Below are positions 1 to 64,000 of a DNA stretch of 64,000 bases, one piece after another. Below the pieces are notes generated by a model, which worked only from the letters and a program-made list of their open reading frames with translations, ran no database searches and was not told where the DNA came from. The stretch covers positions 2,852,001 through 2,916,000 of the forward strand of contig CP089275.1 of assembly GCA_023920165.1 (NCBI GenBank), in the 5' to 3' direction. Source of the DNA: Curvularia clavata. Taxonomy: Eukaryota. The translations under genes and the position numbers were made by a program. How positions within the stretch are numbered: the stretch's first letter is position 1; every line of letters starts with the position of its first letter.

Positions 1-3000
1 CAGTCCTGCCAATGTAGAACATGTTGTCCAAGCACTGGAGGTTGTAGGCTTGCGCAGTGTCGTTGAGCTTATTGGAAAAGTCTTCGCTAAGATCCTGACC
101 AGCGTTGTTCTTGACCATGTCGACCAGCTTAGAGTCGAGGAAGTTGTACTGGGGCTGGCTTTGCATAAAGTCAATCGTGACGAAGTAATTGGTCAAATCA
201 TAAATCTTCTCCTTGAGCCTGAACCACATGTGATTGTTATCCTGGCCGTCTTTCAGAACATCGCTGATCTTCCAGACAAGCTCTCCCTTTCTGTATTGCT
301 TGATGGCCGGCAAGAAAACCTTGGGATACCAGTCTTCTTGCTTCAGCGCTTTACTGTCGGGCATATTTGTTTGCGAGCCGGACTGGTGCACAGCCAAGGA
401 GTTGAGACTCTCCGAGATGGATGTGTTGAGCTTCAGTTGCAAGACGCGGTTCTGGGGAGTATCCTGGATGAGGTTGGGGCAGGCAAGGTATAGCGGCGGG
501 ATGATGTAGGGGTCCATGTTGGCACCAGCCATTTCCATCATGCGCTCTTGGGTAGCCTCGGTGTTAGAATCACTATGTTGCTTCTTCCAAAACGACGTCA
601 AGTCGTACACGACACCGTGGTGGCTGACATAGTAATCTGAGCCACCTTGGTGAGCGGACACTTCAGCCGTGTTCCATACCTTGTCTTTGTTGGGACACAA
701 GAGTTTACCGAAAGCGACAATGTAGAAGACGACAACGCCATTGAGTAGCATGATGAGCATGACGAGAACGAGCTTCTCTCGCCATGCCATACGGACATCA
801 GGCCGTTTCATTCGTCCAACCCACTTGAGTACGGGCGAAGGAATCCAGAACGTAAGTGCCCAGACGAAAGCGACCCAAAGCCTTCGTGTAGTCGTCAAAC
901 TGGTCTGAGTGACGACTCCATTGCCAGATGACTCGAGGTCGAAATAGGTGACACCCTTATTTTCATCACCCTTCATACCAAGACCGTAGTCACCGGGCCC
1001 TGTTGTGGGGACGGTTCGTGCGGTGGGAGCAAGTGATTTGGCATCTGCAGCAACGCCGCCTGCGTGCAGACTGGTGGTGCTTTGAAATGGGTTTTGAGGA
1101 GTGGCAGACCGCGCTTCGGGGAGTGGTGGGAAGAAGGCGCTTGCTGTAGGCGGAAGCTGGTTGTTGAATCCGTTGTCCATGCCTCCCACCATGCCAGAAG
1201 CGCCAAGTTCTTGGGTCTTGAGGTCGAGCTGCGACTCTGCCTCCCACCATACGCCTTCTCTTACCCATACGCGTTCCTTGCCGACCACAACTTCACCGTT
1301 GCTCCAGCCTCGCTGGAGAATCCAGTTTTGAATGCCCTCTTGGCCGTCCATGCAGCCAAGGGGAGCATATCGGTCGTGGAACTCGTGATGATCAAAATCG
1401 GCCGTAAAGTCAAGACTGCGGTTACGGCGGTTGGCCCATTCAGGCAGGCGCCATTCACGCAGCTGACGAGAGATGACGCCAGCTTGCCAGATCGAGTTGA
1501 GGTCCTGGTTCAGAGACGTGGGGATGCTGTCAGAGGGGTGGAGCGCAAGATGGAACCACACTCTGCTGCTGGCCACGGTCATGGCCAGGTCGAAGCGACC
1601 GTGCTTGCCAAGGACAATGCCACCGCCTTGCACAGGATACAACAGCTTCTTTACAAAGTTGTCCTGCTGCGGGATCTCGAGGCCAAGTTTGTCCAAAACA
1701 GCCTCACGCTTCTCCAACTCGGCTTCCAATTCGCGTGTAGCCGCACCATTGATGCCCAAATCGTGGCCGCAAGTCTGTACAGCATCCCTCATACTCTCGA
1801 GCACCGAGCTGGCGACCGGGGGTACAGGCACACCGTCATCACGCATCTCAGCGTTAATGCCCTCGCTGTCATCAAACACAGTACGGAGTGCAACTGCCTT
1901 GCCAAGGGCTCGGCTGGGGATGTCAACAACGGTGATGTTGACAATATCTCCATCCTCGGACTCGGCAGGAGTCAGAACACCACTGCCATCGCTATCGTCC
2001 ATGGCATAACCAGTCTTGGCACGTTGGATCTCGTCCCTGATGGAGGCGTTGGCGTGGGCAATGACAAAATCGACAATGGCCTCGTAGATGCCGCCAATGG
2101 CGACTTCGCGTTCGTTGGAGGCAAGCTTCTGACGGAAGGTGCCTTCGGGAAGATCCATGAGGGTCTCGACATCCTCACACACGGATGCAAGCGCCTCCTC
2201 ATCCATGAAGTAATCCAGCGTGTTGCCCAACTTCAACAGTCCAGTCAGGCAGCTGATGAGGCTGGTTAGCTTTTGGCCCTTGATACCAATAGCCTTGAGG
2301 TTTGCGCGAAAGTCCTCGGCAGCTGCAGCATCGTCGGCGTCGGGAAGGTAGGATGGGGGGTCATAGGTGCCGGATCGGCGGAGAAGGGCGTATTTGTCGA
2401 GCGACTGGATATCCAAGTATTCCCTCTCCTGCTTGGATGCGGAACTAGAGTTGAGGTAGTAGAAGACATCGAAAGCACGGTAGCCAGCCTGCGAGGGGAT
2501 CTGCAGTAGGCCTTGGTGGACATCGAGGCCAGATGTCGAGAGCTTGATTTCAGCACCAACGACAGTGCCGGCGAGATTAATGGTGAAGATGGAGGCCAAT
2601 GCCGAGTAGCGGGGTGTGGATGGATTTTGCGGCGTAACACAGTGGGTAAAGGCCTTGAGGGCCTCGAGGGCAATGTAGAAGTTGGAGGGAAGCGAGAGCG
2701 GCAGGCTGGAGACGAAGGGAGAGAAGAGCGAGGGGCTGGATTCATGCAGCGAGCTGGAAAGGTCGTGTTAGTCGATGATGATGGATGGCAAAAAAAAGGT
2801 AGTAGGTAGCAATGCTTACGCCAAAACTATACATCCGTCTTCAGCTCTCCTGCGAGCATGTTCCCAGGCCTTCCGGCCGAGCTCGAGGTCGACGGTACCG
2901 CCGATGCGGTTGTCGATGATGCTCTTGGCATTCACCCACGTGTTTACCACGACGCTGGTGCTGGCCTCGAGGTTGTATGAGCGGCCATTCTTGAAGGCCG

Positions 3001-3118
3001 AGTTGAGCGTGTTGAGCAGTGTGGTCGTGGATGTCTGCGTGGGCTGGGCTCCACCACGGGGCGCGGTGGTGGACGCGGTCGAGTAAACCGACATGCGGGA
3101 GTTGTTGACGAAGCTCAT
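1..3118 (-). CDS. Class VII chitin synthase with degenerate myosin-motor-like N-terminus (CsmB/ChsVII type); 5' part only, runs off the window start
   Basis: ATG at 3118 (MSFVNNSRMS...). GTAAGC...CTAAC...CAG intron at about 2753-2819. The downstream frame contains the WREK region shared with the class V enzyme and a cytochrome-b5-like segment (HGVVYDL). It is head-to-head with the class V gene, the established arrangement. Confidence 0.88.
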
Positions 3119-3645
3119 GGCGGAGGGCTGAGGCGGGTCGCCCCTTGTGCAGATGCGTGGCCGTCGATGCTATAACGAGGGTCTGCCAGACGTCAAGGGC
3201 GTGTCGAGAGCGTGGCCGTTCGCCAGTGTCAGGGACGCAAGGCCAAAGAGAGTTAGGGGGGAGGAAGGGATGGCGATTACAACCTGTTGCTGAGCGCAGC
3301 AACAAGAAGAACTATAGCGAGCGAATTGATTAAACGATAGTATGGGGAAAAAAAAGAAGACGAGATGCAGACACACTCAACGAGAGGGACTCGTCGGACG
3401 TAGACAGAGAGCAGCAGAGCAGGCCGACGATGTTTGTTGGCTGAGGGCGGCGACAATTCGACGATTCGCGGCTAGTCTCAACAGGGCATGGTGCGGAGCG
3501 ACTAAGGGGGATTAGGCGGCGGCCGGTGTTTGGTACGGGGGAGGCGAAGCACCAGCACCGGCACCAGCACCAGCATCAATGCATCAACACCATGCCGACC
3601 TGGGATACGGGGTGGCGCTGGCAAGAGAGCGAGCGGACGAGCCCC

Positions 3646-3655
3646 CTATTTTTAG
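3646..3655. promoter_or_regulatory. Candidate Rlm1/RlmA (cell-wall-integrity MADS factor) site in the chitin synthase bidirectional promoter
   Basis: CTATTTTTAG matches the CTA(A/T)4TAG consensus exactly and lies between two divergent cell-wall genes. Confidence 0.45.
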
Positions 3656-5083
3656 CCGATGGGGGTAATGGGTTGCAACGTTGTTGGTCCGGTGTGACCA
3701 TGAGGACATGGCGGCATGGAGAAAAAAATGATGGCGATATATTTTTTTTATTGCTTCTCAGCTCACGTCGTGCCGTGACGACGTATCGATAAGACACAGC
3801 CGGCCCATGGGGATCGGATCGCTGCCGCCATGGTCATGACAATAATGGAGGCTTCCTGTTGAGCGCAGGGGGGCCCGGCAGCACAGGCAGGCTGACCAAT
3901 GTCGACACGGGCTCCCCTTCATCTCGTGCTCGCAGACCCGTACTGGTTAGATTTGTACGCAGCGCAGGTGGTACATGATAGAGTGGGCATGTCCATGAGC
4001 GTTTCACCCTCTGCCAATGGCACCGAGGCAGCTCCGTCATGCTTGTATGGGGTTGCAGGATATTCACTTGTAATATTTTTCTCCGTACCGAGTACAAGTA
4101 TGCACGTTAGCCTAACGCAGCATCGTCACGTGACGGCCGCGCAATCGATAATGCTCTCGCCAGCTACTAGTGCATTGCAACATGCACCCAACCACAACCG
4201 TATGTGCCGCCGCCGTCATCGTCGTTCCCGCCATGGCAAACGCGGGCGCCCGCTCTCGCTGCTTGCTTCTTTGCTGTTTACTTTGTTCTTCCTCCCCTGC
4301 TTCTTCGCCGTCCGGTGCCCAATGTCAACAAACTCAACCGCGCCGGAGCACCGCCCTGCATGCTGTTGCGCTGACGGCATCGTGTCTCGCCGCATGGCGT
4401 CACGTCATGCACCAGTCCAACGGCATCAATGGTTGCAGCGGCCGCCAGAGAACGGGAAATACTCCGCAAGGCAAGGCAAGGCTGCTCGTCTTGGCCGCGT
4501 CGATACATCTCGAAGCAGGCGGGTGGAGCCGTGGAAGCGGATCCGTTGCCCAATAGCCCGCTTTGGCGTATTCTATTCTATTTTTGCGCCCCCTTTTCGT
4601 GATCGCTGGGTCTCCTGGCCAACGCTGGGCGCGGGCTGGCGTGTGCAGGCGGCGGGCACGGCTTAGCCTGAGGGTGCTAGCTGACAGGCATTAGGCATGC
4701 GGCGGCCCATGCGCCCTCGCTGCACACGGCCAGCCTTCACAACACTCAGAGAGACCCCTTTGCTAGCCATCTGTCAACGGCCTCGACATCTTCTACCTTC
4801 GTTTGTACCCTCTTCTCGACGCTCGCTGCTTGTAATTCCCCTTCGTAGGCCTCGCTCCGTGGTGTGGCCATCATATTTTATTTTTTTCTTGGGCTGCCCT
4901 GTCCGGCTCCCCTGCTTCAGCCAGCCAGCCCTACCGACACGGCCGGCGACCAAGGCTCTCCGCACCCAGCATCCATCACCAACCCAAACTACACTGCGCC
5001 TGCCCTCTAATCCTGCGCCCGCCCCTGCCTGACACCTACAGTCGCTACCAACGCTCCCACGGGGACGCGTCTGCCCGCCCATC

Positions 5084-8000
5084 ATGGCCTCCAATCCGCT
5101 GCAGAATCCCTCGCTGCCCTCGCTGCCCCAGCACCAGCAAAACGACACGGGCTTGACCTCTGCCCTTGCCAGCCGCTACCACGCCCATCTGCCCATCGCC
5201 TGCCTCTCCTCCCAAGGCATTGTCGCCATTAACACCTGCACTGACTCGAGTCTCGGCGTCGATGGCGGCAAGGAGGGAAGTGCCCAGCAGGCCGCTGAAG
5301 ACCTCGCTCAGAGGGCCTACACGCGCCTCGGACAGCGTTCTGAGGACCAGGCTGTCGTTTTCCTGTACGTTCCCTCCCCTGTGATGCCAACATGTTTGTC
5401 GTCTAACCTCCATCAGCGGTGAATCAGGTGCCGGAAAGACAACCATTCGTGGCCACATGCTGAGGGCTTTCCTCTCGTACTCGGCCACGCCCCTGTCCAA
5501 AAAGATTGAGCATGCAAACTTCGTCTTTGATGCTTTTACCACAACAAAGTCTCTCACTACCCCACAAGCCTCCAAATCTGGTCTCTTATTAGAGCTCCAG
5601 TATAATACCGCCACAGCCAGCCACGCCACCCTCCTGGGTGCCCAGTTCCTCGCCCATCGTCTCGAACGCAGCCGTATCGCCTCAGTGCCAACTGGAGAGC
5701 GAACCTACCACATCCTCTACTACCTCCTCGCCGGCACCAGTCTCAATGAGAAGAAGCACCTGTTTCTCGATACCGTAGGTGGCGATGCCGGAGGTAACCG
5801 TGCTTCTCTCGGTGCCAACAAGAGATGGCGGTACCTTGGCCATCCCACGCAGCTCAAGGTGGGCATCGATGATGCCAAAGGCTTTGCCGATTTCAAGTCG
5901 GCTCTGCGCCGTCTGGAATTTGGCAAGGAGAGCATCGCTGGTATCTGCGAGGTCATGGCTACGATCCTGCACATTGGCCAGCTCGAGTTTGAAATGGGCC
6001 AGAGCACAACGCCAGCGCCCGACGAGAGCGGCGGATACTCGCACGAGGGTGGCGAATCTATTACTGTCGTCAAGAACAAGGACGCTCTTGCTCCCATTGC
6101 CCAATTCCTCGGTGTTGCTATCCCCAGCCTCGAGCAAAGTCTGCGATACAAGTCCAAGACACTCTATCGTGAGCGTGTCACCGTCATGCTGGATCCCAAG
6201 GGCGCCCGGGCCAACGCAGATGAGCTGGCCCGCTCTCTCTACTCGCTTCTCGTCACATGGGTTATGGAGCAAATGAACTCGAGAATCTCCGTGCCTGTCG
6301 ACGAGATTTCCAACACGGTGTCACTTGTTGATTTCCCCGGTTTTGCCAACTTTGCCTCAACCGGCTCGGCTCTGGACCAGCTGCTCAACAACACCGCCAA
6401 TGAGTCTCTGATCTCTTTCTGCCAAGAGAGCTTTTTCCAGCGCCAGATTCAAGAACTCGAGGCCGAAGAGATTTCCCTGCCTCCAATGGCTTTCTATGAC
6501 AACACAGCCGTAAAGACTGGCTTGATGAAGCCAGGCAATGGTCTGCTCAGCATCCTGGACGATCAGATGCGTCGTGGCAAGACCGACATGCAATTCCTCG
6601 AGGCAATTCGCAAGCGTTTCGACGGCAAGAACCAGGCCATCATTCCCGGTAGCCTGACAGTCGTGCAGCCAGGAAGCAACTTCCCTACGCCCAATACCTC
6701 GCCTGCCTTCACCATCCGCCACTTCACTGGTGACGTAGACTACAGCGTCGAGGGCCTGTTGGAGGAGAATGCTGAACTCATCTCCGGTGACATGATGCAT
6801 CTGCTCAAGTCTGCCCAGGCTCCTTTTATCCAGCAGCTTTTCGGCCAGGAGGCCCTGCAGAAGATGTCCCACCCCAAGGAAAAGACTACCATTGTGCAAG
6901 CCACTGTCAGCTCCAAGCCCACCCGCCAGCCCAGCATGGCTAGGCGCAAGGCCGACAAGACTGGGCGTTTCGGACGTCAGCTCAACGTTTTTGACGAAGA
7001 TGCCATGAGCGACTCGGAAAGCGTTGCCTCAACCGCAAAGAAGTCTGGCGATTCATCCAAGCAGACGGGTGCTGCTGGTCAATTCATCAGTTCGCTCAGG
7101 ACTATCGAATCGACGCTGCGCAAGGCTAACCCCTACTTCGTCTTTTGTTTGAAGCCCAATGACCGCCGAATCGCAAACCAATTCGACAGCAAGTGCGTTC
7201 GCCAACAGGTGCAAGCCCTCGGCATTGCTGAAATCAGCCAACGTCTGCGCGTTGCCGACTACAGCATCTTCATGCCATTTGCTGAGTTCCTTGGTCTTGC
7301 TCAGACAGACCTGGCCATTGTAGGAAGCGACAAGGAGAAGGCTGAGATGGTCCTTGACCAGAAGCCTTGGCGCGAGAACGAAGCCCGTGTCGGTGCCACT
7401 GGTGTCTTCCTGAGCGAGAAGTGCTGGCTTGAGATTGCCAATATCTCAGAGGTCACTCCCTACGCTCGCGGCGGCGTCGACTCCAACGACAATCTGCATA
7501 CCCCAGACGCTGGTCGATCTTTTGGCGACGTTCGAGCTGGTCTGCTTTCTCCGTCACCTGGATACTACGATGACAAGGGCGGCAACTACTTTGGTGCCCG
7601 AGACATTGATGCTCGTTCAGAAGCCCCCTCGGGTATCACCAATGGCGACATGTTCCATGGCTTGGAGCAGCCAAAGGCCCTCGATGAGAAGGCGGAAGAC
7701 GCCAAGCTCGAAGAAGTTGAAACAGTCCCAGTCTCTGGCAGCCGAAAGCGATGGGTTTTCATCGTGTACCTCATGACTTGGCTCATCCCCGACTGGGCCA
7801 TTAAAGTCATTGGCCGGATACCCCGCAAGGATGTCCGAATGGCATGGCGTGAGAAACTTGCTATCAACATGATCATTTGGTGGAGTTGTGCCTTTGTCAT
7901 TTTCCTCATGATTGGTTTCCCTCGAGTCATCTGTCCTACTCAACACGTCTACTCTACCGCTGAATTGTCCTCGTTTGACGGCAAGGACGACAGGAAGGCT

Positions 8001-10709
8001 TATGTCGGCATCCGAGGTGTCGTCTACGATCTTGGCCAATTCATACCCCATCACTACCCTAGCATTGTCCCGCAAAAGAACTTGGAAAAGTACGCCGGAA
8101 AGGACGCCACCAATCTGTTCCCTGTACAAGTCTCCGCTTTGTGCTTGGGCAAGGACGGCAAAGGAGTCGACCCCGCGGTGCAGCTGAACTACAAGAGCTC
8201 CAACTACACCGACTCTCTTGTCAACAACTTGATCAGTGCCACCGACGTCAACGCTCAATACCACGACTTCCGCTACTTCACCAATGATTCCCGCCCCGAC
8301 TGGTGGTATGAACAGCAAATGTTCCTCAAGGCAAACTACCTCAAGGGTCGCATTGGTTACAGTCCTCAGTACCTCAAGACACTTGCTTCCAAGAACAATG
8401 CCATTGCCTACATGAACGGCAAAGTATACGATCTCACAGACTATCTTCCTGGTGGTCGTCAGCTCAAGTTCCCTCCAGGTCAAGATCAAGGCGATGCCCA
8501 AATCGATACAAACTTCCTTGCCGATTCCGTTGTGGATATTTTCCGAGTCCAGTCTGGTAAAGATATCAGCAAGTATTGGGACAACCTTCCTCTGAACGCC
8601 GAGACCAAGTCGAACATGTTGACCTGTCTGAACAACCTTTTCTACGTCGGTGATCTCGACACGAGGAACTCGGCAAGGTGTCAATTCGCCACCTATTTCC
8701 TGCTTTCCATCTCCATCATGCTGGCCGCCATTGTCCTGTTCAAGTTCCTTGCAGCTCTCCAGTTTAGCCGCAAGACCGATCCAGAAAACCTTGACAAGTT
8801 CATCATCGCCACTGTCCCTGCGTATACCGAGGACGAAGAGTCTCTTCGCCGCGCCATCGATTCCGCAGCCCGAATGAAGTACGATGACAAGCGCAAGCTT
8901 CTCGTCATTGTCTGTGACGGTATGATTATCGGTCAAGGCAACGACAAGCCTACCCCACGTATCGTGCTCGACATTCTTGGTGTTCCCGAGGCCACTGATC
9001 CAGACCCACTGAGTTTCGAGAGTTTGGGTGAAGGCCAGCGCCAGCACAACATGGGCAAGTGCTACTCTGGTCTGTACGAGGTGCAAGGTCACATTGTTCC
9101 CTTCTTGGTCATTGTCAAGGTTGGAAAGCCCTCGGAAGTCTCCAAGCCCGGTAACCGTGGAAAGCGTGATTCTCAGATTGTCCTTATGCGATTCTTGAAC
9201 CGCGTTCATTACAACCTGCCTATGAGTCCCTTGGAGCTTGAGATGCATCACCACATTCGCAACATTATCGGAGTCAACCCCACCTTTTACGAGTTCCTCT
9301 TGCAGATTGACGCCGATACTGAAGTCGCACCTGATTCCGCCACCCGATTCGTCGCAGCTTTCCTCCACGACACTCGTCTGCTTGCTATTTGTGGTGAAAC
9401 CGCTCTGAGTAACGCAAAGTCGTCGTTTGTTACGATGATGCAGGTCTACGAATATTTCATCTCCCACAACCTGACCAAGGCCTTTGAAAGTCTGTTCGGC
9501 TCCGTCACGTGTCTTCCCGGTTGTTTCACCATGTACCGCATTCGCGCTGCCGAGACTGGAAAGCCGCTCTTTGTTAGCAAAGAAGTCGTCGAGGCCTACC
9601 AAGAGATTCGAGTCGATACGCTGCACACCAAGAACTTGCTGCATCTCGGAGAAGATCGTTATCTGACTACGCTGCTTATCAAGTTCCACCCCAAGTACAA
9701 GACAAAGTACACGATGCGAGCACACGCCTGGACCGTCGCCCCTGATAGCTTCTCCGTCTTCATGTCGCAACGTCGTCGCTGGATCAACTCCACTGTGCAC
9801 AACTTGGTCGAACTGATTCCGCTGCAGCAACTGTGTGGTTTCTGCTGTTTCAGTATGCGCTTCATTGTGTTCATGGATCTCCTCTCGACTGTTGTACAGC
9901 CCGTCATCATCATCTACATTGGTTACCTTGTTTACGTCCTCGTGTACACGCCAGACGTGGTACCTATAACGGCTTTTATTCTTCTCGGTGCCATTTACGG
10001 TTTGCAAGCCATCATCTTTATTGTCCGACGCAAATGGGAAATGATTGGTTGGATGATCATCTACCTCTTTGCCACTCCCATCTTCTCCTTTGGTCTCCCT
10101 CTGTACTCTTTCTGGTTCATGGATGACTTTTCTTGGGGTAACACTCGTCTCATCACTGGTGAAAAGGGTCAAAAGATTGTCATTTCCGACGAAGGCAAGT
10201 TCGACCCCGCCTCTATCCCCAAGAAGCGATGGGAAGAATACCAGGCAGAGATGTGGGAGCAGCACACGATCCGCGACGACCGCTCCGAAGTTTCGGGTTA
10301 CACGTACGCCACCAGGAAGCCATTTGGCGCCGGATCGGTCGCAGGTTCAGAATATGGAGGCATGCCCCCATCTCGATCCATGTCTCGTCTCAACATTCCG
10401 GGCTATGACAACCATTCGCGGTTGAGTCTCGCCCAAAGTGGCCACGGAATGGACAGTATGGAGATGGCCAACCTGCCAAGCGACGAAGCAATCCTGGTTG
10501 AGATCAAGGACATTTTGTCCAAGTCCGACCTCATGAATGTCACCAAGAAGCAGATTAAGAGCGAACTAGAACAGAGGTAAGGTTTCTTGAACATTGCACA
10601 TCACGATGGAAGCTAACATTTGAACAGATTTGGATGTGATCTCACGCTTAAGAAGCAGTTCATCGGCTCTGCCGTCGAGTCGCTACTCATCAGCGGACAG
10701 CTGTACTAG
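5084..10709 (+). CDS. Class V chitin synthase with N-terminal myosin motor domain (CsmA/ChsV type)
   Basis: Exons 5084-5364, 5417-10576 and 10628-10709. Splicing restores the myosin P-loop GESGAGKT. Catalytic motifs QIDADT, LGEDRYL and QRRRW are present, with a C-terminal DEK-like tail. Confidence 0.96.
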
Positions 10710-11467
10710 GACTCTTGAGCTTGTTGATTTGTGATTTGTTCTGCGAGGCCAGCCTCCAGCGCGTGGCTTCATCTGTGATTATTATCCTAATGTCGCATTC
10801 TCAATCCATCGGAGTTCAGTTTGAACGGGGCGTTTATTTATTGGGAGCTATGGAAATGTTGCGCTTGTAGTCTGTCATTTACAATGATTTTGCATTGGGA
10901 AGGGAACAAAAATATAGGAGTAGATATACCGCCGTAAGATACGTAAAGCTCAGTACGAAGCATTAAATAATAATCCCTGCCTTGAACTTGTCTTGAGACA
11001 GTGGTATTATCGAGTCGAGTGTTTGGCCAATGATTGGCCCAAGCGCCTGCAGAATTACCCCTCCAAAGCCGCACGCCGCCGCCACACAATAATCGATAAC
11101 AGAGTGGAAATTCGCTGCCTAGAGTGTGTGTGCTTTGCATCTGCCGCGGCTTCTGGTACAAATTCCTAAACATTCTTTCCCGCATACGGTCCAGGCCTTT
11201 ATTGGTTGCAGTCTTTGACTCACGGGACCTGGGTTCTTATTGGGCTCCAGTTTTACTACTGCCACACTTGTTGGCCACTCCTTCATCGGCTGCCTGCTGC
11301 TTGCTACTTGACAGCGCTAGCACCGCCGCGACGCCGCTTCGTGCTGATTGTCTCTCCATTCACTTTTCGAGTGCGACGTTACGATACTCGCCGTCGAAGC
11401 ATCCTCCTTGCGACCACTGTACATACTCTCTCGTCTACCCACCTCGACTTGATACCCTGTATACGCG

Positions 11468-14400
11468 ATGGCACCAAAGAAGAAGGGCAACAAGAAGGCC
11501 CAGGATGATGACTGGGAGGCCGAGCTGGGCGAGTCTATTGCGCCCCAGAATGGCGACGCAGCAGAGCCAAACGTTGAAGATGCTGCCGCAGATGACGACA
11601 TTGCGGGTGGAGGTCTGATGGCTGCGCTCGCAAAGCGGGGCAAGAAGAAGAACAAAAAGGGCGCCAACACAGATGTTGAAGGCGAAGACCCGACGGATGA
11701 AGCAAATGGCGGCTTCGAGAACAAGGCGCCCCAAGAAGGAACCTTTGACGACGATGACGACGATGTTTTCGCTGGCAACTACGGCAAGAAGAAGGGCAAG
11801 GGTGGCGCTGCAAAGGCAGAGGAGCCTGCTGAGGAGAAGCCCGCCGATGTACCGCGAGTGAAGACCAAGGCAGAAAAGGAAAAGGAAAAGAAGGAGAAGG
11901 AGAAGCAGCGGAAGAAGGAAATGGTATGTTTGTAATACGGAATACTGTTCTCGGCTAACACACCAAGTAGGCTGCGAAGAAGAAGGCCAGTGGTCCTGCG
12001 AAGCCCGAGCCTGCAAAGGCTGCCGAATCCAAGCCAGCTGCTGCCGCCCCCTCTACACCTACACCTGCTGCTGAGCCTGCTCCTGCTGCGGGAGGCAAGA
12101 AGAAGAAGATTAATCCTGCTCTAGCTGCCCTTCAGAAACAACAAGAGGAGCGCAGGAAGAGGGAAGAGGAGATTGCGCGTGCCGAGGCCGAAGAAAAAGA
12201 GCGGTTGCTGGAGCTGGAACGACAAGAGGCAGAAGAGCAAAAGCGCAAAGAAGAAGCAAAGGCACTGAAGAAGCAAAAGGAGAAGGAGAAGATTGAGCAA
12301 CTGAAGAAAGAGGGCAAATACCTGACCAAGGCCCAGAAGGAAGCAAAGGCCAAGAACGAGCTGCGCCTCCAGCAGTTGCTCGAACAGGGCGGTACAAAGG
12401 TCGCAGGATTGGCTGAGGAAGGCGAAAAGAAGAAAAAGCCCGTCTACGATGACCGAAAGAAGAAGAAAAAGGGCGAGAGCCAGAAGGAGAAGGAGGCCCG
12501 AGAGGCTGAAGAGGCTGCGAAGAAGATGGAAGAGCTCAGGCTGGCTGAGGAACAAGCTGCCAAGGCGGCCGAAGAGGCCGAAAAGGCTCGCCTGGATGCA
12601 GAGGCGAAGAAGGGTGAAGACGGCGACTCTGGCGATGACTGGGAGGCCCAAGCGGACGAGATGGAAGGCGTCAAAGACAGCTGGGATGTCGACACCGATG
12701 AGGAGGAAGAGCGCAAGGCGAACGAGAAGAAGGCCAAGGAAGAAAAGGCTGCAGCAGAGAAAGCAGCTATCGAGCAGGCTAAGAAGAAGGATGAATCAGA
12801 ATCAGATTCCGAAGACGACAGTGATGATTCATCCGAGGACGAACAAGGAACTGCTGCTCAGCGGGCTGAAGCTGCGCGCAAAGCCGCTGCTGCTGAACGA
12901 CGCAAGCAAGCTCACGAGGAGGCCCTGGCAGCACGATCCAAAGACAACCTCCGCTCTCCCATTTGCTGTATTCTTGGTCACGTCGATACTGGTAAAACAA
13001 AGCTGCTTGACAAGATCCGTCAGACCAATGTCCAGGAAGGCGAGGCTGGAGGTATTACCCAACAGATTGGTGCCACATACTTCCCCGTCGAAGCGCTCCA
13101 GAAGAAGACGGCCGTCGTCAACAAGGACAATGAGTTCGTCTTCAACGTCCCTGGTCTCCTCATTATCGATACGCCTGGTCACGAGTCTTTTACTAACCTC
13201 CGATCTCGTGGTTCGTCGCTCTGTAACATTGCTATCCTCGTCATCGATATCATGCACGGTCTTGAGCCGCAAACTATTGAGTCTATGAAGCTGCTCCGAG
13301 ACAGGCGAACGCCTTTCATTGTAGCCCTCAACAAGATTGATCGTCTGTTTGGCTGGAAGAAGATTGACAATAACGGTTTCGAAGACAGTTTCAGCCTCCA
13401 GAAGCCCTCTGTTCAGAGTGAATTCGAGGAGCGATGGAAGTTTGTCCGCACGCAGCTGCAAGAACAGGGATTCAACTCGGAGCTCTTCTTCAAGAACAAG
13501 AACATGTCCAAGTACGTGTCCGTGTGCCCAACCTCGGCGCATACCGGAGAGGGTATCCCCGACATGATCAAGCTCATTGTCAAGCTTACTCAAGAGCGTC
13601 TGACAAACAACCTCATGTACCTGTCCGAGGTCGAGTGCACGGTTCTTGAAGTCAAGGTCATTGAGGGTCTCGGTACGACCATCGATGTCGTCTTGTCCAA
13701 CGGTGTTCTTCACGAAGGTGATCGAATTGTGCTATGCGGTAACCCAGAACCTATAGCAACCAACATTCGAGCCCTCTTGACGCCAGCTGAGATGAAGGAG
13801 CTGCGTGTCAAGTCACAATATGTGCACAACAAGGAGGTCAAGGCTGCCATGGGTATCAAGATTGCTGCCGATGGCCTCGACCAGGCTATTGCTGGTTCGC
13901 GACTGCTCGTTGTCGGTCCGGATGACGACGAGGAAGACCTCATGGACGAAGTCATGGGTGACCTGGCTCACCTGCTTAGCAAGGTCTCCAAGACTGGTCG
14001 TGGTGTTTCCGTCCAGGCTTCTACCCTTGGATCTCTCGAGGCGTTGCTCGAGTTCCTGCGCGTCTCCAAGATTCCCGTCTCTACCATCTCTATCGGTCCC
14101 GTCTTCAGGAAAGATGTGCTTCGTGCGGGTACCATGTTAGAAAAGGCCAAGGAGTACGCCGTCATGCTGTGCTTCGACGTCAAGGTCGACAAGGAAGCAA
14201 AGGCTTATGCCGATGAGATTGGTGTCAAGATCTTCGAGGCTGACATCATCTACCATTTGTTCGACAAGTTTACCGCGCACATGAAGCAGCTCGAGGAGCA
14301 GAGGAAGGAGGAGTCCAAGATGCTTGCCGTCTTCCCTTGCGTCCTCAAGCCCGTTGCCGTTTTCAACAAGACCAACCCCATCATCATTGGTGTGGACGTT

Positions 14401-14792
14401 GTTGAAGGCGCCCTGCGCATGACAACACCCATTTGCGCCATCAAGAAGAATGCTACTACCGGCGCCAAGGAAATCATTCAGCTTGGGCGAGTGTAAGTCT
14501 TCCTCTTCTCACCCACCTCCATGACACAATTTAACTAACTTGCCGCAGTACCTCCATCGAGCGTGACCACAAGCCCATGCAAATCTGCAAAAAGGGTCAG
14601 CCCTCTGTCGCCGTCAAGATTGAAGCCAGCAGCCAGCCCATGTACGGTCGCCACCTCGAAGAAGGCGACACGCTGTATTCGGCTGTTAGCAGGAAGAGTA
14701 TCGATACACTCAAGGAGTTTTTCAGAAGCGATGTCAGTCAGGAGGAGTGGAAGTTGATTGTGCAGCTCAAGCAATTGTTTGATATTCAGTAG
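11468..14792 (+). CDS. FUN12: Eukaryotic translation initiation factor 5B
   Basis: Introns 11924-11970 and 14493-14548. K/E-rich N-terminus; G-domain motifs [16 protein letters not shown] and NKID. Confidence 0.96.
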
Positions 14793-16199
14793 TTTGATAT
14801 TCAAGAAGTTGAGAACGGGGGTTGAAGTAGTATTAGCAAGGAAAAAGTCATCGAGTGCTTGGGGGGACATGTAGTATATGGAGGTGTATTTTACAATCTT
14901 TGTTCTATTCCCACATTCTTCTTTTTCTCACTCGGCGGCGCAGTATGATTGTATCTGGTTGGGGTGTTTCTTCATGAATCCTGCCTCCCGGCATTTCCTG
15001 CTCGAATCTCTAAGCAAAAAAAATCTGAGTTGTAAGCCGACGTGTCTTGCCAAAGCATGTGTACCCAACCTAACCCAACCCGACTACAGCCTCGGCATCC
15101 ACCCGAGATCACAAATCCGCAACTCTCCTACTTACGTCCGTAACAAGGCCCTCGCGGCGACACATTGTGCCCGAGACTACACTCTATCCTCGAAAAAGTG
15201 TCATCTGCATATTATCCACCACCCCTTCCAACCCCTACAGCCCTACTATCCCCTTTTCTTCTCTTTCAAAAGTGAAAAAAAAAAATTAACTCCTCCGTGA
15301 TAACATAACAAAAAACACAGACCATCTCAACGGCCCCAACAACTTCCACCCCGTGCTCCAAACGCTCAATATGTAAACTTACCTCGGCATCTTTTCACAC
15401 TGCACACACACATCATGCTGTCCCCACTTTTAAAAAATCCCAAAAGCTAAAATAGGCAAGCTCACGGACACCGGACGCGGACGCGGAACCGGAACCGGCT
15501 GCATTTTTAATTCCCATTCCCGTCCCCGAATTGAGCCGCATCGCATCGTATCGCATCGCATGACACGATAGCCAAGTAGTTTTAGTTTTAGTTTAAGCTG
15601 CGATGATAACGTTTCGGATGGGGGAAAGAAGACCTGGCTTGTCAAGAATAAACACCTAGTGGCGAGACGGACTGAAATGTGGTGATGAAAGAGATCTACA
15701 GATATGACGTCGATATCCAAACTTTGGAAGAAGGAAAATGGTGATGACGACTTGGGAGAGGGAATGGATGGAGACGAGTGATGGAATACATGTTTGAACA
15801 GACGGTACAGAGTACATACTGTAGGTGTCAATCGGGGCGGATCACTGCATGCGCAAGGGGAGGGGGGATTAATGCATGCGGCGAAAAAAGATATGGGGCG
15901 CGCTCGAGCTTGAGATATCGTGGGAAAGAGATTGGGTCCTAGCGTCTCTATTTTTTTTTTAATCTGTTGTTTACTAGTCCGAGCACTTGCTTGAGATAAG
16001 GGTTTTTTCTCTTAATTGTGGAGAAAGTATGTTTGGGTTTCGTGTTTTGAGTGGGTTTCCTTTTCTCTCTTTCTTGATCTTCTTTCTGCAAACTACTAAA
16101 CTATCTACTTTTGGATATCCTTGGTCTTTTGAGGCTTAATATTCCGTGGTGTTTGTAAAATAGAAAGAGGGAGAGGCTAGTGCCGTTATAATCTCACAT

Positions 16200-17849
16200 A
16201 TGCCCGCCACAGGTGCCTCGCGGCCGGCCTCGTCGTCGGGCACAACGGCAGTATCAACTCGACGGCCGAGCTGTGATGAAGAGGGGGAGAAAGTAAGAGG
16301 CCAGAGTCGCCGGCCATCGATGGATGTAGCGAATGCGGCGGCGCTGCTGGAGAAACAAACACAGACTACCACCACAGCAGCAGCAGCGGTAGATACGACA
16401 ACACAGCAAAATCTCGAACGACCAAAGGTTCTTGACTGGGACGGCCCTGATGACCCGCTCAACCCGCACAACTGGAGCCCAGCAAGGAAATGGTTCCAGA
16501 CGTACACGATTTCCGGGATTGCGTTTGTGGGATCCTTTGCTTCGTCCGTGTTTACGCCAGCTATTGAGGAAGCAGCTGGAGACCTTGATTCCTCTCGCCT
16601 CGTTGCTACGCTGGCATACTCAATCTACTCGCTTGGTCTTGCGTTCGGCGGACCGTTCGCTGCGCCTCTGAGTGAGACTTTTGGTCGGCGTCTGGTCATT
16701 TTCATCAGCCTGCCCATCTTCGCGCTCTTCACCCTCGGAACCGGTTTCGCACAGAGCATGGCCGCACTGGTGGTTCTGCGCTTCTTCTCTGGCTTCTTCG
16801 CTGCACCGAGTCTGAGTATGGGATCGGGAACACTCAGTGACATTTGGCCGCCTGAGAAACGATCGGGCCCCATGTCACTATATGTTGCCACACCTTTCTT
16901 TGGACCAGCGATAGGTCCACTTTTGGGCGCTGCTGTAACACAGACGCGAGGCTGGCGCTGGACAGCGTGGCTGATACTCTTCTTCACTGTTGCGCTTGTC
17001 ATTGTGCCCGCCCCCTTTTTCATCGAGTCGTACAAGCCTGTTCTTTTGCGTCAGCGAGCAAGGAAACGCGGTCTGCCGCTTCCACTTTCGCCGACTGAGG
17101 GCCTGCCGTGGCATAGGATTGTTAGCACCTATGTGTCCAAGACGCTCACGCGGCCGATGCATATGTTGCTGACTGAGCCCATCATAGCCACATTCAACGC
17201 ATACAGTGCGTTCAATTTTGGCCTGCTGTACGCCTTCTTCGCTGCTTTCCCGTACGTCTTCAAGAAGGAATATGGATTTGACAGTCTCTCTACTGGCCTT
17301 ACGTTCCTGGGTCTAGGCGCCGGTGTCATCGCCGCCACGGTTTGCATTATCTGCTTCAGCAAGTTCTGGTACATTCCGCGTGTAAGGCAGGCGGTTGTAC
17401 AAAAGAAACCGCTGCCGCCATTTGCTACTTCACGATTAGTCCCTGAGAAACGTTTGCCTCTTGCGTTTGCCGGTGGCCCCATTCTGACCGTCAGTCTCTT
17501 TCTCTTTGGATGGTCGGCGGCATACCAGGTGCACTGGATCGTGCCTACGATTGCCGAAGCCATGTTTGGTTGCGGCAACATGCTCATCTTCATGGCGTGC
17601 ATGATGTACATGACTGACACATATGGGCCACTGTATAGCGCCAGTGCCATGGCTTCCAATGCTATTCTTCGATATATTCTCGGGACTGTATTTCCTCTGT
17701 TTGCGGTCCAGATGTTCCAGCGGCTGGGTGCTGACTGGGCCTGTACATTGCTGGGATGTTTGAGTGTCCTGGGTGCTTGCATACCGTTTGTGCTGGCAAA
17801 GTATGGCGAGGCGCTGAGGAGCAGGAGTGGTTACCAGCGTAATGGATAG
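16200..17849 (+). CDS. MFS drug:H+ antiporter-like transporter (DHA1 family)
   Basis: 549 aa ORF with WDGPDDPLNPHNWS, PLSETFGRR and PEKRL motifs and about 12 hydrophobic segments. Confidence 0.9.
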   Translation: MPATGASRPASSSGTTAVSTRRPSCDEEGEKVRGQSRRPSMDVANAAALLEKQTQTTTTAAAAVDTTTQQNLERPKVLDWDGPDDPLNPHNWSPARKWFQTYTISGIAFVGSFASSVFTPAIEEAAGDLDSSRLVATLAYSIYSLGLAFGGPFAAPLSETFGRRLVIFISLPIFALFTLGTGFAQSMAALVVLRFFSGFFAAPSLSMGSGTLSDIWPPEKRSGPMSLYVATPFFGPAIGPLLGAAVTQTRGWRWTAWLILFFTVALVIVPAPFFIESYKPVLLRQRARKRGLPLPLSPTEGLPWHRIVSTYVSKTLTRPMHMLLTEPIIATFNAYSAFNFGLLYAFFAAFPYVFKKEYGFDSLSTGLTFLGLGAGVIAATVCIICFSKFWYIPRVRQAVVQKKPLPPFATSRLVPEKRLPLAFAGGPILTVSLFLFGWSAAYQVHWIVPTIAEAMFGCGNMLIFMACMMYMTDTYGPLYSASAMASNAILRYILGTVFPLFAVQMFQRLGADWACTLLGCLSVLGACIPFVLAKYGEALRSRSGYQRNG

Positions 17850-18352
17850 GTACTATCAGGGCGGCGGGCACGCGCTTGGTACAGCATGACGAGTAATGTA
17901 GCTTGTATTGTTTGATAATCATGTATCGATAGAGACAAATTCAGATAGCAGAGTAGAGTCCAACCACGTGTCGAGTCAACTGGCTGGATAGCTAGCATAT
18001 CCTGGGTTACTGTAAATATTACACGGGTAACTCGGCCATGCCAATGTAAATATCTTCGTGGCTGTCGCTACTGTGCTTATTATGTCTTCTCCGGTACCTC
18101 ATACGCTATTGCAGCTGCATGCAACCTGGACCCAGTGAATCATACCACACGCACCACAACCAACGCACCACTTCTTTCCAGTTGCTCGTGCTCATTCCCA
18201 TGTCCCGCCTTGGCTCAGACGCATTGGTGTTCGTCCCACCACGGCTGCTGCAGCGCACCGATTTTCCCGCCCACCACCACCACACCCAAAAACTCAACTC
18301 CACGCCCACGACGCAAAAAACAACACGATAACGCAGAAAACAGCAAATATAT

Positions 18353-18372
18353 TGACGCGAGCGAGATTCGAA
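18353..18372 (-). pseudogene. Isolated tRNA 3' fragment (T-loop, 3' T-stem, 3' acceptor strand, discriminator A); left border of the island
   Basis: Minus strand reads TTCGAAT CTCGC TCGCGTC A, then a T-rich trailer (about 18288-18352) similar to the trailer of the intact tRNA at 24197-24280. No 5' tRNA half is adjacent. Confidence 0.7.
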
Positions 18373-18726
18373 ATCTATGAGATGAAATGTAGAAAGTGCT
18401 GTACTCAGCCCAGCCCAGGAGTGCGCGCGTTGTGGATCTGTCTTACTTTGCCGTGAGACAAGGCTAAACATACAAAGTAGTTTACAGTGCACATAATTCT
18501 CAGCTATGATGGGAACTTGAAGTTGAATATTACGTAGAGCGATTAATCACCACCGTCTTGTGTGTATGGGAAGTGACTGGAATCTGCTTGTTTGCTGGTG
18601 TGCTCGCGAGAGTATTGATGCTTTGTTTTATCCAGGTAAGCCTTCTCTTGAACATTAGCGACGAAACAAAATCCAACAACTCAACTAGCAGATTCTCTGC
18701 AAAGTCGTCGAGTCGCGCATGACAGG

Positions 18727-19584
18727 ATGCCAAGAAGAGTCAGTGATAGCGACAGCGAAGATGAGATTCCCATCCCCATCGGGCCAGCCACAGAAGCAGC
18801 ATATCGTTGCTTGTTCCCTTTTCGAAATGTACTGCTCCACACACGACTTCATGGCTGCTCTAAAATGCTGGTAGTATGCCCCCAAGAGTGCGATTCGGTT
18901 GTTAAAACACTCAGAGACATTATTCGATGCAGCGCAACCGGCTCTGGAGGCAGTCTGTTAGCCGTATACCACGAACCATCAACATTGCCGACGGTTGACA
19001 CGATTCGCAAGAAGCTTGGCCCACAAATTGGAATTTCTAGTCTCGACGCCGTCCTTGTCTTTGGATATGAGAATGCGCAGCTTGGTGTGACTGAGCTGAA
19101 GATTAAGCGTTGGATAGACGGCCTTGCCGATTTAGTACGGTCAGAATACCGCCCGATGGAGGGACAAAGATACCTTTCTCAGATTGAGCGTTTTAGAGGG
19201 CTCCTTTTCGTACAAATGGCGCGTCTGCCTCGTGAACTCTGGCAGCATGCCGCAAGGCGATATCATGGCCTAGTGCATAAAATGGGTCTTCGCCTAGACT
19301 CTGTCAACTCGCTCCGTGGTTCAAATCTGTTTGACATTCGCATGACGGCCATGCGCCACAAAAACCTGGCTCAAAGTCTTGCCAGGATACTAGATGGACA
19401 TCACGAGAGATTCATTGGGTATCTTAGAAAGCATGGTCAGACCCTAAAGCCAACATTTCTCGGCCGTGGGAGGAAGCTTATCGAGGACGGTGACGCCATG
19501 GTTGGTATCTTCATCCCTGATGAAAGCGCAGCCAGTGCAGAGACTTGGTGGGATTTGGTTGAACCAGTGCCGATAAGGAATTGA
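18727..19584 (+). CDS. Hypothetical protein (285 aa), possibly a degenerate Rossmann/methyltransferase-like fold
   Basis: Uninterrupted ATG ORF. Alternating strand/helix pattern (SLDAVLVFG...LADLVR...GLLFVQ). The fold call is weak. Confidence 0.55.
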   Translation: MPRRVSDSDSEDEIPIPIGPATEAAYRCLFPFRNVLLHTRLHGCSKMLVVCPQECDSVVKTLRDIIRCSATGSGGSLLAVYHEPSTLPTVDTIRKKLGPQIGISSLDAVLVFGYENAQLGVTELKIKRWIDGLADLVRSEYRPMEGQRYLSQIERFRGLLFVQMARLPRELWQHAARRYHGLVHKMGLRLDSVNSLRGSNLFDIRMTAMRHKNLAQSLARILDGHHERFIGYLRKHGQTLKPTFLGRGRKLIEDGDAMVGIFIPDESAASAETWWDLVEPVPIRN

Positions 19585-19632
19585 AGAAGAATGTATATTA
19601 CTTTGTATAAGACTGCCATAGATATTCCGTGT

Positions 19633-21762
19633 TCAAGGTATTGCGTCTTCTTCCTGATTGTCGACATCAACAAAAGGCATCGGCTCAGCGAACATGCGTG
19701 CGTGTTTTTCAGCCAGACGTTGGTGCAAAGCCTGTATGGTAACCCGAAAGTTGCTAGGCCGGCGATTGTAATTACAGGGGTGCGTGAAATGGTTAATGCC
19801 TGCAAACTTGTCAAGCAAAACCCAAAGTCCACTCCATGCATCGCTTCGATTGTCTAATATCCTTGGGCCGCCCGAGCCTACTATGTAGTCGGCTGGGTTG
19901 AACCCGGTGTGTATCAGTTCAGCAAGCAGAGGCACCCGTTCTTCAAAGTCCGCATCCTTTTTGAGTTTACGGTTGGAGGTATACAACTCTTGTTGCGCAT
20001 GCGTTGGACTAATGTCGCTTGTTGGTATAACGAGCAGAGGACTATATAGACCTAGCCCGTCTTGGTTGAAAATGTCAAATATCAGCAGCCGGTCTTGAGG
20101 ACTTTGATTGAGTCTCTGGAATTCCGCGGTTGTAAGCCTCGGCCCACGAGACGTGCCCTCTTGGCTGCGAGAATATAGGTGTATTGGTACGACGGGAGTG
20201 TTGGGAGGCAGCTGGGTGATGGTGCAAGGAGGTGTGTTGCTTGCGAGGAACGCATCTTTTTGGCTCTCAGTCCACCGGTACCGACAGTAAGCCAAGTCTC
20301 CAAAAGGATGCCCACGAGACAGTACTATGAGAAGACCAGAACGACGAACAGCACACTGGGCTGTGATGGTGTAGAACAGTCGGTTGGTGAAATGGTCTAG
20401 CTGGGATGTCGGCGGAGCTGCAATTGCATCTTTGGGCTCATCTTCAGACTTTTTGAAAAGGTTTTGAGAGCGTCGTCGGGGCCTATGATGAATTTGGCGG
20501 GGGTTTGGAGTAGTTTGTATAATGTTGTACACCTCCTTCACCCAATCTCCCGAGTCATCCAGAGCGATCCGATAAGGCTTGAAGTCTTCTCGATCAAAAC
20601 TAGCATCCTTGGCTTCTGTCGTGTAGAATTCATCTGGCAGTACACTTTCAGGTAAAAAGAAGAATTGTGTCCACGCCAGTTTCTGTCGGTCTTGGTAGTC
20701 GAATTGATACAGGAGATAATCAAACCTAGCCCGTATTGTTAAGCAGCCTGTTTTTTTTTGTAGAGACGACAAGTCTTACCGTTCGTAGTCATTGAAGTAG
20801 TAGTTTACCTCGCCGTTTCGACCATTTCGAGCAATAGCCACTTTGGCCAGTGGCGAAGCAGGCGAGCGGTATTTCGCATCAATCTTGTATTGAACAAATA
20901 ATTGTCGGCGCTGGTTGTGACTTTTTGAGTCTGGCACCAAAAGCTTGAAGTCGGCAAGGTGCGGTTGTAGCCACATGAAGTCAAAGTCCATGGGTATGCC
21001 ATGGAGCCACTTTGCTGCGCGTATGCCTTTCCAAAATTGTACAAGTCCTCTAAACGAAGTAAAGTGCTGGGAACTCTCTTCTGGCATGAGTCCGTCATTG
21101 TCGTGTTCAACAGATGGGATCCAGTCATGAAACGTCACCCGAGTCCAGGGATTGCTGTAAGCGCCTTGTCCTTGCGCGCATCGTTGGATACGTGCGAGCG
21201 CTTCTGGGAGGAGTCGGATTGGCATTCGATACGGGCTGTTGCATGGGCTGAGCGAGTCGTACGCTGAAGGTGGCAAACGCGGCTTCCGTGAAATGTTCAC
21301 GGCAACGTTGCGCTTCTCATTGTTGTCGAGCAAAGTCCCGGCGCGGTAGTTTGGGATCAGCTCTACGTAATCGGGATTAGCAGCGCATATGCCAATATAA
21401 AATGCCACTCGATTTTGCTGCTTCACCGAGGTTTTGTATATCTGGTCCTCGGCCTTGCCTGATATCTTGCTCTTTGCATCAAACAGAACCAGGCGCCGTT
21501 CAGAGTGTTTAGGCCCATGGCGATATCTGCGCACATGCTCATTGAGCTGCCAGAATCGCTCACCAAAGGTTCCTATTGGTGGCGTAGTATCGGTGGTTGC
21601 AAAGATTGCACCATCCGCAGGTGCAAACTCAAAGGACCGGATAACAAAGGGACACTCGAAGAGGACCGCAAATAGTTCAGCTTCGAATCGTGCGCCAGAA
21701 CGCCCGGTAATAAAAGAGGAAATTTGTGAAAGAGGTTGACAGTCGTACTCGGTAGGCATCAT
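19633..21762 (-). CDS. Island paralog A: ~691 aa protein with tandem PD-(D/E)XK-like (restriction-endonuclease-fold) motifs
   Basis: ORFs 20776-21885 and 19633-20772 join in frame via a 54-nt GTAAGA...CTTAAC...TAG intron (20726-20779). Motifs SGARFEAE / PADG / LFDAK and QPHLADF / FVQYK. Collinear with the 25254-27281 protein. Confidence 0.7.
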
Positions 21763-21935
21763 GATTTTGATACGCGTTGGCAGTATACAGTGAGGTAGGG
21801 TAGCAGTGTTGAAAAAGATGGGTGAAAACAGGCTGCCACGAATCACTGTTACACACGTGCTAGCACAACAAGCAAGGTAACACAAGGATCAATATTTCTC
21901 TATACGCGTTGGCTATGGTACGTTCTGCTAATCCT

Positions 21936-22718
21936 CTAGGTATTCCAAAAGTAATGTGAGATGCGTAAGAACCAGCTTATGGTTGGTCGAGGGCGCTCAA
22001 ATGGAGCCCGAGGTGAAGACGATTCTACAACTGGCGCATCTTGTCGTCGCTTGTGATGGCCCCCTGAGATTGCTGCACTCGACTGTCGTCTTTTCCTATC
22101 AGATGGCGCGACAGGCGGTTGGATGGTTAAACGGTATGCTGATAGGCAGGCATGGTACTCGCTGGTGGTGTTTGGTAGAAGAATCTTGAATTTGATTCCG
22201 GGTTCTTTGCCGATCCGGATCGTCATCGGTGTAGGGACCTTGAGCGTGTCGTTTGGAGCAACCACCTGTACATCTTCCTGGAAGTGAGACATGACATAAA
22301 GGCCTTGAGAGCATGTAGATCTCAGTTGGAGATGGGGATCATGATCATTGATGAACAAGATAAAGTGGTGTGGTGCTACTCCCTCGGACGAGGGCAGTAT
22401 ATAGTCACTTGATCGAGACGTACCAAAGGACAGGCAGTGGCGTCCTGCGACGGCTCCAAAGGTGAATCGGACAAGCCTGGACTTTGAAATGACCTTGCCA
22501 TCTTTGGTGCATTCAGTACTCAATCTCACGTACCGCATGTTGGGCAGTAGCAGTGTCGATGAGTGTGCACACGGAGACAGTGGCACCAACTCTGCAAAGA
22601 AGGGGAGGTGGGTAGAGGATGACATTGGTGCCTGGTAGAGTTCAGCAACTCCAAGGGCTTTTATTGCACTAATTTCATGTCTCAATTGTCTAGAGTGGAA
22701 ATTCAGAGTGTCTCGCAT
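21936..22718 (-). CDS. FHA-like domain protein with basic NLS-like tail (start uncertain)
   Basis: LSFGTSRSSDYILPSSEGVAPHHFILF...LRSTCSQGLYV follows FHA spacing, but the G-R, S-x-x-H and N-G residues are altered. RKRR and KRR occur near the C-terminus. Confidence 0.6.
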   Translation of the reverse strand: MRDTLNFHSRQLRHEISAIKALGVAELYQAPMSSSTHLPFFAELVPLSPCAHSSTLLLPNMRYVRLSTECTKDGKVISKSRLVRFTFGAVAGRHCLSFGTSRSSDYILPSSEGVAPHHFILFINDHDPHLQLRSTCSQGLYVMSHFQEDVQVVAPNDTLKVPTPMTIRIGKEPGIKFKILLPNTTSEYHACLSAYRLTIQPPVAPSDRKRRQSSAAISGGHHKRRQDAPVVESSSPRAPFERPRPTISWFLRISHYFWNT

Positions 22719-22776
22719 GCGCTTTGTATGTTTTTAAAATGTAAGACAAGCACAAATGTCGGCATCTGGCATTCCC

Positions 22777-23738
22777 TCATTGTTCGTCCGCTTGATCTGA
22801 TGCCTTGGCTCGCGACGGCAATCGATGTACGCGGACATCCAGCCTCGACTGGGGCTCGGAAGAATCAAAGCCCAAGTCAATACCCAGCTCTGGTTGTGAT
22901 GGTCGCGGTAGCAACCAAAGGAGCTGCCCACAGGTCATACTTGACGGCGTCGTCGCAGGATGGCAAGCAGCTATAACGGCGTCATAGAGGTGTTCGAGGG
23001 TCGGTTGCTCGAATCGTCCCAGCCGCTCATCTTTGGAACCGCCATCCCAAATTCCACGTGGCTGGCCAAGCCGCTGCGCAGAATCAACGCCTGTACGCTT
23101 GCGAGGAGGGCGGCCAATAATAGCGCCAAGATCTGCCGTTTTGCCAAAGTATAGCGGAGCTGCGCGAAGTATAATGAACGACGCCTGCTCTGTTGAGTAG
23201 AGTGGATATCTACAGTCTGACGCAACTTGTATGCAGTATAGCGGCGTGGCCTCTGGAGGCGGGTTGAGTAAAAAGTCGCACGCCATAAAGCGCGATCGGT
23301 GGGGCGATTGGAAGTAGTCGGTCTGGGCAGACTCGGTCCATGTATAACGCATAAATACGAGAGAAGGAACCGATGCCCTATGGGATCGTGAGCAACGACC
23401 AGGCCAGTTGATCCATGTGTATACCTCAGGCTGTCGGCCGCAGGGCCACGATTCTTTGGATCAAACATCTGCTTATTCCAGCTGTTCCGACTCGGTAGAA
23501 ACATGAAGAATCCAGCGCCTCGCAACACCGCAATCTCGTTCAAGGCTAGCGCGTCAATCTCGTTGGGGAGCAACGGCCGATCGTTGGCGCCATCATGGGT
23601 TCTGTCGCGGACTTGCTGCCGGATATGACTGCTAAGCTCTTCTCGCCAAAAGTACCGCTGCGAAGTAGGAATCTCTCGTAGCCTGAGCAGTGTCTTGGCG
23701 CCTGATGCCTTGCTGACAGGATCGTCCGCAGTCTCCAT
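22777..23738 (-). CDS. Island paralog B: shorter protein related to the C-terminal module of paralogs A and C
   Basis: A 47-nt GTATAC...GCTCAC...TAG intron (23378-23424) joins ORFs 22971-23816 and 22777-23352 in frame. AVLRGAGFFMFL...FMRYTWTESAQ matches AVRRSGLLIVL...YCRYRWTESQK in paralog A. Confidence 0.6.
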
Positions 23739-24102
23739 ACCGCGATGCTGGTGGGGTGATGGGGGTAGGTCGAAGCTACGCAAACCTACAGTCTCGGCCC
23801 CGCACCCCAACACCACTCCAGACTATCCGGCCTCTAAAGTATCCAATCGCAGCTGTTTTCTCCAAGAATTTATACGTATAGTGCCATAATACTATAGAAA
23901 ACTGCGTACAAATTTTAAAGGACAAGTATAGTGTAGTGGCAGCTTTTTGAATTTTGGTGTTGTAATCGCTGTCAGACTGAGGCCCAAGCTTACACCCATT
24001 TATCCTGTAATGTTGAGGCTGTAATACGCTGACTGCTTTGGAAATTTCGCTATCTATAGGAGATTTGATTTTCAAACTTAGTAAATGTATTGTTCTTCCC
24101 CC

Positions 24103-24196
24103 GACATTGTGGCCGAGTGGTCTAAGGCGGTAGATTTAAGCTTTGCTGAGATCTCTACTCCAGAAATGGGCACGCGTTCGAACCGCGTCAATGTCA
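24103..24196 (+). tRNA. tRNA-Leu (anticodon UAA), intact, with a 12-nt intron
   Basis: Acceptor GACATTG/CAATGTC, A-box TGGCCGAGTGG, anticodon stem GTAGA/TCTAC, loop TT-TAA-G, intron CTTTGCTGAGAT, variable arm CCA-GAAA-TGG, T-arm ACGCG-TTCGAAC-CGCGT, discriminator A. Confidence 0.93.
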
Positions 24197-24201
24197 ATAT
24201 C

Positions 24202-24219
24202 TTTTGCTACTTTTTTTTT
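24202..24219 (+). terminator. RNA polymerase III terminator (T-runs) of the tRNA-Leu
   Basis: TTTT and then a T9 run directly 3' of the tRNA. Confidence 0.7.
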
Positions 24220-25253
24220 GGCGTTGTTTTGGCGTTGTTGTGGTGTTTTTTGCGTCGTGGTGGGCGGGAGTTGAGTTTTTCGATACACACCCAACACCCA
24301 ACCAATGAAAGCCCAGACGAGCATCAACGAACACGATATAGTGCGGAGACGCGCCGCCTGCAAGTATCAAACGATTCACTTCATGTTTTACCTGCAGTTG
24401 GACTTCATCATTCGGGTTTCCATATCGTATGCCGCGTGCCTTTCTGCACCATAGCATCTTCACGAAATCTCGCCGCCGCACATGCGAGTCTACGTGTTAG
24501 TCGTACCAACACGGGAACTTCCAAGCGATGCTTTTGTCTCGGCGGGGCTGCAAAACGGCTGCAAACATGCGTCGTGGATGTGTTTGACCGCTCCGTCCCA
24601 TGTTGGCCTCAGCATTTTCTCGGTTTGCATGTATTCCTTGAAAATTATCTTCTTATACAGAGTATTTTTGAAAGACGTAGTCAATCATAAACACTAGACG
24701 GTCTCGTTGCCTGTTTTTGCTGGCCTTGGCAGTGAGGCTGAAACCACCAGAACAGGACTATCAAGCAGGAAGTGATCTGTACACAAACAGGATAACCTGC
24801 ATATGCAAAGGAGTTTCGGCTATGTGCTGCTTACACAACCTTAGACTATTGGTCTGGAACTGCATGCATATCACTATAGCGGCGTTGCATGATACGCAGT
24901 CTTGGTCTAGCCTGGCTGTGCTTGGCAATTGAAGCGCTTGACGGAAGCATGCTTCGTGATGGTAGGGACCAAAGCTTTCCAATCCGTGACTGGCCTGGAC
25001 AATTCAAACTTGTTGGTCTTAGCGTTTCTCAAGCAGATGCAAGAACCTTCTGGTGATCGAACAGTGGTGGTCTTCTAAGTCCTTTGGTTTTAATAGCTCT
25101 GGAACTCTGCAAAGTAACTTCAAGCTCAAATTCAACTTCAACTTTAATCTCAACCTTTCCACGCTTTTTTTAAGCCTTTCGAGTACAAACCTGCCAGTCA
25201 TATTAGCTTATACTTCCTAGTACTAACTTTGATAGAAAGACGCATCAGCTGCC

Positions 25254-27281
25254 ATGACACCTCCAAGCTCAAAAGAAGTAAAGCCAAAAGCCGCGGTTGG
25301 TCGACTCCCTGCCATTAGCGGATGGATCACGGAGTGCAATGCATTCCGTATGCTAGCCGGAGCCTGCATCCAGGGATTCAGGGATCACGGACAGCGGATT
25401 GGCGTGATTAGAGGTACTTTTATGGATATCAAATACGACGAATTTCAAAGTGCTAACTGGGGATCATCAGGGCCGGATTTCAGCGAGCTCGATGGAGGAC
25501 TCATCTTCGATCCGCCAGAGGGATTCCCCATGAACATGGACCCTTCTGCTGTATGGACTTGGGTCAATGAGCATCAGCAAGAGCAGAATCTGCAAACCGT
25601 ACCAATTGACATCAAGCTCAACATCACCGCTCGACAACGTCACCAAATTGCACCCTTGTTTATAGTCGCGCCACCTGGAAATACCAAAATCCTGTGCTTG
25701 CTACCCATCAGGAGCTACACAGACCTATACGCAAATGTCAGATTGGCATACCAGGACTCGTGGGGTGCTGATAAAGACAAGTCGACCAAAACGCATCGAT
25801 TGCGGCCGCGTGAGCCTCTGCACGTCAGCAATATCTTGGCGCCATTTGCGGTACATGAGTGCGACCTCTTTGAAGCACTGCTGAGACTTCGAAATGCGTT
25901 CAACGGAAAATCTCCTTATACCAATCCCTCTAACGGCGTCACATTACGAGGTTGGACGCCGCAAGCACCTGATCCCAACCTTGAAAAGTTGATGATGATA
26001 CAGGGGGAAACGCAAAAGTATTCGGCTGGTATCATCCAAAAGCTGGCTCAGACTCTTCGCTCTCGGACAGAGTGTGATATGGAGCTCTTGTTCAATCTCG
26101 TACAACCCTTGGCATGCGACCTAGTGCTTCGGGACAACGCGTCGTCTACAACGTATCTCATCGAGCACAAGGTGAATGCACTTAGAGAATTTTATTCTGA
26201 CAATGTCTCTCTAAGCCTAAAGCCCGAATGGGCAAAAGAGGAGCATAATTGGCATTTTCTTCTTCACCAATATGGCGATTGGGTCACGATTCACACAAGG
26301 GGAGGACACAAAGCTGGAAGTAATACGCCAGCAGTTCGTGTCAATCTCAAGAGCCCTGGTGCACTATCTACGATTGCTACCACGATACGCCGCCACGGAG
26401 TTTTGGCCAAACAGAGACTTCGAGCCAAGTGGCGATCCTTGGATGTGTACGAGGACAGCCTGTTGGATGAAGAGAGTCAGCCAACAGAGCCAAAGAAGAG
26501 CCAGAGTCAATCCTTGAGGGCAGCCGGGAATGAAATGTTCCGTATAGCATTTTGCGATGCCATCAACAACCAATGTTTCAAGCTAGGAAAACACGCTTGC
26601 ATTCTTCTAGAGGGCAATGCTTGTGGAGACGCAGCAATGATCCGACACGACTGGACAGAGCGCGATCAATCTAGATACAGATCTAGTAGAATCCTGCCAG
26701 TCTCTCTTGTGGATGGTGCGAAATCAGGATCTTCAGAGGCGCTTATGCTAAGATTCATTCCCCACTTCTGGACTCCGGGTACATCGTCTTCGCGAATATT
26801 CGATCCTGCACGCATTAGGATGATCAAGGTACCGCCGTGTCTCGGCCAGGCCTTCGTTTATGTTGCTGCGACAATGAGCTCTCCATCTGCACATCAAGAG
26901 CCTTTTCTTGACAAGGTCATCCTCTTGCCTTCAGGAGATACAGATTGGTTAGCCAAATTCGATGGCTGCAGCACCTGTGATGATGAATCGGAAACGAGAG
27001 ATTGGAAGCCGACCGTTGAGTCAGTTTGCGAAAGTCAGGGTGGGGGTAAGCCTGGGAGCTCGCTCATACAGCTTCCCTTTTTGAACCAGCATGCGCAGCC
27101 ACTCCATCAAGTTTACGATTTCGACGATGGCTCAGTACATGGTCGTCTCGATACCCTTTTGTGTGAGGAAGGCTCACCATATGTCAGCCAAATCTATGGG
27201 CCAAATGGGTTGCTTCAACGGCAATGGAACCACGGCAGTCCGAGAGTACGTAACACCGACTCTCCTGAAATTCGCAAGTAA
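25254..27281 (+). CDS. Island paralog C: 675 aa protein with tandem PD-(D/E)XK-like motifs
   Basis: Single ORF. Motifs SGWITECN / ELDG / PIDIK and QPLACDL / YLIEHK. The block EALLRLRNAFNGKSPYTNP...VTLRGWTP matches EALARIQRCAQGQGAYSNP...VTFHDWIP in paralog A. Confidence 0.75.
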   Translation: MTPPSSKEVKPKAAVGRLPAISGWITECNAFRMLAGACIQGFRDHGQRIGVIRGTFMDIKYDEFQSANWGSSGPDFSELDGGLIFDPPEGFPMNMDPSAVWTWVNEHQQEQNLQTVPIDIKLNITARQRHQIAPLFIVAPPGNTKILCLLPIRSYTDLYANVRLAYQDSWGADKDKSTKTHRLRPREPLHVSNILAPFAVHECDLFEALLRLRNAFNGKSPYTNPSNGVTLRGWTPQAPDPNLEKLMMIQGETQKYSAGIIQKLAQTLRSRTECDMELLFNLVQPLACDLVLRDNASSTTYLIEHKVNALREFYSDNVSLSLKPEWAKEEHNWHFLLHQYGDWVTIHTRGGHKAGSNTPAVRVNLKSPGALSTIATTIRRHGVLAKQRLRAKWRSLDVYEDSLLDEESQPTEPKKSQSQSLRAAGNEMFRIAFCDAINNQCFKLGKHACILLEGNACGDAAMIRHDWTERDQSRYRSSRILPVSLVDGAKSGSSEALMLRFIPHFWTPGTSSSRIFDPARIRMIKVPPCLGQAFVYVAATMSSPSAHQEPFLDKVILLPSGDTDWLAKFDGCSTCDDESETRDWKPTVESVCESQGGGKPGSSLIQLPFLNQHAQPLHQVYDFDDGSVHGRLDTLLCEEGSPYVSQIYGPNGLLQRQWNHGSPRVRNTDSPEIRK

Positions 27282-27342
27282 GTAATCTGAGTGCGGTTGC
27301 TATGATCTCGCATAGCGCTGTTTATTTTACATCGGCCCTGAC

Positions 27343-28017
27343 ATGTACAGCATAATGCGTCGAGTTTTGATGACCCTTCCGCCAAACACACTGCCAATGG
27401 CCAGCAATCGCATTGAGAAAATACTCGATGAAAAGCAAAAGGACGTCATGAAAGAAAAGAGTTGTTCGAAATCTACCGCAAGACCTACGGCCCACTGGGC
27501 CTTGATCTCAGATGATACCTACGGGATGTCATTGCGGAATATCATGGCATTGTCTGGTTTTGCAACGAGCTACACACTGCGCTGCGACCACTGCCAAAAC
27601 GAAGAAGAGTGCCGTTTCTTCCTCCCGGAGATTCTGTACAACTTCAATTCTAGAACTATCTCTTGCGCGCCTTGCTGGATTAAGCAAAAAAAGGTCTGCA
27701 CGTTTCAAGGGATTGCAAATACCCCAGAGCTCGTGGATGAGATTCGTAGCTTTGAATGGTACAGGCACCATGTACCTTGCAACCAGTACTACTCTGATGA
27801 GAAGCAGTGCGACAACCGAGCTGATCTTTGCGAGCGGTATGAGGCTAGTGGTAAGGAATGCGTACGAGAAGCTTGCAAGAATGGGAGCGAGTCCCGCGAC
27901 GACTCGAGTTGTCCCAAGGCCTGCGACAAGGCTCATGAAGATGACGGATATACAAACGTCACTACGATTCCAAGAGGTAAAGGATGCAATGCACGTCTCC
28001 GACTGAAAAGTTCATAA
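27343..28017 (+). CDS. Cys-rich protein with two Zn(II)2Cys6-like clusters, the second degenerate
   Basis: CDHC-x5-C...CAPC-x7-C, then C-x2-Y-x6-C-x6-C-x2-Y-x6-C, plus a further C/H cluster. Confidence 0.6.
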   Translation: MYSIMRRVLMTLPPNTLPMASNRIEKILDEKQKDVMKEKSCSKSTARPTAHWALISDDTYGMSLRNIMALSGFATSYTLRCDHCQNEEECRFFLPEILYNFNSRTISCAPCWIKQKKVCTFQGIANTPELVDEIRSFEWYRHHVPCNQYYSDEKQCDNRADLCERYEASGKECVREACKNGSESRDDSSCPKACDKAHEDDGYTNVTTIPRGKGCNARLRLKSS

Positions 28018-28368
28018 ACACGCTGAGCTGTATCGTAAATGTCATCAGCTCCTGTAGACGTAAGAGGGTAGTGAAGGGGCTTTTTGGGCCTAATCGTTCG
28101 CCTTTATCCGCACTTTGACGACCTTCTCTGGCAGTTTTGGTCCTCTTTCGAGGCGGGTTTTCGATGGTGTCGGGAATGAATTTGGAAACAAGAGCTGCCA
28201 AGACAGCTTTGCAGTCAGGCGGTAGAGATTGCGCGGAGTTTTCCTCAAGCGCCGTGATAAACTAACGTGTTAACATAACGCCAAGTAGATTAGCATTCAT
28301 TGACATACTAGAACGTCTCGAAGCAATGCCTGAAATTTTTCCAGTGCCCTAAGCGGCTCGGTCGCCAT
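27962..28368 (-). CDS. Small hypothetical two-exon protein with NLS-like PPRKRTK
   Basis: ATG at 28368; a GTATGT...TTAG intron (28262-28308) joins in frame to ORF 27962-28201. It overlaps the 3' end of the Zn-cluster ORF. Confidence 0.35.
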
Positions 28369-28759
28369 GTTGGAAGCAAGGCGTCTGAGATGAGGGCTAA
28401 CAGTCCCTCAAGACGGAATTTGTATCATTGCACCCGCAACTGGTTGTAACGAGGTGTCTCAAACACACAAGTCCATGTATAGCTCACAAGACATGTTTGT
28501 TTAGCCATATTTCCGTTTGAGTGGCTGATGAATGTATGGTAGGGGATGTCTTGCCCCACTGTTTCACTCGCTGAAACATCTTTGTCCAGTCATTAGGCCG
28601 TCTGAACCTGTGCGATATAGAAGCGAGTGCCTCGTCTTTTTCTCAGTTCTTTTGCTTTTCCAAAGGCTTCCTCGCCGGCGTTGCATCACCCATTACTGAA
28701 CCAACATCACACACATTTGTTTCAAACGCGTTGTCAAAACTTCTTCTCGGCTTTCTACT

Positions 28760-30841
28760 ATGCCCGAATACAAAGATTCAGAGGCAGCAACCAATGCGAA
28801 AGAATTGCAAAAAGAATCTTTAGCAGCTATTCCGCACCGAAGCGAAACTTGGCAAGAGATGCGAGATCGCATACATCGGCGCTATCATGACCCACTCGTC
28901 AACCCTCGCAATACCAAGTCCTATGGTGGATTCTTTCGAGCTTTGGCAGGAGAGATTTTATCATATGCTCTTGTTTATCTGCTTGTTCCTTGGGCTATAG
29001 ATGAGCTGCTCCTCCGGTTCATTGAAACGACTGACTGTTTGTCGCTCGGAGCGATTGCTTGGGTCAAGGTATTTCGCTATTGGGCACCATACGTTGTTGC
29101 CTTGAAGGCCATGATGGGATTCGCACACAGAATCTTCCAAGGGTAAATACTCTCACATTTCTCAAGTGGTGAACTTGTTCCTGTATTTTACCACCTAGCT
29201 ATATAACGTATCATGAAAGCAATTTACTGACATTGACTTGTTAGAATACCCGATCCGTCCGTGAAACGTGTTCAAGGCACCCTTGGTATCGCGCATCATT
29301 TCGTATATGCCGTGATGACACATGGTCATCAACGTTTGTCTAGAGATGATACAAATGGAGACTTGGATCTAAAGTCTGTCCATAAGGCTTCGGCCAACTA
29401 TGAAATGCAGGTTACGACAGGATTCCAGGAAACAACGGCAATCATCGAAACAAGCGGCAATCTAGAAGCAACTCCATCCCCTATAGGTGGACTAGAGGAC
29501 TTTCCATCTAAAAGTCAGTGCTCAGAATTTGCGGCTCAAGACTGCGTCTTGGGCCACACCGTTACATCGCTATCGACCTGCCACACAAAGGACATTTCCG
29601 TTCTCGCACCAACAAATACCGGTGAGAGTAATGTGATATTCGAGACTGATCAACAATGCGACACGATTGAATGCTCAACTGCAATAGCTCATGATCAGGA
29701 ACACAAGCAGTGCTTAGAGGGGCTAGATGCTACCAAGATTGTCTTATTACCTTTAGATCAGCAGCCTCGTGCAACGCCCGCTCCAACACCGCCCAGCTCC
29801 CCAAAACTTGCTTCAAGCATTGCAGCATGCTGGAAAGAACAGCGACCACCAATGATAGTTGCCGTGCCGCGAATCAATTATATTGCGTGTACAGCCAATG
29901 ACCCGCCAGGAAGGACTTTTGACAGATCCCAGAAACTAGTGACGGTCGGACACAGCACTATAAAGATATGCCAACCGTCTCACTCCAACCAAGTCGTTAG
30001 AGAGTTTCAGTTCCCGCATGTCTTTGATCCTCTGGCAACAAATGACGATGTTTGTTTTTTCGTACGAGAAGCGATTGAGAGAGTTGTATCACACGGAACC
30101 CGATTTAGTATCCTGGCTGATGGCTATTCGGGGACGGGTAAATCGCATACGCTGTTTGAAAGTAACAACTCTATTGCTCGCTTTACTGGAGACATTCTCT
30201 TTACAAAAATGAAACTCGACGAGATTTGGTTTTCAGCGACAGAGGTAGTACACAGTAAAACCCGCGGTATCTACACCAAACCTACGAATCTTGCACTTGC
30301 AAAACCATTCGCTCTTGGGCCTGTAAAGAGAACAATACTGGCTTTCAAAGCAGGTACAGAGGCGTACTCGGTATCTTCCGCCACCCAGCTCCAGACCCTG
30401 ATCGACTACGTTGTGCAGGGTCGGGAAACGTATCCTACCGCATCCAATCAAAATTCGTCAAGGAGCCATCTTATTTGCCATATGCTTGTTCCAGTAGACA
30501 ACAGATATGGTATGATTACACTAGTTGATCTTGCAGGTGCTGAAGATGCCTCTGTTACTGAAGAGGGAAGTATCAGTCATCTTATCAATCAAGGACGATC
30601 AGAGTTCAATACACAGCTCCTCGGCTATGCCAGAAATCCGACCAAGGCGGTTTTTCGTACCGGAGAACTAGCCAAAGCATTGCGTACGGCGTTTCCTCTA
30701 CGCCCTCTAGACACCCCGGCCATGGTCTATCTCCCCCATATTAATCAGGCACAAAGCACAAAGTGTTGTTCGCAACCGCGTCTTGATATGGCGAGGAAGA
30801 TTATGCTCGCTCAAGAGGGTGCCGAAAAGAGGCGCAACTAG
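28760..30841 (+). CDS. Divergent kinesin: N-terminal hydrophobic segments, low-complexity linker, C-terminal motor domain (~659 aa)
   Basis: Intron 29143-29244 joins ORF 28760-29146 to ORF 29261-30841 in frame. Kinesin motifs FQFPHVF, P-loop GYSGTGKS, switch I NQNSSRSH and switch II LVDLAGAE. Confidence 0.8.
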
Positions 30842-31009
30842 GGAAAAGTTGCTATCGTTGAAAGGCGGTTCAAACCGGGTTTCAGTTAAGCACTGCAAAA
30901 GCACATGTAAATGGCAGAAGAAAGCGTTGGAGAACATTTCTTGTCCAGAAAATGTAGGCTACTTGAAAGCTCGGATGGAAACGCATTCTAAATACATTGT
31001 TCCATCTGC

Positions 31010-31996
31010 TCATCTCATGATGGTTTCTCCATCTTCCCACTGCTTTCGATGCGCTTTGGAGCAGAACCACTGCTGAGCGCTGCGTTCCGGTGTCATGTTT
31101 CTCCAGCGATTGCACTTGATGCCATCCGCCGTGACACCAGTGCAAAACTGGAAGTTGACTTCGTCTCGCTCGCTTTCCATCGCCGACTTTTTCTTTTTCT
31201 TTGCAGCTTTTCCAGACACAGGTAATACAACACCGCCAGCAGACAAACTAGAGCTATTGAGCTGTTCACTCTGCTTATCGCGAGTTTTTTCTTTCAACAA
31301 AGCCAGCTCATGGGGCTCATATAAACCGTTCTCAGCCCTAATCTTCTGGGGTGGGGGCACTGTGCGGCCCTCTTGGGACTTAGTGATGGAATGGCGTGTC
31401 GCCGGTGCGACATTCTCCAGAACAAGTGGTTTCCGTATGACATCGTCGGTAACAACCGCATCCTCGTGTGTTGTGTCGCTGGTTTCAACCACTCCAGGAT
31501 TCTTGTTTAGGCCCGACGTACGCCCCGCTATTTTGCTTGAGCTGGCAACTCCACAGCCTTGGTGTTGCTGATTTCGCGCGGCGGGCAGTGGCTCATGTGC
31601 AGCCGACTTCATATCCTCGTTCGTGTCCTGCAGTCTCTCGTTCGCTAATAGCTTGTCATAGCCTGGACCAAAGACCTGGAGCTTGATGTAGCAAGGCGCC
31701 AGATCCATCTGCATCCACACTATTTCTTGAGCCAACATGAAGTTTTGTATCGCGTTTGACGCGGCGGCGCTGGCCATGACGAATGACTTGCTGAGATTGG
31801 TGACGAGAACTCTGCTGCCTTTTGATTGAGCCAGTCGCTGCGCACGTTCATACACGTTGTATAAAACACCTTCGCTGAGATCGAGACTGTTGGAGATGGC
31901 AAGAGCCACATCGTTGGCGCGTGATGTCTCTCTAAAGTACCATACGACTCCGTAAGCCGTAATGGCTGTCAGACACTGTGCGTAGAGATTCGACAT
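31010..31996 (-). CDS. Hypothetical nuclear protein with a C-terminal C-C-C-H zinc-binding motif (may have an upstream exon)
   Basis: 328 aa ORF with poly-K NLS and FCTGVTADGIKC...WFCSKAH. Confidence 0.6.
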   Translation of the reverse strand: MSNLYAQCLTAITAYGVVWYFRETSRANDVALAISNSLDLSEGVLYNVYERAQRLAQSKGSRVLVTNLSKSFVMASAAASNAIQNFMLAQEIVWMQMDLAPCYIKLQVFGPGYDKLLANERLQDTNEDMKSAAHEPLPAARNQQHQGCGVASSSKIAGRTSGLNKNPGVVETSDTTHEDAVVTDDVIRKPLVLENVAPATRHSITKSQEGRTVPPPQKIRAENGLYEPHELALLKEKTRDKQSEQLNSSSLSAGGVVLPVSGKAAKKKKKSAMESERDEVNFQFCTGVTADGIKCNRWRNMTPERSAQQWFCSKAHRKQWEDGETIMR

Positions 31997-32518
31997 GCTG
32001 AGGTGGCGAGGGCGGTACTTGAGATATCGTTGTAGACTCTAAATGTGTCAGCAATGTATTTGGTCAGAGTGTTATATAGCACTCGCAGCTCACTAGGAAA
32101 CAATTTGGATTGTGGCATATAGCGCAATTACTTCTCAAGTAAAACGAATACATTTTATAGCTATAGAACCTTTTGGCACTTTGATTAGATTGACCTGAAT
32201 GACCAAACTGAAACCGTCTTACATGACTCTGCATGACTCAAATATCTGCAGCCACATTCACATAGTGTACGTCCAGGGCGCAGTCGATTGCCGGGATTCA
32301 CGTCATAGGGCCGTCACAAACGTCCAAGTCTCTCTGATCTGAAAGGAAATGCGAGTTTCTTTTTGATACAATACATGCATGAGTTGTGCCCGCTCAAGTC
32401 GCGTTCCCTAACTACACCTTCCACACGGTTAAAAAAAAACAATACCCATAGTCAACAGCGCTGGCTTCACCAAGACATGTGTTGGGAAGATGTGTAATCA
32501 CGCCGCCAACTAAACCAC

Positions 32519-33220
32519 CTATAGCAAACGAGGAAGCCTCGGAGAAAGAATCATATACCCTATACTCATATTGTCAGACGTACAAGGTACTAGAAAATCA
32601 AGTAATAAACTTACAAAAATCCTTCGAGCAGTCGAAACAACAAGGCATGCAATAAAGACGACTGGATATCCAATCAACCAGAGAAACAGTTTGATCCATG
32701 GAAGAATTGCAGAGAAAACCCCAAACATCAGAAGAGCGAAGATGGTGTCTGCTACAGATGAGTCACAGAGCATGTGGAGATATGCCCGCAGCTGCACACC
32801 TGCCTGGACGGTAGTCTGGCCAATCTGATAGCCTTGCATCAAAACCATCGGGGTTTGGCGCAGGAGATCAATCATGGCTGTGGTGACAGCAGCTGCGTAA
32901 TTAGCCACACTCTTCGGCAAGGCATCCAGAGATCTGAGCAATGCATCCATGGCCTGTTTTGCACTTAGCACAGCTAATTTGAGATCAAAATGAGGATTTG
33001 GATGGCTTACATTGCTATCCGCGATAGCAGCCCACATGGCCCTGGTAGTAGGACTGATGCTTGGCTGTGGAAGGCGCTCTAGCCAAGCCATTGCATCATC
33101 TGTCAGGTCGAGATGATCGTCCATGTATTGTAAGATGCTGCCTTTGGAGTGCTCCAAGGCAAGTACGAGGGCAAGGGATCCCGTAAAGGTCATGAAGACA
33201 GTGACCATTGTTGAAGGCAT
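32519..33220 (-). CDS. Hypothetical membrane protein (signal-like N-terminus, C-terminal hydrophobic helices)
   Basis: 233 aa ORF with hydrophobic stretches at both ends. Confidence 0.55.
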   Translation of the reverse strand: MPSTMVTVFMTFTGSLALVLALEHSKGSILQYMDDHLDLTDDAMAWLERLPQPSISPTTRAMWAAIADSNVSHPNPHFDLKLAVLSAKQAMDALLRSLDALPKSVANYAAAVTTAMIDLLRQTPMVLMQGYQIGQTTVQAGVQLRAYLHMLCDSSVADTIFALLMFGVFSAILPWIKLFLWLIGYPVVFIACLVVSTARRIFVSLLLDFLVPCTSDNMSIGYMILSPRLPRLL

Positions 33221-33731
33221 GTCGACGAATGCTGATAGGAGTTGGATGGAATGTCGGATTCTCTATGGGCTGGAAATTGATGGAAAATGGTGCTGTATGC
33301 CAAGAATCCAACTAAAGTATTACTGGAAATACAAAGAGAAACGTGTGTAGAGTGCAAGGAGTATGCATAACTTGGATAAATAACTATTCTCACTATACGT
33401 TTACAGCTAGTGAAGCATAATGTCTTGCACGCAAACAAAAGGGGCTAACATCTGCAGGTCTCATATTCTATGCCGACAGCCACTATCACTACGTGTGAGA
33501 TCGCCTTGTTTCGCTGCTAGTAGCCGCTTCAGCACAGCCCAAGTAACAAACCCAAAAAAGCGTGCGATGAATGAGCCATTGACTGCGGCTAACAAGGCCA
33601 AGTCCCACGCAATGACTGTAGTATCCAGGTGTCAGTTAGCTTTGTCCGTGCTACAAGAGTAGTAGAAACTTACACGCATGTGTCTCATGCACTGCCTGCT
33701 GTGCAGACGATGGGCAGTGTCTCAGCACGAC

Positions 33732-34148
33732 TCAGTACCTTGCGTTGTCCGCGCTTCGACCGCGCCCCACGTCAGATTGGGCCACAGAATCAGCGCCTCC
33801 TTTGGAAACCTCTTGGTGATTTGAGGGGACTTTGACGAATGCAACAATGGCTTCTTTCCATTGGTAGATCCATATCTGGAGGTTTCGCAACGGATCGAGC
33901 TCTTCGCGTGTGTCGGCAATCGCTGGGCCCGGATCGTCGCCCAAGTCTCGTGCATCTGCCTCTTTGACAAATTCCACAGCAATGTCATGGAGTATCTGGA
34001 ACTTGGCGCGAAGCGTCTCGTAATCGTTTCTGAGCTTTGCCGCCTCTGCGTGGAGTAATTCTGTCTGATTTGCTGGTTCCGCATCTGTCCACCCTGGGCG
34101 CACGGAACTGGGCGTCCATTGCGCTTCGTCGTTCTCAGACATTGTCAC
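33732..34148 (-). CDS. Hypothetical coiled-coil protein (possibly with further 3' exons to about 33460)
   Basis: 138 aa ORF with heptad-like LLHAEAAKLRNDYETLRAKFQIL; splice-like signals downstream. Confidence 0.45.
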   Translation of the reverse strand: MTMSENDEAQWTPSSVRPGWTDAEPANQTELLHAEAAKLRNDYETLRAKFQILHDIAVEFVKEADARDLGDDPGPAIADTREELDPLRNLQIWIYQWKEAIVAFVKVPSNHQEVSKGGADSVAQSDVGRGRSADNARY

Positions 34149-34324
34149 AATTGGCTTGTTATTCGAATCAAGGGAAATTACACGGTTTTCTGGATGAATC
34201 GAGAGAGGCGAGATCTTAAATCCCTGAATTGCTACATAGCGTCAGCATCCAGGCTAGGGTGCATCTCTGTATAGCAGGGTTCTCAAAATCGCTTGTTACA
34301 CTACATCTATCGAACGTCACATCC

Positions 34325-35485
34325 ATGCCTGCACCGCATCCAGATGAGATTCGGAGAAGGCTTCAAGCTGCGAGGGCGCTTGACCACAGGCCCAGTGCCG
34401 TGCGATCGGCCCTATCCGAGCACCGCCGTCACATTCTAGCAAGAAGCGAAGATATCGGTATCCCAACCAAGATGTTTGAACAGACACTCACTCCAGTTGA
34501 CAGCCCGTCTATTAAACTTGACCCCTACCGAGCCACTCATACTTCTCTCCAAGCAACAAATGTGTCTGTGGATCCCGGCTCCCTTCAGTACCCGTTACTT
34601 CCCAAAAGCCTGCAGCAAGAACTCGCCCTGCCAGAAGCCGATGGCCCTGGTAAACTTTCCAGCCCGCCACAGCTAGGTCACGTCTCATCCGATCATCCTA
34701 GGCATCTTTCCATTAGATCCCTAATCACAATTGTCACAGCTCTTATTCTTTGTACACTTTACTCGACTACACGCTTCCAAAAGTCTACTACGATCCCGGA
34801 TAGTTGGAAGGCTGAGCGTCTGGAAGGGTACATCAATGCTGTTACGGAAATTGATGTGCATACCCTTGGTGTGGACATTATGGGCCTAGTTCAAATTGCC
34901 AACAGTTCAATTGCACGCGCGGCTAGATCCGAACATGACGCTGCATTACACCTGCACTCTAGCCTCATACGCCCACTTCAGAAAGCGGACCCCCATAGAG
35001 GTCAGCTTAGAGCGCTCATGCTACTCGCAGAGCACCTACAAGAGTTGGATAGACGCGTCAACGTTACGGTTGAGACGCTGGATGCTACAAAAGTACTCGT
35101 AGATGACGCGCTAAATGTCACCCAGAAGCGCTATGACGAGCAAGTTACTTCACGATTACTATATGTGCGCGAAGCTGCCAACCCTAGAAAGGCTTCACCC
35201 GTACTGCAACGAACTGAACAAAATCTGGAGGTATATGCAATGCGCATTGCTGAGCTTGCAAACGGGACTAGGTCAATAAGTGCATTAAGCGGAATCATTC
35301 ATGACTCTAGTAGGGAGTGGAAACAATACCAACAAGAGTTGCAATGGATGTATGCGGCTGTTTGTGCGTGGCGGGAAGCTGAAAGGCTTGCGACGATGCA
35401 GGAGTACCGTGAATTAGTGAGGCGCTTTTGTACTAGTGCATTGAACGTACTAGGCGCTTTTGATGTTCCTTTGTGTAGATCCTGA
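34325..35485 (+). CDS. Hypothetical single-pass membrane protein with long C-terminal coiled-coil region
   Basis: ATG at 34325 (MPAPHPDEIRR). One hydrophobic helix, LITIVTALILCTLY, followed by a helical region. Confidence 0.65.
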   Translation: MPAPHPDEIRRRLQAARALDHRPSAVRSALSEHRRHILARSEDIGIPTKMFEQTLTPVDSPSIKLDPYRATHTSLQATNVSVDPGSLQYPLLPKSLQQELALPEADGPGKLSSPPQLGHVSSDHPRHLSIRSLITIVTALILCTLYSTTRFQKSTTIPDSWKAERLEGYINAVTEIDVHTLGVDIMGLVQIANSSIARAARSEHDAALHLHSSLIRPLQKADPHRGQLRALMLLAEHLQELDRRVNVTVETLDATKVLVDDALNVTQKRYDEQVTSRLLYVREAANPRKASPVLQRTEQNLEVYAMRIAELANGTRSISALSGIIHDSSREWKQYQQELQWMYAAVCAWREAERLATMQEYRELVRRFCTSALNVLGAFDVPLCRS

Positions 35486-36015
35486 TCAGGCTTTGGGCGA
35501 TTGAACGTAGATTCTTACAACTATAGATGATGTTAATGAGGAACTACTAAAAAGATATTTTAAAAGCCAAGTGATGAGAAAAACATGATTGATAAAGTAG
35601 CTGCATAAACAGAGAACGAGAGTGCACAGCAGGGCATGTGCGCGAAACAACATAATGTTCGTCGTGCGACCTAAAAATTACAATCACCAACGAGATGAGC
35701 AAGTCGGCATACTGAGGATTGTGGCTTTCACCACACGGATATGCAACATTAGCATACAGACAATCAACACGTTCATGTATCAGCAGACCCACTTGGATGC
35801 AGCGTGCTCTCACCAAGCACTCATGTCACCAACACACAAACTCACATGTTGTGGACATGGTCAAACATGGAGCAAGGTCTTTGTGTCTAGAAGACGTAGA
35901 ATATTCTCGGTATCTGTTCGCGTCTTGATTTAGGCTCTTGTTATACCTTATAATATGCCTCTTCTCCTGCTTTTCATGTTACTTTGATAACATCAGCGAT
36001 CAAGGACAACCAACC

Positions 36016-36991
36016 ATGAAGCGCGAAAAGGCGACTGCTACGGACCAGGATTGGCAGGATTGGCACAACAGCATCGACATTGAACGGGAGATTCTCGTGA
36101 TATACAAAGATGCTGTAGTGGACATGTTCAGTGCGAGTCCTCACATCCAATGGGACAACGTCGTTGAAAGGCTTCGGGACTTGGAGTCTCCACTCTCACT
36201 GTTCGACGGACACGAAGCGCTGCAAAAGCACGTTGAGACTACTAATATCAGGACAATACCAGCTATTGCACTGATTGCAGTCGCACTCAACAACCATGCA
36301 GTATTTCACAACCAGCCATGTAAGATTTGCCCAATCTTTTATTTCGTTGCTCACGCTAACATCCTGCATAGTCAAGTTTTGCTGGAGCAATGTCTCGCCC
36401 TCCTCAGGCGAAGAAAGCCTTTTCATGACATTTGGGGCGTGGTCGGCCAAAGAGACGGAAGACTGGAAATCTGCCAGTCCAGGATTTCGTGCAAAGTGGT
36501 GCACTGTGTGGGAGAGCGCGATCCGCCCTAGGTATGAAGCCGAGTTGTCCAAATGAGCTGCCGCTAACGAGATATGCAGCTCACGAGCAATGCGGATCCC
36601 TTATACGAGGAAAAAAACCATGGACTTCCTTCACAATACAGTCACCACAATGGACATTGGAAAGCTTACTTGGGCCGAAAGCTGTATTTCTAAACGCGGA
36701 CAAGTTCATCCTGGAGAGCTTGTCTTCATACCAGGATACAAGAACAATGCGCATAGGGGACAGTGCATGACGAGTGGGGACTTGCACGGAGTCCTGCGCG
36801 CGTATTTCCTAGAATCACGTTCCCACAAGTCATGGCATACCCTCAAGCTCCAAGCTCTCACAGCCATCCAAAACCAAAGGAGATCTGGCAAGCAGCATAC
36901 GGCGACGTTTTGGAGGGATGTGAGGGACGTGGTAGCCGGATCAGAAAAGGTCTCGCCCATGGTGAAGAAGCCGGTGGATGATCAGTCCTAG
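36016..36991 (+). CDS. Hypothetical three-exon protein with a cupin/JmjC-like motif
   Basis: Canonical introns 36320-36371 and 36532-36579 join three ORFs in frame. Contains VHPGELVFIPGYKNNAH. Confidence 0.6.
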
Positions 36992-37114
36992 ACGCCTACA
37001 ACTTCCGCTTTGCGAGCTTCTTCTATGAAGCTTCGTCACGCTGCTCAACTCCACTCCTCTTCAAATCCTTGCGATGATCCTGATCCTGTATCTCCTTCTC
37101 GTCTACAAGTATAT

Positions 37115-37474
37115 CTACAGTAAATATAAGTATGACAAAGTCAAGTTCACTTGTACATGAAGCCTACCTCGAAATTTCTTAAGAGCATCAAGTAGCGCTT
37201 GGTCTTCCTGTTTCTCTGCGTTGAGACGGTCCAGGTATTGTTGCAAGGCTTCTTTGTCACAAGCGTCTTGGTCTTCCTCGTGTGTGTTGTCGTCCTTGTG
37301 CGTGTCGTCGTCTTCATGCATGTCGTCGTCGCTGTCTTCAATCACAATGTATTCAACTCTCTGAACCAGACCGCGTATCTGGTGTTGTGCGCGTTCGATA
37401 CGTTCGCCAAGGCCCTTCTGCCGCTGCTCAATATCACCAATGATGGGGCTAACGACCTTGTCCTGCACAGTCAC
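37115..37474 (-). CDS. Small acidic coiled-coil protein with three 6-aa repeats (DDDMHE/DDDTHK/DDNTHE)
   Basis: 119 aa ORF with 18-bp tandem repeats near 37275-37330. Probably spliced at the 3' end. Confidence 0.5.
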   Translation of the reverse strand: MTVQDKVVSPIIGDIEQRQKGLGERIERAQHQIRGLVQRVEYIVIEDSDDDMHEDDDTHKDDNTHEEDQDACDKEALQQYLDRLNAEKQEDQALLDALKKFRGRLHVQVNLTLSYLYLL

Positions 37475-37542
37475 TGCAATGGTGACAAAAGCAAAGTGCT
37501 TGTCGTCCGTCTCGCTCGTGAGTCTAGCCCTGTTCTGGCTCT

Positions 37543-38049
37543 CTATATACAGTTAGAATGTGCGCTAAATTCATAATACAAAACAAAAAAACTCGTGTCA
37601 AAGTACCCACCAGTTAGGCACTCTTGCCCGGCTACCACACGGTAGATCTCATTCGCCGCTTCCAACATTCTGATTGGCATTGGTCGCAAGGCTTCGACGC
37701 AAACCATCCAATGTTCTCGGAGGTTGTAGCGATCCACTATAAGTGGGTTTGGGTCCGGTTGCTCTAGCCTCTCCATACGGTCAATCTTCTCATCATGCTC
37801 AGTGTACTGGGCGTCTGTCCATAGCAACTTCCGTGCGAGGCTCAACCATGGCTCGCTACCTTCGACGCCTGGAATGAGTCCTGGGATCACATCTTGAAAC
37901 TATCTCCTATATTAGTCATTAACAAACAAAGCATAGAAGCTGCTTACCCATGCTAGTTCTTTGCCTTCTTTGATATGCCGTTTGAGTCTGGCCATGATCT
38001 CGCCAACATCTTCCTCACCTCTGAGGTAATCGAAGAGCTCCACGTCCAT
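37543..38049 (-). CDS. Hypothetical two-exon protein, last gene of the island
   Basis: ATG at 38049 (MDVELFDYLRG...). A GTAAGC...ACTAAT...TAG intron at about 37900-37947 joins to ORF 37543-37890. Confidence 0.45.
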
Positions 38050-38229
38050 TCTTCAGAATCGTTGTATGTGTATGGCATAATGCAATCATTTAGGAGAGTG
38101 TACATAGACCTAAGGTGGGTGAATGGATACTCCCTGGAGCAAACTTGGCCTTTCCCAAACAAGATTGGCGTGGCATCACGTGATTGTCATTGCATGTGCA
38201 TGGTAGGTGAATGTTTCACCCGACTTTGT

Positions 38230-38304
38230 ACCCACGCCCATTTCTGGAGTAGAGATCTAAGCAGGGCTTAAATCTACCGCCTTAGACCACTCGGCCATGT
38301 TGCC
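38230..38304 (-). pseudogene. tRNA-Leu(UAA) 5' fragment truncated in the T-loop; right border of the island
   Basis: GGCAACA TGGCCGAGTGGTCTAAGGCG GTAGA TTTAAG [CCCTGCTTAGAT] CTCTAC TCCAGAAATGGGC GTGGG T, then unrelated sequence. No TCGA, 3' T-stem or acceptor strand follows. Confidence 0.9.
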
Positions 38305-39002
38305 TGGAAAGATTATCAATTTTTTCACAATTTTAAAATTATATGGCATGTTGTGAAATTTGAACGTAACATCGACGGGCGGCCTAGTCAGAAAGAGAGT
38401 AAAAAGAATGTGGGAATGGGTGGTGGTAATGCGGGGTAGAACATGGGAAGTGTGGGGCTGAGTCGTGGATTTAGGCTGAGTGCGGTTGGACAACTGAACT
38501 CGTCCGTGACGAAGTATGTATGGCAGCAGTCATGGAATTCTTTTAGTTAATTCCACATATCATGCTCTATCGCTTAGGTCATTTCCATCCATATAGATTA
38601 TGGGTGGTATGGGACATAGCATTTCGAAAAAATCACTGACTTTCGCTGCTTGGTGCAGACACTCAACATCACTTTCCAGCAGTCCCACCCCATTATTTAC
38701 AAGCGTCAGTATGCTCTGTCCATGAAACAATACTTGATTAACCAATGAGACCCACAGTATTAGATCCGCTACATCTGCTTCGGAGACACCTCCCTCAGTC
38801 ACGACTAACCAGCACAAGAAAAACCCTCTCATAGTCTCCCAAATGACTTAAGCAGAGTATCATTATTTTCCAACAAAAGTTTTTCATTTTCTTTTCTTCA
38901 AATATACAGAAAAATATCCACTATGTACAAATTCCCAACTTCCCCATCAAAGTCCCGCTTTCATTACAAATAATACAATCCCCTACATGTTCAAAAGGAG
39001 AT

Positions 39003-39640
39003 CTAGGCAATCCAACGCTTTGTTTGAGCGCCAGACATGGCCTGTTTAGCGGCAGCCGCGTCGTCGGGGTTGTTAGCTTCAAGGGCAGCCAGGATGCTGT
39101 TGAGGTCATCCTGGCGCTTGGTGGTGGATGAAGAAGACATTGCTTGCTTTGCAGCAGCGGCATCGTCGGGGTTGTTGGCCTCGAGGGCGGCGAGGATGCT
39201 GTTCAGGTCGTCCTGACGCTTAGTCACTGTCGAAGCTCCAGAGCCAGACATGGCTTGCTTAGCAGCAGCCGCGTCGTCAGGGCTGTTAGCCTCAAGGGCT
39301 GCAAGAATGCTATTCAGGTCGTCCTGGCGCTTGGTGGTGGATGAAGAAGACATTGCTTGCTTTGCAGCAGCGGCATCGTCGGGGTTGTTGGCCTCCAGAG
39401 CAGCAAGAATGCTGCTCAAGTCGTCTTGGCGACGAAGCTTGACCTTCATAGCAGCAGCGGCGGCCTCTGCGTCCTCGGGGTTGTTCTCACGGAGGGCCTC
39501 GAGGATGCTAGCGACGTCGTCTTGAGGAGCTGTTGGATATCAGACACTGCTATACTGAACATCCTGCTCAAAAACCTACCTGCCGAAGCAAAGACTGCGC
39601 TCGAAAACGCCACAACAGTGAAGAAAGCTGTGTAACGCAT
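39003..39640 (-). CDS. Secreted kexin-processed repeat-peptide precursor (KEP-like)
   Basis: Signal peptide, intron 39530-39579, then five repeats of QDDL(N/S)SILAALEAN(N/S)PDDAAAAKQAMS (the first divergent) separated by RR/KR. Confidence 0.88.
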
Positions 39641-41243
39641 GATTGCTACTGGATATTATCAGAGCTATGAGAGAGAGAGAAGAAAAGATATGGACAGAGA
39701 AAGAAAGTGACCGGCACAGAAACTGAGGATGAATTGATGAAATGTAGACCGCTCGACCTTAGGACGACGACTGCAGCGCTCTAAATACTACATGCCAACG
39801 TCGACTGTATCAGCAAGACAAATTGACGACGAAGCTTTTTGCGGCGCACAATGTTGAAGCTTGTCTCGAAACCCTAACATTAGTTTCACGGTACCGCCAC
39901 ATCCGAACACGACCATGACGTCTTCAGAAGAGCCAAATGCATCAATTGTTCCGTACTGTGCAAGGAGTGTTATGCTTGTTTGGTTTCTGATTGTCGGGTT
40001 GGGGGAGCGTATAGTCGTGTTGCTTGTTTCGGGTATAGCTTCACCATCTGCTCAAACGTACGTCTGAAACATTGCGCCCTCAGCCTCCCCACTTGCACTT
40101 GCATCACGTCCTGCCCATTCAGTGGTCGTGTAGTGCATCGCAGCGACCCAAGTATACATGTTTCCGACATGACCTGCCTCAATGTTGCATGATGTGTGCC
40201 GATGTGCCCGCAGATGGTCACAGCCCCAAAGCTCTCTGGTTGCTGCAGCGTGATGCAGTCGTATAGAGCAGCATTCTTTCCTTCCACATGATGATGAAAT
40301 ATAGCGGTCGTGTGTCGGAGATGTAAGCTCGTCAAGAGGAGTCGCGTACGGCTTCGGTTTATGCTCGAGCAGATCTATGCTACGAACAACGTCAGGTAGA
40401 TTGTATCAATGACGGTCGAGTCATTTAAAAGCAACCTGGAAAGAAGTTAGCGAGTCCCAGGAATATTGGTATTGATTGCGTACCTATAAAGAGAGTCGTA
40501 CGAGGCTACAAGTTCGTATCAATGTAAGGGCGAGTACGACAACTGCGAAGCTCTCAAAGCACACCACTTCTCACCTATCGATCATCGTATACATTGGTCA
40601 GGGACTATGCACTATCAGGAACGCAAAGGCCCTGCCGTAAGCTCCGGCCATGGTCGAGCTCCAGCTGGTCGTCCTAGTGCGGGCAACAGAAGCTGCCGCG
40701 GGGCTCAAAGCATGCAATTGACCTTCCCCATGGCACGGCAATAAGAAAACACCCAAGGGCTATGGGAAGAACAAATGTCAGAAGCGCTATAAGCCAAGAA
40801 AGATGGGGAAACACGGGTTCGGGGTCGTCGCACACAAGCGGAGGTTGGGCAAAAAGCTTGGCACAAACAGGTTCCATCATCGGAACGCTCAAGCAGCGGT
40901 AGCTTATCACGGAACGAGGCACGGTCGTCAGGCTGCGTTGGCCTGTAGTCTGGGGATCCAATTGGGTTCATTGAGCTTAACATGATTCATCCGCACGTCT
41001 CATTACCGTAGCTAAGAGCTTCCGCACGCATGCGTGTATAAGGAAAGCGAGCCTTGTGGTAGCTTGCTCTTCAGATTGCTCTCTAAAGTACATGTTTTAC
41101 ACAATCTGACCGGCCACTAGAGTAGGAAAAGAGGTAGTAGTCGTCCCTATGCACACCCATCCGCAAGAAAACTTTTCCAATTGCGGCACCCTCCATACCG
41201 TTGACCCCAAATGTCCGGCAGTCGATGCAATCAATGCACCCAT

Positions 41244-41732
<489 letters not shown>

Positions 41733-43013
41733 GGTGATGGTGTTGACGGGCGGAGTGGAGATAAGTTGGAGATGAATTGGTCCTTCAATGGATGGGGAGT
41801 GGTGGGAGGAGGATGGAGGAGGTGGATGCAAAAACTCGCTGAAGGGTTGATTAGCTGCCAAGAGTCCGTGCGGGAGCTCACATCGGGTTAGCGCTGCCCG
41901 TTTCCTCCCGAGTACGCATCAACTTGGAGCCGTCTGGAGTGCTGTGGGAGGTATTCTTGCCTTAAAAATGATGGAGAGAGAGATAGCCCTTGATACAGTA
42001 CAGAGTTTAATCGTGGCTTCGTGCAGTCTTCCGGGTGGCCCGCATTGCGATTGCACTCGAGGGACCTCTTCCCAACAACCGAGCAGACCAACACCACTGC
42101 AGTCATCACACTGCGTTGCGGGGATCATGTAGTGTTGCTTGAGATTAATACTCTAGTGACATCTGATTAGAGAAATGCAGTGTCCTTACAATTATCTACC
42201 TTTGCTTTATCAAAACACCACAATGGCATCTTGCATGTCGGAGGGGCTTACCCGAGCCTAGGTACGTTTGACTTTGTAACGTAGATAACACTACTGCACT
42301 TTTAATCAACCCTATAACTGGTGTCCAATAACTGTCAGCCAGATGAACCAACACATGGCAAGTTGACTGGGTTTTGCTATGGGTATCTGTCCCAGTGATG
42401 GACAAATCGTGTTGAACCAAGAACAGAAATCAAGGCCTACTGGCTTTGGAGTGATACGAACAGCACCTATATCAAAGCTGCTAGACCAGAAGATATCGCT
42501 TGAACAAGATTTCGCTTTGTCTCACCCTTCTTAACAGAAATAGCCAGACCACTCTTACATTCTCACAGGCATAACTACATCACACTGCACACAAACCAGA
42601 CCACATTGCTTGATACTTCGTATCCCATTGAGCTGAATAACTGAACCGACAACAAGACTTTTGATAAACACAGACCTGTATCCTTCGTCTCTACCCCGCC
42701 CCATCCATTCCAAACCCTCTAACCCATACAGCCGTGCAGTCATACGGCTCACCTCATCAACACTTGGTATCGAAACAGAAAAAGACAACAATTACAATAC
42801 AGTCACCACCATGAACGCTGGCGACAAGAATAGTATTCAGACATTACACGGTCTTGCAGACCAAGTCGAGCAAGCGTCGACACTTTGCTCTGGTGGGAAG
42901 CAAGCTGGCATGGGACGAGTGCTACCTCGACCCCGCACACCAAACCTTTTCCCGCATGCATGGAACAGTCGTTAAATAATAAAAGAAAATGCCTCGTCAC
43001 AAGAGTCGGAAGC

Positions 43014-44391
43014 TTAGTCTACCATGGCGCTGATGGGCGTGCCCGCGCGGCTCTCGTCCACGAATTCGCTCATCTTCATCCTCTTGTGTCTTGGGCTCTC
43101 GTTTTCAATCTCTTCGAGTCGCCTCTTGAGCTCAGCCTCTCGTTGTTTGACCTCCTCGAGCTCCTTCCTGAGTGTCGACTCAGTCTGCCGCGCCGACTGC
43201 TCGCTCTGTTCGAGCTCGCTGACGCGGTTGCGGAAGAGATCGTTGATGAGCTCCATCTCGGAAACACGAGTCTTGAGTGCGGTGTTTTGTGCCGCAAGCG
43301 TCTCGTATGGTAGAGGAGCTTCGAGGTGTGAGCCGTTGACTGATGACGTAGCAGGCGAAGGAGCCCGGAGACCGAAACCGGGAAGCGAGGGCGAGTGAAA
43401 GTCGCCGTGCAGAGCCTGCTCAAACATGTGCTGGGGTGCAATGTTGGAGGGGTGATTGAAGTTCGGGGTGCCGGTACGCGAGATGGGCGATTGCGAACGA
43501 TCAGATAGGCCAGAGGAGATTTTTCCAGAAGCACGACGGTGCTGGGCGAGGGCTAGCTGGCCGTCTGCATCGGGATGCGCTGCAGGAAGACCGCCTTGAT
43601 CACTTGTCTGTGGAAAAAAAATAATTAGTGGGTGCAATCACAAGAACTCGGTGGCCATCATACCCTCTTGCGTCCACCTGGTCCACCTGTCTTGACGCGG
43701 TTGCGGCTCTTGATGACATCGGTCTTGAGAGAGATGGGGCGTGGACGGCCGTGCAGCTTCAAGAAGAGACCGCAGGCATTGCAGAGAACAGCACCCGTCT
43801 CATCGCGGCGCCACAGCGGCGTGGTGCTCGTAGAGCAGTTCTGGCAGACGGGCTAATGAAGGTCAGTAGGAGCAGCTTCATCATCGATACGTAGTGGCTA
43901 TCGATTAGATAAGAGACAAAATTGGAGCGCGATAGAGCAGCATGCCCTTGCGGCAGAACAACAACGAGCGAGGATGCAGAACGTACCGGAGAGCCAGCCT
44001 GTCCACCAGCAGTTGCGGGCGCAGAGGTTGCATAAGTCATGCTGAGGCCATTCGAGGGTTTACTGGATGCCATGTTAGTGGGCCGCAGGAAAAGTTGAGG
44101 TGCGGCACTTCGCCAAGCCTTTTGCGATAAGGCAGCCTTGAAAGGTACGGCGGGCCGCAGGTACCGCCGACGCAAAGCCCTGCTCTGGCGCCATCCGTAC
44201 CCTCCGGGGTTTGCAACGTACCTTGGTGGGGATGGCATCTTCTTCTCGGGCGTTTCTTTGCTCATATGGTCATTATTTTCATTACTGTTGTTGGCGGTGG
44301 GGCCATTGGATGCGGCAGAGGCTAGCGTAGCGAGCGAGGGCAGCTGGATCGAGGCATTGCTGCCATTGCGCTGCTGCGTGTGAGAAGCCAC
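43014..44391 (-). CDS. areB: GATA zinc-finger/leucine-zipper transcription factor (AreB/Asd4 family)
   Basis: Spliced [50 protein letters not shown], with a C-terminal zipper [23 protein letters not shown]. Probable GTG start at 44391; alternative ATG at about 44040. Confidence 0.9.
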
Positions 44392-45603
44392 GGTCGAGCT
44401 GGACGAGGGCCGAGATATGTCGTGGCCGATGGATGGCAGCTTGTCCTCGAGCTTGGCTGGCGACGGCGTCTTGAAGGCGGGCAGGTCAAAAACCTGCAGG
44501 ATCGAGGGTCTGCGGAACGAGTCGTCGACCTGGGGCCGAGGGAGGATTGCGGTAGCCAGTGCGGAAGCCGTGATGAAGTATTAAGATCGAGAAACGCGTG
44601 GCGCTTCTCGAAGTGAATGTCGAGTGGACTGGAAGAAAGCCTTGTGTACCGGACGGACGGACAAGCAGGCTTTGGAGATGGGCCTCCAAAGAAAACGCGG
44701 GCAAGAAAGCAAAGCTGAAAAGACTGTGGTGGTATTAATTAAGTGAGCGACGGTAAAGAGTGACGGGCGCAATAGCGACGGCTGCAGACTGGGAGTAGTA
44801 AAGGAGAGTGAGAGCGAGCAGACGTCGGTTAAGAATTGAGCAGTCAGGTCCACGATACATTTCTCTGCACGCGTCTGTGGATAAGGGGCCGTGGCCCGTA
44901 TCGCTGCAAGGGGTTGCTATCGATATCCACCCATCTTAATTTAACTAATCTAACCACCTGCATGACCTCAGAACTGCTGTCCCGAAGCGCCCCTCCACGC
45001 TCCTTTGAGCTGGCTCGGTCGTCACTCGTCGTACGATGCTCGTCGTTCGCCGTCTGGCACGAAAGGACCCCATTCACCGGGCCCGTTGCCACAAGCAAAG
45101 GGTGGCACAGTGCACAGTGTCAGCCTCTTCAACGGCGTTCGCGGCCGCCGGGGGATGCTCTGACGAACAGTTGTCTTGTCCCTGTCCCTGAAACGAAACA
45201 TCTAGGCGCGTCGTGGTTCGCGCCCGCATATCAATACATGGCACTATGGCGCTCATGCCAGTGCCCCTGAGCGCTAGCCCTACAACGGCAGCATGGTCTG
45301 TGCACAAGCCTCGCGCTACACCTCGTGCTAGACCAATCACGTCCGGCTCATCTCCAATCTGTGGCTAACGCCCAAACTGAGGGTGCGCGCTGGCGAGCAA
45401 GCCCGTGGATCCCTCTGAATCTGGAGTAAAGACCCGCCCCAGGTGTTGTCTTCAGGCAGCGATTGGCATTCACAGTGGCTTGAACTATCGTATTGTCGAC
45501 GACGCTCGACGCATCACGAGCTCTTGATCCGCAAACTGGCTTCGCGCCACGAACGGCGATCTCCAGGCACCAACCCCTGCCCTGGCTGCATGCTGACTGC
45601 TCA

Positions 45604-47574
45604 CTATCTACCAAACGAGAACCACCCCTTCTTGGCTTGCGGCTTCTCCTCCTTCTTCTCTTCCACCGCTGCCTTTGGCGGCTCGGCCTGCTGTGCTTGT
45701 GCTACGCGTCCGGGGTACTCGATGTAGTTCCACGCCACGTCCAGGAACAGCGGCTTCACAGGCACCGGCTTCAGCTTCGGAGGCCATGTCACCAGGTTCT
45801 TCAGGTCGACTGAACCCGACGATGGATATTCATTAAGCCTCTCCACAACAGGCGCCGCATTGGCTAGTCCAGCCTTGGAAGCTGTCTCGGAATTGGCAAA
45901 CAATTGCGACAGCGCTACCACACCCCGGTAGTGCGAGTTAAGGTTTTCCAAGTTTGTCCTCAGGATTTGGGCCTGCTCCCCGGTGACTTCTAATTTCGGT
46001 GCTTTGGTGGCAGAAACCGATTCAGAGCGCGGGGCAGACGCAGCTTGTGATGCCAAGGCTAGTGCTCGGCTGCAGAGCGCCAGTGCTTGTTTGGGTGTCG
46101 ACAAGAAAGCATACGCGTGCGACAAGTTGAGGCACTTTAGTGCCTGAAAGTATGCCCGCTGTCCGTCGAGCTCAGCAATAAAATCGCCGTCACGAGCAGC
46201 ACCTCGGAGCTCCTTTACAGAGTCGATACTCTGCAGAATGGCATCGTACAAGGCGGTCCGCTCTCGTAACCGTGCCAGCTTGCGGCCAGTGGGCTCTTCA
46301 CGCTCCGTCCACTCTTTGCCATCTTTGCGTTGCCGTCTTGGTTTTTGTGGAGGATTTGCTGGAAACATAAGGCCATCGTCTTTTCCAATGAGTACCCTGT
46401 TGCGCCCCACCCTCCACGATATCAGGTCATAGTTGACAGCGAGATTTGTCACACGGAGATCCTGCATACGGGAATCGCCCTCATCCACACCTTCCTTCTC
46501 CAGCTCCTCGATTGCACTTCGCGTCGCATCCACGGCATCTTGACTCGCGATGAGAATGTCGTCGTATGCGTTGGCTCGGTCTTTGGGTGACGAAGAAGAA
46601 GACATGGTCTCATCCAGCGCAAGAGAGGCTGTGTCGGCCGATGCCAACGCCTGCCCAATAGCGGCATCGACCACATTGGCGGTTCGACCGCGCCAGGTTA
46701 TCTGTGAATCTGCTTTCTGGTTAGGGGACCCCTCGATAATGCCGGTGAACTACACTTACGAGACGATGCTGCATCATCTTCCTCCAAAGCTGTACCGTCC
46801 AACTTTTGCACAGCCTGAACCAGACTTGAATCATCCTTGGGAAAGTACTTGATTGCAACGGCGGGAACGCCCACGGTGCGCGGAATACGGCTTTGATAGG
46901 CTGCATAGCGGATGCTTGGATCGGTCGTTCCCGCCAACACTTCTTTGAACAAATCCTTCTTCGTAGCCTTCAGCAAGGAGCTGTAGATTACTCGTGCCGC
47001 AGAATAGTTCTTCAAACACAGTGCCCAGCGTTCCGGTGATGCGTTCTTGCTCTTGGTGCCCTCAGCTTGCTTCTCGAATTCCTGTGCTCCCGCCATGGCG
47101 TAAGCATACGCCCTTGCTTCTAGGACATCAGTGTCCGACGCCCCGCTTGCGCCAGTGTCCGAGACAAGTTCCACAACCTGATTTGCGTATACGACAGCCT
47201 TGTGTAGGCGCGAGATGATGTGCTTGCGGGTAGATCCGGTGATGTTCTTGTCGGCATTGTCTTCCGAGTGCGAGGCCTTCATGGCCATTGCTTGTGCCCA
47301 TGCGCGCTCAGAGTTTAGCAAGAGGAGGTGGAGGGCCCTGGCCTGGTCAGCGCTTAATTAAGCATTCTTGAGATGTCTCGTACTCGCTATTCTTTTGGAT
47401 ATCCTCCGTCGTCACCGGGGCCTTTGCAGCATATTTGGCATTCTTGGGGGTTGCCCGCCCGAGCTTCTTGTTCACGATGCGGAGACGTCGCGCCAATTGA
47501 TCGCGATATGTGTTGTAGTCGCCGATGAGAAAGGCCGCCTCGCGATAGCCGGTCACGAACTTTGTGATATCCAT
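45604..47574 (-). CDS. SRP68: Signal recognition particle subunit SRP68
   Basis: MDIT...GDYNTYR N-terminus, SERAWAQAM, PVPVKPLFLDVAWNYI and C-terminal KKGWFSFGR. Two introns near 47340-47380 and 46700-46760. Confidence 0.92.
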
Positions 47575-48023
47575 GGCCGCGTCGTTGGTAAGGGATGGTG
47601 CCGTAGTTGTGGGGATGCGGCTCATGTGGAGGGGTATCAATTGGCGAGTTGTCCATCAGCCTTGCCAAGCCAATCGGAAACTCAGGTGATGGCGCGCCGT
47701 AAACTTTTCGACATATCATAGACATCTGGCCGCCATCGCCACGCGCCTGTTCGCTTTTCCCTTTATATGGTTCTGTACTGTAGCCTCTCGCACTGTCCCG
47801 GCTTACTCTTCCTTCAATCGCTGTTGCTGTCCGGTTCTGCGATTTTTTCCCTTCATAGTTGCCGTCACTCAGTTTCCGAAGGCATGCACAATTGTGAGCA
47901 AACTCCGACAACCCATGCCATCTGTCTCCGCACCGGAAAAACCTGACAGGACTAGCATATAAGATCTTCCAGGTTTCTCGGTAATTTTTGCTGGCATCGT
48001 CTGCGCTCCCACAGGCCCAGGTG

Positions 48024-51000
48024 ATGCTCGAGCGTGCTTCGACATGCCTCGAATCCGGCGGACGCCAGCTGTTCCGCGCTCCGAAGCCATGTCTACGCAG
48101 TCGGCGCATGCTGCATTCCGGTGTCTGCTACTACGGAGCGACCAATGGCAGCTGGCAAGGGCCGAGGACCCTATCCTCGATCCCCGAAAACACCCATGGT
48201 GACATTGACGACGAAGCGACCAAAACCCCACCTTTGTCGGGCGCGAAAGCCAGCGATGGCGTATTACTCGACTTTCTGTATCCCGAGAAAACGCTCGCTC
48301 TCCTGAGGAACCTCTCCACAAATTCGTACAAAACTCCAGATCCGAAGCGACGACCTCTGCACGCGACCCGCCATTTCGCTACACTTCGACCACAAACTCT
48401 GCATGATGGAGGGAATGGAGACGCAGATGCGGTGGAGCAAGCCAAAAACCAAGCAGCAAGACTGTTGGAAAGATCGGATGCTGTCACGGAGCTAAAGGCA
48501 ATGGTGGGCTCAGCAGAGCCCGGGAAAGAAGAAGTAGCATGGCGGCTCTACACTTCTATCCCACAGGATCAGCTTGCGGCGCAAGAAGAGTTGCGATGCA
48601 ATCTCCTGGAACTCCTCGTGCGACATGGGGAGCCAGCAGTGCCCGGCCGTGTACTTCAGGTGTTTTCTGAACTCTCACCAGCCGCTCGTCGGGCATCTTC
48701 ATACCGAGCGGCGATTATAGCATATATTGCACTCAGGATGATTGGGCCGGCCATCAAGCTGTTGGAAGACATTGATCCCGCCATGAACTTCAACATGTTA
48801 CATGTTGGCACAGACGTCATCCTACGACGCACAGTCTTTGACGAGCAATGGGATCTTACCCTTCGTGTTTTCAGGATGTTTCGACGGCATACTCCACGCG
48901 TGCGAGGAAAACCCATAGACCTAGCGATCCGCCATGGAGAAACGCTGCCGGAAATATGGCGAGAAGTAGCCCAGTTACCGGAACTGCTGGAGCATTTCCA
49001 GTCTTTTCTCAGACACGTTCGAGAATTCGAGCATGAGCTCAGATCCACTCCACAGTTGGAGCAAGATTTATCCTGTTTCGCCATGACTTTTGTTCCCCAC
49101 GTAATTGATCGAGTCCTCAAGACAAAAGCATCCGACGGCGACTTCATCTGGGACTTTTTTATCAAACTTTTTGACGACCTGCACTCGTTACATCTCCCCA
49201 CTCCGGCCTGCTATGAGTATGCCATTAAGCGAATGCTCGAGATGCCTGTATATCAAGGATACACCAACAAAAGAAAGATCTGGCTAGAGCTGTACAGAAG
49301 ATATCGAAGCCAATACATCGACACGCCCAACGCCCCCTCTGACTTGAAACCATCGCAAAACCTAATCAGAAATCTGATTTATCAACATAGTAAGATGGGT
49401 GGATGGCAGCGCGTTCGTGATCATATCCAGGACTTGCGTACCTTTTATCCTGGGCGGCCACTACGACCTGGGTTACTTAAACACCTCATCCAAGCATATG
49501 CAATCGCGGGTGATGCAGAAAAGGTGCACGAGTGCATTGGTGAGCTTCAGACAAATTACAAGGATGAAGTTACGCTCGAGGTTCTTTCTGCCCTTCCTTA
49601 TGTCTATGCTCGGCGTGCAGATGTTGAGGGGACAATAAAACAGTTCAATCGCATACATACAGATTACAACATGGTTCCAGATATCGCTTGTTGGAACATT
49701 TTGCTACTTGCCTACGTTCGTGCGGACGATCTTGACGGCGCTCTAGAGTGTTTCAACAATTGCATGAACTGCGGCCTTGTACCCGATGTCCAGACGTTTG
49801 GGCCTCTTCTCGACTTTTGCGCCAAAAGAGGCGACATTGAGGCTTTCGAAACCTTGTTCTCACGAGCCAAGCAAATGGGAGTTCAACTTGACTCAGACGT
49901 GCGAGCAAGAGCGGGTTATGTACAGGCATTCTTGAATGCGGGCGATCCAGAAGGAGCCGATGCCATTGCTGGAGGCATGCTCAAGAGCTGGAATGCGGGA
50001 ACTCTCTATGGCGATCCACTCACCCACACGTGGAACCTGTTGATTCAGCAATATGCCCTTAACCGCGACCTCGCAGCGAGTAGGCAGCGTTACAAGCAGA
50101 TGATCGACAACAACATTCCCTTGGACAGTTGGACGTATGGCAGTTTGATGCGTGCACTGGTCGAAGTGAAGCAGACGAACGCGGCGTATAAGCTCTTGAG
50201 AGTTACTATGCCGGAACAAGGGATGCGTGTTCACGCACTTCATTACGCCATTGTCATAACAGGTTTCCTGAGAGAGGGTCAGCTCGAACAAGCGATAGGT
50301 GCCTATGAGAGGATGACGCAGCGCAGAGTTCCTCAAACTGAGAGCTCCCGCGCAGCTTCAATACGTGTGCTCGGTGCGGCTGATCTTCAAAAGTTGCAGA
50401 AAAGAGGCGCCAAACATCCAAACTACCGGCTGCTCAAAGTCGAACAAGCTCTTCAGGAGATGCTTGCCTCGAGCATGAGCGATGAGATTGCCCATCGCCA
50501 GCCCACACATGAGCGATTGATTGACCCCCGGAACTATGGCGCTGTTCCACAGTCATACTTGGGCCTCATGATCTCACTGTACAACACTCGGTCAGCATAC
50601 AAGATCTGCAAGAAGCTCTTTGAGAGGGCCCAAGCATCAGCACCAAACTCTGGCAACTACACTCAACCCCTGACACTCATCACAGCAATGATGGAAACAC
50701 ATCTCCAATCCCGCAATCATGAGGAAGTAACCAAACTTTGGGAACTTGCGCGCTCTTCGGCAAGCAAACTCACCAAGACCTTCAGCCAACTTGTGCAACA
50801 ACCAGCCGTAGCCTCTGAAGCCGATTCTCTGCTTCACGCTTCCGTTCAGCGACGTTTCCGAGAGTCAAACATCTCCAACAACCGTCGTCACATCCTCGTC
50901 AATCCAGCTCGTATCTTCATCCGCAGTCTACTGTCCCAAACCGACAGCAACGCCATGCAAGAAGCCCATCGTACCATCCTCAACCTCATCATCAACGGCT

Positions 51001-51416
51001 ACACCATCGATACCTTTACATGGAACGAATTCATCCAGCAACTCACTCTCCGCAACCAGCTCGTTGACGCTTTCGCCATCTGCGAAGAATACCTCATGCC
51101 CCGCTTCCCCGGCTGGCGTGACCTGCACCCTGGCTACCAGCGCAGAAACATCGAGGGCTACCAGTGGATGGAAATCCGCTCTTACGAAGTCAAGAAGAAC
51201 AGTGTCTTGCCCCGATACAAGACGCTCGTCTTGCTAGCCAGGGCTTATGGCCAGACGAGGCGCGATGAGAGCAACGGTATTGGGTATGATGTTGATGCAC
51301 AGGCTTGGCTGCGAGAGATTCTCGAGCGGAAAGCGCCAATGACGGTGAGGGCTATTGAGACGATGCCCAGGACGTATGATCGGTTGCAGGAGAAGTATTT
51401 TGGGAATATATTGTAG
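48024..51416 (+). CDS. Mitochondrial pentatricopeptide-repeat protein, Cya5/Pet309-like COX1 translation factor
   Basis: MLERASTCLE N-terminus, LLDFLYP, multiple PPR repeats (PDIACWNILL, PDVQTFGPLL, LDSWTYGSLM) and CEEYLMPRFPGW. Confidence 0.85.
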   Translation: MLERASTCLESGGRQLFRAPKPCLRSRRMLHSGVCYYGATNGSWQGPRTLSSIPENTHGDIDDEATKTPPLSGAKASDGVLLDFLYPEKTLALLRNLSTNSYKTPDPKRRPLHATRHFATLRPQTLHDGGNGDADAVEQAKNQAARLLERSDAVTELKAMVGSAEPGKEEVAWRLYTSIPQDQLAAQEELRCNLLELLVRHGEPAVPGRVLQVFSELSPAARRASSYRAAIIAYIALRMIGPAIKLLEDIDPAMNFNMLHVGTDVILRRTVFDEQWDLTLRVFRMFRRHTPRVRGKPIDLAIRHGETLPEIWREVAQLPELLEHFQSFLRHVREFEHELRSTPQLEQDLSCFAMTFVPHVIDRVLKTKASDGDFIWDFFIKLFDDLHSLHLPTPACYEYAIKRMLEMPVYQGYTNKRKIWLELYRRYRSQYIDTPNAPSDLKPSQNLIRNLIYQHSKMGGWQRVRDHIQDLRTFYPGRPLRPGLLKHLIQAYAIAGDAEKVHECIGELQTNYKDEVTLEVLSALPYVYARRADVEGTIKQFNRIHTDYNMVPDIACWNILLLAYVRADDLDGALECFNNCMNCGLVPDVQTFGPLLDFCAKRGDIEAFETLFSRAKQMGVQLDSDVRARAGYVQAFLNAGDPEGADAIAGGMLKSWNAGTLYGDPLTHTWNLLIQQYALNRDLAASRQRYKQMIDNNIPLDSWTYGSLMRALVEVKQTNAAYKLLRVTMPEQGMRVHALHYAIVITGFLREGQLEQAIGAYERMTQRRVPQTESSRAASIRVLGAADLQKLQKRGAKHPNYRLLKVEQALQEMLASSMSDEIAHRQPTHERLIDPRNYGAVPQSYLGLMISLYNTRSAYKICKKLFERAQASAPNSGNYTQPLTLITAMMETHLQSRNHEEVTKLWELARSSASKLTKTFSQLVQQPAVASEADSLLHASVQRRFRESNISNNRRHILVNPARIFIRSLLSQTDSNAMQEAHRTILNLIINGYTIDTFTWNEFIQQLTLRNQLVDAFAICEEYLMPRFPGWRDLHPGYQRRNIEGYQWMEIRSYEVKKNSVLPRYKTLVLLARAYGQTRRDESNGIGYDVDAQAWLREILERKAPMTVRAIETMPRTYDRLQEKYFGNIL

Positions 51417-52128
51417 GTTGTACTTGACGACGGTTGCGACGCACGTATGGCACTGCTTGGATGGCTGGGGATGCTGTATGTTATCGTGTATGTTCAACAG
51501 AGTACTGATGAGATGAAACAAATGATTTAACACATTCGGATGTTTCTTGTTTGCTGTGATTTTGCCTCGTTTTTCATGATCATACTCACAGTAGAGTAAT
51601 CTCAGTGTCCGCTCGAGCACCCTGTTGACCGCTCGTTGGGTCGGCCATCCGATCTGCTTGCTGAGGGATGGCATAGCAGGCGAATGGGCACGCTTGACCA
51701 GCATTTGGTCATAAGGTTATTAGGGTGAGTGAGGAAGGGCACGCTGTACGGGTCGGAAGCGGGGAATGTGCTTTTGCGGCTGAGAGTGGTGTGAGGAACG
51801 AAGGAGGCTTGGTATAGTGTGATTGAGGGGCATGAAGCCGTGCGGTGAGTTTTGTGAGAGTGTGGTACAGCTTGCTTGTCATTCTCGGGGGCTTGGTGGT
51901 ATTTGGGACGTACATTATGAGGGAAATTTGTCTCAGGAGTTTCCAGGTGGTGGAGTTTGGAGGCGCACGTTCAGTAAGGAAATTCATTTTACATTTCTGG
52001 AATATTTGTACTAAGTAATATGTGTGCGAAATGGAAATAGAAAAAGAACGGCATTCTAAACTAACAATGTTGCAAAACAGATAAGTTGTGTGTGTGTTGT
52101 AAGTGCGCAAGTGACCCGTTCTCCATCA

Positions 52129-54038
52129 TCAGAAAATTCCTGTCCCGTCCTCAGCGTCTGAATTGTCGTCCACAGCAGGTATTCCGTCCATCAAAATTTC
52201 AGAATCGAATTCGGGGTCGAACTCGTGCTGCAGTTGCAATGGTGTGTTGGGAATCTGACCGGCTTTTACAGTCGCCAGTGAACTGCCATCTTCCATGGCG
52301 ATTGTTGGTGCATCTCCTGCTTCTTCGTCTTTGGCGCCATAGGAAAGGAGGAGATCCACCATTTCTTGGTACCCAAACGCCCTGGCACGGCTGAGTGCTG
52401 TACCTCCCCACCCAAGAGCTTTCTGATTCACATTGATCTGCGGATGTTGAATCAGCAATCTCGCTGCCTCGATCTGACAGTATTCCACAGCCAATCTCAG
52501 AGGGCTATAGAACGAATCATTTATCGCATTGACGTCGATCTTATCATGTGCCAGTAAAACCTCTATTGCCTCGATGTCTCCCTTCTGCACAAGCCAATGT
52601 AGAAGAGTGTTTCCCTCGCGATACCGATAACGCATATTTGGATCTCCGAAAGCTGCAGTGTTGAGAAGACGAGTGACCACATCCTTCTTGACGAAGTCCT
52701 TGTTTTCAGATTGGATATCCAAGATGTCGCGATCGTTCCTTGAAGCAATGGATCCGAGTAACACATGGACACATTTCCAGTGCCCTCCGAATGCTGCAAG
52801 GTGAAGAGGTGTGCCACCATACTTATCTGAAGAAGAGATATCCGCCTTCCATTTTTCCACGAGCAGCTTTACGACTTCCAAATATCCATGCATGGCAGCG
52901 AGATGTAATGGTGTACGCAGCTGAACATCCAAGGACTCGACGTCGAAATCGAGATGGAGTAGTTGCTCAACAATATTGGGGTGTCCATTCCAGGCAGCGA
53001 TATGTAGTGCGTTGCGCCTCGTGTATTTTGTTGTGTGACTCTTATTCACACGATCAGAAGCGAGCAATATTTCCATACTCTTTGCATTACCATATCGCGC
53101 TGCATAATGTATCGGCGAATGCTTCCCGTCGTATCCATTTACATCAAACCCTGGGTGGTGTAGTAGAGCTATTGCCAATGTATCGTTCTTAGCAACCATT
53201 GCATAGCCAAATATTCTATTTAAATTACAGATCTCGGACCGGGCTTTCGAAAGTCGTACATACAGCTCAAGAATCTTGATATTCCTAGTCTGCGCGAGAA
53301 AACGGTCGGTTTCACCCCTCTCGCTTAGGTCTTGTTCATTTGGTATATGTTCGATGAAGGCTTTTACTGTATCCAGATCACTGCTCAGGAATCCCTCGTG
53401 CAGTGGTATCCGACCGCTCTTGTTCTTTGCGTTGACATCTGCGCCTTTATCGAGCAAGTATTGAACCGTCTTTGCCTGGCCACTCCTAGCGGCGCAGTGT
53501 AATGCAGTGGATTCATCGCCTGCTTTCGTGTCCAGCGTGAATCCGAAGGACATCAGTAGCTCCAGAGTGGCAATATTCCCGGAGGTTGCAGCTTGCATGA
53601 ATATAGAGACGCTATAGATCCCGTTGAGGGAACTGACAGCTAACGATATCTCGACATCCTGCGGCAAAGAAACTGTTGTGGTAGCATCGGCTATGGAAGT
53701 ACTGCTCTTGACAGACAGCAGAGCGCTGGGATGCCATTTCCGGACATGCCTCTTGAGGTTGTCGTTCCGTTTGAATGTTCTCCAACACTGATCGTCAGGG
53801 CAACGATACTGATCGTTGCCAACACGATGGCGAGCTTTGATGTGTCTTTCGAGGTCTGAACGAAGAGCAAAGCCACCTGAACATGCATCGCATCGGAATG
53901 GCTTGGAGTGTGTCTTCATATGTCGACTTTTTGATGTCAGCACTGGAATGTGAATTGCATGGCACTGAATTACTTCAGTTTTCCTCGAGTGTCGCACGAC
54001 TTGGCACAAGCGTTGCATTTGAAGATCTCTAAAGTCAT
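52129..54038 (-). CDS. Protein with three N-terminal C2H2 zinc fingers and C-terminal ankyrin repeats
   Basis: ATG at 54038. Intron 53927-53973 completes finger 1 (CNAC...RHMKTH). Two more fingers follow, then many TPLH/TALH ankyrin repeats. Confidence 0.85.
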
Positions 54039-54159
54039 GACTGGGATATAAGATTTGATAATAGATCAAATATGGTTTTTGGAGAGTACTCAATGTAGTA
54101 TAGGTATCATCCAGTCAACTGTTTCTAGAAATGGCTGGCGAGGCTCATATAGGTAGAGA

Positions 54160-54193
54160 CGAAGGGCACCTATGGTGGGGCGAAGGGCACCTA
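54160..54193. repeat. 13-bp direct repeat CGAAGGGCACCTA x2 in a divergent promoter
   Basis: Copies at 54160-54172 and 54181-54193 (21-bp period). Confidence 0.7.
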
Positions 54194-54582
54194 CTGTGAG
54201 TTTGATTGGCCTCTAGTCTTGCCGTGGCCGAGCGGTCAGAAAGCATATGTCGCTCTTCAGAACCCTCAACCACCCTTCATTCCCTTTCTCCCTACTATTT
54301 CCTTGTCAAGAAGTATTTTCACCCTTCCTCGTATACGACGTCAAGTACTCCCTGTGCCAGAATCGGTGGCCTGAGCCTCTTAGCCTGTTTCCTCTGAAGA
54401 ATTACAAAGATCGAGTTATCTTTTCATCTTTTCTCTCTAAAAAAATGAACAATCGATCCCTCGACTTTCCCACGTCTCACGGTAGACATATCAGCAAAAG
54501 CGACAGCCGCCTTCATCGAAGTGTTAGCTGCGGCAGCGACAGAACATTGATGCCGTAAGCTTTTTTTTTTAACACCATGCAG

Positions 54583-55360
54583 GTATGCCTCCTCTGTAAC
54601 ATCACATTATCACGGGGTTCGGGCACGAACAGGATCCAGCCCCACTCAGTACTTCCAACCGACCAACGGAAACCCTGTACGCCTACACCCTGGATACACG
54701 AGTGGCCCACAGTGCCCCTTTCAGATCGATGATCAGCACAACTACGCCGCGCTTGATATCAGCCAGCCTGGGTACCCCTTCCCGAATGCAGCTTTCGGCA
54801 ATAGCTCGGCAGGTCAAGGGCATGAAGGACTACAGCTCGAATTCACCCACTATGAGAATGGCTCACAGTATACCTATCAACATGGTGACTTGAACAACGA
54901 TGCCTTGTTTGGCATGGACCAGCCTCAATACCACTTCCCAAACACAGCTCTCGACACCGGCTCCATGATTCCGGTATATGACGATCTCGAATCCAACCTC
55001 TGGGAGATGAGTCCACTTGGAACAACACCAAGCAATGCTCTTGGTATGCATCCGGGCCCTTTCTTCAACACTCCCAGAATGCTCCATACGAACGGGGCTC
55101 AGCTCAAGCCTGCTATCCCTTCCGCTACCGCCCCGGTGCCTGGTTCTGTCGCTGCTTCCATTGTCAACAATGGCAGTAACCGCTGCCACATATGCAACCG
55201 CACCCTTGGCCGTCCTCAAGACCTGCGTCGTCACTTGACGATTCATGGGCCTCGCGATTTGAAATGTAGTTTCAACGGCTGCAACATGGCATTCCGCCGC
55301 AAGGACCATCTGCGTAGACACCTCAAGGTTCATGAATGTGCTAACCCTCTCCGGTCCTAA
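54583..55360 (+). CDS. C2H2 zinc-finger protein with two C-terminal fingers; 5' end unresolved
   Basis: CHIC...RRHLTIH and CSFNGC...RRHLKVH. The frame is open back to about 54583 with no ATG, so an upstream exon is required. Confidence 0.7.
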
Positions 55361-56298
55361 CACGTTCTGATGTTTGGAACGATGCTTTGTACCGAGGTCA
55401 TTTTTGGCTGCGTCAGTTCGAACAATGTTTGTCTTCAGTTGTTTTATTGCTTCATGATATTTGCGTTGCTCCCTTGGCCACAGTCTTTACCACACAACCA
55501 TATCCTGTATTCGTATTTTGCGTATACCACAGTCATTAGTAGTCAATGGATACATTCTTTCACAGCATGTGCACACCGTGAAGCAATCCCTCAGCTCTCA
55601 TTACTGGCAGCACTTCAGCTCACGGGAACTCGAGCCAGACTCTCGTAACACCATGAACGCTATCATCCATCTTTAGCGAGGACTCGGCATAAGCTATCAG
55701 GCGTTCATGCATCGTCGAGGGGCACCCCCATCCAATCAGCGTCGGCGAGGCTGAAACCACAATAGCCCTCCATCTGCAGCCCACGTTGCCCCTTTCACAC
55801 TGAAAAAGGCACCTAGGTCCAATCAAACCTTTCGAAAGACACGAAGCTTGCATGATGTATCTGCATGATGAGCTGGCAGTGTGTAGTGACTTGGATGCGT
55901 GAAGCCTTGCGCGTACTGGTAGCACGAGCAGTCACCAATGTCTAAGTGAGGCGAAGTGCAGCACGGAGGACTCTTGACCGGCGAAAAGATGAATGAAGGA
56001 TTCACCACGATCCAGCTATCAAGGTCATGAAGCTCTGCGATACGCGCCACGGTCTGGCTGAGATGGAGTACGTGGGCTAGTCTAAAAGAAGGCTAGTGAA
56101 CAATCCCGACGTTGGCTTGGGTATCTACAAGCAACAAACAACAAAGTAGATGCTTGATATGGCCTCTGTTGACATCTCGATGCCATTTGCTCGAGCGATC
56201 GCAAATGCAAATCTTCACACACTCATTACTTAGCGTGAACAATGTTCTAACACCTACTGTGATTCCATCGCCCTCAACGCCCACCACCCCCTAACAGT

Positions 56299-57105
56299 CT
56301 AAGACTCAGGCCTCATCACACGCCATCTATGGTCCATGGGGGTATGCATACTCCGCTGGTGCTTTCTCAGGTACTGTAAATGAAGGAAGCCCTTATTGCA
56401 CCCAGGAATCTCGCAGACAAAAATTGCACCTTCGTACTCTTTCCGCTGGACGATTTTCGATGGCCTGATTTTCACTTTTTCCGATGACGGCGGCTCAGTC
56501 TCTCCTCGTTCAATGGTAGGCGTTATTGTTCGACTGGAAGTGGTTTGGCCGTGGTCTTGCGAAGGCTCCTTGTCTTCATCTTGCTTATACCAATCCGGGA
56601 TTGGGGTATCCTGGCGGATGTATGTTGTTTGGCTTTCCGGTTGCGAATGTAAATCAGCATCATCTTCTTGGGCCTTTTTTGCGACGGAAGGCGCGTCTGA
56701 GGTTTGGTTTGATCCTGGAGTCAAGTCGAGACGGCCAGCCCATACGTCTTGTGCGAGTGTCTCCAACTCAGGGCTAACATCTGTGGTGTGACGGTACCAT
56801 GTGCCATTGTAGTAAAAGAAGTCAAATTCAGTCGTTTTGTCGGCAGCTTCTTGGCTGGAAGTGTCTTCATTGATAGTGTCCTCTCTGATGGCGTCTTCAT
56901 TGATATCTTCTTGGTCAAAAAGGTTTTCGCTGGTGAAGTTCACGTTCGCAAGGACTTGGTTGATGACATCTTCAATGGGGATTTCTTCGAGGTTTCTTTT
57001 GTTGATGAAGTTTGGATTGGTAACGTCGCCATTGCTCGCGCCAGCCTTTTCAGGTGCATTGGTGTCTGTTAGACCAGATTCCAAGTCACTATTATGAATC
57101 AGCAA
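56299..57105 (-). CDS. Acidic low-complexity protein with a single C-terminal C2H2 finger (5' exon uncertain)
   Basis: FVCEIPGCNKGF...LRKHQRSMH, with short EDINE/EDTINE repeats. Confidence 0.6.
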   Translation of the reverse strand: MLIHNSDLESGLTDTNAPEKAGASNGDVTNPNFINKRNLEEIPIEDVINQVLANVNFTSENLFDQEDINEDAIREDTINEDTSSQEAADKTTEFDFFYYNGTWYRHTTDVSPELETLAQDVWAGRLDLTPGSNQTSDAPSVAKKAQEDDADLHSQPESQTTYIRQDTPIPDWYKQDEDKEPSQDHGQTTSSRTITPTIERGETEPPSSEKVKIRPSKIVQRKEYEGAIFVCEIPGCNKGFLHLQYLRKHQRSMHTPMDHRWRVMRPES

Positions 57106-58081
57106 AACTCCGTAATGTAAGCTGTGAAATACCTTTCAGCATCTATCCGAGACTGTTCAAACATCAAATCGGCCGTTTGAGCATCAAAGGTACCTCCTCC
57201 ATCCAGAAACCCGGGGAAAGCCACATCTGAGTGTGAGTTGAGAAACATAGCTTGGTGAGACTTTCAGACTTTGCAGCTTTAACGATAGGTTTAATGTGTG
57301 AGAGCAGTTGTCGCTGAGGTCTTTCGGTTGCCGGTGTTGATTTTAACGATACGTAAAGCTGGCGGTTGAAAGGAGTCTGGTACAGTGGAAAGAAGTGAGG
57401 AACAGAGCTTGAAAAGCACACGCGCGTTGGGCCATCATCGTGAATCGAAGTATGAGGAAGTTACTCTTAAACAAAGAAGGACTAGAAGTGTGCTGTTGCT
57501 TCCAGCGTACGTGTAGTAGGAACGATTATCTTCACTTAGAAACCACGAGAATGACATCAAACATTTCATTGAGCAGACTTCACCTACCTTGCTGATAGTA
57601 ATTTCCAGCACAACATTGACAGCTTGGAAGTACGACAAACATTGTATGCAAAACTCCTTCTGTGTCGAACCTCCCTCAGCAAACCCAACACATTCACCTA
57701 CTAGACAAACAAAACACGCTATCTCACACACAACACAAAGTTACTACTCCACATCCTCTTATGATATCACAAGAGACCCTCCCTTCCCTCGCTGACTTAG
57801 CCCAAAAGGCTGATTTCCGAATCGCAAGAAAGCCTATTCAGACACTTTTGTGAAAACGGCAGTACAGGAAAGAAGGCTCATTCATGTGCTACCCGAAATC
57901 TTGATTTTGATGAACGCATAAGTACCTTTTCACCATCACCTTCAATCTGCTTTTCTCGATGAAAAAACGAGCCATGTCGCGGGATAAGCTCCAAAACCCA
58001 ATACCAAGTTTAGATATCACCCCAAGCCGCCACTCCTTCACCCCCTTCCTATCTCCACCAAAGGCACTTTCATACAACCTC

Positions 58082-61000
58082 TCAAAGCACCGGCATGAGT
58101 ACATCCCGCATCCAACTCGCCACCTGCACGTATAGCTCGCTACCCCCCATCTTCGCTTTGCCCTTTCCTTCGATTTCAGAGCTACGATTCTGGTCTTGAC
58201 AAACATCTCGTGCCAATTCCATGAACAAGGTGTCAATCTCGGCATCGACATGATCGCAGACCAGGCTCTCTACGTCATTGCCACTCTCATCCATCCAGCG
58301 CTTGAGTAGATCGCCATCGATGTGTTTATGCCTTGGACCACGGTGCGAGACGCGTTCGAGATGTCTTGGATCGACGTCTCTAATCATGATATTACCGTGC
58401 TGAGCCCCTGGCGCATTATTCATGAGGATGCGAAAGATGTCGCCGGTGCGAGGCTTGACGGTATCATGCTGGTGTGCATTCGAGCGCGAGTTCTTGACTT
58501 CAATGAGGTTTTGGATTAAGCGCAGAAGGTGGCGTGCAGGTTGGGAGAGAATAGAAAAAGCGAAAATGGTGCCGTCGGTACAGGCGCCGAGGATATCGTC
58601 TGCAAGGACGCCTGTCACCTTGCTTTTGGGATTCGCTCGGCGCCATGGTGGACGGATATCGCCACGATCGATGCGGACTACTGTGCGAGGAAGACATGCT
58701 TCGAATAGCGTGTCTGATGCGCTGCTATACGTCACCTTACGGGGATGGTAGAGGCCCACCACCGAGCTGCTCTTCTTATCTGTGAGCAGCACAAAACGAT
58801 TGTTGTGATCTTCATCGCTCGCATTTGGCACGTCCATGATGAGATGGCGGGAGCAGTTGCGTGCACCACTGTCAGAAAATTGTGGAGCGAATACGGGCTT
58901 TCCAGAGGTGTGACTGAATTGAACTCGGAAGCAGATGTGTGAATGCTGGAGCGTTGATACATAAACGAAAGGTTGGTTGACAGACACGTGAATGCCAGGC
59001 GAATGCAGTTCCGTCTTTGCGCGTTGAGACCACCTGTGATAGTTTAGTTAGTCTCTAATGCAAACTGGCAAAGGAGTACATACCTTCCATCCTTTTCGTC
59101 GAACTCGTCCATGGACAATGTCTTTCCAACGACACTGATAGTGGTTTTATTGTCCCATAGTGCAATGCTATAGACTGGCTGCTCATATGTCGATTGTTTC
59201 TGCAGCTCCAACTTAGAGCCAGACTTTCCAGTACTGAATATCAGTCTTCTTCCGGTTTGCCGATTCGGCCCTACTTGTATACCGGTACCGACGATGATGA
59301 GAGAGTACTTTTTATCTCGGTGGTTGACAAATTGCCACTCAACAATGCAGTATACTCTTTCCGCGTGTTGAAGGGAATATTGTGCTACGACCAATCGTTC
59401 TGGAAGAATCTCTTCTTCTTGTTTCACATCTGTATCATTAGTGGGCCTGTCATCGCGTACTTCAAGTAGCTTGATCGAGGAATGCAAGACCCGCTCGCCA
59501 TAAGGTGGCGGATGGCTTTCCTTTGCTTCGACTGTAGACACAAGAACACGTCGTAGTTTTTGCATATACAGTATGTTCGTAGGCTTTGCCCCCGTAATGA
59601 GCTTTCTTGGGACTATTTTCGAGTCACAAAAGAATGGGGCAGGTGTATCGCTGCTTAGCCTTTTAATGTCCGGGTCAAGTTGGGAGAAAAGGAGACGATC
59701 GCCAGCGACGACGAACAAGAATCCCCCAAGATTTCTTCCGGTTCTATCAAATTGTGGAAGAAAAGGTAAATGGTATATAGCCGAAACTGGAGATTGGTTG
59801 TATTCAGGATGCACACGATCAGTGAACCATATGGAATCAATCTCGACAGGGGATGAAGCAGTCGTGGAAAACCGCACTCGACAGAAATCTGAACCGCAGG
59901 AAACAAATGCAGATGAAGCGTCAGTCTCACTATGAGTAAGTTTGGTTGGAGTGTCGCCCATGTATATGCAATTCCAGGAAAGCGAGGAAACGCCTGTTGA
60001 TGTCAGCTACATCAGATGCAGATATCAGGTTAGCTTACGTTGCTCTTGCACCTCAATTGGAGAGCTCATAAGAGCACCATTACGCATTCCGCAGACTAGC
60101 ATGTGCTTTCCGTTTGAGCTCAAGACTAAAGCACTCTCGCAAAGGTTCTGTAGGCCATTGGGCAGATCTCGATCCCAGGAGTCTTCCATAACCAAAGACG
60201 TCTGGCTGCGATGGTGTCTGAAAATGAGAGTTTTGCCATCAAAGGTACTGACGAAGACGTGTGGTACGCCTTCAATTTTCAGTATTTCGACACAGGTGGG
60301 GTCATTGGGCAGCTGCTGGCGGAGATTGCTAGTTCTCTTGAAGGCACCGCCACCTGATATCGGCACAACCTCAAGGAATGTGCATCCTTCTTCACGGAAA
60401 ACAACCACGGCGAATGGGCAGTCAGGGCGAGAAGCAGCTGACAAGAGCGACGTGTCGAATCTCACTGTATCCACTTGCTGCAAGGTCGGTCGAAGGAGGG
60501 TGCGGGCCTCGCGCCTGGTGATTTGTATTGAGACGTCGTCCGTCCAAGGGCAGGCAGAGATGGTCTCTTCGTCCCGCACAAGACTATCTTCAAGGGGGTC
60601 GTCGTCGCTCGGTGTCTGGAACTTATCCCATGAACCCATTTCCCACGCGCCAGAGAAATCTTTGTTGTTTTCCATTTGAGTGCGAACGATGCGAATGACA
60701 AGGGTCTCCGGTGGTAGAGTAATGGCAAGTATTGCATAGTGCTGCCTCATCATGATTCCTTCAATGTCAGCTACATGGCTACCGTAATCGACAACCCATA
60801 TGCCAGCACAGCCATTTACACCACTGAAACTGTCGTCTACTATGGCCTGTATTCCGTGTCTGAGTTCAGAGATTTCGCCGTGCGGACTATTGCCGTTGGC
60901 AACAAAAACTGACGCTCGTTGACGTTCATCTGAAGCGCGTGGACTGGATAGTTTGGTAACGGCAAAGTCGGTAAGTGGTGTCCAATTGGGCAGTGAATCG

Positions 61001-62500
61001 ACGTAAGAGAATGTACTCCTTCCGGACTCGGTATGGGAAGATTCGGTTGGCCATGGTCCAACCTTGCATAATAGACCGTCATTGCTAGCGCCACCAGCAA
61101 TCAGAAAGTCCGGGCATTGTTGCGCAGCCTCAGAGACATCAACACGTAAGCATGCAAATGCAGTGTCAATGCGGTGTGACCATTCGCCAGCCTCATTTGT
61201 TTCGATCGTCCCGGCTGGGCCTCGGACCACATACATGATACGCCCATCTTCTCTGGCAAGGTAAAAATCCTCTTTCGCGTAGCCCGGATTGCGTAGCGTC
61301 TTGTCCCACGCCGTCCATTTGGGTTTCGATTTACTGTCACCTGGGAGGAGTGGACGGGTCAGGTTCGGATCAATGGGCACCAGTGTACACGACGGATCTC
61401 CAGAAAGGATGTTCTTGTACACGGAAATGTGCTCTTCGAAAACTAAGAGGAAGTCGGGGCTACGACGAAGCGGAATGAGAAGTGAGGGCATCGTGTCCTC
61501 TGAGTGAGTTAGCAGTGATGGCAAAAATGTACACATGCACGGATGACGACCTACCTTGTTGGACAATGTACCGCTCTGTCCGTGCAGTCGCCTCGCTGAG
61601 ATCCTGTCGACAATCCCAATCAAAGCAAGAAAGTCTTGTTCTACCATCAAGGACAATGACTAGAACGAGGACGACGTGATACTCATCCTGGCCAGATGAT
61701 AAAAAGTCCATGTGCATGATTTGGCCCTGAACTGATATGATGCGCTCGTCTTCAACAGGCGTTGTCACGCTACCGCCATCCTTTATCTCCTTTTCCCATG
61801 CTTCCATGGATTTGGTCTTGTAGAGGATAAAACGACCCTCATGTGCTCCTACTGCTATTGCTCGGCACTTGAAGTCGACCGCGAGGAGGGCGCCAAGGCG
61901 ATCGAACCGTGAGCTTCCTGCAGGTAGCCTGACGGTTTTATGGACAAAAGCAGTGGGCCCTGTTTGCGTGTGGTGAGCCCAGAGGAACATTAGCGTCCTG
62001 TTGGAGAGGGTAAGCACGACAACTTCTGGAGGGAGGCAGGCTTCCTTTTTGTTTGCAGACCCTCGAGGTCCATGTGGTGAATAGTTTTTGGGTAAGGAAA
62101 GGCCCGCATTCTTTGTGCTAGAAACTTCACGCGGTAGGCCAAACACCTTGGCAGTAATGATTCGACCGCCATTGAAGTCAGTATTGGTAGCCACATGGCG
62201 AATGCGGCCATAGTCACGAATTTCCTTCAGATGGACAGAGTCCTCGCCAACGATTACAACGTCAACAAGGTCTTTGTGACGTATGTTGGCAGGTAATATG
62301 AGCTTACTCAAAGGAGTAGCGATGACTGTTTGCGATAGTATACCATATTCTGGTGTTCGAGGGGTTGGTGATGGTGGTTTTGGGATTGCATCTCGCATCT
62401 CAACGTCACCCTGGCGGTCCCTATCCATGATATGATAGACATCGAGAGGCACGGACAACCACTCACCGTCAACAAGCCTGAGACCGCGGGCCTGTGCCAT
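58082..62500 (-). CDS. Mms1/DDB1/CPSF160-family beta-propeller protein ('thermotolerance protein' type)
   Basis: Four consecutive minus-strand ORFs linked by short GT-AG introns. Motifs YGILSQTVI, LAVDFKCRAIAVGA, PNWTPLTDF and GEISELRHG. Confidence 0.8.
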
Positions 62501-63300
62501 GATGAATGATCAGGAGACGATGGCAGGACAGGAAAGTATTGAGACGAGGATGATTTTTTGGGCCGTGCAGGCGCGGACAAGATTTGCTTATGCTGAGATA
62601 GAAAAAGGGCGCAAAGACACACTGTCAGAGAAAGCGCCCAAAGGCATATTGAAGCCTGTCTAGGCAGGCTAGCTTTTCAGACAGGGTTGATGAGGCAAAA
62701 CGGTTTAGATGTACAGCAGCCGGGGTGTATTAGTGCAGTTGGCAGGCAGCCTGCGCAGACCCGTAGTGGCTGATTTCAATAACGGATACGACTAGCGGAA
62801 TGGCGGCCACCCGTCGAGGCAACTGCATCTGGCGCTCGGATGTAGTGAATGAATATCAAGGGTGTGTAGTTGGCCAGACGAGTCTTTGCCGGACCGCAAT
62901 AGAAGGGCGGGAGTCGTGCACGTAATCGAAGCGCGCCGTGTGCAACGCGGGCTGAGCGAGCTATTGATCGACTAACGAGGCCAGCAGCGGACAAGGCCGG
63001 GAGTTGAGGTGAATGGGTCGGCCAGGTTACACAGCTGCAGGCTCACGTGACTCGAACATTTAATGGTGGGGTGCCAAGCGCCTCGGTTCGACGAGCAATG
63101 GAAGTGCGACGCTCACACGGCAACCTAGCACCCGGGAACCCTACGCGTAACCATCAACATGTAAGCCATTCACTCTTGGACAAGACACACCCGTTTGGCC
63201 CCGCCTCGCCTCGCCGCTCTCCATCTCCCTGCGCCCGTTTGCGCACACGGAACACACATTGGCTGCCTCATCCTGCCGACCTCGAGATGCCACCACGGCC

Positions 63301-64000
63301 ATGGCTACACCCACTTCCTCAAGATCTACATCACGCTCAGTGAGCGCGAGCTCCGGCAGTCTCCCCACGCGCCATGCCACGCCTGTCGCTACCCTCTCGC
63401 CGGCCGAACAGGAGAAGGAGGCATTGATTCGTGCGGCCATTGACAACGATGACGTCGCTGCCCTAGCTCATCTAGCGACAACGACGTATGGCCTTGTCAG
63501 CGACGGCCTGCGTCGTGCTGCTTGTATGCTGCCGTTTGCATTGCGTCTTGTACAATGCTGATGTGTTTAGGGCCCCTCTTGCTAGGATGCTCCGAATGTA
63601 GTGCGGCCAAGGAGCCCCAGGCGGGCCTTCCCGAGCACAGGGACGAGCATCAGGTTGCCCTTGACGTCAATCGGGCCTTCGTCTACTATCCCAAGAACGG
63701 TAGGCCACATCACGCCAGAATGAACTGACCTTAAGCGCTGACCCCTCTAGAATCGGAGAAGCAGCTCCAACAAAGAAAGAAAGACCTCTCCTACGTCATC
63801 CTCGACGTCCTGCGCCGTCACCCCTCGCTATGCTACTTCCAGGGCTATCATGACATTGTCCAGGTCCTTCTCCTTGTCCTCGGTCCCGAACATGCTCCCG
63901 CTGCAGTCGCTCGCTTAAGCCTCTTGCGCATCCGCGATTTCATGCTGTCGTCGCTCGAACCTGCCCTTGCCCAACTCGAACTGCTTCGGCCTATCCTTCG
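63301..64000 (+). CDS. TBC-domain Rab GAP (Gyp8/TBC1D20-like); 5' part only
   Basis: DEHQVALDVNRAF, YFQGYHDIVQVLLLV and LLRIRDFM across two introns. Runs off the window end. Confidence 0.88.

Follow-up and report, generated by a model that had tools for sequence, protein, structure and literature searches.

A 19.86 kb block splits a tRNA-Leu(UAA) gene at the T-arm position where relatives carry an intron-like insert

Bacterial genomic islands and ICEs enter the 3′ half of tRNA genes, encode an integrase, and restore the tRNA at the junction by means of a duplicated 3′ end. The yeast WHO elements lie at FBA1, and disrupt that gene while supplying a working substitute. Among the Starships, the Voyager, Enterprise and Arwing families insert into 5S rDNA, and for some families the available text of PMC11162782 and PMC9156397 describes insertion in both orientations at palindromic cores. 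On a smaller scale, mRNA-type introns are found in the snRNA genes of fission yeast and Rhodotorula (Tani and Ohshima 1989, 1991, cited in the available part of PMC5855946). U6 is a polymerase III transcript.

The window analyzed here, 64,000 nucleotides of Curvularia clavata contig CP089275.1, contains a tRNA-Leu(UAA) gene whose two parts stand on either side of a block of genes specific to fungi (Table 1). An initial annotation took this block for an element that spreads by cutting the intact tRNA allele and brings its own replacement, an interpretation that our analysis partly supports. The block looks old and immobile rather than like an active homing element. We see about an even chance that it is an old, lineage-specific insertion of ~12 fast-evolving genes into the site of a tRNA intron.

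Table 1. Features of the split tRNA-Leu(UAA) locus, in positions of the window
Feature	Position	Strand	Basis or remark
Left flank: MFS transporter	16164-17849	+	Pfam MFS_1 E 1e-38
3′ flank of split tRNA	18352-18288	-	homologous to 3′ flanks of intact tRNA and of L006 gene
3′ end of split tRNA-Leu(UAA)	18372-18353	-	T loop, then 3′ strands of T stem and acceptor, discriminator A
Inserted block, 19,858 nt	18373-38230	.	reading of both junctions; missing from the MFS–KEP interval of L001 and L006
ORF A, 310 aa, no known family	18652-19581	+	Pfam none; Atlas without usable match
ORF B, 750 aa frame, in-frame stop 20776-20778	19636-21888	-	translation
ORFs C, frames 265, 227 and 283 aa, no known family	21939-23822	-	Pfam none
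Intact tRNA-Leu(UAA), 94 nt	24103-24196	+	ARAGORN, sequence; T runs after
3′ flank of intact tRNA	24197-24280	+	homologous to 18352-18288
Gene D, 681 aa frame and next 233 aa frame	25236-28014	+	10 matches
Divergent kinesin-like gene	28700-30838	+	Pfam Kinesin E 3e-21, profile positions 29-243 of 327
ORF without Pfam family	31013-32038	-	Pfam none
ORF without Pfam family	32522-33262	-	Pfam none
ORF without Pfam family	33735-34241	-	Pfam none
ORF J, without Pfam family	34220-35482	+	Pfam none; distant relatives
ORF without Pfam family	35929-36988	+	Pfam none
ORF without Pfam family	37118-37899	-	Pfam none
5′ part of split tRNA-Leu(UAA)	38304-38231	-	acceptor 5′ strand to 5′ T-stem strand; read directly
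Right flank: Kex2-processed-repeat-type protein (KEP)	39006-39539	-	translation; five repeats ending KR
Right flank: nuclear ATP synthase subunit c (ATP9)	41247-41624	-	Pfam ATP-synt_C E 3e-14
Right flank: GATA/Asd-4 factor, synteny anchor	43017-43637	-	Pfam
Right flank: SRP68, synteny anchor	45604-47357	-	Pfam

How does the locus compare with the known systems? As far as the available text describes the Starships of 5S rDNA, the block resembles them in that a large cargo of accessory genes disrupts a small polymerase III gene and is patchy among relatives, some of which have the site without it. Unlike Starships, it carries a whole copy of the type of gene that it disrupts, its site coincides with an intron-like insert, and its target is a tRNA gene, which the available text of PMC11162782 and PMC9156397 does not report. 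There is no DUF3435 captain among the 149 ORFs of at least 60 aa between 18000 and 38700 (Pfam, E up to 0.01), and a repeat search of 14000-43000 gave no terminal inverted or direct repeat pair at the borders, 18373 and 38230. The bacterial islands and ICEs share with the block a tRNA gene as target, entered in its 3′ part, and a tRNA function that is kept (here a prediction). They differ in that the junction of the block is not restored and its spare tRNA is internal and inverted; neither an integrase among the 149 ORFs nor a duplicated tRNA 3′ end at the junction was found. The likeness to the WHO elements is one of idea only, a disrupted gene with a working substitute brought along; the block has no homing endonuclease family, and nothing points to repeated invasion.

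The same Pfam scan of 149 ORFs contains no endonuclease, recombinase, transposase or reverse-transcriptase family; LAGLIDADG, HNH, GIY-YIG and other nuclease families are likewise absent, though unrecognized folds could escape Pfam. No target site duplication was found at the block borders. The initial annotation had noted the absence of terminal repeats, target duplication, transposase and captain, and in this it was correct; its proposal of spread by homing finds no counterpart in the gene content. Thus only its well-defined borders and its patchiness among relatives justify calling the block a 'mobile element'.

The 5′ part of the split gene runs from 38304 through acceptor strand GGCAACA, D arm, anticodon arm, variable arm and T-stem strand GTGGG (38235-38231), and is directly followed by sequence that is not tRNA. 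Beyond the block, the minus strand reads TTCGAAT, CTCGC, TCGCGTC and A, corresponding in register to T loop, T stem, acceptor and discriminator. A 19-base string of the D arm occurs exactly twice in the window, once in the split gene (38278-38296, minus strand) and once in the intact tRNA (24111-24129, plus strand); the expected count is 0.01, and two or more copies were found in 0 of 100 shuffles. The halves are separated much as first described (~19.9 kb), but they no longer resume a tRNA, as had been supposed. Only four of the seven acceptor pairs form across them, and ARAGORN calls a tRNA in none of 20 junction variants of the rejoined halves. Because no variant was called, the split gene is judged from its sequence to be dead. 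Its 5′ acceptor strand GGCAACA differs from the ancestral type, GACACGA, and pairs with the 3′ strand of another tRNA copy in organism B. Gene conversion is needed to account for this, and it counts against the reading of an old insertion at an intron site.

The locus lacks the block in two relatives. In L001, an Alternaria alternata-like contig whose MFS has 99.6% identity with an A. alternata protein, and in L006, a Pyrenophora-like contig whose MFS has 88% identity with a Pyrenophora protein, MFS, a tRNA on the opposite strand, and KEP lie within ~1 kb. The KEP gene of the window is on the same strand as the split tRNA and upstream of it, with 74% identity to that of L001. Orthologs of the MFS transporter show 75-81% identity across Pleosporales, and its neighbor in relatives is the tRNA. 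A tRNA-Leu(UAA) between MFS and KEP is the Pleosporaceae arrangement, in which the gene is whole but insert-bearing. The 5′ part of the split gene matches the L001 gene at 95.7% over 69 nt, while the 3′ piece and its flank align with the 3′ exon of the L006 gene; a manual count over the 24 bases that begin with the T loop and reach 4 nt beyond the discriminator gives 20 identities. The claim that the block was inserted into a syntenic tRNA-Leu(UAA) is upheld. The gene order agrees in B. zeicola (SRP68 EUC35061, GATA EUC35063, MFS EUC35066) and B. oryzae (in the same order EUC43369, EUC43371, EUC43374), where GATA and MFS are separated by just two gene models in each; in Neocucurbitaria sp. SRP68 is 028210 and MFS 028240. 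For Bipolaris and Neocucurbitaria we take GenBank accession numbers to follow gene order, which is an assumption.

The two tRNA pieces might instead be relics with no relation to each other, the 5′ one from a pseudo-tRNA and the TTCGAA a chance occurrence, with the block representing ancestral intergenic genes. The incomplete acceptor stem and the failure of every rejoined form would be in keeping with this. Yet the pieces are orthologous to two exons of one gene in L001 and L006, with the same order, strand and neighbors, and these relatives are without the block. The orthology of both pieces contradicts such an origin, which we regard as highly improbable.

An empty allele had been anticipated in relatives. 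The tRNA-Leu(UAA) is indeed present without the block in L001 and L006, but it is itself interrupted within the same few bases of the T arm, by inserts of 52 and 56 nt. Both inserts start with GTACGT, have CTAAT 11-12 nt before a final YAG (CAG in one, TAG in the other), and contain no TTTT. In the spliceosomal consensus a CTRAY branch site lies shortly before the 3′ site, in an intron of typical fungal length. The inserts have such a branch site and length, together with a GTAYGT 5′ site and GT–AG ends. ARAGORN finds no tRNA in either unspliced gene; once the insert is excised exactly in silico, it calls a 94-nt tRNA-Leu(taa) at each locus. Intron-like strings of this kind occur 30 times in 351,820 strand-bases (one per 11.7 kb of strand), and in the two intergenic regions they are found only at the T arm, with two alternative GT starts per locus. 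Organism I (run X18) shares the tRNA 5′ part; after it come GTATGT and 255 or more letters that do not resemble the block.

Like the ectopic tRNA introns of the BHB type, the inserts interrupt the tRNA outside the canonical 37/38 position, BHB systems including genes with several introns. Unlike those introns, which the tRNA endonuclease cuts at bulge-helix-bulge motifs, they have GTACGT, CTAAT and YAG, and their length is typical of fungal introns. No BHB motif is seen in the minimum-energy fold of either precursor. They would resemble the snRNA introns of fission yeast and Rhodotorula as candidate spliceosomal-type introns in a small structural RNA gene; the differences are that the gene is a tRNA and that the T arm is where the insert is found. 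In the literature searched, including that on introners, we found no report of spliceosomal-type introns in tRNA genes, and the word stem 'spliceosom' does not occur in a 2014 review (PMC4033280). The mRNA-type intron predicted in a tRNA T arm is the more surprising result.

The block occupies the same boundary as the insert of L006. The junction in the window reads GTGG then GTAC at 38235-38228, and TAG at 18377-18375; on the tRNA strand the block starts with GT (38231-38230) and ends with AG (18376-18375). The target had been described as a bare T loop, but it is the site where relatives carry the intron-like insert. The block ends and the L006 insert share only four bases at one end and three at the other, with no inner similarity, and this counts against the intron-site reading. 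We envisage that an intron was present in the T arm before the block, and that the block landed in this pre-existing intron, or expanded it, so that there would have been no cut in a bare T loop. The interrupted gene would then have died and decayed, its role probably passing to the intron-less inner tRNA, with its own T-run terminator, and to at least one other genomic copy. Delivery was probably by a cargo-carrying mobile element, whose mobilizing gene and ends may since have been lost or were never carried.

The inner tRNA is the only one that ARAGORN finds in the whole window, and, as first reported, it has the same anticodon as the split gene. It keeps a short insert beside the anticodon and has none in the T arm; its acceptor strands (GACATTG and CAATGTC) match each other. 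As a predicted intact tRNA-Leu(taa) with T runs, it corresponds to the working copy that a WHO-like element would carry, and it is likely that it functions as such. A random 20 kb segment is very unlikely to hold a whole tRNA of the same anticodon, and for this the intron-site reading offers survivorship only. Some 85 nt of 3′ flank are common to the intact and split genes, yet their acceptor and T stems are quite different. That reading leaves the combination unexplained, and this counts against it. The lost tRNA, first taken to be probably low-copy, was not the only other one: a further whole tRNA-Leu(UAA) copy is present elsewhere in the sequencing run of organism B. With this other copy, rescue is not obviously needed.

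Could the segment have been captured during repair? The tRNA gene is transcribed by polymerase III and is a likely fragile site. A chromosome break there might have been repaired with a segment captured or copied from another part of the genome, a paralogous tRNA-Leu(UAA) within that segment guiding the repair, and no mobile element would be involved. The lack of mobility genes and terminal repeats is consistent with this, as are the paralogs of block genes elsewhere (gene D family, 58-61%) and the homology of the inner tRNA to both broken ends. The tRNA bodies match at 89% over 73 nt, and the 3′ sequences at 84-85% over 34-58 nt (for 18342-18288 against 24225-24280, 84% over 58 nt, blastn E 5e-8). 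However, the block borders are 5.7 kb and 14 kb away from the inner tRNA, which is inverted, and the homology is therefore not at the junctions. By reasoning, not computation, simple strand invasion from either end fails to give the observed order. We consider repair of this kind doubtful.

The age of the insertion is judged from organism B and B. maydis. The block is common to organism B, which is ~2% diverged (one of its contigs spans the right junction, differing by 1.9% over 10.2 kb), and gene D has diverged between the window and B. maydis about as much as the flanking MFS (75-81% and 81% protein identity). We therefore judge the block to be old. In B. maydis the ortholog of gene D is found within this interval too, but in reverse orientation, adjoining the KEP side and pointing toward MFS (GATA ENI02095, N-terminal part of D ENI02100, C-terminal part ENI02101, MFS ENI02111), and KAJ5028129/138/139 agree with this arrangement. 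Block genes are present in C. clavata-like genomes, organism B and B. maydis, and, judged by accession order, absent from the interval in B. zeicola and B. oryzae.

These data bear on a selfish element that targets the T arm of tRNA-Leu(UAA), by homing or an unrecognized recombinase, and brings a resistant replacement tRNA. The patchy distribution argues for it, as does the same-anticodon tRNA, which is hard to get by chance. The reversed gene D of B. maydis is what two opposite insertions at the partly palindromic TTCGAA would give, and in three taxa the T arm bears inserts, at three positions close to one another. Moreover, the block holds two members (B and D) of an uncharacterized family, copies of which (58-61%) lie on other contigs of B. 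maydis, B. oryzae and B. victoriae. Against this, none of the 149 ORFs falls in a mobility family and the ends have no repeats, the divergence of D tracks that of MFS as vertical descent predicts, the short inserts of relatives bear intron signals and not element ends, and another whole tRNA copy exists. On balance we think such an element unlikely.

The gene content of the block had been described as orphan or divergent throughout, but not every gene is an orphan: gene D has orthologs and paralogs in Bipolaris, and ORF J has distant relatives (six matches among 1.84 billion representatives, the best at 37%). Real Pfam matches are limited to one of the 149 ORFs, in which Kinesin exceeds its cut-off and Microtub_bd falls just short of its own; two further ORFs give sub-threshold noise only. 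Among its 10 matches the gene D family is confined to Curvularia and Bipolaris, apart from one distant match. The closest is an 877 aa C. clavata protein (97%), followed by that of B. maydis (78%) and the paralogs (58-61%). The AF2 model of gene D has a pLDDT of 38.9. The N-terminal half of ORF B is a distant paralog of this family (hhalign probability 96%, E 3.5e-9, 250 columns). The GC content of the block is 48.6%, and that of its flanks 53.6% and 51.5%.

A tRNA-Leu(UAA) gene split by an island of ~20 kb had been proposed in the initial annotation, and this observation was right; both pieces can be read in place, with matches in flank and body. ARAGORN calls only one tRNA in the window, the Leu gene that lies within the block. 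The 19-base string of its D arm occurs a second time, in the 5′ half of the split gene (chance expectation 0.01; none of 100 shuffles reached two copies). This half contains a short insert beside the anticodon, its body matches that of the inner tRNA at 89% over 73 nt, and unrelated sequence begins past its GTGGG. After a further 19,858 nt the 3′ half follows, with a flank that matches the 3′ flank of the inner tRNA (84% over 58 nt, E 5e-8). The T-stem strands of the halves can still pair, with two G-U pairs, but only four of the seven acceptor pairs are formed; ARAGORN called a tRNA in none of 20 computed rejoinings of the halves around the break. The halves are relics. The inner tRNA is by comparison a coherent gene, since its acceptor strands fit each other, ARAGORN calls it and T runs come after it. 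Rfam at gathering thresholds gave no match in the whole window, the inner tRNA included.

Over ~85 nt the 3′ flank of the inner tRNA corresponds to that of the native gene, and a weaker pattern is common to their 5′ flanks, yet most positions of both stems differ. The split gene and the inner tRNA both have, past the T run, a GT-rich stretch that is conserved in the Pyrenophora-like locus described below as well; intergenic DNA otherwise cannot be aligned. All three also have a TATA-like and CT-rich pattern upstream. By reasoning alone, no inversion that involves the inner tRNA and one of the halves gave a simpler ancestor, because the acceptor strands of the inner tRNA are matched to one another but not to those of the halves. 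An origin by circular permutation was rejected, as the halves point inward and the gene is restored by deleting the block, not by joining its ends.

Features of the split tRNA locus, its relatives and the surrounding window (window positions unless a locus is named)
Feature	Position	Strand	Detail
5′ relic of split tRNA	starts 38304	minus	D arm, anticodon arm, variable arm, 5′ T-stem strand GTGGG (38235-38231)
Second copy of D-arm string	38278-38296	minus	
3′ relic of split tRNA	18372-18353	minus	T loop TTCGAAT, 3′ T-stem strand, 3′ acceptor strand, discriminator A
Inner tRNA, Leu(taa)	24103-24196	plus	
tRNA-Leu(UAA) gene, Alternaria alternata-like locus	L001:12089-12234	minus	insert 12155-12104, 52 nt
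tRNA-Leu(UAA) gene, Pyrenophora-like locus	L006:2640-2789	minus	insert 2716-2661, 56 nt
GT-rich stretches past T run	18288-18352; 24197-24280; L006:2580-2640		
Hydrolase and ankyrin gene regions	L003:3020-8214; L004:4240-8667; L005:2647-4284		
ORF D	25236-27278		only 10 relatives in 5.8-billion-protein search
ORF B, in-frame stop	20776-20778		
Kinesin motor domain	29237-30838		profile positions 29-243 of 327 only
KEP repeats	39027-39525		five, each of about 102-111 nt
Head-to-head gene pair	2-10580		

The uninterrupted locus anticipated in relatives is preserved in metagenome contigs. A scan with aligned MFS orthologs gave 13 loci, of which only L001 and L006 also have KEP, ~1 kb past MFS. The MFS protein of L001 is 99.6% identical to an Alternaria alternata protein, and that of L006 88% identical to a Pyrenophora protein. 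ARAGORN called a tRNA in none of the 13 loci, while blastn placed one between MFS and KEP in both L001 and L006, on the strand of KEP, and the D-arm string was found in two of the 11 loci scanned. The L001 tRNA matches the 5′ relic of the window at 95.7% over 69 nt; that of L006 matches the 3′ relic and its flank as well. In L002, L007 and L013 the sequence ends at or just past MFS. Three loci (L003-L005) come from another Alternaria-like taxon, its MFS ~90% identical to that of A. alternata; here MFS is followed not by the tRNA and KEP but by an alpha/beta hydrolase and an ankyrin gene, and thus the interval has been rearranged in that taxon too. The more distant taxa of L008-L012 have neither tRNA nor KEP, with 10 kb downstream checked in L009-L011.

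In both relatives the tRNA gene is interrupted by a short insert within the T arm, which follows T-stem base 4 in L006 and T-loop base 5 in L001. Fungal spliceosomal introns are short, with GT-AG ends and a branch site. Each insert begins with GTACGT, carries the branch-site string CTAAT 11-12 nt before its end, and terminates in TAG (L006) or CAG (L001). TTTT is absent from both inserts, and runs of seven (L006) and eight (L001) T come past the 3′ end of the tRNA. In signals and length these candidate introns are a match to the ordinary fungal spliceosomal intron. Their exact removal generates perfect T arms (GTGGG / CCCAC) and acceptor stems (GACACGA / TCGTGTC) in both loci, and ARAGORN, which had missed both genes, then calls a 94 nt tRNA-Leu(taa) in each. 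On average there is one string with these intron signals per 11.7 kb of strand (30 in 351,820 strand-bases of all the DNA examined), and in the two intergenic regions such strings are found in the T arm only, reached from two alternative GT starts per locus. It is very unlikely that chance placed them at one of the few tRNA-restoring offsets in two genera, at two different offsets, and these offsets speak for selection on a putative spliced product. In the minimum-energy folds of the two precursors no bulge-helix-bulge motif was seen.

What precedents exist for such an intron? The closest to the T-arm inserts are the mRNA-type introns of fungal snRNA genes, including U6, that appear as titles in the reference list of PMC5855946, together with the BHB introns of Archaea and Cyanidioschyzon (PMC4033280). 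The accessible literature on this subject and on introners, exclusive of supplements, yielded no report of spliceosomal introns in tRNA genes.

The block sits at the site of the insert. Read along the tRNA strand, the window has GTGG followed by GTAC, 19.86 kb ending in TAG, two bases and the T loop. The block boundary is that of the L006 insert, with GT and AG retained. A further instance of a short insert may come from the sequencing run X18, from an organism (I) whose flank genes are 4-12% diverged. Its 3.6 kb contig matches 38230-38298 only and has an acceptor strand one base off the ancestral type; the T stem gives way to GTATGT and then to at least 255 letters that do not resemble the block. 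By eye, neither block end, in either direction, matched the 30 letters past the break. The simplest reading is that organism I likewise has a short intron at the T arm, although the contig could be another locus. X18 gives no cover on 24001-38229, and this is not counted as evidence that the block is absent. The insert offset differs between Alternaria and the Pyrenophora-like locus, and probably in organism I too.

The most likely course of events would be that an old insertion of cargo type landed in, or expanded, the T-arm intron of the tRNA-Leu(UAA) gene. This would have killed the gene, tRNA-Leu(UAA) then being supplied by the intron-less copy inside the block and by another genomic copy. 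In its full form we hold this reading tentatively, as a serious possibility a little short of probable: the nuclear tRNA-Leu(UAA) of Pleosporaceae would carry a true spliceosomal intron in its T arm, removed from a polymerase III transcript or from KEP read-through to give a working tRNA, and this intron would have been the landing site of the 20 kb island in the lineage of Curvularia and B. maydis. The polymerase III route takes as its precedent the titles on U6 introns in the reference list of PMC5855946. The intron-less tRNA of the island keeps the flanks of the native gene, and may descend from a spliced transcript or from an earlier duplicate.

The spliceosomal-type intron in the T arm of a tRNA is the most surprising result. 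To our knowledge no messenger-RNA-type introns were previously known in tRNA genes, and if the inserts are spliced they would be the first. Splicing would raise the questions of how the precursor of a tRNA comes into contact with the spliceosome, and whether fungal tRNAs arise from polymerase II transcripts; such genes would also escape standard tRNA finders, as both escaped ARAGORN here. Splicing can be tested directly with public RNA data of Alternaria alternata. The locus is a clean example of the gain of a gene block within the gene for a small RNA, relatives having kept the uninterrupted state, and should be useful in considering how fungal accessory regions originate where there is no known mobilising gene.

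How widely is the block distributed? Run X3, from organism B, includes one contig that spans 28047-38295 and bridges the right junction; over these 10.2 kb it differs by 194 changed letters and 45 gaps. Parts of the block are covered at 3-10% difference in X4 and X5, which are mixtures; record 20 of X5 (37890-38257) is not counted as bridging because it extends only 27 letters beyond the break. In another X3 contig the same tRNA body leads directly into a complete T arm and a 3′ acceptor strand fitting GGCAACA, so that organism B has, elsewhere, at least one further whole copy of tRNA-Leu(UAA). Past its T stem this copy has an unusual T loop beginning with A, then CCCAC and the 3′ acceptor strand. 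The latter fits the 5′ strand of the relic, which suggests that the further copy may have converted the 5′ relic. That the block itself came about through repair of a break using a paralogous tRNA region seems to us unlikely.

Gene order around the interval in relatives (GenBank accession numbers, assumed to follow map order)
Species	SRP68	GATA factor	Gene D	MFS transporter
B. zeicola	EUC35061	EUC35063	none	EUC35066
B. oryzae	EUC43369	EUC43371	none	EUC43374
Neocucurbitaria sp.	028210	not identified	none	028240
B. maydis C4	ENI02093	ENI02095	ENI02100 + ENI02101	ENI02111

The interval between GATA and MFS contains just two gene models in B. zeicola and B. oryzae, matching ATP9 and KEP of the window, and 15 in B. 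maydis C4. In B. maydis BM1 MFS is BM1_02265 and D is BM1_02275; by the gene order of C4 and BM1, block genes lie in this interval of B. maydis too. Of the two C4 models of D, ENI02100 covers the N terminus (81% identity) and ENI02101 the C terminus (75%). A second B. maydis annotation set has MFS as KAJ5028129 and the C- and N-terminal parts of D as KAJ5028138 and KAJ5028139, an order that directs D toward MFS from near the KEP side, while in the window D lies near MFS and is directed toward KEP. At least that part of the block holding gene D is inverted between the two. Between the window and B. maydis, identity is 75-81% for D, 81% for MFS and 91% for an SRP68 exon; by its divergence, set beside the latter values, this block gene dates roughly to the separation of the two genera, or is an old acquisition. 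Given B. maydis as sister to the other sequenced Bipolaris, which we take to be so, one gain with one loss and two gains are equally parsimonious.

The opposite direction in B. maydis, the patchy distribution and the presence inside the block of a tRNA with the same anticodon keep a selfish element, as the initial annotation had interpreted the island, in consideration. Insertion into a tRNA gene and the carriage of a spare tRNA stand; homing is not borne out, and the site is that of the intron. Pfam was searched first with 19 long frames and next with every one of the 149 stop-to-stop frames of ≥60 aa overlapping 18000-38700. None matched a recombinase, transposase, reverse transcriptase, integrase or nuclease family, and hence a DUF3435 captain is absent. 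The two borders are not marked by any repeat, whether inverted or direct. No mobility gene or end structure is left in the block, just as the annotation had reported for captain, transposase and terminal repeats, and we consider a selfish element improbable. In the portions seen of the Starship literature, 23% of 222 curated sites are in 5S rDNA, and no Starship in a tRNA gene or tRNA target is reported (PMC11162782; PMC9156397). The defining captain and end repeats of Starships are absent from the block, which is therefore not classed as one; the parallels with bacterial tRNA islands and with WHO elements are no more than analogies.

Real Pfam matches were confined to one frame, a divergent kinesin motor above cut-off (E 3e-21) with Microtub_bd just below its own; two further frames gave sub-threshold noise. 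The kinesin domain is partial, and the block genes around it are family-less. The relatives of ORF D are a Curvularia clavata protein (97%), B. maydis (78%), further proteins of Bipolaris and others (51-61%) and Aaosphaeria (30%). ORF B is a distant paralog of D. It gave the sole match when the ORFs of the window were compared by blastp (weak, E 8e-4), and in profile comparison its N-terminal half matches the D family with hhalign probability 96% (E 3.5e-9), its C-terminal half weakly (probability 21%). The 750 aa frame of ORF B is broken by a single in-frame stop, which may lie in an intron or mark a pseudogene. ORF J had six matches among 1.84 billion representatives, and an Atlas search with ORFs D and A gave no usable match. 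Nothing usable came from an AlphaFold2 model of D on a 12-row alignment (mean pLDDT 38.9). GC content is 48.6% in the block and 53.6% and 51.5% in the flanks; GC3 of block ORFs (0.43-0.61) is below that of most flank genes (0.56-0.67, with two at 0.48 and 0.52), which fits foreign origin and low expression alike and does not tell them apart. RIP indices over the block gave no RIP signal.

Two other regions of the window deserve mention. Both genes of the head-to-head pair encode myosin-head and cytochrome b5 domains, and the second a chitin synthase; the first runs off the window start, placing any chitin synthase part of it beyond view. The repeats of the KEP gene each have a terminal KR site, and contigs of X4 and X5 skip 337-340 nt in KEP, so that repeat number varies among relatives.

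Follow-up and report, generated by a model that had tools for sequence, protein, structure and literature searches.

The window, the whole stretch of 64,000 nucleotides analysed here, is nuclear DNA of Curvularia clavata, a fungus of the Pleosporales, and contains two genes, A and C, which are probably anciently diverged members of an undescribed Dothideomycete family with three tandem PD-(D/E)XK-type domains per chain. For now, and as far as a predicted model can carry it, this amounts to a well-founded annotation, by structure, of an orphan family and not to a demonstrated system.

Gene C is located on the forward strand (25254..28017) and consists of three exons (25254-25413, 25471-27277 and 27351-28017) separated by introns of 57 and 73 nt. 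It encodes a protein of 877 aa, identical to the Curvularia clavata hypothetical protein P0001. A sequence-only reading of this DNA had ended the gene at 27281; this stop lies inside the 73-nt intron, and the earlier reading missed a Cys-rich tail that is present in the exact 877-aa translation. The tail (27583..27936, +, aa 734-851) comprises a CDHC cluster, a CX2CX6CX6CX2CX6C-type motif (27778-27861) and a C..C..C..H motif. While in the window's copy two of the six Cys of the second motif are replaced by Tyr, the full spacing is present in four of the five complete tails compared (P0002, P0012, P0018 and P0021). Zn2Cys6 binuclear clusters have the spacing CX2CX6CX5-12CX2CX6-8C. A fungal Zn2Cys6 cluster was considered as the identity of the tail and rejected: the likeness is one of pattern, and neither P0001 nor the ORF covering the tail is matched by a Pfam family, Zn_clus (PF00172) included.

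Gene A lies on the reverse strand (19633..21762), with two exons (21762-20780 and 20725-19633) flanking a GT..AG intron of 54 nt (20779-20726). Its product of 691 aa belongs, as a divergent A-type representative, to the triple nuclease-fold family. By BLASTP, exon 1 of A matches C at E 3e-5 and exon 2 at E 9e-4, and E values between A and C-type members go down to 7e-8 in a small database. A phmmer query of 1.84 billion representatives with C retrieved P0071, the Alternaria ortholog of A (which matches A itself at E 1.6e-167), at a library-wide E of 7.8e-5. Building a family HMM had been suggested as a check, and the resulting profile matches both A exons (E 2.4e-36 and 3.3e-14). The two proteins are identical at 97 of 550 positions of a profile-anchored alignment (17.6%, about 18%). 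Eight matching blocks had been proposed between them. Seven fall in the same columns; the pair FDYLLYQFD/WHFLLHQYGD is out of register, and the near-invariant W314-H315 of C pairs instead with the NYYF of A that lies some 8 residues upstream. At the level of sequence, A and C are genuine, though ancient, paralogs.

In the family tree, A and its ortholog form a long-branch clade of their own, apart from the 49 other members. This indicates that the duplication separating A from C is old and not part of a local series, and it speaks against the earlier idea that the paralogs record successive target specificities. Members of the family were seen only in Dothideomycetes, with several copies per genome in Bipolaris. 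Searches of the curated libraries gave little: Pfam returned no family for five window pieces at E<=1 and, for 34 family members at E<=0.01, only zf-CCCH_2 (P0021) and DUF2861 (P0055), both below score cut-offs; NCBIfam returned none for five proteins at E<=0.1; the sole PADLOC match for five proteins was DpdF, for the product of gene B (E 0.067); and a PDB profile search with the family found nothing below E 0.5. The family is unnamed and undescribed, diverges fast and is lineage-restricted; judged by these profiles, it falls within no curated PD-(D/E)XK sequence family of Pfam, NCBIfam or PADLOC.

Of A and C, the fold was modelled for C, with AlphaFold (AF2) and a 50-sequence alignment; that of A is read from homology. 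The model (pLDDT 79.6, pTM 0.78, 383 of 877 residues at pLDDT >=90) contains three tandem alpha-beta-beta-(alpha)-beta-beta-beta-alpha modules and, after them, a tail that is helical and rich in Cys. Module 1 (25293..25910, +, aa 14-200, with intron 1 inside it) is modelled with H14-45/E49-53/E62-66/E95-102, module 2 (26001..26414, +, aa 231-368) with H233-251/E257-261/E271-275/E280-288, and module 3 (26508..27179, +, aa 400-623) with H401-425/E427-432/E441-447/E476-483. The secondary-structure order of all three fits the alpha-beta-beta-beta-alpha-beta core that AlphaFold and structure searches had been proposed to look for. Sequence similarity between the modules within C was not detected (hhalign E 0.05-0.24), and they are repeats of fold, not of sequence.

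An exhaustive and unbiased VIA-align search of 48,161 PDB chains (representatives) was carried out with the C model. All 13 chains that reach a Z of at least 5 are restriction-endonuclease-fold nucleases; their Z values are 5-8, and according to the VIA tool, models that lack a clear relative typically reach a best Z of 7-8. The matches span C residues 8-200, 231-365 and 388-623, which correspond to all three modules. Module 2 is the best-matching domain, with the best non-redundant match to I-Ssp6803I (Z 7.7, rmsd 3.7, 111 aa), followed by Hjc (Z 6.8); the SPARDA nuclease domains from the Foldseek list, when rescored, match it with Z 8.3 and 8.2. Module 3 resembles BsaWI (Z 6.0, 138 aa), and module 1 resembles SgrAI (Z 5.9, 142 aa) and D212 (Z 5.7). 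Foldseek itself found no match at E<=0.001 (best 0.08). With Z of only 5-8, the model gives moderate support for a restriction-endonuclease core in the three C modules.

The active-site motifs add to this picture. In module 1, the candidate residues are E27 (25332-25334), D61 (25491-25493), D100 (25608-25610) and K102 (25614-25616), conserved in 19/22, 32/32, 42/43 and 44/44 aligned residues. In module 2, they are D270 (26118-26120; 49/49), E285 (26163-26165; 48/50, with Q in the other two) and K287 (26169-26171; 50/50). D61 and D270 are placed directly before strand 2 of the C model, and the DxK and ExK motifs within strand 3. The E..D..DxK and D..ExK residues picked out from the letters are therefore near-invariant and sit at canonical strand positions, and by secondary-structure placement in the model both modules carry the strand-2 acid and the (D/E)xK motif. 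Module 3 is degenerate: its strand 3 is hydrophobic and lacks an acidic/Lys motif such as ExK, while N419 and the W448 (26652-26654) of an 'HDWTE' motif are near-invariant. The expectation that two or three nuclease-fold domains stand in tandem, with some of them inactive, agrees with these three modelled modules, whose matches at Z>=5 are all nucleases and of which the third is motif-less. The corresponding motifs of A, all on the reverse strand, are RFEAE (21690-21676), PADG (21621-21610) and FDAK (21483-21472) in module 1, LADF (20958-20947) and VQYK (20895-20884) in module 2, and YRWTE (20280-20266) in module 3. In VQYK, Q replaces E; the family alignment places this substitution of the module 2 ExK Glu in A, P0071 and P0026.

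It is very unlikely that the fold assignment is an artefact, in which a widespread alpha/beta arrangement, in a model of medium confidence, collects nuclease matches and the D..ExK pattern arose by chance. All Z values are below 8.5, at a level that the VIA tool finds common for models without a relative, Foldseek E values are above 0.05, and sequence profiles give no link to PD-(D/E)XK families. However, three separate segments independently retrieve one superfamily from the unbiased set of 48,161 chains, the invariant motifs of two of them lie exactly at strands 2 and 3, and the model reaches a pTM of 0.78 with 383/877 residues at pLDDT >=90. A second reading accepts the fold and assigns it another function: the proteins might process RNA, or they might bind nucleic acids or act as scaffolds without catalysis and keep motif-like residues because the structure needs them. 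A Prp8 domain and tRNA-splicing endonuclease subunits, which are inactive or RNA-directed, are among the matches listed, module 3 and B are clearly degenerate, and Q takes the place of E in module 2 of A-type proteins. We consider this reading improbable, since two complete motif sets are near-invariant across Dothideomycete orders, as expected of active sites and not of scaffolds.

Gene B occupies 22777..23738 on the reverse strand, coordinates that the earlier reading had right: the spliced translation of its two exons (23738-23425 and 23377-22777, with a 47-nt intron at 23424-23378) is exactly P0097, a Curvularia clavata hypothetical protein of 304 aa. The protein belongs to a separate family of small proteins of about 300 aa. 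It had been described as a third paralog sharing the last module of A and C. While A and C are homologous, B could not be demonstrated to be their paralog: the A/C family HMM finds nothing in the B region at E<=10, tblastn of A against B gives a non-significant E of 6.4 over 19 aa, and a profile-profile comparison of B with the A/C family is collinear but non-significant (E 0.013, probability 3%). What stands of the shared module is a weak resemblance of fold. The VIA rows that rank highest for the AF2 model of B (pLDDT 71.4, pTM 0.73) are PBP-related factor A, taken here to be RecU (Z 5.5), Bse634I (5.4), I-Ssp6803I (5.4), Cfr10I (5.2) and Hjc (5.0), and Foldseek gives no match at E<=0.001 (best 0.28). 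The 23 invariant columns of the B family contain neither an acidic residue nor Lys, and hence no catalytic motif. B is predicted to have one nuclease-like fold without conserved catalytic residues. Between B and A lies ORF X (21936..22718, -, 260 aa), which has no match in Pfam and PDB sequence searches and is conserved at the same position in the Alternaria infectoria gene model P0080 (aa 266-368, tblastn E 2e-9).

B-type genes are found near A- or C-type genes in several fungi. P0080 joins B, X and A in one string, and in a metagenomic sequence (L005/L006) some 2.3 kb separate a C-like gene from a B-like ORF (E 4e-44). Closeness of B and C in Parastagonospora nodorum (HBH98_172470 and HBH98_172540) and Bipolaris maydis (BM1_02267 and BM1_02275) is inferred from locus tags. 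The linkage is loose: three of the four distinct metagenomic loci with several-kb flanks (L001, L003 and L008) have no B-like ORF, and residual synteny among related fungi could be an alternative cause. The recurrence of B-type genes near A/C-type genes suggests that B may be a partner or regulator.

Taken further, this arrangement could represent a hitherto unrecognised two-gene Dothideomycete system, in which a single-chain, two-site DNA-cutting enzyme is inhibited or directed by a dead nuclease-fold subunit B, although we rate this as unlikely. If true, such a pair would give eukaryotes an equivalent of toxin-antidote or restriction-like conflict systems, with allorecognition, spore killing and protection from invading DNA as examples of what it might do. 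A selfish version of the idea, with the two-site nuclease as toxin and, as antidote or regulator, either the dead-nuclease B or one of the nuclease's own domains, follows by analogy the logic of Spok spore killers and of bacterial toxin-antitoxin and restriction systems, and is likewise unlikely. Consistent with it are the predicted nuclease domains, the repeated presence of B-type near A/C-type genes in several fungi, the fast divergence and lineage restriction of the family, and the requirement of a PD-(D/E)XK domain for Spok killing described in PMC6660238. Against it, the locus lies amid ordinary chromosomal genes, three of the four distinct flanked metagenomic loci are without a B-like gene, and the Spok architecture differs. 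According to the same source, Spok has an N-terminal coiled coil, one PD-(D/E)XK domain, a Cys cluster and a C-terminal kinase. On this description, the Spok proteins of Podospora and other ascomycetes resemble the A/C family in being fungal, lineage-patchy and equipped with a predicted PD-(D/E)XK domain and a conserved cysteine cluster, and are set apart from its three nuclease-fold modules. No kinase domain was detected in the A/C family, either by Pfam in 34 members or in the C model.

The region between B and C contains a tRNA-Leu gene (anticodon TAA; 24103..24196, +, 94 nt) followed by a T-run. The A, B and C products had been proposed as candidates for a mobility or toxin function, and a reading in which they are homing-type or tRNA-directed endonucleases, or tRNases, that target the adjacent tRNA gene and provide a mobile element with its mobility or toxin function could draw on several observations. 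I-Ssp6803I, a homing endonuclease that targets a tRNA gene, is the best non-redundant match of module 2 (Z 7.7), the tRNA-Leu gene is located between B and C, and the family is restricted in its lineage distribution, Bipolaris genomes carrying several copies each. Scores for Hjc, RecU and restriction enzymes are, however, close to that for I-Ssp6803I, and mapping homolog neighbourhoods, as had been advised, revealed a tRNA gene in none of ten related metagenomic loci (five distinct sequences, about 47 kb). The tRNA-Leu gene of the window carries no interruption and is followed by an ordinary T-run terminator. A, B and C are free-standing nuclear genes with their own spliceosomal introns, not contained in an intron or intein, and show no recurrent tRNA association of the kind expected for an I-Ssp6803I-like homing endonuclease. 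The ORFs scanned at 14-46 kb lack transposase and recombinase domains and other hallmarks of a mobile element, and the flanks of the locus hold housekeeping genes. The association with tRNA genes and the mobility or toxin role proposed earlier are not supported by these observations; we find the tRNA-directed reading highly improbable and judge the tRNA-Leu gene to be an ordinary neighbour and bystander.

The reading we prefer, an ancient family of triple nuclease-fold proteins, leads to a tentative mechanism. The sites of modules 1 and 2 would both bind metal and cut phosphodiester bonds, and the A/C protein would act as a built-in pseudo-dimer, in which two different active sites in one polypeptide could cut an asymmetric DNA site on both strands. 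The degenerate module 3 and the Cys-rich tail of C-type proteins may serve in substrate binding or assembly. B, as a smaller and different protein with one catalytically dead nuclease-like domain, may act as partner or regulator. If the prediction is true, a eukaryotic family invisible to all curated profile libraries would combine two different conserved restriction-enzyme-type sites and a dead third copy of the fold in one chain. It would constitute a new nuclease class in fungi that include major cereal pathogens (Bipolaris, Parastagonospora, Alternaria and Curvularia), and a candidate for a genome-conflict or repair function, with its recurring neighbour B as a concrete partner hypothesis.

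Among known proteins, the PD-(D/E)XK superfamily, with the Hjc/RecU resolvases, I-Ssp6803I and the SPARDA nuclease domain, is the closest in predicted structure: the three C modules share its alpha-beta-beta-beta core, and modules 1 and 2 its strand-2 D and strand-3 (D/E)xK. The proteins matched have one such domain per subunit and assemble into homo-oligomers. In contrast, the A/C family has three domains in one eukaryotic chain, to which C-type proteins add the Cys-rich tail, and no detectable sequence-profile link to any curated family.

The likeness to Type IIS restriction enzymes would be one of working principle only. A single chain with two active sites is described, in the portions of the literature available, for a few bacterial enzymes of this type. 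The A/C proteins have no sequence or specific structural match to these enzymes, the window ORFs scanned contain no methyltransferase, and A, B and C are eukaryotic nuclear genes with introns, whose nuclease is a predicted one. According to PMC11889245 and PMC2831314, the monomeric BsmI, Mva1269I and BtsCI have two different active sites per polypeptide, each centre cutting one strand of an asymmetric site, as would the two sites proposed here. The heterodimeric BsrDI and BtsI, in which, according to PMC1950550, a small subunit encoded by its own gene accompanies a large nuclease, may offer a functional parallel to the arrangement of an A/C protein with B.

Gene C runs along the forward strand in three exons (25254-25413, 25471-27277 and 27351-28017) and encodes 877 aa. 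Its closest homolog, the deposited Curvularia clavata hypothetical protein P0001, is the exact translation of the spliced CDS. Gene B, on the reverse strand (23738-23425 and 23377-22777, 47-nt intron), encodes 304 aa, and its spliced translation is exactly that of P0097, a deposited protein with a neighbouring locus tag. The introns of C and B are based on this identity to the deposited models, while the 54-nt intron of gene A (21762-20780 and 20725-19633, reverse strand, 691 aa) is based on GT..AG borders and homology. The sequence-only reading had ended C at 27281. This stop codon lies within intron 2, so that a 220-aa helical and Cys-rich tail was missed. A CX2CX6CX6CX2CX6C motif is kept in four of the five complete tails compared, with all six Cys present in each of the four. 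In the window copy (27778-27861), two of the six Cys positions of this Zn2Cys6-like motif are occupied by Tyr (CNQY.., CERY..), and loss of the metal site may be under way in Curvularia. A C..C..C..H motif is located downstream; Pfam recognises neither Cys motif.

The AlphaFold2 model of C, calculated from P0001 and a 50-sequence alignment, consists of three similar modules (pLDDT 79.6, pTM 0.78), between which no sequence similarity can be detected. A Foldseek search of the PDB gave no match at E≤0.001; the list is headed by I-Ssp6803I (E 0.08), SPARDA, Hjc, DUF820 and DrdV. We also searched 48,161 non-redundant chains with VIA-align, which is independent of Foldseek. This search returned 13 chains at Z≥5, all of them restriction-endonuclease-fold nucleases, with matches spread across residues 8-200, 231-365 and 388-623, and realignment of Foldseek's own list placed a SPARDA nuclease domain on module 2 with Z 8.3; the alignment tool rates Z values of this size as middling. 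The fold assignment rests on the convergence of three independent segments on one superfamily, together with conserved motifs. Tandem nuclease folds had been proposed from the sequence, and the model, the VIA-align matches and the motifs suggest that this structural proposal was largely right. The Wolbachia CidB tandem nuclease domains (7fiv_B) were considered as a relative and are unsupported (Foldseek E 1.0, probability 0.02). The ESM Atlas model of P0001 is poor (pLDDT 0.36), with no feature matches and TM below 0.5 in every structural row except one, a 128-aa phage cluster, partly PDDEXK_5, with TM 0.64 in that row. The BFVD viral library contained no match at E≤0.001.

The catalytic-type motifs of modules 1 and 2 are strongly conserved. 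Among the aligned rows, D61 is present in 32 of 32, D100 in 42 of 43, K102 in 44 of 44 and E27 in 19 of 22 for module 1; for module 2, the counts are 49/49 (D270), 48/50 (E285) and 50/50 (K287). In the AlphaFold2 secondary structure, D61 and D270 directly precede strand 2 of their own modules, and the DxK of module 1 and the ExK of module 2 lie within strand 3. In the predicted model, this placement is the canonical PD-(D/E)XK geometry. Module 2 of A-type proteins has QYK at the position of EHK in C. Strand 3 of module 3 is hydrophobic and lacks catalytic-type residues.

By sequence comparison, A and C are paralogs, but remote ones. BLASTP aligns their middle region at 23% identity (E 3e-5) and the "WTE" region with E 9e-4, and a profile-anchored alignment gives 17.6% identity across 550 columns. 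A phmmer search with C against 1.84 billion cluster representatives returned 73 proteins at E≤1e-3. These include P0071, the Alternaria ortholog of A, with E 7.8e-5 (A itself matches P0071 with E 1.6e-167), as well as a 6,824-aa fish titin homolog that we consider spurious. In a six-frame translation of the whole window, the 50-sequence family HMM matched only C and the two exons of A. Of the eight A/C blocks paired in the sequence-only reading, seven line up; FDYLLYQFD/WHFLLHQYGD is the one out of register, by about 8 residues. In both FastTree and IQ-TREE trees, C adjoins a Bipolaris maydis protein, and A and P0071 occupy a long branch separate from the other 49 rows, indicating an old duplication. 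The idea that the paralogs record successive target specificities finds no local series of new specificities to build on.

Gene B had been counted as a third paralog. By sequence, B does not belong to the A/C family. The family HMM is silent in its region. With hhalign, B matches module 3 with a probability of 3-11% and a 25-residue stretch of module 2 with 28%. The B family has 14 members, which come from Parastagonospora (two copies), Bipolaris, Neocucurbitaria and metagenomes. Within it, the "YTWTE" motif reads MRYTW[ST]; an Alternaria counterpart has FAWSA instead. In the AlphaFold2 model of B (pLDDT 71.4), the strands follow the order seen in the nuclease-fold modules. The best VIA rows of this model are PBP-related factor A (which we take to be RecU), Bse634I, I-Ssp6803I, Cfr10I and Hjc, with Z values of only 5.0-5.5, and Foldseek matches have E≥0.28. 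The 23 invariant columns of the B family contain no acidic residue and no lysine, and B is predicted to be inactive as a nuclease.

ORF X (21936-22718, reverse strand, 260 aa) lies between B and A and has no family match. An FHA-like domain, suspected from the sequence pattern, was dropped, as Pfam at E≤1 and a PDB search were empty. ORF X is conserved at the same position in the Alternaria infectoria model P0080, in which B, ORF X and A are joined in one 1100-aa protein, probably three genes merged during annotation.

Further instances of linkage come from related metagenomic loci (L001-L010), retrieved with a 20-sequence C-type alignment. These form five near-identical groups at 96-100% identity (1, 2 and 4; 3 and 7; 5 and 6; 8; 9 and 10), so counts over them are not independent. 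B-like genes are close to A/C-like genes in L005 and L006 (one organism, 99.9% identity), and, judged from the numbers of their locus tags, genes of the B and C types are near each other in Parastagonospora nodorum and Bipolaris maydis. The flanks of L001, L003 and L008 contain no B-like ORF. It is possible that B is a dead-nuclease partner of the A/C-type protein; alternatively, synteny among relatives accounts for its proximity.

A tRNA-linked role had been suggested for these genes. The tRNA-Leu(TAA) at 24103-24196 (forward strand, 94 nt) is the sole tRNA that ARAGORN detects in the 64 kb; the gene is uninterrupted, and a T-run follows it. Rfam at gathering thresholds gave no matches in 18000-29000, this tRNA included, for which a tRNA intron may be responsible. 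None of the ten related loci (5 distinct sequences, ~47 kb) contains a tRNA, and the ORFs scanned at 14-46 kb revealed no transposase, recombinase or homing context. The tRNA-linked story is unsupported.

The window is fungal nuclear DNA of ordinary type, as shown by GT..AG introns in its ORFs and by a survey with Pfam that identified a myosin-chitin synthase, IF-2, an MFS transporter, a kinesin-like ORF, SRP68, PPR, ankyrin/C2H2 and DDB1-type propeller proteins. Pfam-blank ORFs are abundant in 18700-36600 (18727-19584, A, X, B, C, 31010-31996, 32519-33220, 34229-35485 and 35938-36531), a stretch bordered by housekeeping genes in which no mobile-element domain was found. The kinesin-like ORF (29261-30841, forward strand) aligns with the motor profile, 327 positions long, between 29 and 243 only (E 2.9e-21); it could encode a kinesin that is divergent or truncated. 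C is followed, about 8 kb further downstream, by the ORF 36013-36324 (forward strand), which matches the C-terminal part (aa 889-992) of P0004, a C-like model from Bipolaris maydis, with E 1e-29. This match points to conservation of the neighbourhood or to a further fused model in Bipolaris.

The named family members all belong to the Dothideomycetes (Curvularia, Bipolaris, Alternaria, Pyrenochaeta, Aaosphaeria, Amniculicola, Parastagonospora, Aureobasidium, Hortaea and a Bogoriella metagenome-assembled genome), and all of them are annotated "hypothetical". Pfam gave no matches for five window pieces at E≤1 and none above its score cut-offs for 34 family members. NCBIfam and PADLOC searches of the family were empty, and PDB sequence and profile searches with C, the family, B and X returned nothing below E 0.5. 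In a search of open-access main texts, we found no paper that mentions any of six locus tags assigned to members of the family, and none among the matches listed that describes a restriction-endonuclease-like family in Dothideomycetes.

The most likely mechanism is that of a predicted single-chain nuclease, in which modules 1 and 2 would provide two distinct active sites and the third domain would be degenerate. Monomeric two-site Type IIS enzymes (PMC11889245, PMC2831314) would share the working principle proposed here for the A/C-type chain. The closest fungal analogy is the Spok family, whose architecture (PMC6660238) differs from that of the triple nuclease-fold family.
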